Positions 1-64,000 of a stretch of 64,000 nt of DNA are shown in pieces. The translations under genes were made by a program, and so were the position numbers. Location of the stretch: positions 3,176-67,175 of the forward strand of contig DASPXM010000071.1 in NCBI GenBank assembly GCA_035637295.1. Reading direction: 5' to 3'. The DNA is from Verrucomicrobiia bacterium (GTDB lineage: Bacteria > Desulfobacterota > Binatia > UBA9968). Within the stretch, counting starts at the first letter, position 1; each line of letters opens with the position of its first letter. The notes under the pieces are model-generated. The model was not told the origin of the DNA. It worked only from the letters and a program-made list of their open reading frames with translations, and did no database searches.

Positions 1-1
1 G

Positions 2-652
2 TCGATCGAGATCATTAAAGGCATTTTAAGCGGTGAAACGCTTCAATATGCAGGCGCCCGATTCAACATCGCGCCGCCCGGGAGTCGCCTGGATCTGGAA
101 CAGTGCGGTACGTTACCTATTTACCTCGGTGCCACCGGGCCTGCGGCTCTCCGGCTTGCGGGGCAATACACCGATGGCGTTTTGTTTAACTATCCCTGCA
201 CGCCGGAATTTGTTCGCTACGCGATGCCCTTGATCGAGGAAGGACTGAAGCGAGCCGGACGAACGCTGGATAGTTTTGACGTCGCTGCTTATCTGCTCGT
301 GTCGGTGGATGAAAATGAAAAGCATGCGCTCGACGCGGCCAAGCGCTTTGTCGCCCAGAAGCTGCCCACGCGGCATGCCGATATGCTCCGCCACGCCGGC
401 GTGACCACGGCCGAGATCGATGCGGTCAGGGACAGCGTCGAGCCGCTTGGGCTGGTGAAAGCCGCTGCGGAACTCGATGACGGACTCGTGCGCAAAGTTG
501 CCATTGTCGGCACCCCTGATCAAGTGGCGCGGGGCCTAAAAGAATTCCTCGGCACAGGCCTCAAGCTGCCCATCGCCTGGGAGATCATGGGACCCGACCG
601 CCGTCGCTCGCTCGATTTGTTAGCGCGCGAGGTGATGCCACGGTTACAGTGA
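2..652 (+). CDS. LLM-class (luciferase-like) F420/flavin-dependent oxidoreductase, C-terminal part; 5' end cut by window edge
   Basis: Open frame from base 2, ends at the track stop at 652. C-terminal motifs are typical of LLM oxidoreductases (PIYLGATGPAALRLAGQYTDGVLF ... VAIVGTPDQVARGLKEF). Confidence 0.6.
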   Translation, partial: SIEIIKGILSGETLQYAGARFNIAPPGSRLDLEQCGTLPIYLGATGPAALRLAGQYTDGVLFNYPCTPEFVRYAMPLIEEGLKRAGRTLDSFDVAAYLLVSVDENEKHALDAAKRFVAQKLPTRHADMLRHAGVTTAEIDAVRDSVEPLGLVKAAAELDDGLVRKVAIVGTPDQVARGLKEFLGTGLKLPIAWEIMGPDRRRSLDLLAREVMPRLQ

Positions 653-682
653 AGCTTGTTTCGACTGAAGGAGGAAAAAATC

Positions 683-1528
683 ATGATGGCCTATCCGTAC
701 GATGACAAAAGAATCATCTTGGCGCTGCAGATCGATCATTCGCGCGTCGCCGGTTATTTTGCGGCCCACTGGGGCAACAAAGAGTTCGACCGACCGGCGC
801 CCTACAGTTCCGTCGTGCTGGCCGCTGGGGAGCACGACATCGGTTGGTGGGAATGGGAGATGTGCCCGTCGACACTCAACGATAAGGGTTATCCGCTCGA
901 TTATCACGACGGCAGTTTGAAATATCTGGGCCAGCTGCGGCTCGATTTCTACAAACACGCGGTTGACCGCGTGGTGAGTCGTGATCCTTATGCGGCGATG
1001 CTGATGGCGATGCACGGCGTGGCGCTGATGAACGCTGGCTATGGTAAGTACGCCTACCCGCCGGATCGCACTTCGGACCCGCGCGTGAAAGCCTACGTCG
1101 ACCACCAGGAAGCGCTGCGGAAAAAACTACTGGATGAATTGCGCCAGTCGGATCAGTTCAAGCAGCATTGCTCCGATGAGCAGGTCTGGAGCAATTACGA
1201 ATACATGGAAGTCTTCGATCAGCTTGCGCAATTTGTGTGCAACCGCTATCCGCTGAACAGCAAAGCGCGCAAGCTCGGTCCGACGAATTCGTTGAATGAC
1301 GTCGACGTCCCGACCAAGCGCGAACAGAAACCGGTGATGATCAACATCGACACGGTGTCGGAACACAAAGCGATTCTGCGTCCCTACCCATTCGATATCG
1401 ATCCGTTGCCGTTTTCGTTCGCCGCAAGGCTGGTGCCGAATCGCGCTTACAAAGACGGTGAAGATTTTCTCGGTGAGTTTTATCGAGCGGAACGGATCAC
1501 AATAAATCACACGTTGGCGTCGGCGTAG
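683..1528 (+). CDS. hypothetical protein (possibly DUF3891-like)
   Basis: 290-aa ORF. ATG at 683 lies 8 nt after GGAGG. No family recognised with confidence. Confidence 0.45.
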   Translation: MMAYPYDDKRIILALQIDHSRVAGYFAAHWGNKEFDRPAPYSSVVLAAGEHDIGWWEWEMCPSTLNDKGYPLDYHDGSLKYLGQLRLDFYKHAVDRVVSRDPYAAMLMAMHGVALMNAGYGKYAYPPDRTSDPRVKAYVDHQEALRKKLLDELRQSDQFKQHCSDEQVWSNYEYMEVFDQLAQFVCNRYPLNSKARKLGPTNSLNDVDVPTKREQKPVMINIDTVSEHKAILRPYPFDIDPLPFSFAARLVPNRAYKDGEDFLGEFYRAERITINHTLASA

Positions 1529-1648
1529 CGATCATCACCGCCAGAGGCTTGTCTGCAACATCTCGCGATTGTGCCTCGGGATGTCAGTACTGCGATAAAA
1601 GGCGCACTTCACTCTTTGACCTAATGTTTGACGGATTGAAGGTGACCC

Positions 1649-2158
1649 ATGAAAGAAAGCGTAGCCAATGAAGTTGTTGAAGGGCTGAAGGATGCCGGAG
1701 TGAAGTTTGCTTCCTTCCTTCCCGATAGTTGGCTCAGGCCAATTTACTCGAAAATATCCGAAGATCCACATTTCATGACGATCCCTGTTTCCAACGAAGG
1801 CGTCGGGGTGGGACTGTGTTGCGGTGCCTGGTTGGGCGGAATGAAAGCTGTGATGTTAATGGAAAACACTGGCGTTCGCATGGCTTGTGATCAACTTGCG
1901 CGTCTGGGCATCAGCGTCGGGCTTCCCTGTTTCATGATCATTCCTTATCGTGGAGACTTTGGCGATGGCCAGACGTACGTCGTCGCGCACGGCCAGACTA
2001 TGTTACCGGTTCTCGATGCATTGCGTATACCGTACTTCATCGTGCGCGATGAAAATCGCATTCGGCAATCGATCCGTCGCTGCCTCAAAACGTTGAGCGT
2101 CACCAACTATCACGTGGCGATGATTATGGGCGCCGAAGTGTGCGTCGAGAATCTTTGA
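1649..2158 (+). CDS. split TPP-dependent decarboxylase, alpha-like subunit (sulfopyruvate/phosphonopyruvate decarboxylase ComD-like)
   Basis: 169 aa, TPP-enzyme N-terminal pyrimidine-binding-domain-like sequence. Immediately followed by the partner subunit. Paralog of 31646..32152. Confidence 0.6.
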   Translation: MKESVANEVVEGLKDAGVKFASFLPDSWLRPIYSKISEDPHFMTIPVSNEGVGVGLCCGAWLGGMKAVMLMENTGVRMACDQLARLGISVGLPCFMIIPYRGDFGDGQTYVVAHGQTMLPVLDALRIPYFIVRDENRIRQSIRRCLKTLSVTNYHVAMIMGAEVCVENL

Positions 2159-2172
2159 TCAGGAGAATCGTC

Positions 2173-2766
2173 ATGCAGAGAATCGATTGTTTAAAAGCGC
2201 TGGTTCCCTATATCAAAGATCAGTTGGTGATCATCACTTTGGGCCGAACGGCGCTGGAATGGGCCGAAGTCTGCTCGCATGACGGCAACATGTTCAACTC
2301 GGGAATGGGTAATCATATTCCTGTTGCTCTGGGACTGGCGAAGGCGCTCCCGCATCGGCAGATCATTCTCCTGGACAGCGATGGAAGCGTCCTCATGCTG
2401 CTTCCGGCGCTGACAACATTGGGATCATTTCCAGCGCCCAATTTGAAAATTTTCGTCTTTGACAATGAAGCCTACGAGGGCACCGGAGGCCAGCCGACGG
2501 ATACCTCGCGCGCGGCGGACATCGCCTCCATGGCGCAGGCTGCCGGCGTGCGCGGAGCTATGACGGTCAGAGACTTGGATAAATTTAATGCTGCGGCGCG
2601 CGGCGCTTTGGCCGCGGAAGGAATGGCTTTCGTGGTCGCGAAGGTTGAGCTGTCAAAGGGACCGGCGCCGCGCAAAGATGTCGGTCACAAAGAAGGCCTC
2701 ATCCGGTTTGTGCGGTACGTCGAGAAAACCGAGAATGTAACGATTCTCCATCGCGAGCATCATTGA
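2173..2766 (+). CDS. split TPP-dependent decarboxylase, beta-like subunit (ComE-like)
   Basis: TPP-binding C-terminal-domain-like sequence (GSVLMLLPALTTLG ... FVFDNEAYEGTGGQ). ATG at 2173 with AGGAG 7 nt upstream; the track GTG at 2140 is less likely. Paralog of 32149..32748 (shared FVRYVEKTE/FVRYLERTE tail). Confidence 0.6.
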   Translation: MQRIDCLKALVPYIKDQLVIITLGRTALEWAEVCSHDGNMFNSGMGNHIPVALGLAKALPHRQIILLDSDGSVLMLLPALTTLGSFPAPNLKIFVFDNEAYEGTGGQPTDTSRAADIASMAQAAGVRGAMTVRDLDKFNAAARGALAAEGMAFVVAKVELSKGPAPRKDVGHKEGLIRFVRYVEKTENVTILHREHH

Positions 2767-2886
2767 ACGCAGGTGACGATCCCCTGTGTTTGCCGGAGAA
2801 GAGCGTAAGCACGGGCGCTTACCCCTACATCAACACCTGTTAACTACCCTGCGATGGCGGTTTTCTTGCAATTCCGGATCGTGCGA

Positions 2887-3867
2887 TTACTTGAAAACTT
2901 TGTCCAGAAAACCGCTCTGATCGAGTTCCTTCAGATAAGCTGTTTGAAAAAAATCCTGGGGCTTGTATTTCTTCGCGATCGGGTCACGGATGGCGATCGC
3001 GTCCAACACGGTTTGCATTCCCTTTTCACTGCCGTAGGGCTTTTTGGGAAGAATCCTGAGCAGGTAATCGTAAGTTTCATCCAGCGCTTCGCGGTCGTCG
3101 AGACGCATCCATTGCTTGAGGGTGGCGAGACTTTCTTCCTTGTTTTTATGAATATAAGCGATTCCTTCAACAAAGCCCCGTAGGAAACTAAGAACCGTCT
3201 GATGATTTTTCTGGGCAAAATCAACAGTCGTATCAACGGAATTGTAGGTCCACGTAATACCTGCTTCTTGAAAGCTGGCAATTTGATTGAAGCCCATTTT
3301 TCTCGCCGTCACGGTGAGCGGCGGAGAAATCACGGTGGCATCGACCGAACCGGATCGAAGCGCGGAAAAGCGTGACGTTTGATCTCCAATTCCCAGAATT
3401 ACCGCTTCCTTGTCAGGATTAATTCCCATGTTTCTTAACGCGATTCGAAGCGACAGGTCGGAGACCGATCCCAGGCGGCTGATGGCGAATTTTTTTCCCT
3501 TGAGCTGGCCGGCTGTTTTAATAGCCGGCGAAGCGACGAGAGTGTACGGCAGCGAGTCAATGAAGACCGCGAGAGTCGCGGTGTCGGCTCCGCGCATTTT
3601 TGCATCGACAATGGAACTGGTCCCGCCAGCATGAAACTGAACCGAACCCGACAACAACGTTTGGACCGCGAGAGGCCCGCCTTGAATTGTGATGACTTCG
3701 GTATCCAATCCGTGTTTCTTGAATAGGCGCCGGTCTTGCGCAACCCAAAGCGGCAGCAACTCACCACTCAAGCCGGCGCTGGCGATTCGAACAGGCGCGG
3801 CGTCGGCGGAGGGCAAAATAGAAAAGACGGCTAACCAGAACACAAGGCCGAACAAGATTCGTCGCAT
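2887..3867 (-). CDS. periplasmic NMT1/THI5-like (NitT/TauT-family) ABC substrate-binding protein, paralog 1
   Basis: ATG at 3865-3867 with GGAGG 5 nt upstream. N-terminal Sec signal peptide (MRRILFGLVFWLAVFSILPSADA). The 36-aa upstream extension in the track ORF is probably not translated. Confidence 0.7.
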   Translation of the reverse strand: MRRILFGLVFWLAVFSILPSADAAPVRIASAGLSGELLPLWVAQDRRLFKKHGLDTEVITIQGGPLAVQTLLSGSVQFHAGGTSSIVDAKMRGADTATLAVFIDSLPYTLVASPAIKTAGQLKGKKFAISRLGSVSDLSLRIALRNMGINPDKEAVILGIGDQTSRFSALRSGSVDATVISPPLTVTARKMGFNQIASFQEAGITWTYNSVDTTVDFAQKNHQTVLSFLRGFVEGIAYIHKNKEESLATLKQWMRLDDREALDETYDYLLRILPKKPYGSEKGMQTVLDAIAIRDPIAKKYKPQDFFQTAYLKELDQSGFLDKVFK

Positions 3868-3973
3868 TTTGCCTCCTTGGCGCTTGGCGCCGGCTCGGGT
3901 TCCTAGTCTCGGGTTAAACGCGAACCCGAAACTCTGAACTCGAAACTGCCGTGCAGCGAGGGAGAACTCTTGC

Positions 3974-4007
3974 ATTCAACATTGAACATTAAACCTTGAA
4001 CTTTGAA
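3974..4007 (-). repeat. five tandem 7-bp repeats (GTTCAAN on minus strand) directly after the amidohydrolase stop codon
   Basis: Plus strand reads ATTCAAC ATTGAAC ATTAAAC CTTGAAC TTTGAAC. The same unit recurs at 25773..25793. Confidence 0.5.
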
Positions 4008-5474
4008 CTAGTTGTACTGAAACTGACTGCCGACCTTTCTCGGAACGTAACGACCGACGGGATCCCCGACCATTTCCATCGCATTGCTTTGGTTCGACCA
4101 TTCCGCGACGATGTTGCCGCGGACAATCGTCATCACCGGCCAGCCTGTGAATTCCCACCCTTCATAGATAGACCAGCCGGAGGAAGTGTAGAGCATATCC
4201 GGCTTCACCGCGGCTTTTTTATTTAGGTCCACAACCACAACGTCTCCGTCCGAGCCGACTCTGATGATTCCTTTTTTGGGAAACAGCCCAAATACTTTGG
4301 CATTGCTCTCGCAACAAACCTCCACCATGCGTTCCAGGGTTATACGTCCCTGGTTAACTCCCAAGCTGAGCATCACTTGCATGTAGGCTTCCACGCGAGA
4401 TGAGAAGCCGCTGACGCTCTTCCAGACGTCACCTTTGACTTCCATTTCGCTGCGCGGCACGCCATGGTTCACGTGATCTGTGCCGACGCAGTGAATTCTT
4501 CCCTCTCGGAGCCCGGTCCAGATTCTTTCAATCGTCTCTTTGCTGCGAAGCGGAACGTTGAGCTTCCAGACGTCCCTGGCGAGAGAGAGGTAGCATGGGG
4601 CCGTCTGCGCGTAAACCGTTAGACCGTCTTTGCGCGCGCGCTGCACTTCGTCCATGGTCTCATCGCAGGTGCAGTGCTGGATGTAAAGCGGACACTTCAA
4701 CAATCCCGCGAAATAAGCAAACTGCCGGACATGGGCCGCCTCCGCGAAATGCGGGGAGCGGTCATCCCAGGCGCCGATGTCCATGCGCCCTTGTTTTTTG
4801 AGCCTCTCTTCGAGAACTCGCACGATGCCCCAGTTTTCGCAGTGAAGGCTCACGATGCCCGGAGGCCCAAGCCTGGCGACGTGCTCCATGCCTCGGTAAA
4901 CAGTTCCGTCGTCGAAGCCGAAAAATCCCATGCGCTTTTGAGAGAGCCATCCCGAATTTTCCGGTCGCATCATGTGGAGATAATACTTGAACGAGGTAAT
5001 GCCGAATTTCTCGGCGTATTCCGGGATCTCCTCGGCCTGGCCGTCATTGGCGAGGATTGGCGTTAGAAAGAAATCTACGCGCGAGTGTTTCTCACCGGCC
5101 TCTTTGAAATTCGGGAACACGTTGTTGAAAGAGACGATATCGCTCGGGTCATTTTCGAGCTTGTGTTTCATCTGCATGTTGGGACTGGTGAGCTGCATGC
5201 CCCAGGTGGTCACGCCCGTGGAAGCGGCGGCTTTGGTTTCGCTGATGAGATCGTCCGTAATCGGCCGGTGGATTCCCAGGTGGACCTCGGGGTCGATCAG
5301 ACCCGGAAGAATGTGCTTTCCGCCGACGTCGATCACCTTCTGCGCGTCAGGCAATGCGGAGTCCTTGCCGACGGCGATAAACTTACCGTCTTTTATCGCC
5401 ACTCCGCCCGCGACAATTCCGTTTGAGGAAACTATATTTCCATTCTTGAGGACCAAATCAGCGCGTTCCGCCAT
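4008..5474 (-). CDS. cyclic amidohydrolase, dihydropyrimidinase/hydantoinase family, paralog 1
   Basis: 488 aa. ATG at 5474 with GGAG 7 nt upstream. Collinear with D-hydantoinases (FKYYLH carboxylated-Lys region, GTDHVNHG, SGFSSRVEA, VFGLFPKKG, GSDGDVVVVDL). The canonical D-x-H-x-H metal motif reads DPEVH. Confidence 0.8.
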   Translation of the reverse strand: MAERADLVLKNGNIVSSNGIVAGGVAIKDGKFIAVGKDSALPDAQKVIDVGGKHILPGLIDPEVHLGIHRPITDDLISETKAAASTGVTTWGMQLTSPNMQMKHKLENDPSDIVSFNNVFPNFKEAGEKHSRVDFFLTPILANDGQAEEIPEYAEKFGITSFKYYLHMMRPENSGWLSQKRMGFFGFDDGTVYRGMEHVARLGPPGIVSLHCENWGIVRVLEERLKKQGRMDIGAWDDRSPHFAEAAHVRQFAYFAGLLKCPLYIQHCTCDETMDEVQRARKDGLTVYAQTAPCYLSLARDVWKLNVPLRSKETIERIWTGLREGRIHCVGTDHVNHGVPRSEMEVKGDVWKSVSGFSSRVEAYMQVMLSLGVNQGRITLERMVEVCCESNAKVFGLFPKKGIIRVGSDGDVVVVDLNKKAAVKPDMLYTSSGWSIYEGWEFTGWPVMTIVRGNIVAEWSNQSNAMEMVGDPVGRYVPRKVGSQFQYN

Positions 5475-5653
5475 CGTCGTTCTCCATTTCGTTGTGTCAA
5501 ATGTTCCGTGTGTCTAACCGCGGAGGCGCAGAGAGCGCGCAGTTTGTGTCTTGCGTCTCGTGTCTAGAGTCTCGGGTTTCCAACTCGAGACCCAAGAACC
5601 AAGACTCAGGACTGCTTCTTTGCGAACTCCGTGTCTCTGTGGTGAATTCCAGA

Positions 5654-7135
5654 TCATATCGGATAGGTTGCGTATCCAAGCTTCCTCGCTTGGTACTTTC
5701 CTCTCGGTTTACTCACCATCTGATGCTTCTGTTCCTTCTCATTCCACTCTGAAGCAACCTCGCCGCGCAAGATAACCTGATACGGCCAGCCGGTGACCTC
5801 CCAACCTTCAAAAATGGACCAGCCGGCGGAGGTCAAGAGCATATTTTTATTGATCGTTTGTTTCTTTTTCAGGTCCACCAGCACGATGTCAGCATCGGCG
5901 CCCACTCGGAGCACGCCTTTCTTCGGAAAAAGACCAAAGGCTTTGGCGGGATTCTCGCAACAAAACTCGACGCAGCGCGGCAAAGTGATTCGTCCCTTAT
6001 TAACGCCTTCGCTCAGCATGACCGGAAGCATCGCTTCGACTCGCGAAGAAAATCCGCTGACGGTTTTCCATACGTCGCCTTTCACTTCCATCTCTTCTCT
6101 CGGCACGCCGTGGTTCACATGATCCGATCCGATGCAATCGACATCGCCATTGGCCACAGCCTTCCAGAGCCGATCCATCGTCTGCCGATCTCGCAGCGGG
6201 ACGTTGATCTTATAGGCATCGTGGTCGAGCGTCAGGTAGACAAAGCCGGTCTCACCGATGATTTTTACTCCTTCGTTGCGAGCGAGTTTGATCTCATCGA
6301 TGCTTTCCTGGGTCGTGGTGTGAACGATGTAGAGAGGGGATTTGGTGACCCGGGCGAGATAGGCGTACTGGCGCACGTGAATGGCTTCGACAAAGTGCGG
6401 ACAACGCTCATCCCATGCAGCGTTGTCCTTGCGCCCCTGTTTGATCAAACGCGCTTGAAGGACACGGATGATTTCCCAGTTTTCCGGATGAATACAGGTG
6501 ATACAGGGAGGACCCAATCGTCCGACGTGCTCCATTCCAATGTAGACGGTCCCGTCGTCGAACCCATACACGCCAATCTTTTTCTGCGGCTCCCACTGTC
6601 CTAAAGTCTCCTGTCCGCGCTTCAGATGAAGATAATATTTGTAGGAGGTCGCGCCATATTTCTCCGCCAGCAGCGGAATCTCTTCGACCTGCGCGTCGTT
6701 CGCGACAAGCGGGGTTAAAAAGTAATCCACCATCGAGTGCTCGTTGCCCATATCCTCGTACGCCGACATGACGTGACTGAAAGGCACGCTGTCCTGAATC
6801 TCTTTAACTGGTTTGAAGGTGCGGCTAATCGTGGGACTTGTGAGCATCATGCCCCAGGTAGTAACTCCCCCCGCGATGGCCGCCTTAGTTTCCGAGACGA
6901 AATCGTCTTGCAACGAACGGTGAACGCCGAGATGCGTCTCCGGGTCGACGACACCCGGCAAAACGTAATTTCCCTTCGCGTCGATTGTCTTTTTTGCCGG
7001 AAAGGCGCTCAAATCGGTTGCAATCGCAGCGATCTTCTCTCCCTTAATTCCGATGCTCGAAGATATGACATCCGGCGGGATAACCAGCTTTCCATTGTTG
7101 ATGACTAAATCAAATTCCATAGGTCCGCTGGCCAT
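5654..7135 (-). CDS. cyclic amidohydrolase, dihydropyrimidinase/hydantoinase family, paralog 2
   Basis: 493 aa. Same motif set (VVDPETHLGVHR, YKYYLH, GSDHVNHG, AFGLFPKKG). ATG at 7135 verified. Confidence 0.8.
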   Translation of the reverse strand: MASGPMEFDLVINNGKLVIPPDVISSSIGIKGEKIAAIATDLSAFPAKKTIDAKGNYVLPGVVDPETHLGVHRSLQDDFVSETKAAIAGGVTTWGMMLTSPTISRTFKPVKEIQDSVPFSHVMSAYEDMGNEHSMVDYFLTPLVANDAQVEEIPLLAEKYGATSYKYYLHLKRGQETLGQWEPQKKIGVYGFDDGTVYIGMEHVGRLGPPCITCIHPENWEIIRVLQARLIKQGRKDNAAWDERCPHFVEAIHVRQYAYLARVTKSPLYIVHTTTQESIDEIKLARNEGVKIIGETGFVYLTLDHDAYKINVPLRDRQTMDRLWKAVANGDVDCIGSDHVNHGVPREEMEVKGDVWKTVSGFSSRVEAMLPVMLSEGVNKGRITLPRCVEFCCENPAKAFGLFPKKGVLRVGADADIVLVDLKKKQTINKNMLLTSAGWSIFEGWEVTGWPYQVILRGEVASEWNEKEQKHQMVSKPRGKYQARKLGYATYPI

Positions 7136-7372
7136 AAGCTATTTTCCCTTTCTGAGATCTTGATTTTAGGTCGATGATGGTTGTTTGACTTCTTATGGAG
7201 CTACAACAGGGAACTGGTTCTTGTCAATTCAATCGAGTCGTGAAGAACCCAAGTATTAATCGCTGCGATGAAGTGGATATATGTGAACTAAACTATGTTG
7301 GCAGAAAAGGTGAGCTGTGATAGAGGAGCAACCCAGTGAAAAGCGCGACAATAATTTGAGGAAATAACTATT

Positions 7373-8845
7373 ATGGCTCTCGGTGAGATGGACCTCGTGA
7401 TCCAACATGGGCAGGTGGTGACCAGTAGTGGGGTGAACGAGCTGGCAATCGGTATCAAGGACGGGAGGATTGCCGCTTTAACTTCGGGAACCGAATCGGT
7501 CGAGGCGCGGCAAACTATTGATGCTGAGGGCAAATATGTCTTGCCCGGGATTGTGGACCCCGAAAATCACATGGGAACGCATCGTCCACTGAAAGACAGC
7601 TTAAATAGTGAGACGCAAGCTGCAGCCGCCGGCGGAGTAACTACCTGGGGAATGATGCAGGCGAGTCCCAAGCTCAGAAAAAAATATATCCATGAACCTG
7701 AACCGAGAGATGTTGTCCCGTTTTCAGAGGTCATGCCGGAGTTCATCGAGATCGTTGAATCGCATTCTTTTGTGGATATTTTTCTTACCGGCTTTATTAC
7801 AACTGATGAACAGGCACTCGACATTCCGAAAGTGGCCCGAGAATTCGGCGTCACGTCCTTTAAATATTATCTTCACATCATGCAGGGAGCACGGACTCAG
7901 GCTCAGTGGGCCGGGCGCGAGCGAGGCGGCTGGCTGGGCTTCGATGACGGAACGATTTATCTGGGGATGGAGAAAGCAGCCGAAATCGGACCTCCCGGAA
8001 TCATCTGCATCCACCCTGAGAACTATGAGATCGCCCGCATATTCGAGGATCGGCTCAAGCGGGCGGGACGGACGGACATGGCCGCTTGGGATGAGCGCTC
8101 ACCTCATTTTTGTGAAGCGGGACATGTGAGGACTTATGCTTATTACGCAGGCGTCACCGGCTGCCCGCTCTACGTCGTGCATACGACGACACAAGAATCC
8201 ATAGACGAGATCCTCAAAGCCAGAGCGGAAGGCGTTAAGATTTACAGTCAAACCGGCCACCATTATCTGACCTTGTCGCACGATGTGTGGAAGATCAACG
8301 TTCCGCTTCGCGATGAAGCGACGATGGCTCGACTGTGGGAAGCTTTGCGAGCGGGGCACATCGACTGCATCGGGACTGACCACGTCGATTGGGGAATGTC
8401 GCGCGATCAGATGGACAAGGGCAATGTCTGGGAAACCAGCAGCGGCTTCCCGTCGCGAGTGGAGGCGTATTTGCCGGTGATGCTGACCGAAGTTCACAAA
8501 GGAAAGATTTCTCTGGAAAAACTGGTCCAGGTGTGTTGTGAGAATCCCGCACGGATTTTCGGCCTCTACCCCAAAAAGGGAGCGATCGGCGTTGGCTCCG
8601 ATGCCGATTTGGTGATCGTCGATCTCGAGCGAACCGCGAAGGTGACACAGGACATGATCTACAGCTCCGCTGGCTGGTCAATCTGGGAAGGCAAAGAGCT
8701 TAAAGGCTGGCCGGTCATGACCATTCTTCGCGGAAGGGTCATCATGGAGTGGCCCGACGGCGCGCCGCACGCGATTATCATGAGTGAAAAGCCTGCCGGC
8801 CGCTATGTGCCGCGCAAACCCGGCCACCAGCTTTATCCGATCTAA
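7373..8845 (+). CDS. cyclic amidohydrolase, dihydropyrimidinase/hydantoinase family, paralog 3
   Basis: 490 aa. ATG at 7373 with GAGGAAA 9 nt upstream. Motifs IVDPENHMGTHR, FKYYLH, GTDHVDWG, IFGLYPKKG. Confidence 0.8.
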   Translation: MALGEMDLVIQHGQVVTSSGVNELAIGIKDGRIAALTSGTESVEARQTIDAEGKYVLPGIVDPENHMGTHRPLKDSLNSETQAAAAGGVTTWGMMQASPKLRKKYIHEPEPRDVVPFSEVMPEFIEIVESHSFVDIFLTGFITTDEQALDIPKVAREFGVTSFKYYLHIMQGARTQAQWAGRERGGWLGFDDGTIYLGMEKAAEIGPPGIICIHPENYEIARIFEDRLKRAGRTDMAAWDERSPHFCEAGHVRTYAYYAGVTGCPLYVVHTTTQESIDEILKARAEGVKIYSQTGHHYLTLSHDVWKINVPLRDEATMARLWEALRAGHIDCIGTDHVDWGMSRDQMDKGNVWETSSGFPSRVEAYLPVMLTEVHKGKISLEKLVQVCCENPARIFGLYPKKGAIGVGSDADLVIVDLERTAKVTQDMIYSSAGWSIWEGKELKGWPVMTILRGRVIMEWPDGAPHAIIMSEKPAGRYVPRKPGHQLYPI

Positions 8846-8892
8846 CTCAGCGAAGCGAAATTTTTTTCGGTACTGACTGGAGGAAATTGCTT

Positions 8893-9855
8893 ATGCTGCG
8901 ACGCTGCCAAGTGATGGTCTTGTTCCTGATTGTTTTCTTTATCCCCGCGCTCGTCTTCGCTCAGAGGGTCAGAACCAGCTATGGCGGCACGTCCGGCTAC
9001 AACGTACCGCTTTGGGTGGCGCATGAGGCCGGTTTTTTTAAGAAGCAAGGACTCACTTCTGAGCTGATTCTCATCAGCGGCGACGCCGCGAGTTTGCAGG
9101 CGCTCTTGGCCAACGATCTCGATTTCACCAACGCCGCGGGAACGACGCCCATCCAAGGAACGCTTCAAGGCGCCGACTTTGTCATTGTCGCCTCGTCCTA
9201 CAATCTGATGCCGTACAGTTTCGTCGTCACTCCCGACATTCGCACCGCGGCTGACCTGAAAGGGAAACGAATGGCTGTTTCTCGGCTGGGCGGGATCACT
9301 GAATTTGGCGGCCGGCTGACCTTGGAGAAACTCGGTCTAGGGCAGAACGATATGACGCTGATTCAGGCCGGCGCCGATGCGCCGCGGATCGCCGCGCTCC
9401 AGTCCGGCGCCGTCGCGGCGACGGTGCTTGCCCCGCCGGGCCTCTACGTCGCGACTGCCCTCGGAAATAAAGTGTTGGCCGACCTCGGCGATCTGGGCGT
9501 CAAGTATCCTTCATCGGTGATCGTCACACGGCGCGCTTATCTGGCGCAAAATCGTCCGACCGTCAAAAAGTACCTGGCCGCATTTACCGAGGGGTTGCAT
9601 CTTTATGCGGAGAACAAAGATTTCGCGCTCGGCGTCATGCAGAAATACGCCAAGCTCAAAGACCGCGACGCTATGTCCAGGTCCCATGACTATTTTGTGA
9701 AGAACACAACGCTTGTCCCTCTTACCGATCCGGTGGCGATCAAGAATGCATTGGGCGATAAAGCTGGAGCCCGCAACCCCGAGGATTTTTACGACAACTC
9801 GCTGCTGCAAGAATTGGTCAAAGAAGGGTTCGTCGATAAGCTGAGAAAAAAATAG
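8893..9855 (+). CDS. periplasmic NMT1/THI5-like ABC substrate-binding protein, paralog 2
   Basis: ATG at 8893 with GGAGG 9 nt upstream; the track start at 8887 is TTG. Signal peptide MLRRCQVMVLFLIVFFIPALVFAQR. Shares GTSGYNVPLWVAHEAGFFKKQGL with paralog 3. Confidence 0.7.
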   Translation: MLRRCQVMVLFLIVFFIPALVFAQRVRTSYGGTSGYNVPLWVAHEAGFFKKQGLTSELILISGDAASLQALLANDLDFTNAAGTTPIQGTLQGADFVIVASSYNLMPYSFVVTPDIRTAADLKGKRMAVSRLGGITEFGGRLTLEKLGLGQNDMTLIQAGADAPRIAALQSGAVAATVLAPPGLYVATALGNKVLADLGDLGVKYPSSVIVTRRAYLAQNRPTVKKYLAAFTEGLHLYAENKDFALGVMQKYAKLKDRDAMSRSHDYFVKNTTLVPLTDPVAIKNALGDKAGARNPEDFYDNSLLQELVKEGFVDKLRKK

Positions 9856-9912
9856 TGTACGCCAAGTCGTGGCTGGAGCATTGACCAAATCCGCCGTGGG
9901 CGTAAAGGAGCA

Positions 9913-11186
9913 TTGTCCGTGGCCCTGACCGAATCAGATAAGCGTGTAATAGATCTGATCGACGAGAAGGAACTGGTCGATCTGGCCGTTGCAATGGGCA
10001 ATATCACGGCGCCGTCTGGCTACGAACAACCGATGGCGGACTTCGTACTCCGCTGGTTAACTGAAAACGGTTTTGAGAGATCATTCCAACAAGCGATCTG
10101 TGATGGCCGGTCGAACACGATCGGCATTCTCAACGGCCAAGGCGGAGGCCGAAACCTGATTTTTCAACAGTCACATGGACTCCGAACAAGGCATGCCGAT
10201 GCGTGTGGACGAACCACCGCCGCCGGGTCCCACGGCGCGTGTCGACTATGATAAGAAGCGCATCTTCGGTGTGGCGGTGCAAAACGATCGCGGCCCGATG
10301 GCGGCGTTTATGATCGCCACCAAGGCGCTCAAGAATAGCGGCGTTCGGCTGGCCGGCGACGTTATCATGACCATGGTCGTAGGTGAGATCGGCATGGGCC
10401 CAGTGGATGAATTCCGTGGCGCCAAATATATCGGCAAAGGGTTCGGCAGCCGCCACGCGGTGACCCACGGCGTCAACGGCGATTTTGCTTTGATTGCCGA
10501 GACCACCGACTTTGGCGTCACTTGGATAGAAGCCGGCGCGGCGTACTTTAAAATCACGTTGGAAGGGCGGAGTTTCTACACGCCGCGCATCCCGCCGCGC
10601 GGCGCCGTTGAAGACAATCCCAACGCGCTGATCAAAATGATTCCCGTGATCGAAGCGATCGAGAAATGGGCAGTGGAGTACGAGCACAAATATACAATCG
10701 ATTACCCGGTAGGGAAGATGGTCCCGAAAGTGAGCATTGGTGCGATCCGTGCCGGCGCGCCCTATAAGCCGAGCACGACGCCTCGCAGTTGCAGTATTTA
10801 CGTAGACGTGCGCGTGCCGCCGCCGGTGCCGTTCTCGCAAGTGGAAAGGGAATTAAAGCGAGTCGTCAGCGCGGTGGGACTGGGTGGAAGCGTCGAGTGT
10901 TTCATGGCGCGCAAAGGCTACGAAGGCAAAAATGTCGAACCGTTGGTCGATGCGATTTGCCGCCGCCCATGTGGCGGTGCGAGGTAGCCAGCCGCCACCG
11001 GTAGATACGCCGGAAACCAGTATGTGGCGTGATATCAACATTTTCAATGAAGTCGGCATCCCCGCTGCAACTTTCGGCATGCCGCGCAAGAGCGCGCCCG
11101 ATGTGCCCGAACGGTTTATCGAGATTCAGGACATTGTCGATGCGGCGAAGATGTACGCGCTGGTCGCGCTCAAGATCTGTGGCTGA
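9913..11186 (+). pseudogene. M20-family metallopeptidase/deacylase (ArgE/DapE-like) disrupted by two frameshifts
   Basis: One M20 protein is split across three track ORFs (9913-10251, 10175-10987, 10884-11186). The first shift is at the T5 run 10161-10165 (LIF|NSHMD motif lost). The second is near 10961-10975. Confidence 0.5.
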
Positions 11187-11214
11187 CCGTCGTTTACCGC
11201 AAGGTTTCAAATTT

Positions 11215-13320
11215 ATGAAATACGTTGTGGGCGTGGATATCGGCGGCACCTTTACCGATTGCGTGGTGGTGGACGAAGCCGGGCGGATCACCGTCGGCAA
11301 AGCGCTTTCGACCCCCGACGATTTTTCCCGCGGCGCAGTCAACTCGGCGGCCGATGCCGCGAGCAACCTCGGCCTTTTGAATGCCAGTGAATTGCTCAAA
11401 CGCTCGCGCCTGTTTTTTCATGCCTGCACCATCGGCGATAACACGTTGATCACTCGCACCGGCGCCAGGACCGGCTTGATCATGACCAAAGGATTCGGCG
11501 ACAGCCTGCACATCATGCGCGGCAAGGTCGCTGAAGGGTTGACGGAAAACGAAACCGCGCACCGTGCCGCGCTTTATAAGCCCGAGCCGTTTGTGCCGCG
11601 CAAATTGGTCGAAGAAGTGCCGGAGCGGATCGATTACAAAGGCCAGGAGCTGATCCGCCTCGATGTCGGCGTGGCGGAAAGGGCGATCGACCGGCTCGTC
11701 GCCAATGGCGCAGAATCGATTGCCGTGTGCTTTCTCTGGTCGATCGTGAACGATGCCCATGAAAAGCACATGGCCGAGATTCTAAAGAAGAAAAACCCCA
11801 ACCTGTTCCACACGCTGTCGAGCGAAGTCGCGCCTTACATCGGCGAATACGAACGTTCGGCGACCACGGTTTTCAACGCCTATATCGGGCCGAAGATTTC
11901 CACCTACCTGCAAAACCTGCAAAGCGTCCTGAAAGACCAGGGCCTGCAGCGTGAGCCCTTGATCATGCAGGCCTACGGCGGCGTATTGGGCATCGACGCG
12001 ACCTGCAAGAACGCCGTCGGCGTGATCGAGTCGGGGCCCGCCGCCGGCATCGTCGGTACGCGTTTTTTAGGCGAGCATATCGGCGAGAAAAATATTCTTG
12101 CCACGGATATGGGCGGTACGACTTTCAAAGTCAGCCTGGTGCGCCATGGCGTGATCGAACGCGACTACAAACCGGTCATTCTGCGCTACAACATTCTCTC
12201 GACCAAGATCTGGGTTGAATCCATCGGCGCCGGCGGCGGCAGCATCGCCTGGATCGATCCGGAGACGGGCCTGCTCAAAGTCGGACCGCAGGGAGCCGGG
12301 GCAGCGCCGGGACCGGTCTGCTACGACGTCGGCGGCAACGAACCGACGGTCTCCGATGCCGATCTGGTGCTCGGTTATTTGAACGAGAATTATTTTCTCG
12401 GCGGCCGGATGAAGCTCAACAAAGCCAAGACGCTGGCCGCCATCCGCGAAAAAATCGCCAAGCCTCTCAAGATGACCGAAGTGGAGGCCGCGAGCGGCAT
12501 CTATCGCATCGCCAATTCGCATATGAGCGATCTGATTCGGAAAGCGACCGTGGAGAAAGGGCATGATCCGCGAAATTTCGTGCTCTTCGCCTTCGGCGGC
12601 GCTGCCCCGGTGCACGCCAGCCGCTATGCCGCGGAGCTGGGCGTGCGCCAGGTGGTGATTCCGCTCACCGCCTCCGTGCATGGCGCCACCGGTCTGATTA
12701 GTTCCGACGTAGTCTATGAGTACGGCAAGTCGGAGCATCTGCTCCTGCCGGTTGAGCCGGCGAGAGTCAACCAGATTTTCAGCGAATTGCTCGAACGCGC
12801 ATACAAGGACCTGGCGGCGGCGGGTTTCGCACCGAACGAGATTCACGTCATGCGCAGCGTGGACATGCGCTATCGCTATCAGATTCATGAGTTGAACGTT
12901 CCGTTCTCTCCTGGTCTAGACAGCATCTCCGACGCGGACATGGCCGCGTCGTCCGATCTCTTTGACGAGATGTACGAAAAAGCTTTCGGCCAGGGCTCGG
13001 GGTACCGCGAAGCCGGCAAAGAAATTCTCACGTTGCGGCTTACAGCTATGGGGTTGCTCAAGAAACCGGACATCAAGGCTGAAACGGTTGCCCCGAGGGA
13101 CGGCAGTGTCGCGCTCAAGGGTGAGCGTCAAGTCTACTTCGAGGAGAACCGCAGTTTCACTGCGACGCGCGTCTACGATTTCAACCAACTACGGCCGGGA
13201 GCTGAATTCGCCGGCCCGGCGATTATCGAAACTCCAGTGACCACTGTGGTTGTAAATCCCCACGACCGAGCGGCCATGGATGGCTACCGCAACATCAGAA
13301 TTTACGTCGGAGGAGCATGA
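11215..13320 (+). CDS. hyuA: hydantoinase/oxoprolinase family protein, A subunit (HyuA-like, ATP-dependent)
   Basis: ATG at 11215. Typical N-terminus MKYVVGVDIGGTFTDCVVVDE. About 700 aa. Stop overlaps the start of the B subunit. Confidence 0.8.
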   Translation: MKYVVGVDIGGTFTDCVVVDEAGRITVGKALSTPDDFSRGAVNSAADAASNLGLLNASELLKRSRLFFHACTIGDNTLITRTGARTGLIMTKGFGDSLHIMRGKVAEGLTENETAHRAALYKPEPFVPRKLVEEVPERIDYKGQELIRLDVGVAERAIDRLVANGAESIAVCFLWSIVNDAHEKHMAEILKKKNPNLFHTLSSEVAPYIGEYERSATTVFNAYIGPKISTYLQNLQSVLKDQGLQREPLIMQAYGGVLGIDATCKNAVGVIESGPAAGIVGTRFLGEHIGEKNILATDMGGTTFKVSLVRHGVIERDYKPVILRYNILSTKIWVESIGAGGGSIAWIDPETGLLKVGPQGAGAAPGPVCYDVGGNEPTVSDADLVLGYLNENYFLGGRMKLNKAKTLAAIREKIAKPLKMTEVEAASGIYRIANSHMSDLIRKATVEKGHDPRNFVLFAFGGAAPVHASRYAAELGVRQVVIPLTASVHGATGLISSDVVYEYGKSEHLLLPVEPARVNQIFSELLERAYKDLAAAGFAPNEIHVMRSVDMRYRYQIHELNVPFSPGLDSISDADMAASSDLFDEMYEKAFGQGSGYREAGKEILTLRLTAMGLLKKPDIKAETVAPRDGSVALKGERQVYFEENRSFTATRVYDFNQLRPGAEFAGPAIIETPVTTVVVNPHDRAAMDGYRNIRIYVGGA

Positions 13321-15152
13321 GGGTGACGTCAAATCCCATTGTGACGAGCGTCGATCCAATTACTTTCGAGATTCTCTCGCATCGCGTCTACCAGATCGCC
13401 AAGGAGATGGGCACGACCCTGGAACGCGTCGGCGGCACGGTGAACACGACGCAGATGCACGATTACATGGCTGCGCTTTATCTGGCTAACGGCGACGTGC
13501 TCTGCGCCGGCGATGCCATGGGTTGGCATGTGGCCTGCGCCGGAGTCGCGGTCAAGCGCATCATCGAGCGCTTCGAGAAGGACGGGGGTATCCACCCCGA
13601 CGATATTTTTCTCCTCAACGATCCTTACGTAGCGGCGATCCATCAGTCGGATGTCTACGTGGTGTCGCCGATTCATTTCAAAGGCAAACTGATGGGATGG
13701 AGCGCAACCTTTGTCCACGTGATGGATATCGGCGCTATGTCCCCTGGCGGCAATTCGCCCAACGCCACCGAGATCTGCCACGAAGGGATTCGCATTCCCG
13801 GCATCAAGCTGGTCGAACGGGGCGAACTGCGCAAGGATTTATTCGATGCGTTTATCAACATGACGCGGCAGCCGGTGATGGTCGGGCTCGATCTCAAATG
13901 CGAGATCGCGGCGAATAACGTGGCGAAATCGCGAATTCAGGCTTTATACGAGCAATTCGGCTCTGAGTTGGTCGCCGCCGTCTCACAGGAGATGTTGCAT
14001 TATTCCGAAGCGATCTTAAGAAAGAGAATCGGTGAGATCCCCGACGGCGAGTGGCGCGAGACGGGTAGTATCCATGCGGGCGACACCTGGAAGGTCGATG
14101 TCGCGCTCAAGAAAACCGGAGATCGTTTGCTGTTTGACTTCACCGGCAGCAGCCCCCAGGCGAAAAAGGGGATCAACTTACCGTACCATGCGACGTTCGG
14201 TGCGTGTTACGAGGCGATTCTCTCGACGATGGCGTACGACCTTCCGAAAAATCACGGCGCCCTCAGACCCATCGAAGTGATCGCGCTCCCCGGGACGGTG
14301 GTCAACTGCACAGCGCCGGCGCCTGTTTCGCTCAACACCACCTCCGCCGGGTCGACGGCGAAGTTCGTCGCCAATTCGGTCATCATCCAGATGCTCGCCA
14401 CCAGTGAAAAGTGGCGCGGCGAACTCATGGCGCTCAACGTCGGCCATCGGCTGGCACGCCACGCCGGCGTCAATCAATATGGCAACTATTATGTGTCGAC
14501 ACTTTCCGAAGGCGCCCTCGACGGCACCGGCGCGCGCTCCGACAGAGACGGTGATGATACCGGCGATGGCCTGAGCTCGCACAATATCGAATGGGTCGAG
14601 GCGAACTTCCCTCTGCTTTATTTGTTCCGACGCAACACCCGCGGGGGCGGCGGCGCCGGCAAATTCCGCGGCGGCGCCGGCAGCGAATCTGCGCTCACTG
14701 TGCATGATGCGCCGCAAGGTAAAATTAGGGGCGTAGCGCTCGGTGTGGCCGGCTTGCGAAATTCCGGGCAAGGGTTATTCGGCGGCTATCCCGGCGCGCC
14801 GAGCCTGCTGACGCTTATCCAGGGCGCCCGCGTCGAAGAAACCATTGCCGCAGATCAGGCGCCGGACGAACTCGCCGCGCTCGGCGGCGACAGCAGACTG
14901 TTGCCGTACTGTGAGTTTGATCTCGGCCGCAACGATATTCTTTACATGCGTATGGCGAGCGGCGGCGGCTACGGCGATCCCCTCGAACGTGAACCGCAGC
15001 AGGTCTTGCGCGACGTCGATGAGGGCGTCGTGTCGCGCGAAGAAGCGCGGGCGATCTACGGCGTGGAGATCGATGGCGATGAGCCGAGGCTGAATCAAAC
15101 GGCGACGGATAAACTGCGGTCCGACCTGTTGAAGCAGCGGTTGCAGGAGTAA
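13317..15152 (+). CDS. hyuB: hydantoinase B/oxoprolinase family protein (HyuB-like)
   Basis: 611 aa. N-terminus VDPITFEILSHRVYQIAKEMG is typical of HyuB / acetone-carboxylase alpha-like proteins. 4-nt overlap with hyuA. Confidence 0.8.
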   Translation: MRVTSNPIVTSVDPITFEILSHRVYQIAKEMGTTLERVGGTVNTTQMHDYMAALYLANGDVLCAGDAMGWHVACAGVAVKRIIERFEKDGGIHPDDIFLLNDPYVAAIHQSDVYVVSPIHFKGKLMGWSATFVHVMDIGAMSPGGNSPNATEICHEGIRIPGIKLVERGELRKDLFDAFINMTRQPVMVGLDLKCEIAANNVAKSRIQALYEQFGSELVAAVSQEMLHYSEAILRKRIGEIPDGEWRETGSIHAGDTWKVDVALKKTGDRLLFDFTGSSPQAKKGINLPYHATFGACYEAILSTMAYDLPKNHGALRPIEVIALPGTVVNCTAPAPVSLNTTSAGSTAKFVANSVIIQMLATSEKWRGELMALNVGHRLARHAGVNQYGNYYVSTLSEGALDGTGARSDRDGDDTGDGLSSHNIEWVEANFPLLYLFRRNTRGGGGAGKFRGGAGSESALTVHDAPQGKIRGVALGVAGLRNSGQGLFGGYPGAPSLLTLIQGARVEETIAADQAPDELAALGGDSRLLPYCEFDLGRNDILYMRMASGGGYGDPLEREPQQVLRDVDEGVVSREEARAIYGVEIDGDEPRLNQTATDKLRSDLLKQRLQE

Positions 15153-15197
15153 CCATGAAAGTCTCGCGGTCCGCGAATGTTGGACCTGAATTGAGTG

Positions 15198-15839
15198 TTA
15201 CCTTCTGTTCCGATAAGCGAGCCGGGCGCGAGTCATGCGCTCGCGGAGGCCGCCGTCCTTGACGAAGTCTCTTTCCAAACGGCGTAGTTGCTGATCAATC
15301 AGATAATTGGTTTGGTGAATAAGGCAAATAGCGATATTCGCGATCACCTCTGGTGGGCGAGTTTCTGGCGATAATGTTCGTAAGTCTGTGGCGTTTGGCG
15401 GCCGAGCTGGCGGACGTATCGTGCCTCCTTGGAATCTTTGTCCCAAATCTCCAGGTCGCGAGCGCGGAGGTAATCTTTGTAGTCGTCCAATAATTCTTCC
15501 AGGCTAGCGCGGGCGACGTTGTAAGCTTGATCTCGGTTTCCTTCGAAGTGAGAGCTGCTTTGCTGCCTTCCAGAATGTTCTTCTTGCCGGAGCGGGCGGA
15601 CTGAATCATCTGGTCCACAGTACGGTCGCCTTTGGCGAGGAACTTGTGCACAAAACGGAAAGTAATGTCATAAACGATCTCGGCTTTCTGAAATGAGAGC
15701 AGGGTCTGATAATCACCGCGCGGCTGAAGTAGTCGGTCAGCATTCTGGGAGTTATGAGAATTATGGGAAGAATGGGAAGTATGCTTCCTATAACTCCCAT
15801 CATTCCCATTCTTCCCATTACTCTTATCCTTTTTCATTG
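15198..15839 (-). pseudogene. four-helix-bundle (suffix-domain) protein gene with two frameshifts
   Basis: ATG at 15839 (MKKDKSNG...). Family-like sequence continues through three frames (QKAEIVYDITFRFVHKFLAKGDRTVDQMIQSARSGKKNILEGS | NVARASLEELLDDYKDYLRARDLEIWDKDSKEA | ETRPPEVIANIAICLIHQTNYL...RERMTRARL). Shifts are near 15517-15523 and 15355-15368. N-terminus has a low-complexity NGKNGNDG stretch. Confidence 0.45.
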
Positions 15840-15851
15840 CAGAGATGTCCC

Positions 15852-17291
15852 TTACAGCACCGGATTTCTTTTGTGCCACTCGGTCGCGCCTTCGTAGGCT
15901 GCCGCCACTTGAAAGACGACGTCTTCGCGAAACGGCGGCGCGACGATCTGCATACCGATAGGCAAACCGCCGGACGAAAAGCCGCAGCAAATGCTCATAT
16001 CCGGAAGTCCCGTGACGTTGAAGGGAATCGTGTAGCGGGTCAGAAAATTTCCGGCGCGGTCCTGCAAGTTGATGCGCTTGCCGTCGGCTTCGATATAGCC
16101 GCGGTTGCAATCGTCGATGGTCGGCGCCGGGCTGAAGATAGTCGGCGCGACGATGATCTGCACGGATTTGAAAGCTTCGTCGAACTCCTGACAGATCAAA
16201 CGACGCACCCTCTGAGCTTGAACGTACACGGGTGCGGGAGTCAAAAGCCCGGCAATCAAGCTGTAGAGAAGGCCCGGGCTGTAGTCTCTTGGCCGCGTGC
16301 GGAGATAGTGGTCATGGTCGGAATTCGCTTCCGGGCGCGTGCTCGCCGCTTGCGCCGCGGGGACCAGATCGATATGCGGTATTTCGATCTCCTGAGTTCT
16401 CATGCCGAGTGATTTTAGAGTGTTCATAGCTTTGTCGACTGTTCGGCGCACTTCACTGACGATGCCCTGTTCGAAGTATCCTTTGATCAGACCGATCTTC
16501 ATACCTTTGACCGGAGCACCGAGGGCTTTGGTGTAGTTCACAGTCGGCGCGTCGGAGCTGAGGGGGTCCTTCGGGTCATAGCCGGCAGTATGGTTCAACA
16601 GCAGCGCGCAATCTCTGACGCTGCGCGTGAGTATGCCGAAGTGATTGACGGTATAGCCGCCGGTGCCCGCAACGCCGCCGTAGGTACTGATTCTGCCGAA
16701 CGTCGGCTTGAGCCCGACGGTTCCGCACAACGATGCCGGATTGCGCACTGAGCCTGCGCTGTCGGTGCCGATGGATCCCAGGCATAGGCTCGCGGCCACG
16801 GCGACGGCCGAACCGCTGCTCGATCCACCGGGTATTCGCGTGGTATCCCAGGGATTCAACGGCGTGCCGTAAAACGGGTTGATGCTGTTACTCCCCTTGG
16901 CCCATTCGTGCATGTTGGTTTTGCCAAGAATAATGGCGCCGGCCGCTTTGAGCCTTTCGATCACCGTGGCGTCATGATCCGGCACCCAATCCGCCAGGAT
17001 TTTCGATCCCGCGGTGGTGATCACACCTTTGGTCGCGATGTTGTCCTTGATCGAAAGGGGAATGCCATGGAGCGGCCCGCGATATTTCCCCTGGCGAATT
17101 TCCTTCTCGGCTTTCCTGGCGGCGGCAAGGGCGCCGTCCTCGGCCATCGCGAGGTAGACGTTGAGTTTGGGATTGAGCTTGCCGATTCTTTCGAGATAAC
17201 TTTTGGTGATTTCCAGCGGCGAGATTTGCTTTTTCTTGAGTAGCGGGCCAAGCGCGCTGATCGTCAAGCCTTCGAGATCGAGAGTCTTCAT
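15852..17291 (-). CDS. amidase-signature enzyme, GatA/AtzE-like
   Basis: 479 aa from the ATG at 17289-17291 (the 649-aa track ORF carries a spurious N-extension). GIPLSIKDNIATKG ... GGSSSGSAVAVAA signature. Start overlaps the stop of the upstream small gene by 4 nt. Confidence 0.8.
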   Translation of the reverse strand: MKTLDLEGLTISALGPLLKKKQISPLEITKSYLERIGKLNPKLNVYLAMAEDGALAAARKAEKEIRQGKYRGPLHGIPLSIKDNIATKGVITTAGSKILADWVPDHDATVIERLKAAGAIILGKTNMHEWAKGSNSINPFYGTPLNPWDTTRIPGGSSSGSAVAVAASLCLGSIGTDSAGSVRNPASLCGTVGLKPTFGRISTYGGVAGTGGYTVNHFGILTRSVRDCALLLNHTAGYDPKDPLSSDAPTVNYTKALGAPVKGMKIGLIKGYFEQGIVSEVRRTVDKAMNTLKSLGMRTQEIEIPHIDLVPAAQAASTRPEANSDHDHYLRTRPRDYSPGLLYSLIAGLLTPAPVYVQAQRVRRLICQEFDEAFKSVQIIVAPTIFSPAPTIDDCNRGYIEADGKRINLQDRAGNFLTRYTIPFNVTGLPDMSICCGFSSGGLPIGMQIVAPPFREDVVFQVAAAYEGATEWHKRNPVL

Positions 17292-17491
17292 TTTTTGCCT
17301 TTCTTGGCCGCGGGAATTTTTCGCACCCGCTTGTCGATCATGGTAAGCGGCGTGATGCCGTCGACATTCACTTCGAACAACGGCTTGAACAAGAGCGCTG
17401 CTTCTTCGGCCTGCTGCGCCACGAGGTCGATTTCCTTGTCGGTAAGCTTGAATTGGTATTCGTCGTTGAGTCGTCTTACTGTGTCTTGCAT
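17288..17491 (-). CDS. GatC-like small protein (AtzG-like partner of the amidase)
   Basis: 67 aa. LTDKEIDLVAQQAEEAALLFKPLFEVNVDGITP resembles the Glu-tRNA amidotransferase C-subunit fold. Translationally coupled (ATGA overlap) to the amidase. No gatB in the window. Confidence 0.55.
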   Translation of the reverse strand: MQDTVRRLNDEYQFKLTDKEIDLVAQQAEEAALLFKPLFEVNVDGITPLTMIDKRVRKIPAAKKGKK

Positions 17492-17724
17492 AGTTTTGAC
17501 CTACTTTCCGGTTGAGAGTTGTGGTTCTACAATCGCGTTGTTGGTTTCTACAATCGGGTGTCCGAGCTGTCAACGACCCGGTGCTGCCTGGTTCGTTCTG
17601 ACAACCGCCTTGACGTCGAGAGAATCGATGCGATAGGAAGGTGATGCTTTGGCGTTGAGGTTTTGAACCGGTCGATAACCGCAGAGCAACAACCGCTTGC
17701 AACAATGCAGGAAACGCGACAGCG

Positions 17725-18696
17725 ATGTTTCGAGTCATTCTTCCCACGCTCTCATTTCTGGTGATTCTAATCCTGCCGCGCATCGGCCATGGCCAAGCCA
17801 TCAGGATCAGTTACGCCGGCACCTCCGGTTACAACGTTCCCATCTGGGTGACCCACGAGGCGGGCCTGTTCAAGAAGCATGGTTTGAACAGCGAACTGAT
17901 CATGATCTCCGGCGCGGCGCAGAGCATGCAGGCGATGCTCGCCAATGAAACTCAAGTGGCCAACACGTCGGGTTCAGCGCCGATCAATGCAAAGCTCAAA
18001 GGCGCCGATGCGGTCATCGTCGCCAGCTCCTATGATCTGATTCCCTATGGCATCGTGGTTCATAAAGACATCCGTATGCCGGCGGACCTCAAGGGAAAGA
18101 GGATCGCGATATCGCGCTTCGGCGGCATTACCGAGCTGAGTGTGAAATTGGCCGTCGAGAAATTCGGCTTGAACGAAAAGGACGTGACGATGATCCAGGC
18201 CGGCGCCGACGCGCAGCGGATTCCTGCGGTGGCCACAGGCGCAGTCGCCGCTTCGGTGCTCGCGCCGCCGGGACTTTTCGCGGCTAGCGCGCAAGGGCTC
18301 CGGGTGCTCGCTGACTTGAGCGATCTGGGCGCTAAATATCCGACTTCGGTATTCTTCGTCATGCGTTCCTATCTGACGCAGCAGCGCGTGGCGCTAAAAA
18401 GGTTTCTCTTGGCCTTGATCGAAGGGCTGCATGTCTATGTCAACGACAAGGATTTTTCCATGCGCGTGATGCAGAAGTACACCAAGCTAGGTGATCCTGA
18501 GATCGTCGCGAAGACGCAAGATTATTACTCTAAGAAGACCCTTGTGGTGCCGTTTACAGACGCGGCGGCGATCAAGAATGCCTTGCCTGCGGATGCCGGC
18601 GCGGGGCGTAAGCCGGAAGAGTTTTACGATAATTCGCTCATCCAGGAAATCGTCAAAGACGGATTCGTCGAGCAGCTCAAGAAAAACATGCGCTAG
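17725..18696 (+). CDS. periplasmic NMT1/THI5-like ABC substrate-binding protein, paralog 3
   Basis: ATG at 17725. Signal peptide MFRVILPTLSFLVILILPRIGHGQA. 13 nt upstream of amidohydrolase paralog 4. Confidence 0.7.
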   Translation: MFRVILPTLSFLVILILPRIGHGQAIRISYAGTSGYNVPIWVTHEAGLFKKHGLNSELIMISGAAQSMQAMLANETQVANTSGSAPINAKLKGADAVIVASSYDLIPYGIVVHKDIRMPADLKGKRIAISRFGGITELSVKLAVEKFGLNEKDVTMIQAGADAQRIPAVATGAVAASVLAPPGLFAASAQGLRVLADLSDLGAKYPTSVFFVMRSYLTQQRVALKRFLLALIEGLHVYVNDKDFSMRVMQKYTKLGDPEIVAKTQDYYSKKTLVVPFTDAAAIKNALPADAGAGRKPEEFYDNSLIQEIVKDGFVEQLKKNMR

Positions 18697-18708
18697 CGAG
18701 GAGAGGTC

Positions 18709-20160
18709 ATGAACCAGGTCGACGTGCTTCTAAAGAATGGCAAAATTGTCACCCAGGGCAAGGTGATCGAGGGCTTCGTCGCGGTGGACGGTGAAAAAAT
18801 CGTCACCGTCGGACAGGGCGATCACGCGCCTGACGCGCGCAAGGCCATCGATCTCAAAGGTCGAGTATTGATTCCCGGTGTGGTCGATCCCGAATGCCAT
18901 TTTGGCAGCCACCGTTGGGTTGGCGATGAGTTCGACTCGGAAACCCGCGGCGCTGTCGCCTACGGCATCACCACCTGGGGGTTCATGCAGCCGAGCGCCA
19001 ACATGGGACAACCGTACAAAGCTGAAAAGACCGCGGAGGAAGTACCGCTTTACGCCGAAGTGTTCGATCTGTTCAAAAATATGGGCGAAGAGCGCTCGAT
19101 GGTTGATTTCATCTTGACGCCGAAAATTTTGAAGGACGAACATGCTTTGGAAATTCCCCGGCTGGCGCGCGATTACGGCATCACTTCGTTCAAGTATCAA
19201 CTGCATCTGATGCATCCGGAGCGCACGGCGACTTACTGGCCGCAAAGCAAAAGTCAGGGCTATTTCGGTTACGACGACGGCACGATCTATCTCGGCATGG
19301 AAGCAGTCGCCAAACTGGGTCCGCCGGCGATTGTCTGCATGCACTGCGAGAACTGGGAGATCGCCCGAATCTTCGAGGAACGCCTGCTCAAAGCCGGCCG
19401 CAAAGAATACAAAGTCTGGAATGAGCGCTCGCCGCATTTTTGCGAAGCCGGCCATGTCCATGCTTACACGTACTACGCGCGCATCCTAAAATGCCCGCTC
19501 TATATCCAGCACACCACCACCCCTGAAACCATCGAAGAGATCACGCGCGCCAAAGGGGACGGTGCCACTGTGTACGCGCAGACCGGTCCGCACTATCTCA
19601 GCCTCACCGAAGACGCGTGGCGCATCAACGTACCGCTGCGCAGCGCCGAAACGATCGAAGTCCTCTGGCAGGCGCTCGCTGATGGCCGTATCGATACGGT
19701 CGGCAGCGACCACACCAACACCGGCAGATCGCGGAAAGAGATGGAAGTGCCCGGCGATATCTTTGCCACCCGGACCGGGTTTTCTTCCCGCGGCGAGGCG
19801 GCCTTGCCCGTGATGCTGAGTGACGGAGTGAACCGCGGAAGGATTTCACTGGTTCGAATGGTTCAGGTCTGCTGTGAAAACACGGCGCGAATTTTTGGAC
19901 TTTATCCGAAAAAGGGTGTGATCGCGCCGGGCTCCGACGCCGACCTCGTGGTCGTGGACCTCGATCGCACCGTCACCGTGACCAACGATATGGTTCATAC
20001 GTCGGCCGGCTGGACACTTTGGGAAGGCAGACAAATGAAAGGCTGGCCGATCATGACCATGCTGCGCGGAAAAATCATCGCCGAGTGGCCCGAAGGCGGC
20101 AAGAGACCGGAAATCGTCTCGAAACCGTTTGGCCGCTACCAGCCGCGTTCGCTAGGGTAA
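18709..20160 (+). CDS. cyclic amidohydrolase, dihydropyrimidinase/hydantoinase family, paralog 4
   Basis: 483 aa. ATG at 18709 with GAGGAGAGG upstream. Motifs VVDPECHFGSHR, FKYQLH, GSDHTNTG, IFGLYPKKG. Confidence 0.8.
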   Translation: MNQVDVLLKNGKIVTQGKVIEGFVAVDGEKIVTVGQGDHAPDARKAIDLKGRVLIPGVVDPECHFGSHRWVGDEFDSETRGAVAYGITTWGFMQPSANMGQPYKAEKTAEEVPLYAEVFDLFKNMGEERSMVDFILTPKILKDEHALEIPRLARDYGITSFKYQLHLMHPERTATYWPQSKSQGYFGYDDGTIYLGMEAVAKLGPPAIVCMHCENWEIARIFEERLLKAGRKEYKVWNERSPHFCEAGHVHAYTYYARILKCPLYIQHTTTPETIEEITRAKGDGATVYAQTGPHYLSLTEDAWRINVPLRSAETIEVLWQALADGRIDTVGSDHTNTGRSRKEMEVPGDIFATRTGFSSRGEAALPVMLSDGVNRGRISLVRMVQVCCENTARIFGLYPKKGVIAPGSDADLVVVDLDRTVTVTNDMVHTSAGWTLWEGRQMKGWPIMTMLRGKIIAEWPEGGKRPEIVSKPFGRYQPRSLG

Positions 20161-20182
20161 GACTGATTTAACAAATCTTCCG

Positions 20183-21538
20183 ATGAAGACTCTCCTCGAA
20201 CACGCGACCGTCGTCACGATGAATGCCCGCAAGGAGATTTTCTACGACGCGCATGTGCTGATTGAGGACAGTCGGATCGCGAGTGTCGGAGGTGTGAACT
20301 CTGGCGAAGCCGATCAGGTGATCGATTGCCGCGGTAAAATTATCATTCCCGGTCTTGTCAGCGCTCACTCTCATCTCACCGGACTCCTTCAACGAGGGTT
20401 ATGGGATGAGAACAGTTTCGAGTCCTGGTCGCAAAAGTCTACGGCAACAGAGAAGTTATTCCACGCTTCTGCGGAAGATATCTCCATGCTCCACTGCGCG
20501 GCTTGTGTGGAGTTTATCAGGCACGGCGTGACGACGGTACTCAACATGTTTACCGTTCCGTCGGGCGTTCCGCTGGAATTTATCGATGCTTCCTGTCGCG
20601 CGCTCCGGGATAGCGGCATCAGGGGCATTCTCGCGCTTTCTGTCAAAGACCAATCGCCAGACAATCAGGCTATTGTTCTCGATCCGATTCATGCCGAATC
20701 CTGGGTTTTTCAAGCCAAGGAAGCAGCCGCGCATGTCAGGGAGTTTGGGTCACGAATCTCCTTTATGCTGGCGCCGTCGGCACCTCAACGGTGCAGCGAC
20801 AATCTCTTAATCCAATGTAAAGTTCTGGCGGAAAATCTCGGCGTAGGTATTCACACACATCTTGCCGAAACCAAGTCTCACGCCGAAGTTGCAAGAAATC
20901 TCTACAGGGAGCCGATGGTAAAGCATTTGGAGAAGATCGGCTTTCTTGGACCTCATCTCTCTGTGGCTCACGCGATATGGCTGGATGAAGAAGAGATTGA
21001 TATCCTGAGTCGCCATTGGGTCAATGTTGTTCATAATCCATCGAGCAACATGAGGCTCGGCAGTGGAGTTGCCAAAGTTAAAAAGATGCTCGACCGAGGC
21101 ATTACCGTTGGACTGGGAGCAGACAGTGTCAATGCGGGCACTGTTTACTCAATCTTCGAGCAAATAAAGCTTGCGATATTGCTGCCGAGGGCCGTGTGGG
21201 AACCGAAAGACTGGATTTCGTCTGACGAGGCGTTTCAAATGGGATGCCTGGGCGGCGCTAAAGCAATGTTTCTAGAGAACGAAATCGGGTCGATTGAAGC
21301 CGGAAAGAAAGCAGACCTCGTGGTGCTGAAACCTTCAACCAGCCTTTTGCCTCTAAATAATCTCACAGCCCAGATTGCATTATCCGAAAGCGGTGAGTCA
21401 GTCGAGACCGTTTTCATCGATGGAGCGCCGATTTTGCTTAACGGGCGGGTCACGAAGGTCGATGAAGACGCTCTTCTCAAAGCGCTTTCATCCCTGGGAC
21501 CTAGAATCTCAGCTGCGGTAAATACTTCGTTCCATTGA
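20183..21538 (+). CDS. TRZ/ATZ-family amidohydrolase (chlorohydrolase/aminohydrolase, SsnA/guanine-deaminase-like)
   Basis: 451 aa. HxH motif [10 protein letters not shown]. Later [14 protein letters not shown] and DLVVL motifs are typical of TRZ/ATZ deaminases. Confidence 0.75.
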
Positions 21539-21551
21539 GCTGCCCCGTCAA

Positions 21552-22466
21552 ATGCACAATCCAGCTTTTCGGATTGGAATCGATCTTGGTGGTACAAAAA
21601 TCGAGGCTATCGCGCTTAGCGAAACCGGAACCGTTCTGGCTCGTCACCGAGTAGCTACGCCGAAGGGCAATTACGAGGTTACCATTAAGGCCATTGGCGA
21701 TCTCGTTTCTGCCATCGAAAAAGAACTTGGAGGTTCGGGTACCGTCGGTCTCGGTACGCCGGGCGCTATTTCTCCGGCAACAGGACTAATCAAAAATGCT
21801 AACTCGACCGTACTGATTGGCCACGCGCTCGACAAAGACTTGAGCGCGTCGCTCGGCCGTGAGGTTCGGCTTGCCAATGACGCCAACTGCTTTGCTCTGT
21901 CCGAGGCAGTCGACGGCGCAGCGGCTGGAGCTGAGATTGTCTTCGGCGTTATCATCGGGACCGGCACCGGCGGCGGAATCGCGATTGGAGGTAAGATCTT
22001 ATCCGGGGTTAACGCAATTGCAGGAGAATGGGGACACAACCCCATACCGTGGCCTCGGCAAGAGGAGTCACCCGGGCCACAATGCTACTGCGGTAGGAAC
22101 GGATGCTTGGAAACATTTTTATCGGGCCCTGGCCTGTCCCGAGATTTTCGTAATGCAACTGGAACTCACCTCGATCCTCCTGACATCGTTCGGCTAGCGC
22201 AAGCGAACGATCAGGTGGCCGAAGCATGTCTCAGCCGATACGAGGACCGACTGGCGCGGGGCCTGGCTCATGTTATCAACATCCTGGATCCCGACGTAAT
22301 CGTTCTCGGCGGCGGTATGTCGAACATCCAGCGACTTTACCAACACGTCCCACGGTTCTGGGGCCGATACGTCTTTTCGGACAGCGTGAATACCAAACTT
22401 GTTCGTCCCGTTCACGGAGACTCCAGTGGAGCGAGAGGCGCAGCGTGGCTCTGGCCACTGGGCTAG
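21552..22466 (+). CDS. ROK-family sugar kinase (NagK/fructokinase-like; no N-terminal HTH)
   Basis: [15 protein letters not shown] motif. [10 protein letters not shown] zinc motif. 304 aa, so a kinase rather than a ROK repressor. Confidence 0.7.
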
Positions 22467-22549
22467 TCAACGTTTTGGGTGAGAGGCGCGATCCACTGCG
22501 TCCCTCTCAACCCAACGGTTAGGGCTCAGTTGAGTAAGCGACGCACTTT

Positions 22550-23323
22550 TCACGGAGTAGCGGGCTCCATGCCCTTCCCCTTGATCACCGCTGCCGCCTC
22601 CGGCGTGCGGAGGTGGTTGACCAGTAGCTTCGCTACGTCGGCGTTTTTGGCGCTAGCCATGATTGCCGCTGAAACGACAATCGTGTCCTGAAGATCACCG
22701 GGCAGCGGCCCGACGATCTCGATTCCGGTAACCCGAATAAGCTCCTGGAATTGATGCACACCGATCTCGGCTTCGCCGTTTGCAACCAAAAGTCCAACCG
22801 CGTCGCCGCCGGCGGTTTTCGGGAAAACCGTCTTCGTTTTCATTTCGGTGGCGATCCCCAGGGGATCGAGCACCTTAGCGAAATGGACGCCGCTCGCGCC
22901 GCCCCGCGCCGGATCGGAATAGGTGATCGACTTTGCGGCCAATAGCGTGCGCTTCAAAGCCTCTGGCGACGAGATGTCGGGCCTAGGGCCGCCCTTGCGA
23001 ACGGCTACGCCGATGCCGGAGCGGGCGATGACGGTCACGTTGTCCGCAGCAGCCTTGCCGTCCTTCACGAAGCTTTCGATCCCCTGCCGGGGAATGATGA
23101 CAACATCGGCAGCTTCGCCATCTTGAATACGCTTTACGACCGCACCCACGCCCTCGAACGTAATTGTGAGCTTGTGTCCGCTCGCGTGCTCGAACTTCGG
23201 CCCGAGGTCTTCCATGACGGGTCGCATCGCGAGGGCGCTCAACACTTTGAGTTCGGCAGCTTCGGCCTTTGAATCGTTTATCGGTCTGAATAACCACGGC
23301 GTAGTGGAACCGACACAGGTCAT
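22550..23323 (-). CDS. ModA-like (molybdate/tungstate-type) periplasmic-binding-fold protein lacking a signal peptide
   Basis: AAELKVLSALAMRPVMEDLGPKFEHASGHKLTITFEGVGAVVKRIQDGEAADVVI matches the mature N-terminus of ModA. In-frame stops at 23330-23350 exclude any upstream signal peptide. No SD before the ATG. Confidence 0.5.
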   Translation of the reverse strand: MTCVGSTTPWLFRPINDSKAEAAELKVLSALAMRPVMEDLGPKFEHASGHKLTITFEGVGAVVKRIQDGEAADVVIIPRQGIESFVKDGKAAADNVTVIARSGIGVAVRKGGPRPDISSPEALKRTLLAAKSITYSDPARGGASGVHFAKVLDPLGIATEMKTKTVFPKTAGGDAVGLLVANGEAEIGVHQFQELIRVTGIEIVGPLPGDLQDTIVVSAAIMASAKNADVAKLLVNHLRTPEAAAVIKGKGMEPATP

Positions 23324-23882
23324 GGTGATGGAAGAAGAATTCCGTGTTCAGCCCGATTAATTCTCCGTTCTTGCGCGGCACGAAAATATCCGCTCCTTCT
23401 CCGGGAGGATAGTCAGCTCGGGACCGAATCGGCTGTATTTCAGACATCAGCGGTTGGTGGAGTTACGAAGGTATGGGGGCATAACTATTAAGTGAGCCGC
23501 CGTTTGTGGCGACAAAGGCCGGTCGGCTTATCTCCACTAACGGCTCCACCAATCAACTCCAAAATCGATTGCAATATCCACTAGCTACTTCGCCTTGTCA
23601 ACGTTAAGCTCCCGCCAAACGCTGCCGAGCCGGGCAGGTTATCTCCCTAATGATCGGCGGCTTATTTCGCCCAGCGCTTAGTTAGCATAAGCGATCGGTA
23701 GGGCTGTTAACGCCTCCGGAGAACCAGGGCCAGAGTACTTTTCTCTTGTCCTATTAACAAAATGATTATCTGAGCCATATTGTCGGTGGTAGACATCTGC
23801 GATTTCGGAGAGTTTGGAACGAAGTTATTTCCAGCTGGTCAACAACGACTCTGATTTTTTATCCTGCACTTGCAGCAGCCTG

Positions 23883-24299
23883 CTACGCGCGGGAGCCGCC
23901 GGTCCAGCGGAGCAGATTCAGGAATTCGCGCCGGGTCTTCGGCCCATAAGTCAGATAGTGCGGCTCGGGGTGCTCGCGATAGGCGAGACGCTCGCTGGAC
24001 ACACGGTCGGCGCGGGTGTGCTTCTTCACTTCATCGGCGCTCATCGCATACGGTCGGGTCGCGTTTAACCCAAAGATCTTGGCGCGTAGCGCCGGCGTAA
24101 TTTCGGGGTAGCCGTGCTGTGCGCGGAGTTCGGGCGAGACCTGGAAGGCCCGAAACGCCTGGATCTGGTCCTGTGGCGAGCCGTACCAGATGGAGTCAGT
24201 GCCCCAGAGCACGTTGTTCTCGCCGCAGTACTTGAGGAGTTTTCCAAGCGCATGCGCCGCGCTGTCTGGGTCGGATTTGTCTCGAATTTTTTTGGCTTC
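23883..24299 (-). pseudogene. C-terminal remnant of an amidohydrolase-family (PF04909-like) gene
   Basis: Frame reads ...LLKYCGENNVLWGTDSIWYGSPQDQIQAFR...KIFGLNA... with no start codon. It is blocked by an in-frame TGA at 24300, directly after the stop of the neighbouring gene. About 139 aa of a roughly 400-aa family. Confidence 0.45.
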
Positions 24300-24313
24300 T
24301 CATTGCATTGTAA

Positions 24314-25715
24314 TTATGTGGTTAAATTCGGCGCGATCGTTAACGAAATCAATTCGCTGACCTGCTCGACTTCATCCAACCGACGCAAGCACACCAGGAG
24401 ATCGTCAATCTGCTTCGGTGGAAGCAGCGGCTCTGCCAGCGGACGAAATTTACGCTCCTGTTCCTCGTCAGTCATGAACCGTTTGAAATGGCCAAGGTGG
24501 TAGGCCACTTTGGTCGAGAGAACCTTTCCTGACTTCATCTCGACATCCACAATGTTCAAAGGAACTTCCGGCCATGCAACGACGGGTTCGTCGCCGATCC
24601 GTATTTTGATTTTCTGCATGAGCGCACGCACAGCGGGCCGTTTGTAGTACACTTCGTCGTAATGGCGAATCTCCAGGTTGCCTTCCATAAGCGCAACGGC
24701 CATCACAAAGGGAAGACTGTGATCGGCGCTCTCTCTTGTTTCCGGCTGCCAATTCGCTTCTCCTGAGCCCATGACCTCGTAGCCGGCGGGAAAAGTCTGC
24801 AGGCGAATCTCTTTAATCTCATCGAGATCGGAGATTTCGGAGCGCAAGTTAAGAATGGCCTCTATCGCGTTTTGGGAAAAATAGCCTGAGGGAAATGCTT
24901 TCAACCGTGCTTTCATGATGCGATACGTCTCGGTGGAGTTCGCGAATGACGCGATCTCGAAGCGGATCCCTGTGCTACTCAGAAATCCCGCTTTACCTTC
25001 GAACGCTTCCTCCGGCCCTGTCATCCCTTTCGCAGCTAGCATGGCGCAAAACACGGCGTTCCTCGATGCGTTCGCTAACGCGCATCCCTTCCAATGGGAA
25101 ATCTGACCTCTTCTGATTTGCTCAAGACTGATATGAGACGATACCGCCAAGCTGATCGCGTTAGCCATCTGTTCTTTCGTATGGCCGAAACAGTTTGGAC
25201 GCCACGACAGCGGCTGCGATGACTCCGTAGGTCGACTGATCCCAACTGCGGCTGGGCTCTTTCGATCCGGCGTCGATGAGCCCACAAAACACCTCATAAC
25301 CCAAAACCATTCCGAGGATTACGTCTTTGCCGTTGCCGTGTCTGGCGTCGACGACGGCGAACACCGGAGCAAGTAGATCGCTTGGGTGGCAGGTGGGCGA
25401 GCCGGCATACGTGTCATTGAAATCGAGATAGCGGATCATCACACCATTGGCGAAGGCGGCGAGGTCGGGGGAGGTTTTCTGGCCGCTGATCAAAACGGTG
25501 GACGGATTGGCCGAAGTTATCTCAGATGCGGCGGCTCTAGCGATGCTGGCTGGAGGATTTTCGGCGCCGCCGACCGCGCAGCCGACGGTATCGATCACAA
25601 TGTGCTTGGTCCGGCGTATCACTTCCTCCGGCAGATCGCGATACGACAACTTCAACGCATAGGCGCAAAGATGATTAATGACTCGGTCGGGCATCTTTAC
25701 TGAGTCAACCTTCAC
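24314..25715 (-). pseudogene. MmgE/PrpD-family (2-methylcitrate-dehydratase-like) gene with one frameshift
   Basis: N-terminal 184-aa ORF (25161-25715) and C-terminal 327-aa ORF (24314-25297) belong to one PrpD-family protein. Junction ...AAVVASKLF|GHTKEQMANAISLAVS is shifted at the TTT run near 25183-25193. Confidence 0.5.
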
Positions 25716-25772
25716 AAAGTCGAGTTAAGTTTTCCGTCGGCGTGAACGCAACCATTACATAGCGCGAAGGAT

Positions 25773-25793
25773 GTTTAAAGTTCAAGGTTCAAC
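25773..25793 (+). repeat. three tandem GTTCAAN heptamers (GTTTAAA GTTCAAG GTTCAAC)
   Basis: Shares the 11-mer CCTTGAACTTT (reverse complement) with the 3974..4007 array. Lies in the divergent intergenic region between the PrpD-family pseudogene and the amidohydrolase-2 gene. Confidence 0.45.
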
Positions 25794-25973
25794 GTGGAGC
25801 TCGGCACAGCACACTGCCTTGAAGGGACGGCTATGATCAACAGATATGCGAGATGAAAAGGAACGGACTTACTCAGAAGATGACCAGAAAACGCGACCGG
25901 CTGGTAATCGATTGATTGCGTTAAATTCATCATGTTAAAAGGAATGCCGTAGTTATCAGCAAGGAGAAAATCG

Positions 25974-27035
25974 ATGGGAGCGATCGATGCTGACGCGCAT
26001 GTGATCGAGACGGTGCAGACCTGGAGTTATCTCGAAGTGGATGAGCGACGTTTCACGCCGCAACTAATGAGGCAAACTTCCGGAGAGGAACTCCTCAGTA
26101 ACGAAGGAATCGCCGTGCGCGATTTCTGGGTGATCGAGGGCCGCGCGCACGGCAAGGACCGCAACGTCGGCACTAATACGCCTCAAGAATCGCGGGAGAT
26201 GCTAAGCGTCAAGGCGCGGCTCAATCATATGGATGAGCTTGGAATCGAAACGCAGGTGCTTTATCCGACGCTCTTTCTCCGGCCGGTTGTGCAGGAAGCC
26301 GAGCGCGAACGCGCCTTGTGCAAATCATATAATCGCTGGATGGCCGATCTTTGGCGGCAAGGAAAGGGTCGGTTGCGTTGGGTCGCGAAGCCGCCGCTTC
26401 GCCTGCTCGAAAAATCGCCGGCCGTCGTAAGGAACGAACTTGAGTGGGCCAAGAACAACGGCGCGTGCGGCATCTTCATGCGAGGCTTGGAATGTGAGCG
26501 CGCCCTCGGCGCCCCATATTTTTACCCGCTGTGGCAGATATCCGGAGATCTCGATCTACCGGTCTGCATCCATTCCGCCAACGGTAGTTTTATTCATCAT
26601 GAGTTTTTCAATGAGGACACGACCTTTACAAAGTTTAAGCTCGCCGTCGTTGGCGCGTTTCATACGGTTCTCGAAAAAGAGATCCCGACAAAGTTCCCGA
26701 AGGTCCGTTGGGGCTTCGTTGAGGTGAGCGCGCAATGGGTGCCTTATGTGTTGAACGATCTGGCCGACCGCTTCCGACGCAAGGGTAGATCGTTTCCCAA
26801 AGATGCGCTGGCCGTCAATAACATGTGGGTGGCCTGCGAGAACACGGATGATCTGCCCTACGTGTTGAACCACGCGGGTGAGGATTGTCTGATGATCGGC
26901 ACCGATTACGGGCACCACGATCCTTCAACCGAGCTCAATGCCATTCATCTACTGCGTAATGATACGCGTGTTGCACCCGCGGCTATACGCAAAATTCTTG
27001 AGGTCAATCCGCGGAAGTTTTACGGCCTTGATTGA
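25974..27035 (+). CDS. amidohydrolase-2 family metal-dependent hydrolase (ACMSD/LigI-like TIM barrel)
   Basis: 353 aa. N-terminal MGAIDADAHVIE (Asp/His metal motif of PF04909). AGGAG 8 nt upstream of the ATG. Confidence 0.7.
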   Translation: MGAIDADAHVIETVQTWSYLEVDERRFTPQLMRQTSGEELLSNEGIAVRDFWVIEGRAHGKDRNVGTNTPQESREMLSVKARLNHMDELGIETQVLYPTLFLRPVVQEAERERALCKSYNRWMADLWRQGKGRLRWVAKPPLRLLEKSPAVVRNELEWAKNNGACGIFMRGLECERALGAPYFYPLWQISGDLDLPVCIHSANGSFIHHEFFNEDTTFTKFKLAVVGAFHTVLEKEIPTKFPKVRWGFVEVSAQWVPYVLNDLADRFRRKGRSFPKDALAVNNMWVACENTDDLPYVLNHAGEDCLMIGTDYGHHDPSTELNAIHLLRNDTRVAPAAIRKILEVNPRKFYGLD

Positions 27036-27084
27036 CACGGGAAGATAGAGCGCCTCGAAGCTCGAGAAACTCTTTTTCAACTTC

Positions 27085-28563
27085 CTATTCGGCTAGAAAA
27101 CGTACGGGCAGTCCTTTTGCGGCCAGAGCCTTTTTGTAGAGTTCGTCAGTGATTTTGTGAGAACGGTCGGGAATTTTTTTGATGCGACTGTAGAGGCGGT
27201 GCATTTTCTTGCTGATCGGCTCCACTCTCCGTACCAGATTTTCTTCGTCAATGCGCGTGAGGCGCCCGCCCGCGACAACGATCCTGCCGGCGACGATAAC
27301 CGTGTGAACAGACTGACCGCCTTCACAGAAGACGAGTTGGTGGACGACATCTCTCAATGGGCGAAGCCGGAGGGTCGGCTTAAGCAGAATCAAATCGGCA
27401 CTGTACCCTGGCTTGATCTGGCCGATTTTACCTCGCCATGCGGGAACAGCCTGCGCGCCGTTAACCGTTCCCATCTTTAGCGCGTCAGCCGCAGTGATCC
27501 AGTTTTCCGGATCTTCCGCGACGACGCGTGATAAATACGCAGCCAATCTCATCTGCTCAAAAATAGAATAACTGTCACTGGTATCTCCGCCGTCGGTACC
27601 CAGAGCCACGTTGACGCCGCGGGATTTCAATTTGGCAACAGGGGCGATGCCGCTCCCGAGCTTCAAATTGCTCGCCGGATTGTGAACGGCGCTGGTGCCG
27701 GATGAAGCCATGAGATCGATATCTCTGTCATCCAACCAGATGCTATGGGCGCCTGAGACCCGAGAAGAAAGAAATCCGATTCCGGCTAGGTGAGCACAAA
27801 TCGTTCTCCCGTAAAGTTTTTGAGCCGTCCACGCCTGCAATCGCGTCTCTAGAAGATGCGTGTGGATGCCCAAATCATACTGTTCGGCGATCTTTACTAC
27901 CTCGCGGAGTAGCCCGTCGCTGCAGTTCATCGGCGATGAAGGTCCCAGCATGATCCCGGAACGACTGTCTCCCCGAGGCAAACGCGCGAGAACCGTAAGC
28001 ACTTCATCCTTCCAGGGCTCGGGCGACGTTTGTGCAGCCTTGTTTCTTCGGTTGCTTGATTGCGTTGCCAAGCGGATTGAATCCTGATCGCGTAGCGAGG
28101 GAACCAGCATGCCTCGAATCCCGGTTTTCTCAAACGCGCCGAGAATCGCCTCCATTTTTTTGACCGTCAGTCCGGGGCGCGTGGAAAAATGATCCACGAC
28201 CGCCGTCACTCCGTTTTTAAGCATCTCCGAACACGCGAGCTCTGCCGCCGTGCCGATTTCCTCCGCTGTCAACTTGGCCATATCTTCTGTGGCCGTTCTG
28301 TAGGTGCGCCAGATTTCCATCCGCGCATTGTCGCGAAAGCTTTTTTGCAAAATCTCCGTCAGATGACAGTGAGCGTTTATCAAGCCCGGCATGACGATCA
28401 TTCCCGAGCAGTCGATTCGCTTTGTGATCGGAGTTCCTCTTGTGTGAATTTTCCTTCCCATCTGAGCAATCGTTTCGCCATCGATGAGAATCTGCTGCGT
28501 TTCGAGAACCGGCTTCGAGCTGTTCAAAGTGATAACAGTCGCATTTTCAAGGAGGATTGCCAT
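27085..28563 (-). CDS. TRZ/ATZ-family amidohydrolase (aminohydrolase/deaminase-like) with C-terminal extension
   Basis: 492 aa. MPGLINAHCHL HxH motif. HTHLLET, ALGTDG and ADLILLKP motifs. ATG at 28563. Confidence 0.75.
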   Translation of the reverse strand: MAILLENATVITLNSSKPVLETQQILIDGETIAQMGRKIHTRGTPITKRIDCSGMIVMPGLINAHCHLTEILQKSFRDNARMEIWRTYRTATEDMAKLTAEEIGTAAELACSEMLKNGVTAVVDHFSTRPGLTVKKMEAILGAFEKTGIRGMLVPSLRDQDSIRLATQSSNRRNKAAQTSPEPWKDEVLTVLARLPRGDSRSGIMLGPSSPMNCSDGLLREVVKIAEQYDLGIHTHLLETRLQAWTAQKLYGRTICAHLAGIGFLSSRVSGAHSIWLDDRDIDLMASSGTSAVHNPASNLKLGSGIAPVAKLKSRGVNVALGTDGGDTSDSYSIFEQMRLAAYLSRVVAEDPENWITAADALKMGTVNGAQAVPAWRGKIGQIKPGYSADLILLKPTLRLRPLRDVVHQLVFCEGGQSVHTVIVAGRIVVAGGRLTRIDEENLVRRVEPISKKMHRLYSRIKKIPDRSHKITDELYKKALAAKGLPVRFLAE

Positions 28564-28610
28564 GAAAAGTTCTCACACAGAGGCGCAGAGTTCGCTGAGG
28601 ATTTATGCTG

Positions 28611-29630
28611 TTAGCGCGCGTAGAGCGCATCAATAAACCCGCTCTGATCCAGCTCTCTAATGAAGCGCAGATCGACGAGATCTTCCGGTTTGATGGAGCG
28701 CGCCTTGGTGTCTTTCTCTCCCAAAGTTCCCAAAACAGTCTTGAGTCCCTCGATTGTCGGATACTGTTTGCGCGGAAGCTTATCCTCACTGATGTAGCGG
28801 GTATAACTCTTCTCCATGCTTTCTTGATCCCTGACGCGGCCAAAGTATTTCGCGGCGACTTTCAGTCCTGTTTGGCGATCGGTCTTGATGCGGTGGATGG
28901 CTTCCACATGCGATTTTACATACCGGCGAACAATGTCAGGCTGCTGTGCGATATACCGTCGGGAGGTGGCGACGCCAGCATGTTGAAAGGCCAAGCCGAG
29001 AGCCGACACATCCGCAAGTAGATTCAAGCCATTCTTTTGCGCGATGAACATCGTCGGCGGATTTAATACGGTTGCTTCGACGCGCTTGGCGGCGAGGGCG
29101 GCCAAACGGTCAGTCGTCGTACCGAGCTGTACAATACCGACGTCCTTGTCCGGAACGAGGCCGCTCCGCTGAAGGGCGAATCTGGCAATGAAGTCGGAAA
29201 CGGATCCAAAACGGCTAATGGCCACGGACCCGCCTCTCAACTGCTCCGGGCTTTTGATATCGGCCCGGCCCATTAGCCAATAATCGAGTGTGACCGTTCC
29301 TCCGGCAATAAGCACAGGGTCCGATCCGCCAATATAAGCGTTCGCCACCTCCGGGCCGGCGTTTTGTGATATGGAAATGTCCCCCGAAACCAAAGCCATG
29401 ACCGCCGTTGTGCCGCCGGTAAAATAAACCAGCTGAACATCGAGACCATTCTTCGCATAGATTCCGGTATCCTTGGCAATCCAGGCGGGTAACTGATCGA
29501 AACTGATTGCGCTGTATCCTACAGTGAGGGTAGATAATTTTTGGGCCGAGTGCGTGTTCGGCGCCAGAGCCGTAAGCACGAGAATCGACGCGATAAAAAT
29601 TGAGAGCCTTGCGGTATGACGATTGGTCAT
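28611..29630 (-). CDS. periplasmic NMT1/THI5-like ABC substrate-binding protein, paralog 4
   Basis: ATG at 29628-29630 gives an N-terminal signal peptide MTNRHTARLSIFIASILVLTALAPNTHSA. The track GTG start at 29723 would bury the signal peptide, so it is rejected. Confidence 0.65.
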   Translation of the reverse strand: MTNRHTARLSIFIASILVLTALAPNTHSAQKLSTLTVGYSAISFDQLPAWIAKDTGIYAKNGLDVQLVYFTGGTTAVMALVSGDISISQNAGPEVANAYIGGSDPVLIAGGTVTLDYWLMGRADIKSPEQLRGGSVAISRFGSVSDFIARFALQRSGLVPDKDVGIVQLGTTTDRLAALAAKRVEATVLNPPTMFIAQKNGLNLLADVSALGLAFQHAGVATSRRYIAQQPDIVRRYVKSHVEAIHRIKTDRQTGLKVAAKYFGRVRDQESMEKSYTRYISEDKLPRKQYPTIEGLKTVLGTLGEKDTKARSIKPEDLVDLRFIRELDQSGFIDALYAR

Positions 29631-29682
29631 TCGCGCGACCTGCTCTTCATGGTAGAAATTTTTTTGACATAGCTCCGCCACG

Positions 29683-31113
29683 CTACGACAGGACGTGTTT
29701 CCACTTCGCGGCCGTTTGAGCACGCTCTTCCGGAGTCAGCGCGTGTTCCTTCGAAAAATCCTTCATCCAGCGAAATGGCCGGCACGCGTCGATGATGGCG
29801 CGGGAGTTGGTGAAATCGCCCTGACTTCTTCGCTCCGGCGGAATCCTTGGATCGATGGGACTGCTCCAGCAGCCGCGCATAATCTCGATCGATGTTTCCG
29901 GGTCGCATCTTGTCGCGATCGCCCACAAGACGTCGGCCGTATTCGACGGATCGATATCGTCGTCCACTACGATCACGAAGCGGCCCAAGTAGCCGCCTTC
30001 GCGGGCGCCGAGGGCTACATGCGCCGCTTGGCGCGCGTGACCCCCGTAACGTTGCCGCAGCGAGATGACTTGTAAGAATCTCATTCCCGATTCGAGCTGC
30101 CAGACACCCTTCACGTCGGTCACTCCGCACTTTTCGAGCTCGTTCCAGATTTCGGCGGAGCGAAAAAGCAGCGACAGGTAACTGTCGAGGGGATAAATCT
30201 TCAAATCTCCAACAACGGTGATGATAGGATCGGCGCGGTAATATACGCGTTTGACGTGAATGACGGGCGCCGGACGAGTGGCCGAGGCATAGTATCCCGT
30301 CCATTCGCCAAACGGTCCTTCGGGCCGTGATTCGACATCGGGCGGCGGCATCTCGCCCTCCAGAACGATTTCAGCCTGGGCCGGAATCGGCAATCCGGTG
30401 TGCTCGCCGGCAACAACGTCAAATGGCCTACCCGCGACATGACCCGCAAAATCATATTCCGATACTCCCCAAGGAAGCCCTAGAGATGCGGCCGCGAAAA
30501 GAACCGGCTCGATGCCGCACACAACCGCCACAGGACAAGCCTGCTTTTTAGTCCAGTACTGCTCCGCGATAAGCCGGGTTTGTTTGCCGGGCGATATATA
30601 GATGCTCACCACGTCAGGCTCTTGAACCTGAACCCTCGCAGTCCCGAGATTGACCCACCCTCCTTCCTGGTCTTTTGTGATCACGGCATCCTGAGTGCCG
30701 ATGTACTTTCCACCGTCATCTTTGTGAAGCTTGGGCGCGGGGAAATTAAAGACGTCAATGTCTTTGCCTCGCTGGATGTGTTCCGTAATCGGTCCTGACG
30801 CGACGAGTTTGGGCGGAACAGGCTTATGATCCTCCGTCCGTTTGCGGATCGCGTTGACTAAAAAAGGGCCTCTCAAAGTGTCGTCGACCCCCAGCGCCTC
30901 GGCGGTCCGGCGTTGCGTCTGAAACATGTTGATCAGGACGCGGTGACCCTCGGGATATCCTTTGATTTTGTCGAACAGCAGCGCCGGAGGTTCCGCTCCC
31001 GACCCCGACACTTCGGCCACGGCGCCGATGTCAGCATCTGCGTCCGCGCCTTCGACGATTTTCAATTGGTCTTTCGCGCGCCAATGATCGATTAGTCCCC
31101 GCAAGTCACGCAT
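29683..31113 (-). CDS. UbiD-family (prenylated-FMN-dependent) decarboxylase
   Basis: N-terminus MRDLRGLIDHWRAKDQLKIVEGADADADIGAVAEVSGSGAEPPALLFDKIKGYP is typical of UbiD. ATG at 31113 with GGAG 8 nt upstream; the track start at 31149 is less likely. Confidence 0.75.
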   Translation of the reverse strand: MRDLRGLIDHWRAKDQLKIVEGADADADIGAVAEVSGSGAEPPALLFDKIKGYPEGHRVLINMFQTQRRTAEALGVDDTLRGPFLVNAIRKRTEDHKPVPPKLVASGPITEHIQRGKDIDVFNFPAPKLHKDDGGKYIGTQDAVITKDQEGGWVNLGTARVQVQEPDVVSIYISPGKQTRLIAEQYWTKKQACPVAVVCGIEPVLFAAASLGLPWGVSEYDFAGHVAGRPFDVVAGEHTGLPIPAQAEIVLEGEMPPPDVESRPEGPFGEWTGYYASATRPAPVIHVKRVYYRADPIITVVGDLKIYPLDSYLSLLFRSAEIWNELEKCGVTDVKGVWQLESGMRFLQVISLRQRYGGHARQAAHVALGAREGGYLGRFVIVVDDDIDPSNTADVLWAIATRCDPETSIEIMRGCWSSPIDPRIPPERRSQGDFTNSRAIIDACRPFRWMKDFSKEHALTPEERAQTAAKWKHVLS

Positions 31114-31429
31114 CTTTTGCTCCTTCGATAAGGATAAAAATTTTCCCATCTTCTACAGCGACCGCGTATCGCTCGATTTTGTATCCCGTACAATTCAATC
31201 CTTCTCCAGTTTCGAGATCGAAGGTAAAGGCGTGTTGGCCGCAGCGAATCATCTTGTTCCAAACATTGCCCTTTTCCAAAGGCGCTCCCTCGTGAGGGCA
31301 CCGTCTTTGAATGGCGTAGATCACTCCGGAGCAGCGCAGAACCAACACGTCTTTCCCGTCGGGCAGCTTAGCAGTCAAATAACCTTCCTCGTCAAGTTCG
31401 GAGCGCTGTCCAACGAAAATATTTTCCAT
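31106..31429 (-). CDS. Rieske [2Fe-2S] ferredoxin-like small protein
   Basis: CPHEGAPL...(17)...CGQHAF Rieske CXH-CXXH motif. ATG at 31427-31429; the track start is TTG at 31456. 8-nt overlap with the UbiD gene. Confidence 0.6.
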   Translation of the reverse strand: MENIFVGQRSELDEEGYLTAKLPDGKDVLVLRCSGVIYAIQRRCPHEGAPLEKGNVWNKMIRCGQHAFTFDLETGEGLNCTGYKIERYAVAVEDGKIFILIEGAKDA

Positions 31430-31645
31430 GAGATCTGTCTTCGAAAGATTAAACAAAAATTCTTACACGTTCCCGATTTCCTAGTCGAAGGCAAGCGCGC
31501 TGTCAAGTTGGCTTCTACCGATATAGCTTCTGAACGAAGCCGCTTGCTTCGAGCTCTTTTAGGAGAGAGGTCTTGACAAAACTGAACCAGTAGCGTGCCT
31601 TGACATCAATGCCTGCTTTTCTTATAGGCAGTTGATCGGTGCGTT

Positions 31646-32152
31646 ATGGAGCAAGAACTTGCAGCGCGACTTGTGGGCGGGTTGAAAGAAGCGGGGATCA
31701 GTTTTGTTTCATATCTCCCGGAAACGAGGCTGAGTCAAATCGTGCCTCTGCTGCGCGAAGATCCGTCTTTTATGGTGGCTGCCGTCGCCAATGAATCTGA
31801 AGCTGTGTCGATCGCGGCCGGCGCTTCACTCGGCGGCCGTCCCGCTGCAGTTTATATGGAAGGCAGCGGCATCTACGTCGCTTCGTATAATCTCCTGGTC
31901 CTTGGCAGACGGCTTGGAGTGCCGATGCTTTTGCTCGCTGCGTATTATGGCAGCATCCTGGACAAGCGTAATAGCTTTCTCTACGCGATGCCGGGCATCC
32001 ATATGATTCCAATTCTCCAGTCGCTCGACATCCAGCATGAAGTTTTGGACAAAGGCGACTCTCTAGAGGACAAGATCAAAGGCGCCGTAAAGATGATGCA
32101 CGCCATCAAGCAACCGGTGGCGCTACTCTTTACCGGCGAGTTCACTGCATGA
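31646..32152 (+). CDS. split TPP-dependent decarboxylase alpha-like subunit, second paralog
   Basis: 168 aa. Same architecture and conserved blocks as 1649..2158. ATGA overlap with the beta-like subunit. Confidence 0.6.
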   Translation: MEQELAARLVGGLKEAGISFVSYLPETRLSQIVPLLREDPSFMVAAVANESEAVSIAAGASLGGRPAAVYMEGSGIYVASYNLLVLGRRLGVPMLLLAAYYGSILDKRNSFLYAMPGIHMIPILQSLDIQHEVLDKGDSLEDKIKGAVKMMHAIKQPVALLFTGEFTA

Positions 32153-32748
32153 AGCGTTCTGACTGTTTTGACTTTCTCGCGCCGCTGATCAAGGAACAGC
32201 TTGTGATTGGCTCGCTCAGCGGCCAGCGGGTGGAGTGGGGGGATCGTTGCCAGCACGAAGGAAACCTGCTCGTGGCATCGATGGGCGCGGCTTTGGGTGT
32301 CGGCATCGGTTTGGCGATGGTTTTACCGCGGCGCAAAGTGATCGTGCTCGAATCCGACGGCAGTATGCTCTTGTCGCTCTACAATCTGCCAACTCTCGGA
32401 AATATCAATCCGGCCAATCTTGTTGTCTTCGTTTTCGATAACGAGGTCTATAGCGGGACGCGCATCAGCGAGCCGAGCGCGACAGCGGGGAAGACAGATC
32501 TCGCAGCCGTGGCGCGCGGCTGCGGCATCGAGCAGTCAACGACCGTGCGCGATTTAGAATCTTTCAAGCGAGAAGCCGCAAAAGCGCTCGCAGAAAATGT
32601 TCTGCGTTTTGTCGTTTGCAAGGTCGACCAGACTACCGGACACCGTCAAATCCAGCGACCGAACGAAGACTTGTGGGAACACAAGTACCGATTTGTGAGA
32701 TACCTGGAACGAACCGAAGGTAAAGAGATTTTCAAGGGTCGCGGCTGA
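32149..32748 (+). CDS. split TPP-dependent decarboxylase beta-like subunit, second paralog
   Basis: 199 aa. GSMLLSLYNLPTLG ... FVFDNEVYSGT and the FVRYLERTE tail parallel 2173..2766. Confidence 0.6.
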   Translation: MKRSDCFDFLAPLIKEQLVIGSLSGQRVEWGDRCQHEGNLLVASMGAALGVGIGLAMVLPRRKVIVLESDGSMLLSLYNLPTLGNINPANLVVFVFDNEVYSGTRISEPSATAGKTDLAAVARGCGIEQSTTVRDLESFKREAAKALAENVLRFVVCKVDQTTGHRQIQRPNEDLWEHKYRFVRYLERTEGKEIFKGRG

Positions 32749-33090
32749 GTGGAATGAGATATGGTGCGCCCGCCGAGAATCGAAGTCGGGGTTACGGTTC
32801 CGCAGACAAGTAGCAAACCACAACCGCTCGTTCTATTCGCGTACCGACGATCATGTGCGTCTTCTATTGGGCTTTGGCCTCTGGCTAGCCGGTACATCCC
32901 CACTCTTGGGAGTGGCATTACGTACCGCCTTGGGTAAGCGGAACAATAGGTGCGGACTAGTTCTTTACCTGTGCCGCCGCCGCCACCAAATTTTGCCGCT
33001 CCATTTCTCGATTTTCTTGCATCACCCCTTGTCGGCGCCAATGCATTTCCGTGTATCCGAATTCCGGAGCATGGAACCTTGACCTTTGAA

Positions 33091-33567
33091 TTATTTTCTC
33101 AGTTTCAGCGACCGCTCGACTTCGCGCTCGGCGACTTTGCGCCTGAGCGTTTCGCGCTTGTCGTAGAGCTTTTTCCCGCGCGCGAGGCCCAACTCGACTT
33201 TGGCGCGGCCGTTCTTGAAATAGAGCTTCAGCGGAACCAGCGTGAAGCCGCGTTCCTTCGTTTTACCCGTGAGCCGTTCGATTTCGCGCGCATGTAGCAA
33301 GAGCTTGCGCGGGCGCGTCGGCTCGTGATTGAACTGATTCGCTCCTGCGTACGGACTAATATGGGTGTTGATCAGGAAGGCCTCGCCCTTTTGCACGCGC
33401 GCGTAGCTGTCCGTCAGATTGGCCTTGCCGTCACGCAGCGACTTCACCTCACTGCCGACCAGAACCAGACCCGCTTCGTAAGTCTCATCGATGAAGTAGT
33501 TGTGGCGCGCCTGGCGGTTGACGCAGATGATCTGCTCGCCGGCTGCGGTCGATTTCTTAGCTGCCAT
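33091..33567 (-). CDS. smpB: SsrA-binding protein SmpB
   Basis: 158 aa. Conserved SmpB core ([30 protein letters not shown] ... [11 protein letters not shown]). Confidence 0.9.
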
Positions 33568-34222
33568 TATTTTTGTTCTTGTCGTCCGGTGGCGTGATCA
33601 GCCCGCTCGAGGTGATCAATTTCAGGGCCTCTTCCATCGTCATGTTTAGCGGGGTGACTTCATTGCTCGGCACAAGAAGATAGAAGCCGGAGGTTGGGTT
33701 TGGCGTGGTGGGAACAAAAACGTTGACGAGCTGGGCATTCTTTTTGTCTTCGAGATGGGACCACGCGCGGCCCATGGCAAAGCCGACCGTGAAGATGCCG
33801 ACGCGCGGATATTCGATCATGACAACCTGCCGTTGGGCATTGGACTGCCCTAAAAAGGTCTGCACCAGCTTCTGCACAGCAATATAGACACCGCGGAACA
33901 CCGGGATTTGGATAAAAAGACTTTCCCATGCCGCGAGGAACCGCCGCGTCGCGACGCCGCTCGTTAAGACGCCGAGAAAGAGAATCAAAAGCAGCGTGAC
34001 GAACGCGCCGAGCTTGGGAATCGCAAAAGGCAGATAATAATTGGGGTGAAGCGCGTCGGGTAAAACGGCGAGCACGCTATCCAATAAATCGATCACCCAG
34101 CCAATAAACCAAAGGGTAATCGCCAGCGGCAGAAAGGCGAGCAGCCCGGCGAGAAAATAGCGCCGCAGACTGTCACTCCAGCGAGATTTGACTTTAGTAG
34201 GAACCTCGTCCGCCACCGCCAC
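33557..34222 (-). CDS. DUF502-family membrane protein
   Basis: 221 aa, two N-terminal transmembrane helices. [11 protein letters not shown] and the [14 protein letters not shown] block are typical of DUF502. Confidence 0.6.
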
Positions 34223-34229
34223 AACCCCC

Positions 34230-35081
34230 CTAACGGGTAAGCACTCGATTATCGATCAAACGCGCCCTGCCGATGCGGACCGCCAACGCGAGCAGTGCCG
34301 GCTCGTCAATCTTTTCGATGTCGTCCAGAGTTTCGGCATCGCATAACTTTATGTACTCGACTTCGGCGAGTGGCTCCTTTTTGAACTCCGCCGAAACCAG
34401 CCGAATCAGCGCCTGCGCCGAGGTCTCACCGCGTCTGAACAAACGCTGGGCCTTGCATAGCGAACGCGACAAACAAACCGCCGCCTGCCGCTCGGCCGCT
34501 CCGAGATAGGCGTTGCGCGAGCTCATCGCCAGACCATCCGCTTCACGCACGATCGGGTGACCGATGATTTCAACATCCATGTCGAGGTCGCGCACCAGGC
34601 GCCGTATCAATTGCAGCTGTTGATAATCCTTCTCACCGAAAATCGCCGCATGCGGCCGCACGATGTTCAACAGCTTGGCGACGACGGTGGCAACGCCGCG
34701 AAAATGTCCGGGGCGCGCGACGCCGCAGAGCGGCAGACTGAGTTGCTTGACCTCCACGAACGTCTGGATTCCCTGCGGATACATCTCGTCTACGGTCGGA
34801 TGAAAGACCACGTCGGCGAGCTCCTTTTCGAGCAGCGCCCGATCGCGCTCGAAGTCCCGCGGATAGGCGGCAAAATCCTCGCCCGGACCGAACTGCGACG
34901 GATTGACGAAGATAGATACGACGACGCGATCGCCGCGTTTCTTGGCGTCGCGCACAAGACACAGATGCGCTTCGTGCAAAAAACCCATGGTCGGGACCAG
35001 CACGACGCGGTGACCTTGGCGCCGCTCGGCCTCGCTCCAGCGGCGCATAGCCGAGATATGTTCGATGACCAACATAAACAA
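34230..35081 (-). CDS. panC: pantoate--beta-alanine ligase
   Basis: VVLVPTMGFLHEAHLCLV HxGH-type motif. SIFVNPSQFGPGEDFAAYPR. SSRNAYL near the C-terminus. Confidence 0.85.
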   Translation of the reverse strand: MFMLVIEHISAMRRWSEAERRQGHRVVLVPTMGFLHEAHLCLVRDAKKRGDRVVVSIFVNPSQFGPGEDFAAYPRDFERDRALLEKELADVVFHPTVDEMYPQGIQTFVEVKQLSLPLCGVARPGHFRGVATVVAKLLNIVRPHAAIFGEKDYQQLQLIRRLVRDLDMDVEIIGHPIVREADGLAMSSRNAYLGAAERQAAVCLSRSLCKAQRLFRRGETSAQALIRLVSAEFKKEPLAEVEYIKLCDAETLDDIEKIDEPALLALAVRIGRARLIDNRVLTR

Positions 35082-35084
35082 AGA

Positions 35085-35160
35085 TGGAGTATAGGAATGT
35101 TGGAGTGATGGTCTCCATCAACGGCCAATACTCCAATATTCCATCACTCCATTATTCCAG
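35085..35160. repeat. REP-like inverted array of TGGAGTG-type octamer repeats (copy 1)
   Basis: TTGGAGTGATGG (35101-35112) and its reverse complement CCATCACTCCA (35142-35152), plus degenerate GGAGTA/TACTCC units. Lies between panC and panB. Related copy at 50498..50576. Confidence 0.55.
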
Positions 35161-35162
35161 TC

Positions 35163-35972
35163 CTATTTAAACGAGTGCTCCTCCATGGGAAACTTTTGTT
35201 CTCTCACTTCGCCGATAAAATCTTTTACCGCGCCGGTCATCGTCTTCTTCAGGTCGGCATAGCGTTTAACAAACCTTGGCGTGAAATCATCGAATAGGCC
35301 AAGCATGTCATGGATCACCAATACCTGTCCATCGCAGTGCACGCCGGCGCCAATGCCGATGGTGGGAATCGTCAGTCGCTTGGTAATCTCCTCGGCCAAA
35401 TCAAGCGGCATGCCCTCCAACACGACGGCGAATGCGCCCGCTTCTTCCACCGCGACTGCGTCGCGTAGCACCATTTCTCGCCGCGTCTTGTCCCGCCCTT
35501 GAATTTTATAACCGCCAAACTGATGCACCGACTGCGGCGTGAGTCCGATATGCCCCATGACCGGAATCCCGGCATTGACCGTGGCGGCAATCGTTTCTTT
35601 TACGGCCACGCCGCCTTCCAATTTCACGGCTTCGGCGCCGGCCTCTTTAAGAAACCTTCCGGCATTTTGTAGGGCTTGCTCTTTGCTCGCCTGGTACGAA
35701 AGAAAAGGCATGTCGCCGATCACCAGCGCGCGTTTGCGCCCGCGCACGACGGCGCGGGTGTGATAAATCATCTCGTCCATCGTCACGGCCAGCGTATTGT
35801 GGTTGCCTTGGACGACACAGCCGACCGAATCGCCGACCAGCAGCATGTCGACGCCGGCTTCGTCGAGGATCCGCGCAAAAGAGTAATCGTACGCCGTCAG
35901 GCAGGTAATCTTTTCGCCGCGCTGCTTCATCTTAACAACCTGCGGTACCGTGACCTTATCGCCCATGATCAA
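35163..35972 (-). CDS. panB: 3-methyl-2-oxobutanoate hydroxymethyltransferase
   Basis: 269 aa. [25 protein letters not shown] and GHIGLTPQS motifs. Confidence 0.85.
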
Positions 35973-36120
35973 TCCTCCCCAAAATAAAAAAGCCCTCCGG
36001 ACAAATCCGGAAGGCCATTAGAAAGCCAACGGTATGCAGACGGCAGGATGCAATGAACCCCTGCTTACCGCCTGCCGCCTACCGCCGTCTTCTTCATCGC
36101 GGCATCCGTCTCAGTCCAGA

Positions 36121-36762
36121 CTACCTGGATCCAAGCGGTATGTAATGCTGCGTCCCCGAACCCATGCTGTTGATTTCCTTGATCAAGTCAGCCAGATCCT
36201 TGCTGCTCGAGACGAAATCAATCTCCGAAGTATTGACGACCAGCAGAGGCGTCTCGTCATAGTGAAAAAAGAACTGGTTGTACGCCTGAGCTACCTCGGT
36301 AAGGTATTCAAAGGTTACGCTTCGCTCGTATTTTTTATCCCTTTTTTTGAGCCTTTTGTAAAGCACCTCGGGACGGGCCTGGAGATAGACGACGAGATCG
36401 GGTTTGGCTATCCGAGCGTTCAAAAGCGCGTAAATTTGCTGGTATAAATTCAGCTCCTCGGCGCTCAGGGTTAACGTCGCAAAGATCTGGTCCTTGGCGA
36501 ACAAATAATCCGCGACCGTACCTTGGTCAAAAAGATCTTGCTGGGCCAGCTCCATTTGTTGCTGGTAGCGGTTGAGCAGAAAAAAGGTTTGGTTCTGGAA
36601 CGCGTAAGTCTCGCGGGATTTATAAAATTTCGGCAGAAACGGGTTATCTTCGACCCTTTCGAATACCGTCCGGGCGTGAAATTCGTTGGCCAAAATCTTC
36701 GCCAAGCTGGTCTTGCCCACGCCGATGGGCCCCTCGACCACGATGTACTTTGCGCGCGCCAT
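36121..36762 (-). CDS. deoxynucleoside kinase
   Basis: P-loop IVVEGPIGVGKTS. dNK family length (213 aa), LID region and RxxxR motifs. Confidence 0.7.
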   Translation of the reverse strand: MARAKYIVVEGPIGVGKTSLAKILANEFHARTVFERVEDNPFLPKFYKSRETYAFQNQTFFLLNRYQQQMELAQQDLFDQGTVADYLFAKDQIFATLTLSAEELNLYQQIYALLNARIAKPDLVVYLQARPEVLYKRLKKRDKKYERSVTFEYLTEVAQAYNQFFFHYDETPLLVVNTSEIDFVSSSKDLADLIKEINSMGSGTQHYIPLGSR

Positions 36763-36812
36763 GCGACGCTGTGAATCTACACGTTGGCCAGAAGCTTGTC
36801 CAGGTTGTTATA

Positions 36813-37901
36813 ATGAGCGCAGTGGAAACGCTGCAGCAAAAGATCGGTCAAATGTTTATGGTCGGCTGCCAGGGTGAAGCCCTGACGCGCGAAGAACGCT
36901 TGACGTTCGAGCAGTGCTCCTTCGGCGGGTTTATCCTGTTCGGCCATAACTGTTGCGCGCCGCGGCAGATCCTGTCTTTGTGTCGCGGCCTTTGGCAATG
37001 CGCTTCGGCAGAGCCGCCGTTTATCGCCATCGACCAGGAAGGCGGCAGAGTCCATCGGCTGCCGCCGCCTTTTACCCATTTTCCCGCTGCGGCGACCATC
37101 GGTGAACGAAACGACCCCAATGTAGCTTATGAGCTGGGTCATGCAGCCGCTGCGGAATTTGCACTGGCGGGAATCAACCTGAATTTTGCGCCGCTCCTGG
37201 ATGTCCATTCGAATCCGCAAAACCCGGTCATCGGCGATCGCTCCTTCGCCGATGACGCGAATCGCGTGATCGAGATGACCTCAGCGTGGACGCGTGGCCT
37301 GAGAGCAGGCGGCATTATCCCTTGCGGCAAACATTTTCCCGGCCACGGCGACACCGACAAAGATTCACACTTCGATCTTCCGGTCGTCGACAAGCCGCTC
37401 GACGCCTTGATGAATGTGGATTTGCCGCCGTTCGTGCACGCTTGTCGCAGTGACATCGAGTCGTTGATGACGGCGCACGTATTATACCCGGCGTTCGATC
37501 CCGAGCTTCCCGCTACGCTATCCGAAAAAATCGTCACCGGACTCCTGCGCCACAGTCTCGGCTATGACGGCCTCGTCTTCAGCGACGATATGGAGATGAA
37601 AGCGATCAGCGACAATTTCGGACTCGAGCAATCTGTGGCGCTAGCGGTCCGCGCCGGCGTCGACGTGTTGCTCTTTTGCCACGAACCGTCTAGAGCGGTT
37701 GGGGCTTTCGAGTTTCTTTGCTGCGAGGCTGAACGAGATCCGTCGGTGCGCGCACAGGTGGAAAATAGTTATCGCCGAATTACTGAGCTCAAGCGGTGCT
37801 GGTTGAAAAGCTTTAGCGGCGTTTCAGACGATGAGCTAGAGGAACGATTGAAGCGATCGGATCACCAGCAACTGGTCGCTGCGGTTCAAGGCAACTTATA
37901 G
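36813..37901 (+). CDS. nagZ: glycoside hydrolase family 3 beta-N-acetylhexosaminidase (NagZ-like)
   Basis: Motifs KHFPGHGDTDKDSH and IAIDQEGGRV. ATG at 36813 avoids overlap with the divergent kinase gene; the track start at 36750 is less likely. Confidence 0.7.
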   Translation: MSAVETLQQKIGQMFMVGCQGEALTREERLTFEQCSFGGFILFGHNCCAPRQILSLCRGLWQCASAEPPFIAIDQEGGRVHRLPPPFTHFPAAATIGERNDPNVAYELGHAAAAEFALAGINLNFAPLLDVHSNPQNPVIGDRSFADDANRVIEMTSAWTRGLRAGGIIPCGKHFPGHGDTDKDSHFDLPVVDKPLDALMNVDLPPFVHACRSDIESLMTAHVLYPAFDPELPATLSEKIVTGLLRHSLGYDGLVFSDDMEMKAISDNFGLEQSVALAVRAGVDVLLFCHEPSRAVGAFEFLCCEAERDPSVRAQVENSYRRITELKRCWLKSFSGVSDDELEERLKRSDHQQLVAAVQGNL

Positions 37902-39229
37902 GCCGTGTAGGCAATGAGCCTTCTGATGTCGTGATGTAGTTCCCCTTCCCACTTCTCGAGCAGGATATCCGCCGGGCATTTTCCTACGTCCAGGAGGTTT
38001 TTCAGCGGCTTTAAGTAAATCGTTTCGTCGTCACCGACATCATTGACTTGATTCTGCCGCCGCAACCCTTCCCAGGCAATCGCCAATAACTCTCTGGCAA
38101 GATCGAGCAGAGAATAGCGTCGCACCCGCGCCGCCAGCGCGTCCACGTGTGAATCGAGATAGGCTTGCATCCGCTCGTCCCAGCTCCATCCTTTCACCAG
38201 ATCCCATGCCGCCTGCAAACAGTCGCTGTCGTAAAATGCGCCTTTGATGAGCGCCGACAGCGCCGGCATAAGATCCGGCGGTTGGCTGTCGACCGAGCGG
38301 ATTTCGATGTAGCGTTTGATCCGGGTCTCGGGAAACAGCGTCGTCAGATGATCGCCCCAATCTTCGATCGTCGCTCGTTCGCCGTTGTGGCCGTATTGGA
38401 GAAACTGCCGGAAGTTCAGGTGGGTCATATCGATGTAGTGCTTGTTACGAACGATGAAGTACATCGGCACGTCGAGAGCGTATTCGACGTAATGGGCAAA
38501 AGAAACCTCCGGCAAGAAAGCAAATTTCAGCAGCCCGGAACGGTTCCTGTCAGTGTCGGTCCAGATATGCTCGCGGAAGCTGCGGTAGCCGTTTAGCTGG
38601 CCCTCGCAGATCGGCGAATTGGCGAACATGGCAATGAGAATCGGCGCCAGCCCCATGCCGGTACGGAACTTGGCCATGGCGTCCTTTTCGTCGCCGTAGT
38701 CGATGTTGGCTTGCACGGTGGCGGTCTGTTTCATCATGCGTTGGCCGAGTTTGCCGACTTTGAGCATGTACGGCGCCATGATTCGATAGCGTTGCTTCGG
38801 TACCCATTCGATCTGATCCAGCCGGCTCACCGGCTGCATGCCGAGGCCGAGAAAAATGATCCCCAGGGGCGACGTAACTTCCAACAACTCGCGAATGTGC
38901 TGCGTGAACTCAGCATAAGTGCAGTGGATGCTGTCGCACGGCTCGCCGCTCAGCTCGATCTGTCCGCCCGGCTCCAGGGTAATTTGCGCTTTGTCGCGCG
39001 TGAGCGCGATGATGTGGCCGTCCTGTTCCTCGGGTTCCCAGCCGAAGCGCTCGATCAGCTCGCGCAGAATGTGTTCCACGCCGCGCTTGCCATAGTAGGG
39101 GATCGCTTGCCCGGTGTTGCGGTCGATACCGACTTTTTCGTATTCCGTACCGACGCGCCAGCGATCGAATGGTTTGCCGGCGTCGTGGAAGTAGGCTTCG
39201 AGTTCTGTGCTTTTCTCAATGACTGACAT
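37886..39229 (-). CDS. glutamate--cysteine ligase, plant/proteobacterial type (GCS2 family)
   Basis: 447 aa. GTEYEKVGIDRNTGQAIPYYG, then FLGLGMQP and IRSVDSQPPDLMPALSALIKG blocks are typical of the GshA GCS2 family. Confidence 0.75.
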   Translation of the reverse strand: MSVIEKSTELEAYFHDAGKPFDRWRVGTEYEKVGIDRNTGQAIPYYGKRGVEHILRELIERFGWEPEEQDGHIIALTRDKAQITLEPGGQIELSGEPCDSIHCTYAEFTQHIRELLEVTSPLGIIFLGLGMQPVSRLDQIEWVPKQRYRIMAPYMLKVGKLGQRMMKQTATVQANIDYGDEKDAMAKFRTGMGLAPILIAMFANSPICEGQLNGYRSFREHIWTDTDRNRSGLLKFAFLPEVSFAHYVEYALDVPMYFIVRNKHYIDMTHLNFRQFLQYGHNGERATIEDWGDHLTTLFPETRIKRYIEIRSVDSQPPDLMPALSALIKGAFYDSDCLQAAWDLVKGWSWDERMQAYLDSHVDALAARVRRYSLLDLARELLAIAWEGLRRQNQVNDVGDDETIYLKPLKNLLDVGKCPADILLEKWEGELHHDIRRLIAYTAYKLP

Positions 39230-40250
39230 GATTCCGAATATTCTGTTGATAAGGAGGATTGATCACTCCCTTCTCCGTAATGATCGCCGAGATCAATTCC
39301 TGCGACGTGACGTCGAACGCTGGATTGAAAACATTGATCCCCTTCGGCGCGACCAGCTTACCAAGGAAATGCGAGACTTCTTTGGGATCGCGCTGCTCGA
39401 TCGGAATATCGTTGCCGGACGGGCAATTCACATCGATGGAAGACGTCGGCCCGGCAACGTAGAAAGGAATGCCATGACGCCGTGCCAGCACTGCCAGAAT
39501 GTAGGTGCCAATCTTATTAGCGACATCGCCGTTCGCGGCCACACGGTCGCAGCCGACGACGACGGCGTCCACTTTACCCTTCTGCATCAAATAACCCGCC
39601 GTGTTGTCGGTGACCAGCGTCGCCATGATTTTTTCTTTCTTGAGCTCCCACGCCGTCAGTCTAGCACCTTGCAGAAACGGCCGCGTTTCGTTCACAAAAA
39701 CTTCAAACACCTTGCCGGATTCCTTGAGCGCCCGCAGCACCCCCAATGCCGTGCCGTAGCCCGCGGTGGCCAACGCGCCGGCATTGCAGTGAGTCATGAT
39801 TCGCTTGGCATTGCGCAAAAGACTCGCGCCATGTTTGCCGAGCTGCTTGTTGGCCGCGATGTCATCAGTATAGATCTTTTGCGCCTCCGCTTTGAGTGCC
39901 CGCTTGACGATTTCCACACCGCGGCTACGGTGTTCCGAGTAGACGTTGCGCATTTTCTGTAAGGCCCAAAACAAGTTCACCGCTGTAGGTCGGGTCTTTC
40001 CCAGAGTCAGAAGAATGCGCTCGAATTCGCGATCAAAAGTCTTGGGCGTTGCCTTCAATGCGCCCAAAGCTACGCCCATCGCCGCCGCCACCCCGATCGC
40101 CGGAGCGCCGCGAATGGTCATGTCCTGGATCGCTTTGGCGACTTGGTTGTAATTGCGGCAAACTCGATACACCTCTTTTTGAGGCAACAGACGCTGATCG
40201 AGCATGATGACTCGATCATCTTTCCACTCGATAGTCTTTACCGCCATCAC
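39216..40250 (-). CDS. mtnA: S-methyl-5-thioribose-1-phosphate isomerase
   Basis: 344 aa. eIF2B/MtnA fold motifs (TIRGAPAIGVAAAMG, HCNAGALAT, VVGCDRVAANGDVANKIGTY). 14-nt overlap with the upstream gene. Confidence 0.8.
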   Translation of the reverse strand: MMAVKTIEWKDDRVIMLDQRLLPQKEVYRVCRNYNQVAKAIQDMTIRGAPAIGVAAAMGVALGALKATPKTFDREFERILLTLGKTRPTAVNLFWALQKMRNVYSEHRSRGVEIVKRALKAEAQKIYTDDIAANKQLGKHGASLLRNAKRIMTHCNAGALATAGYGTALGVLRALKESGKVFEVFVNETRPFLQGARLTAWELKKEKIMATLVTDNTAGYLMQKGKVDAVVVGCDRVAANGDVANKIGTYILAVLARRHGIPFYVAGPTSSIDVNCPSGNDIPIEQRDPKEVSHFLGKLVAPKGINVFNPAFDVTSQELISAIITEKGVINPPYQQNIRNHVSH

Positions 40251-40314
40251 AATGTTCCTAATTTCGCGGAGACCGAGTATATTAACTGTCTAAAGGAAGC
40301 GTCAAGGGCCCCTC

Positions 40315-40557
40315 GTGGATTTCTCCCAATTGATTGGATACTTTTCTGGACTCCTTTTTATCAAACCTGAAATGGACCCGGATTCGATATGGCGAACCGC
40401 TGCATTGGTGCATTTGCTCGACGCCATTCTATGCTGGGTAATAGCCAACTATAGCGGTCGGAACAAAACGATATGGACAATTGCCGGCGCCGTGTGTGGC
40501 ATTTGGGCATTGGGAGCTTTGTTCTTGCTGCCGGACAAAAAACGTCAACGCAATTGA
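40315..40557 (+). CDS. small membrane protein, PLD-nuclease N-terminal domain-like (PF13396-like)
   Basis: GRNKTIWTIAGAVCGIWALGALFLLPDKK matches the nKliWllvillpP.lG..lYl..gr pattern. GTG start at 40315 or ATG at 40372. Confidence 0.4.
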   Translation: MDFSQLIGYFSGLLFIKPEMDPDSIWRTAALVHLLDAILCWVIANYSGRNKTIWTIAGAVCGIWALGALFLLPDKKRQRN

Positions 40558-40802
40558 ATCGTCACGCCTAAGTCTCAAATCTCGCGCAAAGGCACAAGGG
40601 AGCCAAGGGATAAACAAGCAAATTCGAAGCACGAAAACCTGTCCTGAGCGATGTCGAAGGATCCGAAGCTCGAAACAATATCAAATGACAAAACACCCAA
40701 TGTTCCAAACAAACTCGATTCGAACTTGGGTTTCGCGCCTTATATTGAATTTTGAAATTGTTTCGGATTTTCGATATCCGAATTTCGAATTTAGGAAACA
40801 AG

Positions 40803-41192
40803 CTATTCATCCTGCGCGATGACGTAAGCCAGTCCGTGTTGTTTCGTATGCGTGATCGACAGCGCCCAGCGGCGAATTCCCAGCCGATCGGCAAGCCTGG
40901 CGGTATTATTGTGTAAGGCGATTTCGGGTTTACCGCTGCGCGCGCGCACGACTTCGATGTCGAGCCAGCGCACCTTCGCGCCCCAGCCGCGTCCGAGTGC
41001 TTTCATCACCGCTTCTTTGGCCGCGAACCGGCCCGCGTAGCTTTCGTACTTGCCGCGCCGCTTCTTTTCGCAGTAGGCAATTTCTTTCTCGGTGAAGACC
41101 CGGTCGCGGAAGCGCCGGCCGATGCGCGGGTCTTCCAGCGCGGCCTGAATGCGGTCCACTTCAGCCAAATCGACACCGGTGCCAACGATCAT
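40803..41192 (-). CDS. acpS: holo-[acyl-carrier-protein] synthase
   Basis: MIVGTGVDLAEVDRI ... EAVMKALG AcpS motifs. Internal ATG chosen over the N-extended track ORF. Coordinates are approximate to within 1 nt. Confidence 0.8.
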   Translation of the reverse strand: MIVGTGVDLAEVDRIQAALEDPRIGRRFRDRVFTEKEIAYCEKKRRGKYESYAGRFAAKEAVMKALGRGWGAKVRWLDIEVVRARSGKPEIALHNNTARLADRLGIRRWALSITHTKQHGLAYVIAQDE

Positions 41193-41527
41193 AACGGAGC
41201 CTCCCGACCCGCCGTCCGCGTGCCGTGCGACTCTCCCCATCGACACATCACATCGACCACGGGCTTTAAACTTCGTCCCATGGCAGTGAGGGAATATTCG
41301 ACCTTGGGCGGCACTTGCGCGTAAACTTTCCTTTCCACTAGACCGTTTCGTTCCATTTCCCTGAGCTGTTGCGTCAACATCTTCTGGGTCACTCCCGGTA
41401 ACATGCGGGCCAGCTCCGAGAAGCGCTTGGCTCCAGGCAATAAATGAAAAATCAGCGGGATCTTCCAGCGGCCGCCGATCATAGCAAGCGTGAATTCAGC
41501 TGGACAATTCGTCTCCTTGGCTTTCAT
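41189..41527 (-). CDS. HxlR-family transcriptional regulator
   Basis: 112 aa. CPAEFTLAMIGGRWKIPLIFHLL ... RFSELARMLPGVTQKMLTQQLREMERNGLV winged-helix HxlR signature. Confidence 0.75.
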   Translation of the reverse strand: MKAKETNCPAEFTLAMIGGRWKIPLIFHLLPGAKRFSELARMLPGVTQKMLTQQLREMERNGLVERKVYAQVPPKVEYSLTAMGRSLKPVVDVMCRWGESHGTRTAGREAPL

Positions 41528-41629
41528 GTGGCGCTCCTGAAGTTACTGCGAGGGTACTATAGCACCGCCAAGTGCGTACTTAACAGATAGTCCCGGGATG
41601 ATTAAATTGATGCGCCAAAGGGATTTCAC

Positions 41630-42676
41630 ATGAAATTTTCGCTTGTCGAGAAAATCCAAAACGATGACGGCGGCAATGGCGCCGCCCCTATGGCTTCACC
41701 ACAGATCGAGCACGATGCGGCATTGCTAGACGCTTATTCGCGCGCGGTCGTTGAAACCGCGGAACGAATCAGCCCTTCCGTCGTGTTCATCGAAGCGATC
41801 AAAACGTTTCTCCAGCCCGGGGGCGCACCGGCGCGTGGCCGGCGCGAAGCCAGGGGCAGCGGCTCGGGTTTTGTTTTTACTCCCGACGGCTTTGTCCTGA
41901 CCAACAGCCACGTGGTCCACGGCGCCGACAAGATCGCCGTCACCCTCAGCGACGGGCGTCGATTCGATGCGACGATCGTCGGCGACGACCCCGGCACCGA
42001 TGTTGCGGTCATCCGCATCTCCTCCGGCAGGCTGGTCGCCGCGCCCCTCGGGGATTCCGAAAAGATTCGGGTCGGCCAGCTCGCGATCGCGATCGGCAAT
42101 CCTTTCGGTTTCCAGTACAGCGTCACCGCCGGTGTGGTCAGCGCGTTGGGCCGCTCGCTCCGTTCCGAGTCAGGGCGGCTGATTGACAATGTCATTCAGA
42201 CCGACGCGGCGCTCAATCCGGGGAATTCCGGCGGGCCACTGGCCAACTCGCTCGGCGAGGTCATCGGCGTCAATACCGCGGTCATTTTGCCGGCGCAGGG
42301 AATTTGTTTTGCAGTGGCCATCAACACCGCAAAATTCGTCGCCGGCCAGCTGATCAAAAACGGGAAAATTCGCCGTGCCTACCTCGGGATGGGCGGACAA
42401 AACGTCACGATCCCGCGCTTCGTCGTGCGCTCTCAACAGCTCAAGGCGGAAACCGGCGTGTTGGTCATCTCCATGGAAAAACCAAGCCCCGCCGAGCGGG
42501 CCGGTCTTCAGGAAGGCGACGTCGTCGTTGCCCTCGACGATGCAGCGGTGCGAAGCGTCGATGATTTACACAAGCTTCTGACCGATGCGCGCATCGGCGC
42601 GCACTGCGAGCTTACCCTGTTGCGCCGCTCGCAAAAAATTTCTCTGGCGGTGGTAGCTCAAGAGGCGGTCGTCTGA
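41630..42676 (+). CDS. S1C (HtrA/DegP-like) trypsin-type serine protease with C-terminal PDZ domain, no signal peptide
   Basis: LTNSHVV (His), DVAVIRI (Asp), GNSGGPL (Ser) catalytic triad blocks. PDZ-like tail (GVLVISMEKPSPAERAGLQEGDVVVALD). Confidence 0.75.
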   Translation: MKFSLVEKIQNDDGGNGAAPMASPQIEHDAALLDAYSRAVVETAERISPSVVFIEAIKTFLQPGGAPARGRREARGSGSGFVFTPDGFVLTNSHVVHGADKIAVTLSDGRRFDATIVGDDPGTDVAVIRISSGRLVAAPLGDSEKIRVGQLAIAIGNPFGFQYSVTAGVVSALGRSLRSESGRLIDNVIQTDAALNPGNSGGPLANSLGEVIGVNTAVILPAQGICFAVAINTAKFVAGQLIKNGKIRRAYLGMGGQNVTIPRFVVRSQQLKAETGVLVISMEKPSPAERAGLQEGDVVVALDDAAVRSVDDLHKLLTDARIGAHCELTLLRRSQKISLAVVAQEAVV

Positions 42677-42686
42677 TTTAATTGCC

Positions 42687-42968
42687 ATGGCGACCATGAT
42701 GGCGGAGCTACGCCGGATGGCCAAAGACGCCGGACGAGATGCTCAAGCACTCGAAGTCGTCGTCGGCGCTAACATTTCACTCAGATCAGCACCGCTCGGC
42801 GCTGATCGCGCGATCTTCACTGGCTCATTCGATCAAGTCCAAAGCGATATCGACGAAGTGAAAAAACTCGGCGCCAGCGAAATTTTTTCATGATTTTCCC
42901 GAAGGCTCGATTGAGGACTTAATCGCGGCGATGGAGCGTTCCGTAAGTTTGCGTGAGGAAATTCCGTG
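42687..42968 (+). pseudogene. C-terminal remnant of an LLM-class oxidoreductase gene (truncated and frameshifted)
   Basis: 68-aa ORF (...AGRDAQALEVVVGANI...IFTGSFDQVQSDIDEVKKLGASEIF) continues in the +1 frame as FPEGSIEDLIAAMERSVSLREEIP*. That is the characteristic LLM C-terminus. The N-terminal ~230 aa are absent; the protease gene ends 10 nt upstream. Shift is at the T6 run 42884-42889. Confidence 0.4.
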
Positions 42969-43180
42969 AAACTTTAGTGCCGTTTCCGGTCAGCTCTGCC
43001 TGCTCCTATCTCGATTCACGTCATAGCGTGTATCCTTCAGGGTTCGACAAATAATTTTTTCTTCGTCCGTTCACCCTGAGCCTAGCGAAACAATCAATCA
43101 AATCAAACAAGGTAATCGGTAGCGCGTTCTATTACGATTTGTTATCGTGAGCCCATTCCAGCCAAAGGAGACAATTCGCC

Positions 43181-44365
43181 GTGCTAAAACGATTGTCATT
43201 AGCTTTGTTATTGGCACTGCTTGCCGCCGCGCCGGCGACCGCCTGGGCACAGAAGGGTAAGATCAAGATTGCCGTGCAGGCGCCGCTCTCCGGCGAGCAG
43301 GCTGCCCTCGGCGAGCACATCAAACTCGGCGCGCAACTCGCGGTGGAAGAAGCGAGCAAGGCCTTCAAGGATCTTGGCTACGAGCTGGTCTTGGTGCCGC
43401 AAGACGACCAGGCCAAGCCGGAGGTCGGCGTCGCCAACGCGAGGAACATGGTCGCCGATCCCGACGTTCTCGTTATCGTCGGCCACTTCAACTCCGGCGT
43501 CGCCCTCCCTTCCTCCGAAGTTTACAAAGACGCCATGCTGGTGATGATCTCGCCGGCGAACACGGCGACGGAAATCACCGACCGGGGCTACCCGAACGTC
43601 AATCGCGTTTGCGGCCGAGACGACGTGCAAGGTCCCGTCGGCGCTCGCTTCGCGGCACAGGAGCTCAAGCTCAAGTCGGTCTATATCATTCACGACAAGA
43701 CACTCTACGGCCAGGGCGTGGCGGAAACCTTTCGCATTGAAGCGAAGAAGCTCGGTATGAATGTTTTGGGCTTTGAAGGCACCGAAGAGCGCGCCAACTT
43801 CTCGCCGATGATCAACCCGCTCAAAGCCAAGAATCCTGACCTCGTGTATTTCGGCGGCATTTACCACCAAGGCGGTCTTTTGCTTAAGCAACTCCGTGAA
43901 AAAGGCGTCAAGGCCAAGTTCATGGGACCGGACGGTTTAGATTCGGCCGAGATGGCGAAAATCGCCGGGACGTCGGTTATAGGGAGTTACTATACCAGTG
44001 TGGCGGGGCCGCCCGATGCCTACCCTGAAACCGCCGCCTTTGCCAAGAAATACAAGCAGCGTTTCGGCAAAGAGACCGAATCATTCGGCCTCTACGGCTA
44101 CGATGCGACACTGGTCGGAATCAAGGCGATGGAACAGTGGATCAAAGCGAATGGCGGCAAAAAGCCCAACCGCACCGACGTCGCCACCGCGGTGCGCAAG
44201 ATCAAAAACTTTAAAGGGGTAACGGGTTCGATCGAGTTCGACAATAAAGGCGACCCAATCAAAGCTAAATACTTCGTCTTGCAGTTCGAGAAACAAGCTT
44301 ATCCCGGCAAAGTGGTCAAAGTCATCGAGCAGCAAGCGCCGCCGGCGCCAGTCAAGAAGTCCTGA
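43181..44365 (+). CDS. branched-chain amino acid (LivJ/LivK-type, PBP1) ABC substrate-binding protein
   Basis: GTG start 10 nt after AAAGGAG. Signal peptide MLKRLSLALLLALLAAAPATAWA. IKIAVQAPLSGEQAALGEH is typical of the Leu/Ile/Val-binding family. Confidence 0.75.
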   Translation: MLKRLSLALLLALLAAAPATAWAQKGKIKIAVQAPLSGEQAALGEHIKLGAQLAVEEASKAFKDLGYELVLVPQDDQAKPEVGVANARNMVADPDVLVIVGHFNSGVALPSSEVYKDAMLVMISPANTATEITDRGYPNVNRVCGRDDVQGPVGARFAAQELKLKSVYIIHDKTLYGQGVAETFRIEAKKLGMNVLGFEGTEERANFSPMINPLKAKNPDLVYFGGIYHQGGLLLKQLREKGVKAKFMGPDGLDSAEMAKIAGTSVIGSYYTSVAGPPDAYPETAAFAKKYKQRFGKETESFGLYGYDATLVGIKAMEQWIKANGGKKPNRTDVATAVRKIKNFKGVTGSIEFDNKGDPIKAKYFVLQFEKQAYPGKVVKVIEQQAPPAPVKKS

Positions 44366-44482
44366 GCCGCCGGGTCCGCGACTTAATAGTTTAACTCCGA
44401 GAATGGAAGATGGAGGATTGAAGATCGATTCTCTATCTTCGATTCTGCATCTTCGACCTCCACTTACATCCCAAGCAGACCG

Positions 44483-45577
44483 ATGAGAAAAAAACTACGC
44501 GTCGCGTTACTCTTCGGCGGCAAATCCGCCGAACATGAGATTTCCCTCATATCGGCAAGAAACATCTACGAGGCGATGGACAAAAAAAAGTATGATGTCG
44601 TCGCCATTGGCATCGATAAACAAGGGCGATGGTTCACCGACGCTAGAGCGCGCTTGCTGAGCGCTGTGGCGCAGTCCGAGGTCGAATGCCGCGACATGAA
44701 GAATGCCACCGCCGTGCTGCCGGGACAAACCCGCACTCCAATGGTCCGGCCATCGGCGGGCGCGTCACTCGGGCCGGTGGACCTGGTCTTTCCAGTGCTC
44801 CATGGACCGTTTGGCGAAGACGGCACGATTCAAGGCTTGCTCAAGCTCGCCAATGTCCCTTTCGTCGGGGCGGGTGTGTTGGGATCCGCGGTGGGCATGG
44901 ATAAGGACGTGATGAAACGGCTGCTGCGCGATGCCCGGATTCCCATCGCAAAGTTCCTGGCCTTTCAACGCGCCGATATGAATACGGTCAGTTTTGCGAA
45001 GGTAAAGAAAGCCCTCGGCCTGCCGCTATTCGTCAAGCCGGCAAATCTCGGCTCTTCGGTTGGCATTACAAAGGTCACCCACAGAGACAATTTTAGGCGC
45101 GCGATCGAAGACGCCTTTCGCTACGACAACAAGATTGTGATCGAGGGATTCGTTCCGGGCCGCGAAATCGAGTGCGCCGTTCTTGGCAACGAGAAACCGA
45201 TCGCCTCACTGCCGGGCGAAATCATCGTGCAACATGACTTCTATTCTTACGACGCCAAATACATCGACGATAAAGGCGCGCGTTTCGAAATTCCCGCGCG
45301 GCTGCCGAAGGCCGTAGTGAAAAAAATCCGCGCGCTCGCCTTGCGGTCTTACCGAGTGCTGTGCTGCGAGGGAATGGCTCGGGTTGATTTTTTCCTGCGC
45401 GCCAACGGGCGGCTCGTAGTCAATGAGATTAACACCATTCCCGGATTCACCAAGATCAGCATGTACCCGAAGATGTGGCAGGCGAGCGGCATTAGCTATT
45501 CCCGGCTGATCGACCGGCTGATCAAGCTGGCGCTCGACAGAGCACGCCAGGAGAAGCGCTTAAGAACTTCTAAATAG
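44483..45577 (+). CDS. ddl: D-alanine--D-alanine ligase
   Basis: 364 aa. LRVALLFGGKSAEHEISLISA N-terminus. ATP-grasp motifs (FVKPANLGSSVGI, EIECAVLGN, GMARVDFF). Confidence 0.85.
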   Translation: MRKKLRVALLFGGKSAEHEISLISARNIYEAMDKKKYDVVAIGIDKQGRWFTDARARLLSAVAQSEVECRDMKNATAVLPGQTRTPMVRPSAGASLGPVDLVFPVLHGPFGEDGTIQGLLKLANVPFVGAGVLGSAVGMDKDVMKRLLRDARIPIAKFLAFQRADMNTVSFAKVKKALGLPLFVKPANLGSSVGITKVTHRDNFRRAIEDAFRYDNKIVIEGFVPGREIECAVLGNEKPIASLPGEIIVQHDFYSYDAKYIDDKGARFEIPARLPKAVVKKIRALALRSYRVLCCEGMARVDFFLRANGRLVVNEINTIPGFTKISMYPKMWQASGISYSRLIDRLIKLALDRARQEKRLRTSK

Positions 45578-45637
45578 CGCCGATCAGTTTAGTTGGAGCC
45601 GCTGGATTCTCGAACCGCCGGCGGATAATCGGCAGCT

Positions 45638-45919
45638 ATGTCGCTTAAACCGCTAACCTACGAAGACTCGCTCTACCAACTGTTGCGCGACGGCCAAATC
45701 AAAGAGTTCAATCAGCGCAAATCCCAGGGCGAGCCATGCCAGCTGACATCCCGCGACTTTCGCCATCTTGACCTACGCGGTCTCGATGCCATCGGAATCG
45801 ACTTTAGCAACTGTTATTCCCGCGCCGCCGATTTGCGCGGCATCGATTTCTCAAACGCTCGCCTTGAAGGCGCGAGCATCAACGGAGCGCGGATCTCCGG
45901 CGCCTTTTTTCCTGCCTAG
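45638..45919 (+). CDS. pentapeptide-repeat protein
   Basis: 93 aa with consecutive A(D/N)LxG-type pentapeptide units (RDFRHLDLRGLDAIGIDFSNCYSRAADLRGIDFSNARLEGASINGARISGA). Confidence 0.6.
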   Translation: MSLKPLTYEDSLYQLLRDGQIKEFNQRKSQGEPCQLTSRDFRHLDLRGLDAIGIDFSNCYSRAADLRGIDFSNARLEGASINGARISGAFFPA

Positions 45920-46035
45920 CTGAGCGCGACGAAATCATGCTCTCAGTCAATCACGGCACACGCATGCGTTACAAAAAGTAGCGGTCGATCATGGTCGCCT
46001 TGCGACTATCGCGAGCTTGTGTCAACAAACACCAG

Positions 46036-46049
46036 GTGCGCAAGCGCAC
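46036..46049 (-). terminator. possible weak intrinsic terminator hairpin downstream of ftsZ
   Basis: Perfect palindrome GTGCGCAAGCGCAC about 145 nt after the ftsZ stop. On the minus strand it is followed by CUGGUGUUUGUUG. The stem is short and the U-tract interrupted. Confidence 0.2.
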
Positions 46050-46192
46050 CCTACGAAAACATCACCAGGCGTCCAGGTCGTGCTAATGTTCCAAAAATCC
46101 GCGACATCATTCTCCCGTTATTCCGCCCAAAAATCTCCCCTTCCCCTCTTTTCCAATTGGGGTTAGAGTCCTGGCGCGAAACTTCCCCCACA

Positions 46193-47407
46193 CTAGTCCA
46201 TCTGCCGTCGCAGGAAAGTCGGGATATCGTATTTATCGTCGTCGTCCTGATTTGCTGTGAACTCGAAGTTGCTCTTGGCCAAAGTCACCGTTTCGGTCTC
46301 GTCGCTGCCGCTCTTCTTGCGTTGCCAGGTCGGCGAGTCGAGATCGTCGACGATGGTGCCCAGGTGAACGACTTTCTTGTTCTTGGGCGCGGCGCTCGTG
46401 ATGCTGGCGAGATTTGTTACCGGCTGAGGCGCCGGCTTCTTCTCCTCTCTCACCTCACCGAAGCCGGTGGCGATCACCGTGATGCGAATCTCGTCGGTCA
46501 GGCTTTCATCGATCACCGCGCCGAAGATGATGTTGGCATCGTCGTGTGCTTCCTCTTGAATCATCGACGCCGCCTCGTTGACCTCGTGCAGACAGAGATC
46601 GGGTCCGCCGGTAATATTGATCAGCACGCCGCGCGCGCCCTGAATCGAGATATCCTCGAGCAGCGGACTCGAGATCGCCCTTTGTGCCGCTTCGATGGCG
46701 CGGTTTTCGCCAGTGGCGGCCGCGGCGCCCATCAATGCCAAGCCCATCTCGGCCATGACGGTGCGCACGTCGGCAAAATCGAGATTGATCAGACCCGGCG
46801 TGATAATGAGATCGGAAATGCCCCGCACGGCTTGCAGCAGCACGTCGTCCGCCTTGTGAAACGCTTCCAACATCGTGGTGGTCTTTGCGGCAATGCTTAA
46901 CAGCCGCTGGTTCGGTATCACGATCAACGTATCGACGCTCTGTTTCAACTCTTCGATGCCTTCTTCGGCTTGGCGCATGCGCTTTTTGCCCTCGAAGATA
47001 AAGGGCTTCGTCACCACGCCGACGGTCAGCGCGCCCACGTCGCGGGCCACTCGAGCGATGACCGGCGCGCCGCCCGTGCCTGTGCCACCACCCATGCCGG
47101 CGGTGAGAAAGATCATATCGGAGCCTTCAAGATACTCCCTGATCTGTTCTTGATCTTCCAAAGCGGCGCGACGGCCGATTTCCGGGTTGGCGCCGGCGCC
47201 CAATCCCTTGGTGACCATGCTGCCAAGTTGAATCCGCAGCGGCGCCTGGCTCGCTTCCAAAGACTGTGCATCGGTATTCGCTACCATGAAATCGACACCC
47301 GAAAGTTTCCCGCCAATCATGGTATTGACTGCATTACCGCCGCCGCCGCCGATGCCAATGACCTTGATCCGCGCGGTCATGCCATGTTGCTCGACAATCT
47401 CAAACAT
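46193..47407 (-). CDS. ftsZ: cell division protein FtsZ
   Basis: [11 protein letters not shown] tubulin signature. NTDAQSL. C-terminal DIPTFLRRQ tail. Confidence 0.95.
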
Positions 47408-47451
47408 AAGCTTTCCTCCTCCGAAAAAAGTTGTTAGGTTTTATTTTCTGA

Positions 47452-48678
47452 CTAAAAGAATTCGCTCAGCCAATCCGACATTCGATGTTTCACTTTCGAT
47501 AGAATTTTATCGTCGCGGACGCGGAAGATGCTGCGCTCCTGACGCTTCATGCCGTGCAAGACCAAACCCACGCCCGCCGCATAGACCGGGTTATCGATGA
47601 TATCGACCAAGCCGCCGACGTGAACCGGAACGCCAAGCCTTACCGGCAGGCCCAGGCAGCGCTCAGCCATTTCGACAGCGCCGGGCAGCAGCATCGATCC
47701 GCCCGTCACCACGATTCCCGATGCTAACGCGCCGTCCAAGCCCGATTTGACGATCTCTTTTTGCACCAACTCGAAAATTTCATCGAGACGAGGCTCGATG
47801 ATTTCACAGAGGATCTGCCGCGAGATGGTACCGGCGCCTTTGCCCGCCACGCTCGGAACATCGACTCTCTCGGCGTCGGACACCATTGCCGCCGTGGCGT
47901 AACCATGGCGCTGCTTGATACGCTCGGCGTCGTTGAACGGCGTGCGTAGTCCGGCGGCGATATCGTTGGTCACGTGGTTGCCGCCGATACTAAGGACGGC
48001 CGTGTGTTTCAGCGTGCCGTCGTGATAGATGGCGATATCGGTTGTGCCGCCGCCCATATCGACTAAGACGACACCCAGCTCACGCTGCTCGTCGGTGAGC
48101 ACGGCTTCGGCCGCCGCCAATGGCGCCAGCACGACCTCGGCGACGTTGAGACCGGTGCGATTGCAACACTTGATGATATTTTGCGCCGAAGTCACCGCGC
48201 CGGTGACAATGTGAACTTTCGCTTCGAGCCGGACGCCGGACATGCCGAGCGGATCTTTGATCCCATCCTGGTCGTCAACGATATAATCCTGCGGCAGGAC
48301 GTGCAGCACCTCGCGGTCCATCGGAATCGCCACGGCCTTGGCGGCATCGATGACCCGCTCCAAATCGCGCTGCGTCACTTCTTTGTTCTTCACCGCGACA
48401 ATACCGTGGCTATTAAACGCTTTGACGTGGCCGCCCGAGATGCTTGTGAATACGGTGTGAACCTCACAGCCGGCCATGAGTCCCGCTTCTTCGATGGCTC
48501 TCCGGACCGAGCTCACCGTGGCTTCGATATTAATCACCACGCCCTTGCGCAATCCCTGAGACGGGTGCGATCCTACGCCGATGATTTCCACGCCTTGATC
48601 GGTCATTTCTCCGATCAGGGCGCAAATCTTGGTTGTTCCGATATCTAATCCGACGACGATGCTGTGTTTCTTTGCCAT
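47452..48678 (-). CDS. ftsA: cell division protein FtsA
   Basis: 408 aa actin-like ATPase (VGLDIGTTKICALIGE, DMGGGTTDIAIY). Confidence 0.9.
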   Translation of the reverse strand: MAKKHSIVVGLDIGTTKICALIGEMTDQGVEIIGVGSHPSQGLRKGVVINIEATVSSVRRAIEEAGLMAGCEVHTVFTSISGGHVKAFNSHGIVAVKNKEVTQRDLERVIDAAKAVAIPMDREVLHVLPQDYIVDDQDGIKDPLGMSGVRLEAKVHIVTGAVTSAQNIIKCCNRTGLNVAEVVLAPLAAAEAVLTDEQRELGVVLVDMGGGTTDIAIYHDGTLKHTAVLSIGGNHVTNDIAAGLRTPFNDAERIKQRHGYATAAMVSDAERVDVPSVAGKGAGTISRQILCEIIEPRLDEIFELVQKEIVKSGLDGALASGIVVTGGSMLLPGAVEMAERCLGLPVRLGVPVHVGGLVDIIDNPVYAAGVGLVLHGMKRQERSIFRVRDDKILSKVKHRMSDWLSEFF

Positions 48679-48709
48679 AGTTTTCTAACGTGAGTCACTC
48701 GATTGGCGA

Positions 48710-49525
48710 TCACTGCGAGACGCGGCGTAGCCGGGCAACCACTTGATCGCGAAAGCTCATATCTAATGACGTCAGGCGTTCTTCATGACCCTTCCACAGC
48801 GCTAACAGGCGTTCCATGCGGTCCAATTTCTCGTCCCATTCTCCCCAACCCATGTGCAGCGCGACGGGATATGTCGTCGTATAAACCACCAAGCGATCGG
48901 GCGCATCGAAATGAATTTCCGAAAGCGAATGCGAGCGCTGCGCCATCATCTCGGCAAGACGCATGGCGTCCTGAATGCGCCGGCGCACGGCTGGATTGGC
49001 CGTCATGATATCTTCGGCGCGCAGGCCGGTGAGCAGCGGAAATTTGACGTTTTCGCCGGCAGCGACTTCCTTAAAAACCGTGCCGTCCGAGTCGACATAG
49101 TAAAGCTTACGGATAGCGACAATCGCCCTTGGCGTGCGCTCCTCAACGTCGATGATGATACGGCCGGGAAACTCCCGGCGCACTAAAACGCGGCGCACCC
49201 AAGGATGTTTCGCGATTTTTTTTTCGATGCCGGCGAGCTCGATCTTCCAGATGCTCATTCCCTGGCGCAACCCGGCGATGGTGACGATCTCGTTGCCACT
49301 GACTTTGTCGCCGCCACGCACCTGAATCTCGCGCACTGAAAAATATGGATTTTCCACGACGAAATCGCGCAGCGAATCCGCCGCCGCCAAGAGCGGGCCG
49401 CTGAGACGATAGCCCGCTGCGGCTAAAATCAAGAGGCCAACGAACCCGCCATAACGCAGGGCGCTACGACGCCAGGGCCGTTCAGCCTTTTTCCGATTAT
49501 CTTTGCGATAGACTTTTAGCTGCAT
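48710..49525 (-). CDS. ftsQ: cell division protein FtsQ (POTRA domain)
   Basis: Single TM (GGFVGLLILAAAGY) then a POTRA block (FSVREIQVRGGDKVSGNEI). ATG at 49525, 10 nt after the murB stop. A GTG at 49555 is the alternative. Confidence 0.7.
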   Translation of the reverse strand: MQLKVYRKDNRKKAERPWRRSALRYGGFVGLLILAAAGYRLSGPLLAAADSLRDFVVENPYFSVREIQVRGGDKVSGNEIVTIAGLRQGMSIWKIELAGIEKKIAKHPWVRRVLVRREFPGRIIIDVEERTPRAIVAIRKLYYVDSDGTVFKEVAAGENVKFPLLTGLRAEDIMTANPAVRRRIQDAMRLAEMMAQRSHSLSEIHFDAPDRLVVYTTTYPVALHMGWGEWDEKLDRMERLLALWKGHEERLTSLDMSFRDQVVARLRRVSQ

Positions 49526-49535
49526 CGCTTCCGGC

Positions 49536-50486
49536 TCAATCGGCCGCCCACTCACCTATAAGCTTCACTTCCAGAACCAACTCGACGCCGAACTGTCTGC
49601 GCACTTCTGCCTGTGCCAGCTCCGTGAGTTGCAGCACGTCCGCTGCTTTGGCGCCGCCGAGATTGACGATGAAGTTCGCATGGCGCTCGGATATTTGTGA
49701 CTGGCCGATCCGCTTGCCTTTCAGCCCGGCGGCCTCGATCAACCGGCCCGCGTAATCCCCCGGTGGATTACGAAACATCGACCCCGAATTGGGATAACCG
49801 GAAGGCTGGCTGGCTTTTCGCCGACGCACCAGCTCGTGAAGCTTGGAGCCCACCGCGGCGGGCTCGGCCTTGGGTAATTGCATGCGCACACGAGTCACGA
49901 TCGTTCCTGGCGGTAAATGAGAATCGCGGTAGCTAAAAGTCATCTCACCCCGGCTAAACCGAATTGGCTGTCCTTGCGACGTTACCCCTTCGATTTGATC
50001 GGCGACTTTTTCGAACTCGGAACCATACGCTCCCGCGTTCATGAACAGCGCGCCACCGACACTGCCGGGAATGCCCTCGGCAAATTCCAGACCCGCATAC
50101 CCTTTGCGCGCCGCTTCGCGAACCAATTGCGTTACCGCGTAGGCTGCGCCGACATGCACATGGACCCGTGCAGCTTCTTCCTGCCATTCGATTTTTCTAA
50201 ATTCTCCAGCTAAGCGGATCACCGCACCGCGCACGCCACGGTCGCTGATCAAAACATTGCTGCCGTTGCCCAGCAGATAAAAACTCATGGCGCGCTGATT
50301 GAGCGAGCGCAAAACACTCACCAATGCCGCGTCTGTATGCGCTTCGATGAAATAATCCGCCGGTCCACCGATCTTCATCGACGTGTAGCGCGCCAAAGGC
50401 TCGGCAGTCTTCACTTTCAGCCCGGAAATGGCCTTGAGCTCCTGCGCCAGAGGCGATTCGTTAGTCTCTTTGGCCATGGCAAACAT
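49536..50486 (-). CDS. murB: UDP-N-acetylenolpyruvoylglucosamine reductase
   Basis: KVKTAEPLARYTSMKIGGPADY matches B. subtilis MurB KVLANEPLANHTTMKIGGPADV. ATG at 50486 chosen. The track N-extension is encoded by the octamer-repeat region. Confidence 0.8.
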   Translation of the reverse strand: MFAMAKETNESPLAQELKAISGLKVKTAEPLARYTSMKIGGPADYFIEAHTDAALVSVLRSLNQRAMSFYLLGNGSNVLISDRGVRGAVIRLAGEFRKIEWQEEAARVHVHVGAAYAVTQLVREAARKGYAGLEFAEGIPGSVGGALFMNAGAYGSEFEKVADQIEGVTSQGQPIRFSRGEMTFSYRDSHLPPGTIVTRVRMQLPKAEPAAVGSKLHELVRRRKASQPSGYPNSGSMFRNPPGDYAGRLIEAAGLKGKRIGQSQISERHANFIVNLGGAKAADVLQLTELAQAEVRRQFGVELVLEVKLIGEWAAD

Positions 50487-50497
50487 CACAACTGAAT

Positions 50498-50576
50498 TGG
50501 AGTGTTGGAGTGCTGGAATATTAAGGTGTTGGGCCTCCCCCATCACTCCACCACTCCATCACTCCAGCACTCCAAT
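50498..50576. repeat. REP-like inverted array of TGGAGTG-type octamer repeats (copy 2)
   Basis: TTGGAGTG TTGGAGTG CTGG, a 24-nt spacer, then four tandem NCACTCCA units (TCACTCCA CCACTCCA TCACTCCA GCACTCCA). Lies between the murC stop and murB start. Confidence 0.55.
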
Positions 50577-50586
50577 CCCCAAGTCT

Positions 50587-51957
50587 TCACTTCAGCGCCT
50601 CAACCAAGGCTTCCCCGACCTTGTAGATATCGCCCGCGCCAAGCGTCAGAGCGATGTCGCCGCCATTCAGTTTTTCTGCCAGCTGCGCGACAAGCTGGTT
50701 TTTGTCCGGGACGAATTCCACATCCAGATGGCCCTTGCGTTTGATCGCTTGATACAGCGCGTCGCCGGTGATGCCGGAAATCGGATCTTCGCCGGCGGGG
50801 TAAATTTCCGTGAGCACGAGCCGATCCGCGCCTTCAAAAGCGGTCAAGAATTCATCGAAGAGATCCCTGGTTCGGGTAAAGCGGTGCGGCTGAAAGATCA
50901 CCGTCAACGGCCGCTTCCAGCTATCGCGGATGGCGCCAATCGTCGCGCGAATTTCCGTCGGATGGTGGCCGTAATCATCCACGACCATGATTCCCTTGGG
51001 CTCACCCTTGATTTCGAATCGCCGGTGAATCCCGGTAAATGCGCCCAGCCCCTCGACCACGTGCGTGAAGGGAATCTCGAGCTCATGAGCAACGGCGACG
51101 GCCGCCAACGCGTTCGTCGCGCTGTGTCGCCCGGGCAGGTTCAAGCGCAACCGACCCAACGACTTTCCATGACGCAGCACGGTAAATTCGACTCCGGCCG
51201 CCGTCATTTTCAGATCCTGAGCCGAATACTCGGCCTCGGCGGAGAGCCCGTATGTCGTGAAGCGCTTTTTCGCTTTGGGCAAAAGACCATGCACGTTGGC
51301 GCCGTCGATACAGAGCACGGCCAATCCATAGAATGGCACTTGGTTCATGAACGTGAGAAAACTTTCGTTGAGCCGTTCCATCGTCTGATGGAAATCCATG
51401 TGCTCCTTATCGATGTTGGTCACCACGGCGATGGTCGGTGACAACAGCAGAAAACTGCCGTCGCTTTCATCCGCCTCGGCGACCAGAAATTCGCCCTGGC
51501 CCATCTTGGCGTTGGTCCCGAGCATATGCACTCGGCCGCCGATTACCATCGTCGGATCCAGTCCCGCCGTGCTCAACACCGCGGCGATCATCGACGTTGT
51601 CGTCGTCTTTCCATGACTGCCAGCCACCGCAACGCCGTACTTCATGCGCATCAGCTCAGCCAACATTTCCGCGCGTGGGATCACCGGGATATGGCGCCGG
51701 CGCGCTTCCAACACTTCCGGGTTGGAATATTTGACCGCCGTGGAAATCACGACAACGGACGGGTTGCCGGCAAGGTTTACCTCTTGGTGTCCGACAAACA
51801 CGCGCGCGCCGAGCGCACGTAGTCGTCGGGTCACTTCGCTTTCCTGAAGATCCGAGCCGGTCACCACATACCCCGAATTCAACAAAACCTCGGCGATGCC
51901 GCTCATGCCGATGCCGCCGATGCCGACGAAATGAATTTTATGTTTCTTCTGCAGCAT
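50587..51957 (-). CDS. murC: UDP-N-acetylmuramate--L-alanine ligase
   Basis: IHFVGIGGIGMSGIAEVL and AVAGSHGKTTTTSM Mur-ligase motifs. 456 aa. Confidence 0.9.
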   Translation of the reverse strand: MLQKKHKIHFVGIGGIGMSGIAEVLLNSGYVVTGSDLQESEVTRRLRALGARVFVGHQEVNLAGNPSVVVISTAVKYSNPEVLEARRRHIPVIPRAEMLAELMRMKYGVAVAGSHGKTTTTSMIAAVLSTAGLDPTMVIGGRVHMLGTNAKMGQGEFLVAEADESDGSFLLLSPTIAVVTNIDKEHMDFHQTMERLNESFLTFMNQVPFYGLAVLCIDGANVHGLLPKAKKRFTTYGLSAEAEYSAQDLKMTAAGVEFTVLRHGKSLGRLRLNLPGRHSATNALAAVAVAHELEIPFTHVVEGLGAFTGIHRRFEIKGEPKGIMVVDDYGHHPTEIRATIGAIRDSWKRPLTVIFQPHRFTRTRDLFDEFLTAFEGADRLVLTEIYPAGEDPISGITGDALYQAIKRKGHLDVEFVPDKNQLVAQLAEKLNGGDIALTLGAGDIYKVGEALVEALK

Positions 51958-51981
51958 GAAACTTCAGTTAGCGGCAAAATT

Positions 51982-53049
51982 TTATCCATGGGCCAAGGCG
52001 TAACACTCATCGACGATTCGCGTCGCGGCTTGAGGGCGTCCCATGGCGCGCGCGGCGGACGCCATTCGATCGATTCGGCCGCGATCCGCCACGTAGCTGC
52101 GAATTCTCTCCGACAGAATTTGCCCGTCCAATACTTGATCCAAAATCATTTCGGCGGCGCCGCGCTCTTGGAGAGCTTGGGCGTTGCCGCGCTGATGATC
52201 GTAAATCGCGTAAGGATACGGCACGACGATCGCCGCCTTGCCGAACGCGGTCAGTTCCGCCACCGTCGTCGCGCCGGCGCGACACAGCACCAGATCGGCC
52301 CGCGCATAAGCTTCATCCATTTTGTCGATGAACGGCGTTATTTCCGCTTCGAACGGCAGCGCCGCGTAAGCTTCCTTGATCGCGGCGTAATCAAGCTCGC
52401 CGGTTTGGTGCGCGACAAAAAGAGCCGACTGAAGATCGGTCAATTGTTTGAGCGCGTCGACTACCGCAAAATTGATGCGGCGGGCACCGGCGCTGCCGCC
52501 GAATACCAACAGCGAAAACTTGTCGCGTCTTTGAACCTCGGGCAGTTTTTGCCAGCGGACCGGATTGCCGGTTTCGATCACTCGAGCGCGCGGAAAATAT
52601 TCCACGCTCTTGCCGTAGGACGTGAACACGCGATTGACCAGCCGCGAAAGAATTTTGTTGGTAAAGCCGGGACGAAGATTTTGCTCCATGATAGCGCAGC
52701 GCATGCCGGCCAACTTGGCTGCGAGCAGTACTGGGCCCGAGGCATAGCCGCCCAATCCGATCACGCAGTCGGGGCGAAATTTTTTGATCACCGCCAACGA
52801 GCGCACGACGCTCGCGGGCACGCCGTAGAGCGCGTCGAGCAAACCGCGCATCCCTCTTCCTTTAAGGCCCTTGACCGTCAAGGTCTCCAATCTGAATCCC
52901 GCTTTTGGCAACACGCGAAATTCGATCCCTTGTTCCGTTCCGACGAACAAGATCTCCGTCATCGGATCGCGCCGTTGAAATTCCCGCGCCACCGCCAGCC
53001 CGGGGAACAGATGGCCACCGGTTCCCCCGCCGGCGAAGATCACCCGCAT
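51982..53049 (-). CDS. murG: undecaprenyldiphospho-muramoylpentapeptide beta-N-acetylglucosaminyltransferase
   Basis: MRVIFAGGGTGGHLFPGLAVA N-terminus. 355 aa. Confidence 0.9.
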   Translation of the reverse strand: MRVIFAGGGTGGHLFPGLAVAREFQRRDPMTEILFVGTEQGIEFRVLPKAGFRLETLTVKGLKGRGMRGLLDALYGVPASVVRSLAVIKKFRPDCVIGLGGYASGPVLLAAKLAGMRCAIMEQNLRPGFTNKILSRLVNRVFTSYGKSVEYFPRARVIETGNPVRWQKLPEVQRRDKFSLLVFGGSAGARRINFAVVDALKQLTDLQSALFVAHQTGELDYAAIKEAYAALPFEAEITPFIDKMDEAYARADLVLCRAGATTVAELTAFGKAAIVVPYPYAIYDHQRGNAQALQERGAAEMILDQVLDGQILSERIRSYVADRGRIDRMASAARAMGRPQAATRIVDECYALAHG

Positions 53050-53051
53050 GA

Positions 53052-54146
53052 CTAGAGTCTCCGGCGCGAGAGACCCAGCAATATTCCCGCCGCCATCAGG
53101 TTGATCACCATGGCGGATCCGCCGTAGCTAATAAACGGCAATACCAAACCCTTGGTCGGCATCAATCCCATGACGACGCCCATATGGATCAAGGCTTGCG
53201 CCCCGAGAAGCACTGTCACGCCAAATGCCAGATATTGCTCGAACGGCTCTTCGATCTTGGCCGTTAGTCTAAAGCCGCGCGTGATGATGACGCCGAACAG
53301 CGCCAAAACCACCCACGCTCCCAACAGACCCAATTCTTCGCCGACCACCGAATAGACAAAATCGGTATGCGCTTCCGGCAGATAAAAAAGTTTCTGGCGG
53401 CTTTCGCCTAAGCCTCGCCCCCAGAGTTGACCGGAGCCGAATGCAATCAAGGACTGAATGACGTGAAATCCGCTGCCGGCGGCATCGCTCCATGGATCTA
53501 AGAATGTCATCAGCCGGCGCACGCGGTACTCAGCCTTCGTCATCACATAGACTAACAGGGGCAAAGCCATCAGCCCGGTGGCGAGCAGATGATGCACGCG
53601 CGCGCCGCCGACGAACAGCATGAAATAGAGCAACATGGTCATAATCAGCGCGCTGCCGAAATCAGGTTCGAGCAGCAGCACCCCGGCAAACGCCCCACTC
53701 ACCATCAGGTGGGGCAGAACGCCGACGGAAAACGTGCGGATCGTTTGCTCCTTCTTGGCCATGGAGTGGGCGAGATAAAAAATCATGGCCAGCTTCGCCA
53801 GCTCGGACGGCTGAAAAGCGAAGCCAGCGAGCATGATCCAGCGCCGCGCGCCGCCGCGGTTCACGCCGATGCCCGGAACCAAAACGAGGATGAGGACGAC
53901 AAACGTAACGGCCAAAAGCGGATAGGCCAGCCGACGATAAAGCGTGGACGGCACCATCGAGCAAACGATCAAGGCCACGGCGCCCACGCCCATGGCAAGC
54001 AGCTGTTTGCGGAAGAAGTAAGTTCCGTCGCCGTAGCGTTCTTGGGAGTAAAGATAGCTGGTGCTCAAGACCATGGTCATGCCCAGCGCCAGCAGGCACA
54101 CGACCGACAGCAGCATCCATTTATCAATCGCCAAACCGTCTCTCAT
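53052..54146 (-). CDS. ftsW: peptidoglycan glycosyltransferase FtsW (SEDS family)
   Basis: 364 aa polytopic SEDS protein, positioned between murD and murG. Confidence 0.85.
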   Translation of the reverse strand: MRDGLAIDKWMLLSVVCLLALGMTMVLSTSYLYSQERYGDGTYFFRKQLLAMGVGAVALIVCSMVPSTLYRRLAYPLLAVTFVVLILVLVPGIGVNRGGARRWIMLAGFAFQPSELAKLAMIFYLAHSMAKKEQTIRTFSVGVLPHLMVSGAFAGVLLLEPDFGSALIMTMLLYFMLFVGGARVHHLLATGLMALPLLVYVMTKAEYRVRRLMTFLDPWSDAAGSGFHVIQSLIAFGSGQLWGRGLGESRQKLFYLPEAHTDFVYSVVGEELGLLGAWVVLALFGVIITRGFRLTAKIEEPFEQYLAFGVTVLLGAQALIHMGVVMGLMPTKGLVLPFISYGGSAMVINLMAAGILLGLSRRRL

Positions 54147-55477
54147 AATGCTTGCACGAGGCGCTTAAAAATTTTTCCTCGTTCCGCGTAGTTGCGAAAC
54201 TGATCGAAACTGGAACAAGCCGGCGAAAGCAGCACCACATCGCCCGCGTGCGCGTGCGTCGCGGCGTCGCTGACTGCCGCATGAAGATCGTCGACGATAA
54301 CGGTCTCGGTAAACTGTCCCACGCTGCGCGCCATGATCTCCTTCGCGGCGCCGAACAGCACCAAGCGGCGCACCTTTTTCTTGATTTCATCGGCGAGGGG
54401 AGCATAATCGCCGCCCTTATCGACGCCGCCGGCGAGCAAGATCACCGGATCGGTAAAACTGGCCAGCGATTTCACGACGGCGCCGACATTGGTTCCCTTG
54501 GAGTCATTGTAATAACCCACGCCATTTCGCTGCCGGACAAACTCGAGGCGGTGCTCGAGCCCGGGAAAGCTGTCCAGAATCTCTTGAATCGCCGCGCGGG
54601 AGATCCCAACGCACTTTGCTATAGCAACCGCGGCCATCATGTTTTCCACGTTGTGCACGCCGTGAAGTTTGACGTTAGCGAGGGAGAAGCGCTCTTCCTG
54701 CGCGTCAAAGCGCCAAATAATTTCGGTGGCGGTGGCGAAAACCCCATCCCTCACCTCGGAGAAGCCGAAAGAGGCGATCCGAGCCCTGATGCGTCCGCGC
54801 ATTTCCCAGACACGCGGGTCGTCACGGTTGAGAATCGCGAAGTCGTCACTCGTTTGAGCTTCGAAGATCCGCTCCTTGGCACGGCAGTAATCGGCAAACG
54901 TCGCATAGCGGTCTAAATGATCTTCGCTAATATTGAGCAAGGCAGCCATTCGCGGGCGAAACTTCTCGATCCACTCCAATTGAAAACTGCTGATCTCGAC
55001 AACTCCCCAGTCCCAGTCGTCCGACACGGCGGCGATCAAAGGCACGCCTAGATTACCGCCGATAAAAACCTTTCGGCCACTGGCCTTGATCATTTCGCCG
55101 ACCAAGGTTGTCGTGGTGCTCTTGCCGTTGGTCCCGGTAATCGCAACCAAAGGTGCGCGGAAAAATCGATACGCCAGTTCGACTTCGCTGAAAACCGGAA
55201 TCCGCAACGCTACGGCTTGCCGTAACAAACGATTTTCCTGCGCCACTCCCGGACTCGGAATGACGCAATCGACCCCGGCGAGCCAACCAACCTCTTCGCC
55301 GCCCAAATGATAATCGACCGGCAGCCCGGCGAGAGTTTCCTTGGCTTGCTTGAGTTCGTCTTCCTGGCGCAGGTCGCTAACCACCACACTGGCTCCGTGT
55401 CGCGAAAGAAAACGCGCAGATTCGCTGCCGGTGCGCGCAAGCCCAATGACCAGAACCTTTTTGCCTTTGAGCTCCAT
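54143..55477 (-). CDS. murD: UDP-N-acetylmuramoylalanine--D-glutamate ligase
   Basis: VLVIGLARTGSESARFL. AITGTNGKSTTTTL. 444 aa. Confidence 0.9.
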   Translation of the reverse strand: MELKGKKVLVIGLARTGSESARFLSRHGASVVVSDLRQEDELKQAKETLAGLPVDYHLGGEEVGWLAGVDCVIPSPGVAQENRLLRQAVALRIPVFSEVELAYRFFRAPLVAITGTNGKSTTTTLVGEMIKASGRKVFIGGNLGVPLIAAVSDDWDWGVVEISSFQLEWIEKFRPRMAALLNISEDHLDRYATFADYCRAKERIFEAQTSDDFAILNRDDPRVWEMRGRIRARIASFGFSEVRDGVFATATEIIWRFDAQEERFSLANVKLHGVHNVENMMAAVAIAKCVGISRAAIQEILDSFPGLEHRLEFVRQRNGVGYYNDSKGTNVGAVVKSLASFTDPVILLAGGVDKGGDYAPLADEIKKKVRRLVLFGAAKEIMARSVGQFTETVIVDDLHAAVSDAATHAHAGDVVLLSPACSSFDQFRNYAERGKIFKRLVQAL

Positions 55478-55492
55478 CGATCATCGCCATTG

Positions 55493-56569
55493 TCATCGGA
55501 GCTTCAAGGTACTCAAGCCGATCACGGCGCAAATAAAGGAAATGATCCAAAAACGCACGATGATTTGCGGTTCTTTCCAGCCTTTGAGCTCGTAATGATG
55601 ATGGATCGGCGCCATCAGAAAAACGCGCTTGCGCCTGATCTTGTAAGAAATCACCTGAAAAATGACCGACAGCGATTCGATGACGAACACGCCGCCGACA
55701 ATGATCAGCAGAATCTCGTTCTTGGTCATCACCGCGACGACGCCGAGAGCCGCGCCGAGGGCGAGCGAGCCAACGTCGCCCATGAACATCTCCGCGGGAT
55801 AGGCGTTGTACCAGAGAAAGCCCAAACCTGCGGCCACCACCGCGGCGCAAAAGACGCTCAACTCGCCGACGCCGGCGACATAGGGAATCTGCAGATACTC
55901 CGCCAGCTTCAAGTGACCGGTGACGTACGCGATAACGGCGTACGTGCCGGCGGCAATCATCACGGGACCGATGGCAAGACCATCGAGACCGTCAGTCAGA
56001 TTGACGGCGTTGGAAGTAAAAACGATGACCATCATCGCAAAAGGGATATAAAGGACGCCGAGGTCCAAACGGAAAGTTTTAATAAACGGAAACGCAATCT
56101 CGGTGCTAAACCTGGGCTGGTAGTAAAGGGCAACGGCAACGATGAAGGCGACGGCGAGCTGGCCGAGCAGTTTTGCCGGCGGCGAAAGCCCTTTGCTGTT
56201 TTTGCGGGTCAATTTCAAGTAATCATCGACAAATCCGACCACGCCGGTGCCCAAAGTGGCGATTAGCGCGAGCAAAACATAACGATTGGCGATGTCAGCC
56301 ATCATCAGCGTCGAAAATAACAGCGCCAGAATAATCAGCGCGCCGCCCATGGTCGGCGTCCCCGCCTTGACCGCGTGGTGCGCCGGTCCGTCGTCGCGAA
56401 TTTGCTGGCCAATCTGCTTCTCCGTCAAAGTTCGAATCAACCACGGCCCGAGAAGAAAAGAGATAACGAGGGCCAGCAATGCCGCCATCGCGGCGCGAAA
56501 CGTGATGTAGCGAAAGACATTGAAGCCCGAGTACGAGGTTGCCAGCGGAAACAGTAGGTAGTAAAGCAA
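55493..56569 (-). CDS. mraY: phospho-N-acetylmuramoyl-pentapeptide transferase
   Basis: TTG start at 56567-56569, 6 nt after AGGAGA, gives [21 protein letters not shown]. This aligns with E. coli [21 protein letters not shown]. The track GTG at 56605 is less likely. Confidence 0.85.
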
Positions 56570-56579
56570 TTCCAATCTC

Positions 56580-57983
56580 CTATGCCTTTCCGCTTCTGAG
56601 CTCACCGAGAATGGTTTCCATCCTCATGCCGCGCGATCCTTTTAATAGCAGCCAATCGCCCTTCTTCACTCGCTCACGGAGCCTGCGAACGAGATCGGCG
56701 TGATCTTTACCGATAAAGATTTGCTCCGGTCGCAGGCCGTGCTGCAGCGCGCCTTTACGAACCTCCGTTGCCTGCTTACCGAGCAGATAGAGCGCGTCGA
56801 TCTTTACACTCGCCGCGAATTTGCCAAGCTGGCGATGTTCTTTTGCGCTTTGTTTGCCGAGCTCGAACATGTCTCCAAGCGCGGCAATTCTGTTGCCACG
56901 ACAATCGATTTCCGCCAGGGTTTGCAGCGCCGCTTGCATCGAGGCCGGATTGGCATTGTAAGTGTCATTAATAATGCCGACACCTTTAGACTCTTCGATT
57001 TGCATGCGCATGGAGAAAGGCCGGACCCTTTCCAAGCCGCGGCGAATCGCCGGCAATTTGACTCCGGCGCCGAGAGCTAGGGCCGCTGCGCCCAGCGCGT
57101 TGCTAATGTTGTGTTGGCCCAGATAGTTGAGCTCCACGTTACAGCGCCGCAGACCGGCATGCAGAACGAATTGCATCCCTGTTGTCCCACGCAGGCGCCG
57201 GGACTGCGCGCGCACCTGTCCGAGCCTGCCGTAGGTGATTTTTTTACCTTTGAACCTAGCCGCAAGCTTTCTAACCCACGGATCGTCCAGATTCACCGCA
57301 ATCGTGCCGCGAGGGCGAATGTTCTGGTAAAGAGCGCCCTTTTCTCGGGCAACGCCGGCCAAGCTCTTCAATCCTTCAAGATGCGCCGCCGCAACCGAGG
57401 TAATGATCCCCGCGTCCGGGTCGGCGATTTCGGCAAGGCGCTGAATTTCTCCGGGATGATTGGTGCCGAGTTCGACTACGGCGACCTTGTGCCGTTTTCG
57501 CAATCTGAGGAGGGTCAATGGCAGACCAACGAGATTGTTGAAATTACCTTCGGTCTTTAGCACCTTGCCGCGTAAGGACTCGCCGTCGAGCCAGGCTTCT
57601 TCGAGTATCGCCGCAATCATTTCCTTTGTCGTGGTTTTGCCGTTGGAGCCGGTAATCGCCAGTACCCTAGGGGCAAACTGTTGGCGGCGATAATAGGCGA
57701 GATCGCCCAACGCCCGCAGCGTGTCAGGCACTCTAACCGTCGTCGTCTTGTCGAGAATTTTCCCGTGTAACGGGCGATGAACGATCACGCAGGCGGCGCC
57801 GCGGCGCACCGCGTCTGCGACAAATCGATGGCCGTCATGCCGCTCGCCCTTTAAGGCGACGAAAACCGAACCTCTTTTGATCTTCATCGAATCGGTCACA
57901 ATTTCACCGAATCGCCTTATCCCGCTATCTCGCGCCATCTTGCCGCCGGTCGCTGCGACAATTTCTGCTTTGCTCCACGACAT
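56580..57983 (-). CDS. murF: UDP-N-acetylmuramoyl-tripeptide--D-alanyl-D-alanine ligase
   Basis: [14 protein letters not shown]. 467 aa. Confidence 0.9.
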
Positions 57984-57994
57984 TCTCCGTCGGC

Positions 57995-59533
57995 TTACTC
58001 GCTGGCTCGGCGTTCCAACTCGTCGCGAGCCACCTCCCGATCGTCGAAATGAATCTTCGTCGTCCCCAAGATCTGATAATCCTCGTGGCCTTTGCCGGCG
58101 ATCAGAACCAAATCACCAGGGCGCGCGGCCCCGAGCGCGATGCCAATCGCTTTTCGGCGATCGGCTTCCACGACGTAGCCGCGTTCAGCTTCGCTTTCGC
58201 CGACTCGAGACCGGAGACCCGAAAACCTTTTGAGCCCAGTCGTGGCGACGCCAGCCTCAACCTCATCGACAATCATCAGTGGGTCCTCTGTGCGCGGATT
58301 GTCGGATGTGATGACCACGAAGTCGCTCAGCCGGCCGGTGATCTCGCCCATCAAAGGCCGCTTGCCGCGATCGCGGTCCCCACCGCAACCAAAGACGGTG
58401 ATGAGTTTACCGCGCGTTAACGGGCGTAACGCGCCGAGTACTTTTTCGAGCGCGTCAGGCGTATGGGCATAGTCGACCAAGACCGAGATGCCGAGACGGT
58501 TGTCAATTTTTTCGAGTCGCCCGGGAACCGTCCGTAGCTGCCGAATCCCTTGCGCCGCTATGCCATCACCGAGTCCCAGCGTGCGTCCGACCGCGACCGC
58601 GCCGAGAATATTTTGCAAATTGGCCGCGCCGATCAGAGAGGAAGTAAACTCGATCTTGCGCTCGCGCGCTTGAATCGTACCTCTGAGGCCGTTGACATTG
58701 CTTTTGACGTTCACTGGATGGACATCCCACTGCGAGCCTTCGCCATAACTCCACGCCTCCGTGCCCTGGCTCCCGACTTTTGCGATCAGTTCAGGACCGC
58801 GCGGATCTTCGCCGTAGATCACCGCCGCCTTTTGCGCTTTGACGCTGACCTTCAGATAATCAGTGAACAGCCGGCTCTTGGCCGAGAAGTATTCATCCAT
58901 GTCGCGATGATAATCGAGATGGTCGCGCGAGAGATTGGTAAATACGCCGACATCGAAATCCAATCCACGCACTCTTTGCTGCGCCAGAGCGTGTGACGAA
59001 ACTTCCATCGCGACGGATTTGACTCCGGCGCGGGCCATCTCTGCCAACATTTGTTCCAAGTCGGGGGACTCTGGCGTCGTGTGATGCGACGGGACTTCAT
59101 GTCCGCGATAGCGATAACTGATCGTACCGATCACTCCCGGCTCCATCCCCGCAGCCTGGAGCATCGACTCGACTAGATACGTAAGCGTCGTCTTGCCATT
59201 GGTGCCGGTCACACCCACCAACTTCAGTCGTCGGCTGGGCTGGTTAAAAAAATGCGCCGCCCACAATCCCATCGTGCGACGGACATCTTTGACCCGAACC
59301 GTTGCCGTCGCCCGCGGCCAATTCCCATCCCGGGAAAAGACCACAGCGGCAGCGTTGCGCCGCACTGATTCCGCTATGAAATCATGACCGTCGGCCTTCT
59401 CCCCTGGCACCGCGAAAAAAATATGTCCCGCGCTCACTTTCCGTGAATCGTATGTCAACCCGTTTACTTCCTGATCCAGATTTCCTGCAGCCGCTGCCAC
59501 CTCCTCGATGGCCAGGAACTCTTTGATTCGCAT
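57995..59533 (-). CDS. murE: UDP-N-acetylmuramoyl-L-alanyl-D-glutamate--2,6-diaminopimelate ligase
   Basis: VTGTNGKTTLTY. DNPR motif (SDNPRTEDP) indicates meso-DAP specificity. 512 aa. Confidence 0.9.
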   Translation of the reverse strand: MRIKEFLAIEEVAAAAGNLDQEVNGLTYDSRKVSAGHIFFAVPGEKADGHDFIAESVRRNAAAVVFSRDGNWPRATATVRVKDVRRTMGLWAAHFFNQPSRRLKLVGVTGTNGKTTLTYLVESMLQAAGMEPGVIGTISYRYRGHEVPSHHTTPESPDLEQMLAEMARAGVKSVAMEVSSHALAQQRVRGLDFDVGVFTNLSRDHLDYHRDMDEYFSAKSRLFTDYLKVSVKAQKAAVIYGEDPRGPELIAKVGSQGTEAWSYGEGSQWDVHPVNVKSNVNGLRGTIQARERKIEFTSSLIGAANLQNILGAVAVGRTLGLGDGIAAQGIRQLRTVPGRLEKIDNRLGISVLVDYAHTPDALEKVLGALRPLTRGKLITVFGCGGDRDRGKRPLMGEITGRLSDFVVITSDNPRTEDPLMIVDEVEAGVATTGLKRFSGLRSRVGESEAERGYVVEADRRKAIGIALGAARPGDLVLIAGKGHEDYQILGTTKIHFDDREVARDELERRASE

Positions 59534-59538
59534 CGCCG

Positions 59539-61494
59539 TTAACCTTGTAGGTTAAGAACTAAGACACTTTCCTCGTTCCAGCGTCCCCCCGCTTGCGGCG
59601 ATTGTTTCACCACGTAACCGTTGCCCTGAAGCCTCAGCTTCAGTTTTAGCGTTTGCGCTTTTTCCAAAGCCTCCCGCAGACTCAGGCCGACGAAGTCCGG
59701 AGCCGCGTCTCCGTTGGTCTCCATTGTACCCGCGCTGTTGGGTTTAGCCACGCGCCGGACTATCGCCTCCAGCTGGCTAGGTAGCGCCGGAATGAGTGCG
59801 GCTTGTTGCGGCGCTACTGCAAGATGCCGCAGAGCGGCTTGAGCGATATTGCGGAACGCTGGCGCCGCGACGACACCACCATAGACGTTCACCTCAGGTT
59901 CATCGATCAATACCAAGGCGACCAGTCGCGGGTCGTTTGCCGGGACGAAGCCGACGAACGAGGCCACCCGTTTCTTTGCCGCGTAGCCGCCGTGAACCGG
60001 ATCTGCCTTCTGAGCCGTGCCGGTTTTTCCTGCGACTTCGAACCCGTCCACGTTCGCCATTACGCCGGTGCCGCCTTCATTGGTTACATCCTTGAGTATG
60101 GACGCCAGTGACCTCGCGGTCTTTTCCGAGATCACGCGCCTAACTACATGGGGTTGAATTTCGAACACGATTTCTCCCTGCGGACTGACCACGCGTCGGG
60201 TGACGTAGGGGCGCATGAGAAATCCGCCATTGGCGATCGCGGCATACGCCGTCACCATTTGTAACGGAGTCGCCGAGATGCCCTGCCCGAAGGCGTGTGT
60301 CGCCAGGTCAATCGCCGACCAGCTCTCAGGCTTGCGCAGCAGCCCGGGCACTTCTCCCGGCACGTCGATCCCCGTGACCTGGCCGAAACCAAATTTCTCG
60401 ATGTATCTGTAATAACGGTCTTTCTTAAGCTTCTGTGCCACTTTGGTAAAGCCGATGTTGCTCGACACCTGCAGTATCTTAGCAAATGACAACCAGCCAT
60501 GCGGGTGGGTGTCGTGGATGACTTTGCCGGCGTAGGGATATTTGCCCATTTCACAATAGAACAAATCTTCTTTACCGACGACGCCTTCCTCCAGGGCCGC
60601 TGCAGCGAGAATGGTTTTAAAAGTAGATCCGGGCTCGAAACTGTCGGTGACCGCGCGGTTGCGCCGCTGATCGGCCGACTGTTTGCTATAATTGTTAGGA
60701 TCGAACGCGGGATAATTCGCCAGCGCCAGGACTTCGCCGGTGAACGGCTCCATCACGATCGCCACCCCCGACTTGGCGCGATATTTTAGGACCGTCGCCT
60801 CCAGTTCTTTTTCAGCGATATGCTGTATGGAGGTATTGAGTGTGAGATGGACGTCGCTCCCGGGAGGAATTCGCAGTCCTTCAACGCCTTGCACCAGCAC
60901 TCGGCGTCCGAGGGCGTCGCGCTCGGTAACCGAAGAGCCGGCTTCACCGCGGATGTAATCGTTGTACTTGAGTTCCAGTCCTTCGAGCCCTTCAGAGTCC
61001 CGCCCGACAAAGCCGATCAATTGCCCGGCTAGCTGATTCTGGGGATAGTAACGATTGGGCTCGTAAAACATGCCGATCCCGGTTGGGTTAAGCGCTTGAA
61101 TTTTCTCCGCCTCGGGCGACGATACTTGCCGCTTTATCCAGACAAAGGGTTTGTCTGAGGTGAGTTTTTGTTTGACGTCGGCGGCGCGCAAATTGAGAAT
61201 CCTCGCCAGGCCCTGACTGAGCTGTTCCGGATCTTGAACGCGGTGTGGGCGGGCATACACCGACTGCGATTCCATGCTCAACGCTAAGGGTTCACCGGCG
61301 CGGTCGAGCAATGCGCCTCGTTTGGGCAGTACGATCCACTCTTTCAAGTGCTGCCGCTCGCCCAGTTGCATGAGTTTTTCGCCTTGCAGCACTTGCAGTT
61401 GAAACGCGCGCCCGGCGATCACCAAGAACATCGCTAAGAATAATATCTTGGCGACACCGAGGCGGCTGTGATTTCGCGGTAAAGAGCGTCTCAT
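59539..61494 (-). CDS. ftsI: penicillin-binding protein / peptidoglycan D,D-transpeptidase FtsI
   Basis: 651 aa. N-terminal TM. Transpeptidase motifs (STFK, SSN, KTGT). Confidence 0.9.
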   Translation of the reverse strand: MRRSLPRNHSRLGVAKILFLAMFLVIAGRAFQLQVLQGEKLMQLGERQHLKEWIVLPKRGALLDRAGEPLALSMESQSVYARPHRVQDPEQLSQGLARILNLRAADVKQKLTSDKPFVWIKRQVSSPEAEKIQALNPTGIGMFYEPNRYYPQNQLAGQLIGFVGRDSEGLEGLELKYNDYIRGEAGSSVTERDALGRRVLVQGVEGLRIPPGSDVHLTLNTSIQHIAEKELEATVLKYRAKSGVAIVMEPFTGEVLALANYPAFDPNNYSKQSADQRRNRAVTDSFEPGSTFKTILAAAALEEGVVGKEDLFYCEMGKYPYAGKVIHDTHPHGWLSFAKILQVSSNIGFTKVAQKLKKDRYYRYIEKFGFGQVTGIDVPGEVPGLLRKPESWSAIDLATHAFGQGISATPLQMVTAYAAIANGGFLMRPYVTRRVVSPQGEIVFEIQPHVVRRVISEKTARSLASILKDVTNEGGTGVMANVDGFEVAGKTGTAQKADPVHGGYAAKKRVASFVGFVPANDPRLVALVLIDEPEVNVYGGVVAAPAFRNIAQAALRHLAVAPQQAALIPALPSQLEAIVRRVAKPNSAGTMETNGDAAPDFVGLSLREALEKAQTLKLKLRLQGNGYVVKQSPQAGGRWNEESVLVLNLQG

Positions 61495-61838
61495 GGTAAC
61501 ACGATGATCTGGCCTTTCTCGGGCGGCACCAGTCCTAGGCGAGTGCGCGCGAGTTTGCCAAGACGATCCGGCGACGTCATGGTAGCCAGCTCTATTTTCA
61601 ATTCGCGATTTTCCTGTTCCAGACGGCCATGCAGTTTACTCATCGTCGAAAGCGCGTAACCCATTTGGACCACCTGAAGCCTCAACCACACCTGCATCAG
61701 GGCCACACCGATCAAAGCGATCGCGAAAAGCCCAAGAACGAAAATCCGTCGACGCCGGGCGGCCTGCTCGATGCGCTCCGATTCTCCCCGCGGAACTCTA
61801 GCTAACTTGCGCGATCGCGCGCTGCCCGCCGCAGCCAT
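61491..61838 (-). CDS. ftsL: cell division protein FtsL
   Basis: 115 aa. Single TM plus coiled-coil (LEQENRELKIELA). ATGA overlap with ftsI. Confidence 0.7.
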   Translation of the reverse strand: MAAAGSARSRKLARVPRGESERIEQAARRRRIFVLGLFAIALIGVALMQVWLRLQVVQMGYALSTMSKLHGRLEQENRELKIELATMTSPDRLGKLARTRLGLVPPEKGQIIVLP

Positions 61839-61844
61839 GGGCGT

Positions 61845-62771
61845 TTAGATCCTCTCTACGGCGCGCATTTTCGCCGTGCGGGCGCGCGGGTTGGCATGAA
61901 TTTCACTCGCCGAGGGAATTATCGGTTTCTTTGTTAACAGCTTCACTTTCTGGCTCCAGCCGCATCGGCAGCTGAGCGCTCGCGGCGGGCAGAGACAAGC
62001 GCGGTTCCATTTGCGAAATGCCGTCTTGACGATGCGGTCCTCCAGGGAATGGAACGAAATAATCACCATCCGTCCGCCCGGCCGAAGCGTTTCATAACCG
62101 TTCTCCAAGAACTGCTCGAGTTGCTGCAATTCTTGATTCACGGCGATTCGCAGTGCTTGGAAAACCTGCGTCGCCGGATGGTGATCGCGCCGACCGCTGC
62201 CTTTTACGCGCTCGATAATCTGGACAAGCTGTGTGGTTGTCTCTACTGTATGCTGTTTTCGCCCGGCGACGATCGCCTGAGCAATGCGCCGTGCTCGCGG
62301 CTCTTCGCCGTAAAGGCGAAAGATTCGTTCCAGCTGCTCCACCGCAAATGAATTCACGATCTGCCACGCATCGACGGACTGGCGCCGGTCCATCCGCATG
62401 TCCAGCCTCGCCGCGCCGCGAAAGCTAAAACCTCTTTCCGGAGAATCGATTTGATCGGATGAAATACCCAAATCCAAGATAACTCCGTCAACGCCATCCC
62501 AGCCGATTTCAGTGAGAATATCTTTCGCATCCGCGAAGCTCGCCTGACGCGCGATCACGCGTCCTTCGAATCGCCCCAGGCGTTTCTGCGTCTCCGCCAG
62601 TGCTGTGTCGTCCCGATCCAACGCTAGGACTTGTCCGTCTGGACTACTCTCGATCAGAATCTGCTCGGCGTGCCCCCCGCCCCCCACTGTGCCATCGAAA
62701 TATCGTTTGCCTGGTTCGGGCCTGAGACACTCGATCACCTCCCGGACCAGTACGGAGACATGCGCGGACAC
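61845..62771 (-). CDS. rsmH: 16S rRNA (cytosine1402-N4)-methyltransferase
   Basis: HVSVLVREVIECL ... DGTVGGGGHAEQIL. GTG start 6 nt after the stop of the preceding gene. Confidence 0.9.
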   Translation of the reverse strand: MSAHVSVLVREVIECLRPEPGKRYFDGTVGGGGHAEQILIESSPDGQVLALDRDDTALAETQKRLGRFEGRVIARQASFADAKDILTEIGWDGVDGVILDLGISSDQIDSPERGFSFRGAARLDMRMDRRQSVDAWQIVNSFAVEQLERIFRLYGEEPRARRIAQAIVAGRKQHTVETTTQLVQIIERVKGSGRRDHHPATQVFQALRIAVNQELQQLEQFLENGYETLRPGGRMVIISFHSLEDRIVKTAFRKWNRACLCPPRALSCRCGWSQKVKLLTKKPIIPSASEIHANPRARTAKMRAVERI

Positions 62772-62774
62772 CGC

Positions 62775-63137
62775 TCAGTGACTCGTCCCGTCACCCTCCC
62801 AATCATCGTCGAAGCTTTCGATAGCGTCTTCGAGTGACGTATAATCTTCGAAGAAACGATCCATGCCGACAACTTTAAAAATGTCACGTAGGAACGGACT
62901 CATGCCTGCCAATTTGAGATCGCCGTTCAAGTTCCGCAAAAGCTTCAGCCGCTCGAGGAGAACTCCGATGCTCAAATAATTGATATGGTCCACCGACTTG
63001 AGATTAAGAATAACCTTCGTCCGTTCCTTTTCAATCAGCGAACCGATGGCGTTCTTGATGCGGATCATTTCACGAAAATCGATATCGCCAGTGACGTCGA
63101 GCACCGAGATATCTTGGATAGGCTTTCGCTCTAGCAT
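62775..63137 (-). CDS. STAS-domain protein (anti-sigma-factor-antagonist fold) with acidic C-terminal tail
   Basis: 120 aa. ATG at 63137 with AGGAG 9 nt upstream. SpoIIAA/RsbV-like beta-alpha pattern (VLDVTGDIDF ... LKSVDHINYLSIGVLLERLK). Confidence 0.6.
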   Translation of the reverse strand: MLERKPIQDISVLDVTGDIDFREMIRIKNAIGSLIEKERTKVILNLKSVDHINYLSIGVLLERLKLLRNLNGDLKLAGMSPFLRDIFKVVGMDRFFEDYTSLEDAIESFDDDWEGDGTSH

Positions 63138-63183
63138 TCACTCTTCTCCTTTCACCGACTTCGGCCGCCGCACGCTTGCATCT

Positions 63184-63636
63184 CTACAGTCCCAGATCGC
63201 CGAGAAAATCAGGATCCTGCATTAACTTGTCCTCGGCCTCGACAAAGATTTTCTTCCACGCTTCTCGATCCCACACGCGAAACTTTTCGAGAGCTGACAC
63301 CAACACGATGTCCCTCTTTAGATCGGCGTATTTTCGCAGCACGGGAGGAATGAGGACTCGGCCGTGGGTATCAAGACTGCAATCGCAAGCCGACCCAAGG
63401 TAATAATTTTGAAACCGCACGACGCGAGGATCAAACTTAGGCTTCTTGCGGATTTCCTCTTCGAACCTTAGCCACGCGTCGATCGGATACACATCGAGGC
63501 AACGCTGTCCGTCGATCACGAAGTTCGTAATGATGATCCGTTCGTCGCCCTTGCCGACCAGCACGTCGCGGAACTTCGACGGGATGCTGAGACGTCCCTT
63601 GTTGTCCAGGGTGTGCTCAAAGCTGCCACGAAACAT
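63184..63636 (-). CDS. mraZ: transcriptional regulator MraZ
   Basis: MFRGSFEHTLDNKGRLSIPSKFR. Two DXXXR MraZ domains. 150 aa. Confidence 0.9.
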   Translation of the reverse strand: MFRGSFEHTLDNKGRLSIPSKFRDVLVGKGDERIIITNFVIDGQRCLDVYPIDAWLRFEEEIRKKPKFDPRVVRFQNYYLGSACDCSLDTHGRVLIPPVLRKYADLKRDIVLVSALEKFRVWDREAWKKIFVEAEDKLMQDPDFLGDLGL

Positions 63637-63677
63637 GGTTTTCTAACTGCCAATGGATTAATTGCGGAGAAACTTAT

Positions 63678-63730
63678 CCCACCTTTTCCCACTAGGCGCC
63701 ACTTATAACTTGCTCTCTACCACCTGTCAA
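63678..63730 (-). promoter_or_regulatory. dcw-cluster promoter (-35 TTGACA, -10 TATAAG, 17-nt spacer) overlapping a three-copy GTGG(G/C) direct-repeat MraZ operator
   Basis: Minus strand: TTGACA at 63725-63730, TATAAG at 63702-63707. Direct repeats GTGGC/GTGGG/GTGGG at 63698-63703, 63688-63693 and 63678-63683, all with 10-bp periodicity. Confidence 0.6.
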
Positions 63731-64000
63731 CAAAAAAGATTGTAATTTGGTGGACTTTTTTGGTTTTCGCTTGCCGGCAGGAAACTCAAGACGCTTTGAA
63801 AGCTCTGCTAAAATGCCGAGGGGGAGATCGCTGTGGCATAGCTTGGTGGAACCCGGCAGGTTACTCCGACCTCATTATCGCCGAGCAGGGGTTACAGACG
63901 AGATCAGGATTCCTGAAAATCAAAAATCATTGGCATCGACCTGGATTCCATAACGGCGCGGAGGGAGGCTCAGTGTACGAATTACTGGCCCCGGCACTCG

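Follow-up and report, generated by a model that had tools for sequence, protein, structure and literature searches.

NMT1/THI5-type binding proteins paired with ExH-type cyclic amidohydrolases in a gene cluster of an uncultured Binatia soil bacterium

In a soil bacterium from the uncultured class Binatia, a cluster of at least 42 kb places genes for cyclic amidohydrolases with an altered metal motif beside genes for NMT1/THI5-type binding proteins, and this pairing exceeds chance. With some reservation, we favor the reading that the cluster is a modular catabolic supercluster passed on vertically, in which capture by binding proteins would be coupled to cytoplasmic hydrolysis of nitrogen-rich rings. 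Of the cluster, 31 kb (1649–32748) lies inside the window, the whole 64,000-nt stretch of DNA analyzed here, and its gene content was determined using Pfam and NCBIfam.

Content and setting of the cluster

The first-pass annotation described several enzyme families packed into this region, and the profile searches bore this out; its gene list left out the split TPP pairs and the M20, PrpD/MmgE, ROK kinase and ModA-like proteins. The cluster runs on for at least 10 kb upstream of the window start. This upstream stretch encodes a molybdenum hydroxylase with all three subunits present and the end of another large subunit, together with a further UbiD, a third pair of split TPP subunits and two additional binding proteins. 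A luciferase-like gene adjoins one of these binding proteins, and its product most resembles F420-dependent reductases rather than SsuD. The remainder of the window (33–64 kb) is housekeeping DNA with smpB, panBC, ddl, ftsZ and the dcw cluster. The cluster is uniform in G+C, no mobility genes or tRNA were found at it, and the block is syntenic across related Binatia. It is not mobile, so the earlier term "island" fits this dense functional cluster with its repeated module in a functional sense only.

Four cyclic amidohydrolases, 49–55% identical to one another, are encoded: CA1 (4008–5474, minus strand; motif PGLIDPEVH), CA2 (5654–7135, minus), CA3 (7373–8845, plus; PGIVDPENH) and CA4 (18709–20160, plus; PGVVDPECH). 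CA1 and CA2 scored 242 and 267 bits against the dihydropyrimidinase model, below its cut-off of 393. In all four and in every close homolog examined, ExH replaces the canonical HxH metal motif; this most distinctive feature of the cluster was absent from the first-pass annotation. When CA2 was aligned to PDB entries 1gkr and 1k1d, Glu66 stood where the first His should be, and Lys166, His216, His272 and Asp338 were retained. The ExH enzymes make up a discrete clade in which no member has been characterised or structurally solved, and the substitution could change the chemistry unforeseeably.

Two TRZ/ATZ-family metal hydrolases, 38% identical, accompany them. TRZ1 (20183–21538, plus; HSH motif; Pfam Amidohydro_1, 2e-52) matched N-ethylammeline chlorohydrolase and 5'-deoxyadenosine deaminase best in NCBIfam, below cut-off, and TRZ2 (27085–28563, minus) has an HCH motif. 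The operon SBP3-CA4-TRZ1 ends with a fructokinase-like ROK-family sugar kinase (21552–22466, plus), which scored 436 bits against a fructokinase cut-off of 443 and has no DNA-binding domain. An M20 peptidase or deacylase of the ArgE/DapE/YgeY-like kind (9913–11186, plus; Pfam M20_dimer) scored 61 bits against the YgeY family, below 321. Its gene is frameshifted in this assembly by two 1-bp insertions, a T near 10160 and a C near 10960, and locus L087 carries an intact 421-aa copy that is otherwise identical. Likewise, the PrpD/MmgE-family gene (24314–25715, minus) is frameshifted by one 1-bp insertion near 25190, and an intact 459-aa copy is present in L091.

The HyuA-type subunit of an ATP-dependent lactamase or hydantoinase (11215–13320, plus; Pfam Hydantoinase_A, 7e-83) is nearest to the caprolactamase alpha model (569 bits, cut-off 1000) and is followed by a HyuB-type subunit (13317–15152, plus; Hydantoinase_B, 6e-115). 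The amidase-signature enzyme (15852–17294, minus; Pfam Amidase, 7e-118) reached 354 bits for GatA (cut-off 481) and 333 bits for AtzE (cut-off 461), and 310 bits for GatA 4wj3 and 217 bits for AtzE 6c62 in the PDB; on these scores it is closer to GatA than to AtzE. A 67-aa ORF (17288–17491, minus) that overlaps the amidase start is a possible GatC/AtzG-like small subunit. It gave a Pfam GatC E-value of only 0.069 and no match in the PDB, and is kept together with the amidase in genome loci L022, L023 and L025 and metagenome loci L098, L110, L132, L150 and L157. The AtzE/AtzG-like complex proposed earlier is thus supported in part.

An Amidohydro_2-family enzyme (25974–27035, plus; Pfam 7.5e-14) had no NCBIfam match. 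A small Rieske [2Fe-2S] protein (31106–31429, minus; Pfam 1.5e-13) heads the operon Rieske-UbiD-SBP4-TRZ2 and is kept with UbiD in L010, L036 and L135. The UbiD-family decarboxylase (29683–31113, minus) passed the only NCBIfam cut-off reached in the cluster, that of the generic UbiD subfamily model TIGR00148 (262 bits, cut-off 245). Two split TPP-enzyme pairs border the cluster in the window, at 1649–2766 and 31646–32748. In pair 1, the alpha-like protein (1649–2158, plus) matched NCBIfam sulfopyruvate decarboxylase alpha at 83 bits (cut-off 148), and the beta-like protein (2173–2766, plus; Pfam TPP_enzyme_C, 4e-17) matched PRK06163 (112 bits) and sulfopyruvate decarboxylase beta (101 bits) below cut-off. 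Pair 2 consists of an alpha-like protein (31646–32152, plus), 32% identical to the first, and a beta-like protein (32149–32748, plus).

Binding proteins and their conserved pairing

Four NMT1/THI5-type periplasmic binding proteins are encoded: SBP1 (2887–3867, minus; Pfam NMT1, 9e-17; N-terminus MRRILFGLVFWLAVFSILPSADA), SBP2 (8887–9855, plus; NMT1, 4e-21), SBP3 (17725–18696, plus; 57% identical to SBP2) and SBP4 (28611–29630, minus; NMT1_2, 2e-14). By inspection, all four have a signal peptide with a positive N-terminus, a hydrophobic stretch and an AxA-like cleavage site. CA1–CA4, TRZ1 and TRZ2 have none, so uptake must come before hydrolysis. The AlphaFold2 model of SBP2 (pLDDT 90) has the usual fold of class II binding proteins and is most similar to ABC receptors; its nearest solved folds are 3qsl (thiamin binding protein), ThiY, Thi5, SsuA and TauA. 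The best NCBIfam names were SsuA, TauA and SaoX; SsuA_fam scores were 67–93 bits (77 for SBP1) against a cut-off of 163.5, which ruled out ordinary sulfonate or nitrate binders. A ModA-like binding protein (SBP_bac_11; 22550–23323, minus) is also present and, as called, has no signal peptide.

The first-pass annotation placed a binding protein beside every cyclic amidohydrolase. This holds for three of the four; CA2 sits one gene away, in the operon CA2-CA1-SBP1. The module does recur elsewhere. Of the 73 ExH amidohydrolase genes in genome loci from Binatia and allied lineages, 39 had an NMT1 binding-protein gene no more than 450 bp away, and a further 8 had a binding protein of another type alongside. 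An independent, binding-protein-centred scan of metagenome loci found an amidohydrolase adjacent in 20 of the 28 loci with enough flank and a gene from some cluster enzyme family adjacent in all 28. Adjacency measured from either partner was therefore 53–71%, against a chance level of about 19% by our own estimate from the local family gene density of about 10% in these enriched loci.

Among relatives, the strings SBP-CA-TRZ-M20-SBP, CA-SBP-CA-TRZ-ROK and Rieske-UbiD-SBP-TRZ recur. The CA-TRZ-ROK string was found again in L036, L135, L139 and L140, and gene order is repeated in L135, L139 and L140 although the binding proteins there are only about 62% identical; L139 and L140 reproduce the overall order of the window. 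SBP1 shares about 30% identity with SBP2 and SBP3, but CA1 shares about 52% with CA3 and CA4. The trees of the two families thus do not mirror one another, and any one-to-one specificity between binding protein and amidohydrolase is putative.

The missing translocator

As claimed earlier, the cluster holds no permease, ABC ATPase or transcription factor, and none was found in the 10 kb before it or the 31 kb after it, leaving the binding proteins without a transporter nearby. The scan covered every ORF of at least 100 aa, and the gaps leave no room for a further unassigned ORF that has at least 150 bases free. An ABC permease lay within 5 kb of just 1 of the 73 amidohydrolase genes, and the binding-protein-centred loci (517 kb) held zero permeases and one marginal ATPase fragment. 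Over about 1.2 Mb of loci with more than 190 NMT1 genes, ABC membrane components were near-totally absent; in L172, a 21-kb stretch encodes five NMT1 binding proteins and one of the TctC type but no membrane protein.

Two MAGs do carry genes for a NitT/TauT-type ATPase and permease beside an NMT1-type protein: L055 from Binatia, and L008 from Chloroflexi, which also bears group-A-type amidohydrolases. More distant ExH homologs (group B; 41–46% identity) occur in Acidobacteriota, Actinomycetota, Chloroflexia and Alphaproteobacteria. Their conserved operon comprises GntR / CA, isochorismatase-like hydrolase, DUF1989, AA_synth, Amidohydro_1, aldolase II, a ThiY-like NMT1 binding protein, ABC ATPase and permease. 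Since these operons hold a complete ABC system, the ExH clade is tied to NMT1-type ABC import.

Alternative explanations and the proposed pathway

A known pathway missed by annotation (reductive pyrimidine, hydantoin, reductive or oxidative purine, or s-triazine/biuret degradation) is very unlikely. The family names agree with it (dihydropyrimidinase/hydantoinase-like, HyuA/HyuB, TRZ/ATZ and AtzE-like amidase), xanthine-dehydrogenase-family enzymes lie upstream of the window, and the TRZ/hydantoinase/M20 triad is like SsnA, HyuA and YgeY from urate degradation (PMC12990295). However, no cluster protein reached an NCBIfam equivalog cut-off for a characterised pyrimidine, hydantoin, purine or s-triazine enzyme: scores were 242–267 against 393 for dihydropyrimidinase, at most 234 against 358–631 for allantoinase and at most 201 against 444 for SsnA, and YgeY, AtzE and caprolactamase fell short as given above. 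Pfam matched no carbamoyltransferase (YgeW), PLP lyase (YgeX), YgfK, cyanuric acid hydrolase, allophanate hydrolase, hydantoin racemase, NCS1 permease, dihydropyrimidine dehydrogenase or beta-ureidopropionase in the window, and the ExH motif departs from HxH. No characterised operon with this gene order was found, and the earlier view that this is not a described locus of these kinds was upheld. It is extremely improbable that the adjacency simply reflects a genome rich in both families, with ordinary sulfonate, taurine or nitrate binders. The SsuA, TauA and SaoX names and the luciferase-like gene would suit such binders, but the sub-cut-off scores, the F420-dependent relatives of that gene product and the excess over expected adjacency argue against them, as does the 31 kb of housekeeping DNA, which holds none of the four NMT1 genes.

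If the binding proteins were not transport receptors but periplasmic sensors, sequestration or chaperone proteins, or partners of non-ABC carriers, the never-adjacent translocator would be accounted for, and the scarcity of ABC membrane components around NMT1 genes, including L172, agrees with this. We regard it as unlikely: sensor kinases, chemoreceptors and regulators are not adjacent either, NMT1-type proteins directly adjoin ABC ATPase and permease in group B, L008 and L055, the modelled fold is nearest to ABC receptors, and the cytoplasmic partner enzymes require an import route. Similarly improbable is the same architecture acting on lactams or cyclic dipeptides (diketopiperazines), with the CA enzyme opening the ring and M20 cutting the linear peptide. 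HyuAB is nearest to caprolactamase, the M20 protein resembles ArgE/DapE/peptidases rather than a classical carbamoylase, and 6-aminohexanoate cyclic-dimer hydrolase belongs to the amidase family; however, TRZ/ATZ deaminase-type enzymes, molybdenum hydroxylases and UbiD decarboxylases fit such breakdown poorly, and the isochorismatase-like and DUF1989 partners in group B belong to families tied to ureide/guanidine chemistry.

In the modular catabolic supercluster that we favor, the secreted binding protein of each cassette would act in the periplasm, catching a small, nitrogen-rich ring compound. Because the cassettes carry no membrane component of their own, the several binding proteins most likely dock on a small number of NitT/TauT-type ABC translocators, perhaps only one, whose genes lie elsewhere in the genome. 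In the cytoplasm, the ExH-type amidohydrolase would open the ring of a cyclic ureide, imide or lactam, the TRZ/ATZ-type hydrolase would perform a deamination or second ring opening, and the M20 hydrolase or GatA-like amidase would take off the resulting carbamoyl or amide group, giving ammonia and CO2. The molybdenum hydroxylases, UbiD decarboxylases, split TPP decarboxylases, HyuAB ATP-dependent lactamase, Amidohydro_2 enzyme and PrpD-like enzyme may prepare aromatic or carboxylated precursors and process the opened chains. In the characterised reductive urate pathway, a TRZ-family hydrolase, a hydantoinase and an M20 ureido-hydrolase carry out successive ring openings and decarbamoylation (PMC12507026, PMC12990295). 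The catabolic direction, reaction order, substrate class and shared translocator are presumed in this model. From family chemistry we infer N-heterocycle substrates, most likely cyclic ureides, amides or amino-heterocycles.

A hydantoinase-like clade with an altered metal motif

The four cyclic amidohydrolases of the island, CA1 (4008-5474, −), CA2 (5654-7135, −), CA3 (7373-8845, +) and CA4 (18709-20160, +), are 49-55% identical to one another and belong to the Amidohydro_1 family (PF01979), with scores of 48-66 bits at a cut-off of 25. The PF01979 match is confined to the C-terminal half of each protein, and the N-terminal half was detected by NCBIfam models. When the proteins were scored with TIGR02033 (dihydropyrimidinase/D-hydantoinase), the values were 242.5, 267.3, 242.5 and 242.6 bits, about 60% of the family cut-off (equivalog, 393.25). 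The scores were also below the cut-offs for allantoinase (at most 234 bits vs 358-631), dihydroorotase (at most 202 vs 482) and the hydantoin-5-propionate amidohydrolase ErtD (at most 196 vs 600-650).

Among solved structures, the L-hydantoinase 1gkr and the D-hydantoinase 1k1d come closest, and the CA proteins (about 490 aa) resemble these enzymes (458-460 aa) in superfamily, fold signature and length. In the PDB alignments, the metal motif is DEHVH and DPHTH in 1gkr and 1k1d, whereas it is DPETH in CA2; CA1-4 lack the HxH that follows the first beta-strand of the barrel and carry DPE-x-H, with glutamate in place of the first histidine (ExH). The remaining positions of the binuclear metal site are kept: K166, H216, H272 and D338, invariant in an alignment of 16 sequences (A1), match the bridging lysine, two histidines and aspartate of 1k1d, and K166 is the predicted carboxylated lysine. 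CA2 further differs from the known enzymes in that about 15 residues are inserted behind the lysine, at the place of their substrate-gating loop.

The motif DPExH or DSExH was present in all four paralogs, in 120/120 of the best database homologs and in 120/120 copies across 77 genome loci. When 1.84 billion cluster representatives were searched with a profile, ExH was confined to the seven top ranks (at least 590 bits) and two fragments, and from rank 8 onward (at most 532 bits) the sequences were canonical HxH. As judged from sequence, the ExH proteins are a distinct and sharply delimited clade, for which we found no NCBIfam model, PDB entry or literature description. Outside the clade, two cyclic-amidohydrolase cluster representatives of our library (P0266 and P0354) have QxH for HxH, so the first metal histidine may have been replaced more than once.

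Gene content, extent and source of the cluster

ORF listing and Pfam/NCBIfam scans reproduced and extended the gene inventory that the first-pass annotation had drawn up for 1649-32748. The island begins with the alpha and beta subunits of a split TPP enzyme (1649-2766, +), followed by a CA2-CA1-SBP1 operon (7135 down to 2887, −) and by CA3, SBP2, an M20 peptidase, HyuA and HyuB (7373-15152, +); the SBP genes encode binding proteins. A 67-aa ORF with an amidase (17491 down to 15852, −) and then a 180-aa ORF run divergently from SBP3, CA4, the TRZ/ATZ hydrolase TRZ1 and a ROK kinase (17725-22466, +). Next are a ModA-like protein, a 109-aa possible remnant and a PrpD-like gene (all −), an Amidohydro_2 gene (25974-27035, +), a Rieske-UbiD-SBP4-TRZ2 group (31429 down to 27085, −) and a second split TPP pair (31646-32748, +). 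Beyond this pair, the window continues with smpB, panBC and further housekeeping genes, among them the dcw/ftsZ cluster.

Upstream of the window, 10 kb of sequence carry a complete three-subunit molybdenum hydroxylase set as well as the end of another molybdenum-hydroxylase large subunit. The same stretch encodes a second UbiD, a third split TPP pair with a binding protein on either side, an F420-type luciferase-like oxidoreductase and a DUF3891 protein. As this continues the gene theme of the island, the cluster spans at least 42 kb and has six NMT1-type binding proteins with no membrane component. Two related loci, L139 and L140, keep the overall order of the window without the HyuAB/amidase and PrpD/Amidohydro_2 segments, and from this gene order the window looks like a conserved core with inserted cassettes. 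Four strings recur among related loci: SBP-CA-TRZ-M20-SBP; CA-SBP-CA-TRZ-ROK; Rieske-UbiD-SBP-TRZ; and HyuAB, the amidase with its 67-aa ORF, then SBP-TPPab-(TRZ)-CA-SBP-CA. A mobile genomic island was ruled out by the even composition (G+C flat at 0.52-0.59 across the window), the lack of mobility domains in the Pfam scans of the window, and the synteny retained in L139 and L140.

Exact matches to proteins of the window lie on two MAG contigs (WNGF01000586.1 and WNGE01000062.1) and on contigs from the JGI metagenomes 3300012358 and 3300012360, which we take to be vadose-zone soil samples. Further contigs with the cluster come from groundwater MAGs, and database records assign the homologs to Candidatus Binatia or "Deltaproteobacteria" MAGs. 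The lineage bearing the cluster is presumably aerobic.

The tRNA and Rfam scans of the window returned zero matches, so there is no riboswitch to indicate a ligand. A search for an operator-like motif common to the intergenic regions of the island gave nothing beyond 11-mers shared by pairs of regions and a single local direct repeat, TTCTACAATCG, at 17525-17535 and 17546-17556 (21 bp start to start). The repeat lies between the divergent amidase and SBP3-CA4 operons, does not recur in any other intergenic region of the island, and may be an operator. The ROK protein was considered as the missing regulator and ruled out by its lack of a DNA-binding domain and its near-equivalog fructokinase score.

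TRZ1 (20183-21538, +) and TRZ2 (27085-28563, −) belong to the TRZ/ATZ family, with full-length Amidohydro_1 matches of 179 and 180 bits and the motifs HSH and HCH; they reached no NCBIfam equivalog cut-off. HyuAB is closest to caprolactamase. UbiD exceeds the TIGR00148 cut-off (244.85) in both the window copy (262 bits) and the upstream copy (393 bits), and a UbiX supplying prFMN was not found in the window. Two genes are frameshifted: M20 (9913-11186, +) by an extra T near 10160 and an extra C near 10960, and PrpD/MmgE (24314-25715, −) by an extra T near 25190. Each is otherwise identical, with zero substitutions, to an intact copy (L087 and L091, respectively) from other assemblies of the same population, and assembly errors or very recent strain-level events probably account for the breaks.

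Several smaller features accompany these genes. The 180-aa ORF downstream of the amidase (15295-15837, −) has a His/Ser-rich N-terminal stretch (HTSHSSHNSHNSQN) and no Pfam/NCBIfam match. The ModA-like SBP_bac_11 protein (22550-23323, −) scores 56 bits with the modA model (cut-off 62.5), has no recognizable signal peptide as called, and is shorter in other assemblies (221-225 aa); it may be linked to molybdate supply for the upstream molybdenum hydroxylases. The 109-aa ORF (23883-24212, −), which follows a 559-bp non-coding gap, has a weak match (E=0.012) to the C terminus of Amidohydro_2 and may be what remains of a gene. The Amidohydro_2 protein itself starts MGAIDADAHV, by eye a possible DxH variant of the N-terminal HxH usual in its family.

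Binding proteins and their translocators

All four binding proteins, SBP1 (2887-3867, −), SBP2 (8887-9855, +), SBP3 (17725-18696, +) and SBP4 (28611-29630, −), score above the cut-off for PF09084 (NMT1) or PF13379 (NMT1_2) and have signal peptides by inspection, whereas CA1-4 and TRZ1-2 lack one. Their similarity to solved binders is marginal at the sequence level (best 3qsl, E 2e-10), and the SsuA model (TIGR01728) gave 77, 93, 80 and 82 bits for SBP1-4, below the cut-off of 163.5. The predicted model of SBP2 (pLDDT 90) has a class II binding-protein fold, and the solved structures nearest to it are an uncharacterized Bordetella protein, a thiamin binder, ThiY, Thi5, SsuA, TauA and PqqT. These neighbors of the predicted fold are compatible with a heterocycle ligand without proving one.

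The pairing of amidohydrolases with binding proteins, proposed from the window, was examined from both sides. A genome scan with the amidohydrolase alignment as query, with neighbors classed by phmmer, covered 52 loci of Binatia and allied lineages; an NMT1-type gene lay within 450 bp of 39 of the 73 ExH genes, and another type of binding protein accompanied 8 more. The reciprocal metagenome scan was centered on the SBP2/SBP3 clade (79 loci, 517 kb in total), and adjacency was counted in the 28 loci whose flanks were at least 1.5 kb long on either side. An ExH amidohydrolase adjoined the binding protein in 20 of these, and some enzyme family of the island did so in 28/28. The pairing is real and general. 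On a 213-kb contig of a related organism (L172:1-20987), five NMT1-type and one TctC-type binding-protein genes occur in 21 kb, together with ExH amidohydrolases, TRZ, a split TPP pair, an ornithine cyclodeaminase/mu-crystallin homolog, asparaginase, M20 and RidA, and no membrane protein.

The first-pass annotation had also stated that the island has no permease, ATPase or transcription factor, and indeed its ORFs and the free ORFs in its gaps encode no permease, ABC ATPase or DNA-binding protein. No permease and ATPase cognate to the binding proteins were present in the 64-kb window or the 10 kb upstream. ABC permease and ATPase genes were rare in 131 related loci: a permease lay within 5 kb of 1/73 ExH genes (52 genome loci), and the 517 kb of SBP-centered loci contained zero permeases and one marginal ATPase fragment. 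A stand-alone LivK-type binding protein (Peripla_BP_6; 43181-44365, +) is also found in the window, amid housekeeping genes and without nearby transporter genes.

Complete importers were found with more distant relatives. Acidobacteriota, Actinomycetota (among them Streptomyces sp. NPDC007991), Chloroflexia and Alphaproteobacteria have ExH homologs with 41-46% identity, which lie in a conserved, uncharacterized operon (L061-L085, e.g., L072:8033-19317). This encodes GntR, the cyclic amidohydrolase, an isochorismatase-like hydrolase, DUF1989, AA_synth (PF06684), Amidohydro_1 and a class II aldolase, followed by a ThiY-like NMT1 binding protein with an ABC ATPase and a fused permease; a TRZ enzyme is often present as well. 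None of the proteins reached an NCBIfam cut-off, and a literature search on DUF1989, alone or with isochorismatase, found nothing relevant. NMT1 binding proteins also stand beside an ATPase and permease in L008 (Chloroflexi) and L055 (Binatia). Together with the distant operons, these loci connect the ExH clade with ABC import of the NMT1 type in several phyla. For Binatia, the best reading is that the receptors are separate from a translocator whose genes lie elsewhere in the genome.

Relation to known systems and a proposed model

The locus had been described as unlike any known pyrimidine, hydantoin, purine or s-triazine locus, and this view stands after comparison with dihydropyrimidinase, allantoinase, AtzE/AtzG and the urate cluster. 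The reductive uric-acid cluster of E. coli and Clostridia comprises XdhD, YgfK, SsnA, HyuA, YgeW, YgeY and YgeX, and its pathway runs from a molybdenum enzyme through the TRZ-family ring-opening SsnA and the hydantoinase HyuA to the M20 ureido-hydrolase YgeY (PMC12507026, PMC12990295). The Binatia cluster is similar in bringing together a xanthine-dehydrogenase-family enzyme, a TRZ/ATZ hydrolase, a hydantoinase and M20, and the same reaction logic is proposed for it. However, YgfK, YgeW and YgeX have no counterpart here: the window ORFs lack carbamoyltransferase, PLP lyase and YgfK-type domains, and all families in common are below equivalog cut-offs (SsnA at most 201 bits vs 444; YgeY 61 vs 321). 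The urate cluster also has the permease UacT rather than binding proteins and belongs to gut anaerobes, in contrast to the presumed soil habitat and aerobic lifestyle of the lineage with the Binatia cluster.

The amidase had been called part of an AtzE/AtzG-like complex, which was supported only in part. As in the 1-carboxybiuret hydrolase AtzE-AtzG (6c62), an amidase-signature enzyme is preceded by an ORF of about 67 aa in the AtzG/GatC position. However, the amidase scores 333 bits with the AtzE model (cut-off 461) and is closer in the PDB to GatA (310 bits) than to AtzE 6c62 (217). The small ORF, co-conserved with the amidase, has a marginal GatC match (E=0.069) and no significant match in the PDB, including AtzG/GatC. 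AtzD, AtzF and AtzH are absent, and the window has no cyanuric acid hydrolase or allophanate hydrolase.

The binding proteins share their fold and Pfam family with those of the NitT/TauT importers ThiXYZ/ThiY, SsuABC and TauABC; N-heterocycles are the ligands of ThiY and of the thiamin binder 4nmy, and the distant ExH operon has a ThiY-like protein with its ATPase and permease. Unlike in these importers, the binding-protein genes of the window, and of Binatia generally, are apart from ATPase and permease genes and joined to those of catabolic enzymes. Multiple orphan receptors with few membrane components are known from the Bug/TctC family of Bordetella and from HisJ and ArgT, which share HisQMP. 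These cases resemble the cluster in having many paralogous periplasmic receptors near metabolic genes and far fewer translocators, but involve another binding-protein family and another transporter class. We found no description of an NMT1-type receptor expansion coupled to amidohydrolases, and literature searches on Binatota amidohydrolases, ExH hydantoinases, orphan NMT1 receptors and cyclic amidohydrolases with ABC transporters returned nothing relevant. Going by sequence scores, membership in known groups holds at the superfamily level only. The locus is a cluster of catabolic enzymes and binding proteins with two notable features, the ExH clade and systematic transporter-less receptor-enzyme cassettes.

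Since export signals are present on the binding proteins and absent from the enzymes, uptake must precede hydrolysis. By analogy with the urate pathway, a binding protein would capture the substrate in the periplasm for import, TRZ would then carry out deamination or a first ring opening, the ExH amidohydrolase would open the ring, and the M20 enzyme or the amidase would perform decarbamoylation or deamidation last. Precursors and products would be handled by the hydroxylases, UbiD, TPP decarboxylases, HyuAB, the Amidohydro_2 enzyme and the PrpD-like enzyme. Both the reaction order and the substrates are inferred. The general model, in which cassettes serve capture, import and hydrolytic breakdown of ring compounds, is on balance the account we favor. 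We hold more tentatively, as a possibility short of even chances, that the ExH proteins are a new functional family whose glutamate ligand alters the metal or the chemistry, acting on natural ring compounds unrecognized as a bacterial N or C source, and that Binatia diversified many enzyme-plus-receptor cassettes that all rely on a common remote ABC translocator. If so, this would be receptor multiplexing, a strategy undescribed for NitT/TauT-type importers.

Binatia are abundant and uncultured, and their diet is largely guesswork; the cluster suggests that they devote a large, conserved set of genes to scavenging nitrogen-rich ring compounds. Experiments could start from the amidohydrolase clade, which is compact and sharply bounded, has a changed metal ligand and includes no characterized or solved member, and from the dedicated binding proteins, whose ligands could come from simple binding screens and would name the substrates. 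A tractable entry point is the complete operon of the distant relatives in Acidobacteriota, Actinomycetota (among them a cultured Streptomyces) and Alphaproteobacteria, and the cluster itself is a clear natural case in which to study how a large number of periplasmic receptors could share few ABC translocators.

Follow-up and report, generated by a model that had tools for sequence, protein, structure and literature searches.

Background

Cyclic amidohydrolases, among them hydantoinases, dihydropyrimidinases (DHPases), allantoinases and dihydroorotases (DHOases), are classic examples of binuclear metalloenzymes and, in the hydantoinase process, serve industry as biocatalysts. The active site regarded as canonical, and all but universal, in this family is made up of four His, one Asp and one carboxylated Lys; the residues with which dihydropyrimidinase binds its substrate are Y155, S289 and N337 (PMC4437985). 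Glu-x-His metal sites are found in decarboxylases of the amidohydrolase superfamily: in 2,6-DHBD, Glu8-x-His10 together with His164 and Asp287 binds Mn2+/Zn2+, and the Glu/His/Asp sites of LigW and 2,3-DHBD bind Mn2+/Mg2+ (PMC7894528, Table 1). Clostridia and Bacilli are the reported source of the clostridial purine-pathway enzyme xanthine amidohydrolase ('xanthinase') (Tong et al. 2023, cited in PMC12507026).

Four ExH paralogs and their genomic surroundings

The window, that is, the whole stretch of 64,000 nucleotides analyzed here, encodes four cyclic amidohydrolase paralogs, P1 to P4 (Table 1). A preliminary description reported D-P-E-x-H in these proteins in place of the D-x-H-x-H metal motif and put their identity at about 50%; the translations match the quoted motifs exactly, and the pairwise identities are 49.5-55.2%. 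We refer to this gene type as ExH and number residues as in P2. Searching the window for the back-translated pattern GAYCCNGARNNNCAY gives 4 occurrences where 0.34 would be expected, a count reached in 0 of 100 shuffles; all 4 are in frame inside the ExH genes, and tblastn finds exactly 4 copies of this gene type. The four ORFs are intact, each with its own conserved orthologs (the closest to P1 in the neighbor-joining (NJ) tree is P0022), and the proteins, none of which has a signal peptide, score above the Pfam gathering threshold for Amidohydro_1/Amidohydro_3 only. P3 is transcribed divergently from P2.

Table 1. ExH genes and other annotated genes of the window
Feature	Coordinates	Strand	Details
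NMT1/SsuA-type solute-binding protein, signal peptide	2887..3975	-	33 nt downstream of P1
ExH paralog 1 (P1), cyclic amidohydrolase	4008..5474	-	488 aa; LIDPEVH; LIDPEVHLGIHR; Glu63, codon GAG 5288-5286
ExH paralog 2 (P2)	5654..7135	-	493 aa; VVDPETH; VVDPETHLGVHR; Glu66, codon GAG 6940-6938
ExH paralog 3 (P3)	7373..8845	+	490 aa; IVDPENH; IVDPENHMGTHR; Glu64, codon GAA 7562-7564
NMT1/SsuA-type solute-binding protein, signal peptide	8887..9855	+	42 nt downstream of P3
M20 (ArgE/YgeY-like) deacylase/carbamoylase-type gene	9913..11186	+	split across three reading frames
HyuA/HyuB pair, ATP-dependent hydantoinase/oxoprolinase-type lactamase	11029..15152	+	true start of HyuA probably near 11215
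Amidase-signature enzyme (AtzE/GatA-like)	15852..17801	-	longest ORF probably too long at 5' end
NMT1/SsuA-type solute-binding protein, signal peptide	17725..18696	+	12 nt upstream of P4
ExH paralog 4 (P4)	18709..20160	+	483 aa; VVDPECH; VVDPECHFGSHR; Glu62, codon GAA 18892-18894
TRZ/ATZ-type aminohydrolase (Amidohydro_1)	20183..21538	+	22 nt downstream of P4; canonical H-x-H ('SAHSH')
Amidohydrolase-superfamily gene	25974-27035		D-x-H
Amidohydrolase-superfamily gene	27085-28563		canonical H-x-H
Fourth NMT1-type binding protein	28611-29723	-	
UbiD-family decarboxylase	29683-31149	-	

The window also contains three amidohydrolase-superfamily genes that are not of the ExH type. Two genes neighboring ExH in this island are frameshifted, the ExH genes themselves being unaffected, and the M20 gene has intact 424-aa homologs in related metagenome-assembled genomes (MAGs). 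ABC permease and ATPase genes are absent from the window's island. Among 77 related loci, mostly from related MAG lineages and hence not fully independent, an NMT1 binding protein is encoded near ExH in 38, an Amidohydro_1 protein, a recurrent partner, in 22, UbiD in 18, an amidase in 12, an M20 enzyme in 12 and HyuA in 10-12; an XDH-type Mo-hydroxylase is found in 11 of 80 loci and a CN-hydrolase in 8. In complete Binatia chromosomes, an amidase gene directly follows an ExH gene, and divergent subclades show the same neighborhood themes, including complete ABC operons.

Replacement of the first His ligand by Glu

HMMER aligns 'vvDPEtH' of P2 with 'giDPHtH' of the D-hydantoinase 1K1D without gaps and at top posterior probability, with Glu66 on His58, His68 on His60 and Asp64 on Asp56, and a 174-sequence MAFFT alignment gives the same register. 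The alignment upholds the reading in the preliminary description of Glu in place of the first strand-1 His ligand, the His not being simply offset. The other ligands are equally as stated there: Lys166, His216, His272 and Asp338 (K150, H183, H239 and D315 of 1K1D) are kept in all four paralogs, and the five remaining canonical ligands (second His, Lys, two His and Asp) are invariant in 25 of 25 and 49 of 49 members of the clade described below. The active site of P1-P4 comprises three His, Glu, Asp and Lys, departing from the 'four His + Asp + carboxy-Lys' signature of the cyclic amidohydrolase branch at the position of the first His, where 4/4 paralogs and 49/49 clade members have Glu. The sequence FKYYLH given for the Lys region holds for P1 and P3 but not for P2 (YKYYLH) or P4 (FKYQLH), although the Lys itself is kept in all.

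A second His four residues downstream, noted at the outset, does recur in the four paralogs but fails as a trait of the clade, being present in 26/49 and 61/120 members, and therefore is no replacement ligand. Nor do the clade-typical His170 and His253 compensate for the Glu change, since they already occur in some His-x-His sister sequences (1/8 and 4/8, respectively).

The ExH clade

The database search for other Glu-x-His members that had been proposed yielded 236 distinct proteins with the ExH motif. The NJ tree, for which the diagnostic columns were left out, unites all 49 Glu sequences in a single clade that lies within the His-x-His relatives and whose sister group is all-His; this clade comprises 51 tips, of which the most recent common ancestor of the four window paralogs covers 34. 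The tree topology indicates that the Glu substitution has a single, ancestral origin, in agreement with the preliminary description. Glu occupies the motif position in 120/120 matches in one set and in 101/106 in another, where 3 have Asp, so that the property conserved there, as judged from these alignments, is the carboxylate (Glu, rarely Asp). The sole non-acidic clade members are two Gln sequences, which have also lost Lys166, His272 and Asp338 and therefore show what true decay looks like here. Among 1.84 billion representatives scanned, the 7 best full-length matches (at least 41% identity) all have Glu, and the full-length matches that rank lower all have His, except for two Gln variants.

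The retrieved relatives are all from MAGs or metagenomic contigs (Binatia, "Deltaproteobacteria" and Chloroflexi), none of them carries a specific name, and ExH genes are present in many paralogs per genome. Because the DPExH peptide served as the pattern in the genome scan, non-Glu relatives go uncounted there; the best 80 genome matches are all MAGs of Binatia, Deltaproteobacteria, Chloroflexi and Thaumarchaeota, Clostridia and Bacilli being absent. We propose to define the clade by D-x-[ED]-x-H together with Lys166, His216, His272, Asp338-His339, N-V-P-L-R and S-R-x-E (Arg365), every element of which is present in all four paralogs.

Family assignment

Pfam matches, a phmmer search of the PDB (E 2e-58) and structural similarity all place P1-P4 in the cyclic amidohydrolase branch; the confident AF2 model of P2 (pLDDT 90.7, pTM 0.92) matches hydantoinases, DHPases and allantoinases at TM ~0.8. 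Identity to PDB entries is at most ~31%, leaving no close solved structure, and all NCBIfam models score below cutoff for P1-P4: TIGR02033 (dihydropyrimidinase/D-hydantoinase) gives 242.5, 267.3, 242.5 and 242.6 bits against 393.25, TIGR03178 / PRK06189 (allantoinase) 195-225 bits against 357.85, and, among the dihydroorotase models (TIGR00857, PRK models), pyrC_multi 152-195 bits against 279, the others being far below. Of the dihydropyrimidinase substrate residues Tyr155, Ser289 and Asn337, none is kept, the corresponding residues being Leu/Met/Ile171, Asn311 and Ser360. The automatic annotation is 'dihydropyrimidinase/dihydroorotase', a label against which the residue evidence argues.

No named or characterized subfamily with the ExH motif, the finding that would have refuted the preliminary description, emerged from the NCBIfam models, the PDB or literature searches. 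On the sequence evidence, P1-P4 belong to a distinct, uncharacterized clade within the cyclic amidohydrolases, one found in uncultured bacteria of soil and groundwater.

Residues that co-vary with Glu

The alignments further indicate that Glu is one part of a wider remodeling of the active-site region, on which the preliminary description did not remark. Arg365 is present in 49/49 clade members, as opposed to Arg or Lys in 0/122 sequences outside; Val312 replaces a residue that is Pro in 117/122 outside; and the equivalent of Tyr155, which is Tyr in 76/122 H-x-H relatives, is lost in the clade, mainly to Leu (21) or Met (17). Also clade-specific are Ser364, Trp94, His170, His253 and Thr141, a loop insertion that bears Trp181, and an extension of the C-terminus in which Trp464 lies. 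Arg365, Val312 and His170 are placed near the active site by alignment to the DHPase substrate loops.

Metal center and function

We consider it somewhat more likely than not that P1-P4 are active hydrolases that open N-heterocyclic rings, and that their metal center is ligated by Glu and probably still binuclear. What we observe, and rest this explanation on, is the motif and where it lies, the structure of the clade, the residues that co-vary with Glu and the neighboring genes. The four genes would encode catalytically competent, cytoplasmic amidohydrolases in which a carboxylate (Glu, rarely Asp) apparently took the place of the first strand-1 His of the alpha-metal site in a single ancestral event. 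Glu66 most likely would still be an alpha-metal ligand, along with His68, Lys166 and Asp338, with carboxylated Lys166 bridging to a beta site of Lys166, His216 and His272. Such a site would be richer in oxygen and more negative; by analogy with the Glu-x-His sites of the superfamily, it would prefer Mn2+/Fe2+/Co2+/Mg2+ to Zn2+, and its bridging hydroxide would be tuned differently. An altered metal center, as originally suggested, is plausible, with a precedent in the Glu-x-His sites of Mn/Zn/Mg decarboxylases (PMC7894528). The pocket appears to have been rebuilt along with the Glu (Arg365 is invariant, Pro has given way to Val312, the oxyanion/substrate Tyr155 is gone and a loop is inserted), which would imply substrates other than dihydropyrimidines or 5-substituted hydantoins. 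Different N-heterocyclic lactams or ureides, possibly anionic ones, are more likely. Each paralog would act on a compound imported via the adjacent exported NMT1/SsuA-type binding protein, and the ring-opened product would pass to neighboring amidase, M20 or CN-hydrolase enzymes. Glu-metal ligation, the binuclear site, the metal preference and the substrate class are thus what we infer.

A mononuclear center, an option raised in the preliminary description, is unlikely. Either Glu would abolish or weaken the alpha site, leaving a beta-only enzyme (Lys166, His216, His272), or a single alpha metal would be bound; in both forms, Glu66 would not bind metal but would act as a general base, shuttle protons or contact the substrate. 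E. coli NagA, in which H-x-H is lost, works with one beta-site metal, an example on the side of this alternative, and the added negative charge could likewise destabilize alpha-site occupancy, yielding a beta-only enzyme. Furthermore, the invariant Arg365 arises with Glu66 and could pair with it in place of a metal, and the superfamily Glu-x-His sites known so far are mononuclear (PMC7894528). However, Lys166, both beta-site His, Asp338 and His68 are invariant in 49/49, a full complement for two metals, and it is the invariance of the bridging Lys and the beta-site His that makes a single metal less likely. Mononuclear alpha-site enzymes normally lack the Lys, and renal dipeptidase has a binuclear site even though one member of its H-x-H pair is a carboxylate (H-x-D), both of which count against a mononuclear center.

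A bolder form of the binuclear reading, which we regard as improbable, is that the ExH clade represents a new mechanistic subtype, with a carboxy-Lys-bridged binuclear Mn/Fe center, a Glu-x-His alpha site and direct hydrolysis of oxidized, resonance-stabilized N-heterocyclic lactams. Prior ring reduction or oxygenation may then be dispensable, and the substrates may be Mo-hydroxylase/UbiD products, for example, pyridone, uracil, xanthine or barbiturate-type rings. If true, this would mean oxygen-independent mineralization of N-heteroaromatics in Binatia and other uncultured soil and groundwater bacteria.

Decidedly doubtful is the proposition that the Glu/Arg-remodeled site is adapted to a reaction other than hydrolysis of reduced cyclic amides, be it a xanthinase-like direct hydrolytic opening of oxidized/aromatic lactam rings supplied by Mo-hydroxylases and UbiD decarboxylases, or C-C cleavage or decarboxylation as in the Glu-x-His Amidohydro_2 enzymes. 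ExH genes recur with XDH-type hydroxylases and UbiD, with no obvious ring reductase nearby, and all three dihydropyrimidinase substrate-binding residues are lost. Direct hydrolysis of xanthine does exist in anaerobes (PMC12507026). Yet the basis for a new chemistry is gene context; the carboxy-Lys and the beta site, typical of hydrolysis, are kept; the genes that come after ExH encode amidases, M20 enzymes or CN-hydrolases, an arrangement known from ordinary hydantoinase-carbamoylase pathways; and the Clostridia and Bacilli from which the xanthinase pathway is reported are absent from the best 80 genome matches.

That P1-P4 are inactive, CRMP-like pseudoenzymes, having lost a ligand through relaxed selection following gene amplification, is very hard to credit. 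The many paralogs per genome, the two frameshifted neighbor genes and the degenerate branch inside the clade would fit this scenario, but the other catalytic residues are invariant across ~50% sequence divergence, the residue that took the place of His is invariably a carboxylate, the four ORFs are intact, each with conserved orthologs, and the truly degenerate Gln members drop Lys, His and Asp together. The pattern of conservation indicates that Glu is maintained by selection rather than a product of decay, and the original judgment that the change is functional stands. Finally, an alignment artifact, with the canonical His present yet offset, for instance, as the last residue of the H-x-G-x-H that follows Glu in all four paralogs, has next to no chance, being already contradicted by the gap-free alignment, in which Asp64 and His68 fall on their 1K1D counterparts, by the identical MAFFT register and by the patchy occurrence of that His in the clade.

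A large, multi-copy clade with a conserved carboxylate for His and a rebuilt pocket would add an active-site subtype to the family and could supply enzymes of different metal preference and substrate range. It is also a marker of N-heterocycle catabolism that is still unexplored in Binatia and related uncultured bacteria.

Comparison with known enzymes

The D-hydantoinases/dihydropyrimidinases (1K1D, 3SFW, 1NFG; TIGR02033) share with ExH the two-domain fold, at 27-31% identity for the best sequence matches, as well as the second His, the carboxylatable Lys, the two beta-site His and the catalytic Asp at aligned positions, and their genes, too, typically have a carbamoylase or amidase gene after them. 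In contrast to D-hydantoinase, ExH proteins have Glu for the first His and replacements of Y155/S289/N337, and add Arg365, Val312, Trp94, His170, His253, the Trp181 loop and the Trp464 extension. The L-hydantoinase 1GKR, the best phmmer match (E 2e-58), and the allantoinases 3E74/8HFD share the fold and the binuclear ligand set of ExH except for the first His, keeping the canonical H-x-H ('DEHVH' in 1GKR) where ExH has Glu.

The CRMP/dihydropyrimidinase-like non-enzymes have the same fold and exemplify metal-ligand loss in the family. However, CRMP-type decay, in which several ligands are gone, is seen here in the two Gln members only; the window paralogs do not belong to this non-catalytic class, with one ligand changed, to a ligand-competent residue, and the others invariant. 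The Amidohydro_2 Glu-x-His decarboxylases (2,6-DHBD, LigW, 2,3-DHBD) resemble ExH in the carboxylate at the first strand-1 ligand position but belong to another Pfam family, are mononuclear, lack the carboxylated Lys and perform C-C chemistry. P1-P4 have no Amidohydro_2 match and possess the bridging Lys and beta-site His, so that, with respect to Amidohydro_2/ACMSD-like membership, the Glu position alone is shared. The clostridial pathway to which xanthinase belongs also uses a decarboxylase and further amidohydrolases. Xanthinase itself, as described in PMC12507026, is a hydrolase that opens an oxidized N-heterocycle directly, a function similar to that proposed for ExH; it is ascribed there to Clostridia and Bacilli, whereas the best 80 ExH genome matches are MAGs of the four other lineages named above.

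A Glu in the metal motif of four cyclic amidohydrolases

The window encodes exactly four (tblastn) cyclic amidohydrolases of the ExH type, in which D-P-E-x-H replaces the canonical D-x-H-x-H metal motif (P1-P4; see the table). These proteins, of 483-493 aa, share a mutual identity of 49.5-55.2%, in agreement with the approximate 50% of the preliminary description. The back-translated DPExH pattern has 4 matches in the window vs 0.34 expected, all in frame and within P1-P4, and none of 100 shuffles gave four. All four paralogs match Pfam Amidohydro_1/3 and resemble the D-hydantoinase, allantoinase and dihydroorotase models, missing every NCBIfam cutoff by a wide margin (for TIGR02033, 242-267 bits vs a cutoff of 393).

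The replacement of the first metal-ligand His by Glu, initially noticed in all four paralogs, is borne out by the translations and by a phmmer alignment to PDB sequences, in which 'PGVVDPETHLG' of P2 (used here for residue numbering) aligns without gaps to 'PGGIDPHTHLD' of the D-hydantoinase 1K1D. In this alignment, Asp64, Glu66 and His68 of P2 correspond to Asp56, His58 and His60, the carboxylatable Lys166 to Lys150, and His216, His272 and Asp338 to His183, His239 and Asp315, respectively; the same equivalences emerge from a MAFFT alignment of 174 sequences, 1K1D among them. For P2, AlphaFold2 gives a confident model (pLDDT 90.7, pTM 0.92), which superposes on hydantoinases, dihydropyrimidinases (DHPases), allantoinases and CRMPs (TM ~0.8, identity 24-31%), and no solved structure closer to P2 than this set was found. 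Thus, the canonical His is not merely offset, Glu66 being placed on His58 by both multiple and pairwise alignments. The second His four residues downstream, originally described as a recurring feature, is shared by just 26/49 and 61/120 members and is accordingly rejected as a substitute ligand.

Distribution and ancestry of the Glu motif

The search for other Glu-x-His proteins that the preliminary description called for gathered 236 distinct 90%-cluster representatives bearing the motif. D-x-E-x-H is present in 120/120 best homologues of P2, and among 106 further homologues of a divergent clade member, 101 have Glu and three have Asp ('DPDGH', with all other motifs kept); the remaining two were missed by the N-terminal motif search, as one is a fragment truncated at the N-terminus and the second contains DPEAH after a Cys, a residue that the search pattern disallowed. 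When 1.84 billion 50%-identity representatives were scanned exhaustively with HMMER, Glu was present in all of the seven top full-length matches (at least 41% identity); below the seventh (next match: 43% identity, 367 bits), every full-length match has His, with the exception of two Gln variants.

In a neighbour-joining tree of 174 sequences, from which the diagnostic columns were removed beforehand, 49/49 Glu sequences fall into a single clade of 51, the sister group of which consists of eight sequences, all with His. The two non-Glu tips are Gln variants, the metagenomic proteins P0140 and P0226 (the latter on a 121-kb contig), which also lack Lys166, His272 and Asp338 and look like non-catalytic bacterial offshoots of the Glu clade, similar to CRMPs. 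Because they are degenerate and nested inside this clade, they are rejected as His -> Gln -> Glu intermediates; instead, they exemplify genuine decay in the clade and, by contrast, show the Glu proteins to be free of it. The most recent common ancestor of P1-P4 takes in 34/51 tips, and each paralog has close orthologues of its own in other MAGs, so the duplications are old. Judging from this distribution, Glu is maintained by selection and marks a single coherent clade, and the original reading of the change as ancestral and functional stands.

Among 185,579 species-representative genomes, a scan that was biased towards the motif, because the DPExH peptide was one of its search patterns, recovered 220 relatives. 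The best 80 of these are all MAGs, with no cultured isolates among them, mostly from Candidatus Binatia or 'Deltaproteobacteria', the rest from Chloroflexi, Thaumarchaeota and Udaeobacter. At the ExH gene, a Binatia MAG shares ~95% identity with the window; the source names of clade members are generic throughout.

The metal site and the substrate pocket

The alignments establish a conserved carboxylate at the alpha-site position, with all other predicted binuclear ligands kept. The invariance of Lys166 and of both beta-site His favours a binuclear over a mononuclear centre. Renal dipeptidase is an example of a binuclear site that accommodates a carboxylate in its H-x-H pair. Glu66 would remain a ligand of the alpha metal. 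Other members of the superfamily offer precedents for this, namely, 2,6-DHBD, whose Glu8-x-His10/His164/Asp287 site binds Mn or Zn, and LigW and 2,3-DHBD, whose Glu/His/Asp sites bind Mn or Mg (PMC7894528). The extra negative charge should make harder ions the preferred metals, and Arg365 may offset this charge or, alternatively, could bind an anionic substrate.

Arg365 (49/49 in the Glu clade; Arg or Lys in 0/122 relatives) comes from a scan for positions whose conservation is at least 90% within the Glu clade but at most 15% among the His relatives. The same scan identified Thr141 (His in 71/122 relatives), Trp181 (within an insertion that the His relatives do not have), Val312 (Pro in 117/122), Trp464 (in a C-terminal extension), and Glu66, Trp94, His170, His253, Ser364 and Trp439. 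The substrate-binding residues of dihydropyrimidinase are Tyr155, Ser289 and Asn337 (PMC4437985), whereas the corresponding positions of the Glu clade hold Leu/Met/Ile, Asn and Ser. Among the eight His-type sisters, Arg365 and Val312 are each found in 0/8 and the Tyr is kept in 7/8; by this comparison, Arg365, the loss of Tyr and Val312 track Glu. His253 and His170 already occur in some of these H-x-H sisters (4/8 and 1/8, respectively) and are therefore rejected as ligands compensating for the lost His. As judged from residue conservation, the pocket is remodelled, Glu being one part of this wider change.

Genomic context

The amidohydrolase island spans ~1.6-32.7 kb of the window, its end being set by the housekeeping genes beyond ~33 kb; the far end of the window holds a dcw-type cluster that includes PBP transpeptidase and Mur ligase genes.

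Features of the amidohydrolase island and the adjoining region
Feature	Position	Strand	Remarks
Paired TPP-enzyme subunits, split (two pairs)	1649-2766; 31646-32748	+	sulfopyruvate/phosphonopyruvate-decarboxylase-like alpha and beta
NMT1/SsuA-type binding proteins (four)	2887-3975; 8887-9855; 17725-18696; 28611-29723		signal peptide
P1	4008-5474	-	translation contains LIDPEVHLGIHR
P2	5654-7135	-	translation contains VVDPETHLGVHR
P3	7373-8845	+	translation contains IVDPENHMGTHR
M20 (ArgE/YgeY-like)	9913-11186	+	frameshifted; three frames: 9937-10203, 10079-10957, 10962-11180
AtzE/GatA-like amidase	15852-17801	-	longest ORF
P4	18709-20160	+	translation contains VVDPECHFGSHR
MmgE/PrpD family	24314-25715	-	two overlapping ORFs, different frames
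Amidohydro_2 (ACMSD-like)	25974-27035	+	starts 'GAIDADAHV'
Housekeeping region	33091-64000		SmpB, panB/panC, deoxynucleoside kinase, GH3, HtrA-like protease

P2 lies 180 nt upstream of P1, and an NMT1/SsuA-type binding protein directly adjoins 3/4 paralogs. No ABC permease or ATPase gene is present anywhere in the window, nor was an XDH-type gene found there; the more distant loci L081-L084 have full ABC operons beside the ExH gene. The island also encodes HyuA/HyuB, a UbiD decarboxylase and two TRZ/ATZ-type deaminases with canonical H-x-H.

Across related loci, including those from related MAGs and hence not fully independent, the ExH gene is accompanied by NMT1 binding proteins (38/77 loci), Amidohydro_1 (22/77), UbiD (18/77), amidase, HyuA and M20 (12/77 each), XDH-type Mo-hydroxylase (11/80) and CN-hydrolase (8/80). 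These themes return in divergent subclades, as ExH-ABC ATPase-permease-NMT1-Amidohydro_1 operons and in the order Mo-hydroxylase x2-ExH (Asp variant)-NMT1-UbiD-cyclase-HyuB-HyuA, and a complete Binatia chromosome carries Mo-hydroxylase-UbiD-ExH-NMT1 ... ExH-amidase-CN-hydrolase ... HyuA-HyuB. The neighbourhoods are catabolic, and their pattern is the logic of N-heterocycle catabolism, a route that would proceed from uptake through hydroxylation or decarboxylation to hydrolytic ring opening and, finally, deamidation or decarbamoylation.

The amidase ORF has an N-terminal extension of ~170-195 aa without a domain match and runs over the start of the divergent binding-protein gene at 17725; its homologues are ~481 aa long (L001), and the true start is probably internal. 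The broken M20 gene has uninterrupted 424-aa homologues in related MAGs (L066, L014, L007), and its state reflects either pseudogenization or two frameshifts introduced in assembly. The second frameshifted gene is MmgE/PrpD, with the N-terminal domain (profile positions 2-164) in 25161-25715 and the remainder in 24314-25297. The Amidohydro_2 protein, which matches no NCBIfam model, has D-x-H in a family that usually has H-x-H or E-x-H, the second non-canonical strand-1 metal motif of the island. The TPP-enzyme subunit pairs flank the catabolic island on both sides; such pairs are found in 9/77 related loci.

Relationship to known enzymes

Among the curated models, solved structures and papers covered, none describes a cyclic amidohydrolase clade with a Glu site, so that the variant does not appear to belong to an already characterised, named subfamily; literature searches for a Glu-for-His cyclic amidohydrolase, the 'ExH motif' or Binatia dihydropyrimidinases returned nothing relevant. 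Dihydrophloroglucinol cyclohydrolase, considered as an Mn-dependent cyclic amidohydrolase, was dropped, the published family being 'cyclase'/isatin-hydrolase. The Glu-site clade is a variant of a known enzyme kind rather than a new system. As for the xanthinase reportedly described recently by Tong et al. 2023, the taxonomy of the ExH relatives argues against close orthology.

Follow-up and report, generated by a model that had tools for sequence, protein, structure and literature searches.

GatCAB is a housekeeping, essentially single-copy complex of tRNA transamidation in which a small subunit (GatC, about 95 aa) accompanies the amidase GatA and its partner GatB. Bacteria can have gatB unlinked from gatCA. 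To our knowledge, only AtzE-AtzG has been studied as a "vestigial" GatCA complex that has turned into a catabolic enzyme. The glutamine/substrate residues of Staphylococcus aureus GatA are Tyr309, Arg358, and Asp425 (bioRxiv 10.1101/733030). GatC contacts S19 and N52 of GatB through R64 and D66, and the stability of GatA depends on GatC and GatF (PMC4027206). In Pseudomonas sp. ADP (pADP-1), 1-carboxybiuret is hydrolyzed by AtzE-AtzG; AtzE requires AtzG, a non-catalytic protein of 68 aa, in order to be soluble (PMC6219798). In the described clusters AtzH goes with atzG-atzE, including the related HpxX/HpxY-type atzG-atzE-atzH clusters (PMC6219798). Allophanate hydrolase and the N-carbamoylputrescine amidohydrolase AguY share the catalytic family and are precedents for the action of amidase-signature enzymes on ureido and carbamoyl groups (PMC12283126). 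Both are stand-alone enzymes with no GatC-like partner in their descriptions, unlike the amidase considered here, which has a candidate partner.

A coupled gene pair and its neighbourhood

In this study, we analyzed a window of 64,000 nt from contig DASPXM010000071.1 (assembly GCA_035637295.1; Binatia, UBA9968). The following features of the window are relevant to the small-protein/amidase pair:

11029-13320, plus strand: hydantoinase/oxoprolinase-family A subunit gene (Pfam)
13317-15152, plus strand: hydantoinase/oxoprolinase-family B subunit gene (Pfam)
15852..17291, minus strand: amidase gene, encoding a 479-aa amidase-signature enzyme (start ATG at 17291, stop at 15852)
17288..17291, minus strand: ATGA start/stop overlap of the small gene and the amidase gene (minus-strand letters)
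17288..17491, minus strand: small gene, encoding a 67-aa half-length GatC-like protein (translation, ATG to TGA)
17545..17573, minus strand: promoter-like element preceding the small gene (read from sequence)
17725-18696, plus strand: NMT1/SsuA-type solute-binding protein gene (domain scan)
18709-20160, plus strand: dihydropyrimidinase/hydantoinase-like cyclic amidohydrolase gene (domain scan)
20183-21538, plus strand: TRZ/ATZ-type amidohydrolase gene (domain scan)

The first-pass annotation had described a 67-aa GatC-like gene that overlaps the start of a GatA-like amidase by ATGA, in an island of ring-opening amidohydrolases and with no gatB in the window. The letters at 17291-17288 agree with this overlap, and the other two elements of the description were also borne out, as detailed below. 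The arrangement indicates that translation of the two genes is probably coupled. In the fetched related loci, 33 of the 40 small ORFs overlap the start of the amidase by NTGA, and the same junction occurs in a distant pair (L090) whose small protein and amidase are 42 and 56% identical to those of the window. The mechanical ORF list runs the amidase frame upstream to 17801 (649 aa); the 479-aa start was preferred because more than 100 homologues have a length of 479-480 aa and the junction is the same in relatives. The GC content is even across the region (53-58%), so the region does not appear compositionally foreign.

A candidate promoter may lie upstream of the small gene. It consists of TTGACA (17573..17568), a 17-nt spacer, and TAGAAA (17550..17545). 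TTGACAG followed by a (T/A)TAGAAAC-like sequence was present at the same place in seven of the ten orthologous loci read (L001, L003, L005, L010, L012, L013, and L014); L022 carries a variant, GTACAAAC, and the element is absent from L015 and L016. The consensus scan did not report the element at 17545..17573.

The window encodes four enzymes of about 483-493 aa resembling dihydropyrimidinases, hydantoinases, or allantoinases, along with two TRZ/ATZ-type amidohydrolases and a single hydantoinase A/B pair. NCBIfam assigned two of the four; the others were placed by their Pfam matches and their resemblance to the first two. The best NCBIfam match of the A/B pair is caprolactamase alpha (569 bits, cut-off 1000). 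In the window the A/B genes (11029..15152) are convergent with the amidase gene and not co-transcribed with it, and the interval between them gave no intrinsic terminator in the consensus scan. The same convergent arrangement adjoins orthologues and several divergent paralogues of the pair; within 8 kb of many small-protein/amidase pairs, no hydantoinase A/B gene is present. The gene row at 17725..21538 is divergent from the pair. In the relatives L005 and L006, paralogous cyclic amidohydrolase and binding-protein genes precede the pair and share its strand. Taken with these arrangements, the pair may be functionally linked to the A/B genes and to the row at 17725..21538.

A Pfam search detected no GatB domain among the scanned ORFs of the window. 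The scan took in almost every ORF of 200 aa or more that lies wholly inside the window, plus several shorter ones; those of this size that it skipped share their position with an assigned gene in a different frame or on the opposite strand. No GatB domain was noticed in the related loci either, and canonical gatCAB was not found in the related loci that were fetched. Searches for AtzD, AtzG, and AtzH (tblastn) gave no match, either in the window or across 88 related loci (about 1.3 Mb).

Placement of the amidase

The amidase belongs to the amidase-signature enzymes (Pfam Amidase PF01425, E 2.7e-118, 396 bits, cut-off 27) and has the fold and triad common to GatA. In the alignment, K82, S157, and S181 correspond to K79, S154, and S178 of S. 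aureus GatA, and the Lys-Ser-Ser triad is invariant in 102 sequences of the clade. The highest pairwise scores are to GatA: the best PDB matches are GatA chains (310 bits and about 40% identity for 4wj3_A), and the identity with AtzE is 34%. None of the curated models for the two families reached its cut-off. The amidase scored 356 bits against NCBIfam gatA (TIGR00132, equivalog cut-off 481.1); the AtzE models ranked second (NF006631, 334.7 bits, cut-off 461) and third (TIGR02715, 331.5 bits, cut-off 425.75) among the NCBIfam matches. Scores against the allophanate hydrolase models were far lower (217 and 197 bits).

The features expected of a glutamine-dependent GatA are replaced or absent. 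The columns of Tyr309, Arg358, and Asp425 are occupied by Gln, Ser, and Thr, respectively; at the Arg358 column AtzE keeps Arg. The window amidase is without the segment around Tyr309 and without the SSNLSRFDGxRYG insert of GatA; AtzE likewise lacks the GatA-specific inserts. Three indels distinguish the amidase and AtzE alike from GatA; both enzymes carry a 12-residue insert. A phylogeny had been proposed at the first reading as a check of the GatA against the AtzE clade; in a neighbor-joining tree, the amidase clade falls outside both. The sequence comparisons thus indicate that the amidase is not a GatA, and would place it in a GatA/AtzE-like branch that forms a Binatia-specific clade. An AlphaFold model of the amidase alone (37 close homologues) had a pLDDT of 42.5, too low for fold comparison.

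Relatives of the amidase were found in Candidatus Binatia, to which the family of the window appears restricted, with several paralogues per genome. Each complete Binatia chromosome carries at least three amidase loci (for example OZ243984.1, OY762897.2, and OY729432.1), which differs from the essentially single-copy state of GatCAB; the Binatia pairs moreover stand in a catabolic setting. A small ORF is located directly upstream of 38 of 97 amidase ORFs in the related loci (about 40%). The rest of the clade's amidases, about 60% and distributed over four sub-clades, lack a small ORF within 8 kb, and searches of these loci for hidden small ORFs (HMM, and tblastn at E<=1) returned chance-level matches only. 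Given the size of the partner-less fraction, the amidase fold would not strictly need a small partner.

A half-length relative of GatC

The small ORF has 156 close homologues and a dN/dS of about 0.10 (with dS near saturation), as expected for a real, conserved gene that appears to be under purifying selection. Its family is narrow: only 54 clusters were found among 1.84 billion representatives, and no normal-length GatC was among them. It was never found away from a clade amidase in the fetched loci, with the exception of L017, in which one ORF lies between the two. Pairing persists at the edge of the family (L090). Distances among the small proteins correlate with those among the amidases (Mantel r 0.83, reached by 0 of 2000 permutations), a correlation that linkage alone can produce. 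The two proteins thus appear to co-diverge.

Similarity of the small protein to GatC surfaced only once the family was widened. Searches of PDB sequences with the small protein and with the profile of its close family gave no GatC or AtzG match. Against Pfam GatC the window protein scored below threshold (E 0.069, 13.8 bits, cut-off 23), and likewise against gatC TIGR00135 (14.2 bits, cut-off 47.1). The Pfam model was matched by 18 of 30 family members at E<=1, the best at 1.8e-4. When the family was compared with five solved GatC sequences by hhalign, the probability was 94.7% (E 6e-8) and residues 2-51 of the small protein aligned with 6-55 of S. aureus GatC. The AF2 model of the small protein (pLDDT 84.5) contains two helices, at residues 2-12 and 18-40, and ends in a tail rich in Lys and Arg. 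In a Foldseek search of the PDB with this model, the top five matches were GatC chains (TM 0.57-0.62), and for four of the five the superposition gave an rmsd of 2.5-3.0 A across 52 columns; the Pfam GatC and Foldseek scores are each below significance, and the case is made by their agreement with hhalign. A reciprocal search with the GatC HMM across 12,077 ORFs of the related loci returned only these small ORFs. Together, the sequence profiles and the model indicate that the small protein is distantly homologous to GatC, and to its N-terminal half alone.

The order of the genes, small subunit followed by amidase, is that of GatC and GatA. The small protein has two thirds of the length of GatC. 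The GatC residues R64 and D66 fall beyond the aligned region, and the GatB-binding half of GatC thus appears to be missing; the C-terminal end of the small protein is the basic tail.

Similarity to AtzG was not detected. None of 30 family members matched Pfam AtzG-like (PF13318) at E<=1, a model matched by AtzG itself with 36.2 bits (cut-off 24). By hhalign there was no match of the family to the single AtzG sequence, and a probability of only 0.7% against a 16-member AtzG profile; AtzG and GatC compared at the same depth likewise gave no match, so that the comparison cannot tell whether AtzG and the small family share an ancestor later than GatC.

Function of the pair

We consider it most likely, with a probability of about 0.6, that the gene pair encodes one two-subunit hydrolase derived from a GatC-GatA module. 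The amidase would be the catalyst and act by the Ser-cisSer-Lys mechanism of the amidase-signature family. The small protein, which would keep the N-terminal two-helix part of GatC that is outside the cited GatB contacts, may serve as a non-catalytic scaffold, and the ATGA overlap would keep its synthesis matched to that of the amidase. It could be needed for folding or solubility of the amidase, as GatC is for GatA and AtzG for AtzE. As no GatB partner was found among the scanned ORFs and GatA-style glutamine binding appears to be lost, the pair probably has no part in tRNA transamidation. Its likely reaction is the release of ammonia from a small nitrogen compound that bears a terminal carboxamide or ureido group; hydrolysis of N-carboxy or ureido products of ring opening, as suggested by the first-pass annotation, would be plausible in this context. 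The neighbouring binding proteins, cyclic amidohydrolases, or hydantoinase A/B-type enzyme would import the compound or open its ring. A physical complex of the two proteins, the scaffold role, and the class of substrate are thus suggested by the homologies and the gene neighbourhood.

It is also conceivable, but unlikely, that the amidase acts alone and that the small ORF encodes a regulator or a chaperone for something else, or is a mere translational-coupling device. Such a role would suit the four sub-clades in which no small ORF is found within 8 kb, and the basic tail, which a GatC-like function leaves unaccounted for. However, the region that was kept matches the portion of GatC that takes no part in the cited GatB contacts. 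In addition, the small ORF always accompanies a clade amidase in the fetched loci (save L017), diverges together with it, and appears to be maintained by purifying selection.

The first-pass annotation held that the pair mirrors AtzE/AtzG. This comparison is sound with respect to design: a coupled partner of about 67 aa is encoded directly upstream of a GatA-derived amidase, no GatB accompanies them, the setting is that of nitrogen-compound catabolism as for AtzE-AtzG (PMC6219798), and three indels are in common. Together with the rank of the AtzE models among the NCBIfam matches, these features would favor an AtzE/AtzG (or HpxY/HpxX) orthologue acting on 1-carboxybiuret or oxalurate-type substrates. 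Membership in that family is nevertheless improbable. The amidase scored under the AtzE cut-offs, is only 34% identical to AtzE, and falls outside it in the tree; the small protein resembles GatC, fails the Pfam AtzG-like model that AtzG passes, and reaches a profile probability of only 0.7%. The gene neighbourhood also differs from that of AtzE-AtzG: AtzH, the usual partner, was found neither in the window nor in the 88 related loci, and the same applies to AtzD and AtzG.

A comparably small probability applies to a role of the pair as a source of ammonia for another enzyme to which it docks in place of GatB, such as the neighbouring ATP-dependent hydantoinase A/B type. The ancestry of the pair in an ammonia-channelling complex is in keeping with this idea, as is its recurrence beside hydantoinase A/B genes across divergent paralogues, and the basic tail could be a docking element. 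Against it, the glutamine-binding residues are lost, the A/B genes in the window are convergent and not co-transcribed with the pair, and many pairs lack such a gene within 8 kb.

Least credible is a genuine GatC-GatA that uses a gatB elsewhere for Glu-tRNA(Gln)/Asp-tRNA(Asn) transamidation: the GatA chains among the PDB matches, the GatC homology of the small protein, the names GatA and GatC in JGI and older NCBI records, and the possibility of an unlinked gatB stand against scores below the curated gatA and gatC cut-offs, replaced glutamine-binding residues, missing inserts, a small protein without the R64/D66 half, at least three paralogues per chromosome (many without a small ORF), a catabolic setting, and no gatB among the scanned ORFs. 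The first-pass view that this is no normal GatCA was therefore well founded. The pair would be neither a transamidosome nor an AtzE-AtzG enzyme, and would resemble AtzE-AtzG in design.

The two-subunit hydrolase may be part of a broader history, which we propose tentatively and at somewhat less than even odds. The small proteins would form a previously unnamed, half-length GatC family in Binatia, arising from a domestication of GatC-GatA that was either separate from that of AtzG/AtzE or much more conservative. The pair would have been duplicated as a unit into several cognate pairs per genome, giving modular two-subunit amidases with diversified pockets for the catabolism of nitrogen heterocycles and amides, and the partner would have been lost later in some lineages.

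Public pipelines name the pair GatA and GatC, which would wrongly imply extra transamidosomes in Binatia genomes. If the proposed origin is correct, the pair represents a second lineage of catabolic GatCA, in which the small subunit is still recognisable as GatC. The paralogues that kept the partner and those that lost it would offer a natural series on why GatA-type amidases need a scaffold. The expansion of such pairs, together with cyclic amidohydrolases, hydantoinase A/B genes, and binding proteins, points to broad scavenging of organic nitrogen in this uncultured soil and sediment phylum.

The coupled gene pair and its setting

The first-pass annotation described a GatA-like amidase coupled by ATGA to a 67-aa ORF, with no gatB in the window; the coupling was confirmed, and no gatB turned up among the window ORFs scanned. 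The features discussed here are the following.

17491-17288, minus strand: small ORF, ATG at 17491, TGA at 17290-17288, 67 aa
17291-15852, minus strand: amidase ORF, ATG at 17291-17289, end at 15852, 479 aa
Divergent from the pair: genes for an NMT1/SsuA-type binding protein, a dihydropyrimidinase/hydantoinase-like amidohydrolase and a TRZ/ATZ-type amidohydrolase

By sequence reading, the two ORFs overlap in ATGA. The amidase frame in a mechanical ORF list runs upstream to 17801; the 479-aa start is common to more than 100 homologues (479-480 aa), and the junction also recurs in relatives. In Pfam, the amidase reached E 2.7e-118 against Amidase and the small ORF only E 0.069 against GatC. No GatB domain was found in Pfam scans of nearly all window ORFs of at least 200 aa and several shorter ones. 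The scans covered ORFs lying wholly inside the window, apart from some that share their stretch with an assigned gene in a different frame or on the opposite strand. The window is ordinary chromosome, with even GC content across the window and a dcw cell-division cluster in its right half.

The small gene is immediately preceded, in the window and most orthologous loci read, by a conserved TTGACA-N17-TAGAAA element, which suggests that small gene and amidase are transcribed as a unit of their own. Two copies of the 11-mer CGATTGTAGAA (minus-strand reading) lie 21 nt apart at 17525-17556; the 11-mer takes in the -10-like TAGAA of this promoter-like element and is single-copy in orthologous loci. 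Either a tandem duplication or an operator may explain the doubling.

Kinship of the two proteins

The small ORF is a real gene. Its protein has 156 close homologues, nearly all of 64-72 aa and mostly 67; in 33 of 40 small-ORF copies from the fetched related loci, the stop codon overlaps the start of the amidase as NTGA, and comparison of orthologues gives a dN/dS of about 0.10 at nearly saturated dS. No Pfam family covers this narrow group, for which a profile search against 1.84 billion representative proteins returned 54 clusters only, mostly of 45-80 aa with a few longer (up to 253 aa), and a GatC of normal length was not among them.

A widened family (30 sequences, 28-84% identical to the window protein) was compared with GatC, for which five solved sequences from a PDB search served as reference. 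Profile-profile comparison gave 94.7% probability (E 6e-8), with residues 2-51 of the small protein aligned to 6-55 of S. aureus GatC. Pfam GatC was matched at E<=1 by 18 of the 30 members and Pfam AtzG-like by none, although AtzG itself passes; no similarity to AtzG was found with either the single sequence or a 16-member AtzG family. The AlphaFold model (pLDDT 84.5) has helices at 2-12 and 18-40, and its five best Foldseek PDB matches are GatC chains. Among 12,077 ORFs of related loci, the small ORFs were the sole matches to the GatC HMM. GatC residues R64 and D66 contact GatB (PMC4027206); both fall beyond the aligned part, and the window protein ends in a Lys-rich tail instead. Since the alignment stops before them, the small protein corresponds to the N-terminal half of GatC, lacking the segment with the GatB contacts.

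The best solved relatives of the amidase are GatA chains (310 bits to 4wj3_A; AtzE, 217 bits). Neither the NCBIfam gatA cut-off (356 bits vs 481) nor the AtzE cut-offs (335/332 bits vs 461/426) were reached. The triad K82/S157/S181 never varies in an alignment of three GatA sequences, AtzE (pADP-1) and about 100 clade members. At the positions of the GatA substrate residues Tyr309, Arg358 and Asp425 (bioRxiv 10.1101/733030), the window enzyme has Gln, Ser and Thr. The GatA-specific inserts SSNLSRFDGxRYG and SAGYYDAYY are missing from window enzyme and AtzE alike, and a 12-residue insert is common to the two (IEADGKRINLQDRAGNFL and IEVNGTRHPCRPAMG, respectively). The proposed check of the amidase against GatA and AtzE clades did not place it with AtzE: in a crude neighbour-joining tree with few references, its clade lies outside both.

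Distribution and gene neighbourhood

Relatives in reference genomes are almost all from Candidatus Binatia MAGs or carry older 'Deltaproteobacteria' labels, and each complete chromosome holds at least three loci. The fetched loci hold 97 amidase ORFs, of which about 90 belong to the clade, and a small ORF immediately precedes 38 of the 97. The pair appears to duplicate as a unit, since small-protein distances track amidase distances where both are present (Mantel r 0.83, 0/2000 permutations) and one genome has two pairs, with members 41% and 60% identical. Even the gene for a distant small protein (42% identical) is coupled by a 4-nt overlap to that for a clade amidase (56% identical). The order is small ORF, amidase, 157-aa ORF, second amidase at L016:664-4284, and small ORF, 157-aa ORF, amidase at L017:7265-9443; the small gene and its presumed partner are thus not neighbours in every locus. 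In four amidase sub-clades no small ORF was found within 8 kb, even at permissive thresholds. The GatA-R358 column differs between sub-clades (S, N, T, R, Q), which suggests that they act on different substrates.

In one partner-less sub-clade (loci L023, L027, L028, L030, L033, L037, L039, L040, L042, L043, L045-L048, L050, L051 and L075), the clade amidase is preceded on its own strand by a second, different amidase-signature gene (about 458 aa, about 38% identical). The distance is usually 1-3 kb; the two genes abut directly in L051 and are separated by about 4 kb in L047.

Hydantoinase/oxoprolinase-family A and B genes (hyuA-hyuB) are convergent with the pair; caprolactamase alpha, the family they match best, is matched far below its cut-off. 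This arrangement also occurs beside orthologues and several divergent paralogues. In loci L002 and L004 a second pair immediately precedes hyuA-hyuB in the same orientation; in L005 and L006 the pair shares its direction with genes for a paralogous cyclic amidohydrolase and a binding protein. AtzD, AtzG and AtzH were not found in the window or in 88 related loci.

Four paralogous dihydropyrimidinase/hydantoinase/allantoinase-like amidohydrolases (about 483-493 aa; 4008-8845 and 18709-20160) fall below curated cut-offs where tested. A gene for an NMT1/SsuA-type binding protein adjoins each of them; ABC permease or ATPase genes were not noticed in the vicinity. The 492-aa TRZ/ATZ-type amidohydrolase (27085-28563) is outside this set. 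Thiamine-diphosphate enzyme (ThDP) N- and C-terminal domains are separate short ORFs (168 and 199 aa, 31646-32748) beside a UbiD-family decarboxylase (29683-31149); a lone 208-aa C-domain ORF lies at 2140-2766.

A twice-frameshifted gene lies between the hyuB and amidase stops (15198-15818, minus strand); its three frames, joined by hand, match TIGR04258, 'four helix bundle suffix domain-containing protein' (85 bits vs cut-off 40), and TIGR02436. A long inverted repeat in the DNA (~15745-15830) lies in its 5' end. The pseudogene sits where relatives have an 86-89-aa CxxC...CxxC ORF overlapping the hyuB end (L003:11665-11925, L005:11708-11977; Pfam acetone carboxylase gamma subunit, E 6e-5). 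No trace of this ORF was found in the window by tblastn (site compared, 15153-15850), and the window HyuAB may therefore be without its third subunit. The M20-family ORF (10175-10987) has only 270 aa, its syntenic gene in L005 (16019-17278; ArgE/DapE-type deacylase) 419 aa; a truncation or a frameshift may have shortened the window copy. The MmgE/PrpD-like ORF (24314-25297) covers only the C-terminal part of the profile, from ~163 of the N-terminal domain; either truncation of the gene or a mis-called start may account for this.

A putative GatCA-derived hydrolase

The most economical reading is that the pair encodes a GatCA-derived two-subunit hydrolase, both complex and substrate being predicted. 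The amidase would be the catalyst and the half-GatC its stoichiometric scaffold, much as GatC or GatF stabilises GatA (PMC4027206) and AtzG makes AtzE soluble (PMC6219798). In a catabolic setting, the target of the complex would be the amide or ureido group carried by some small nitrogen compound. The alternative, that the small protein has some other role, is kept alive by the partner-less sub-clades, which show that the scaffold is dispensable for the amidase fold.

As a two-subunit hydrolase, the pair would work like AtzEG, in line with the AtzE/AtzG likeness proposed by the first-pass annotation; yet it failed every sequence-based test for membership in AtzE, AtzG or atzGEH, and its two proteins equally failed the sequence-based tests for GatCAB. 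The enzyme shares its insert pattern with AtzE; the small protein is GatC-like instead of AtzG-like. The pair is best described as of the known 'vestigial GatCA amidase' kind. That idea is not new; what appears new relative to AtzEG and GatCAB is a small-subunit family still recognisably GatC and a distinct amidase clade. The pair is further distinguished by its restriction to Binatia and its multiple copies there.

Public records name these proteins 'amidase', 'GatA', 'GatC' or 'hypothetical protein'. The present case corrects a systematic mis-annotation. The partner-bearing and partner-less paralogues provide a natural series.
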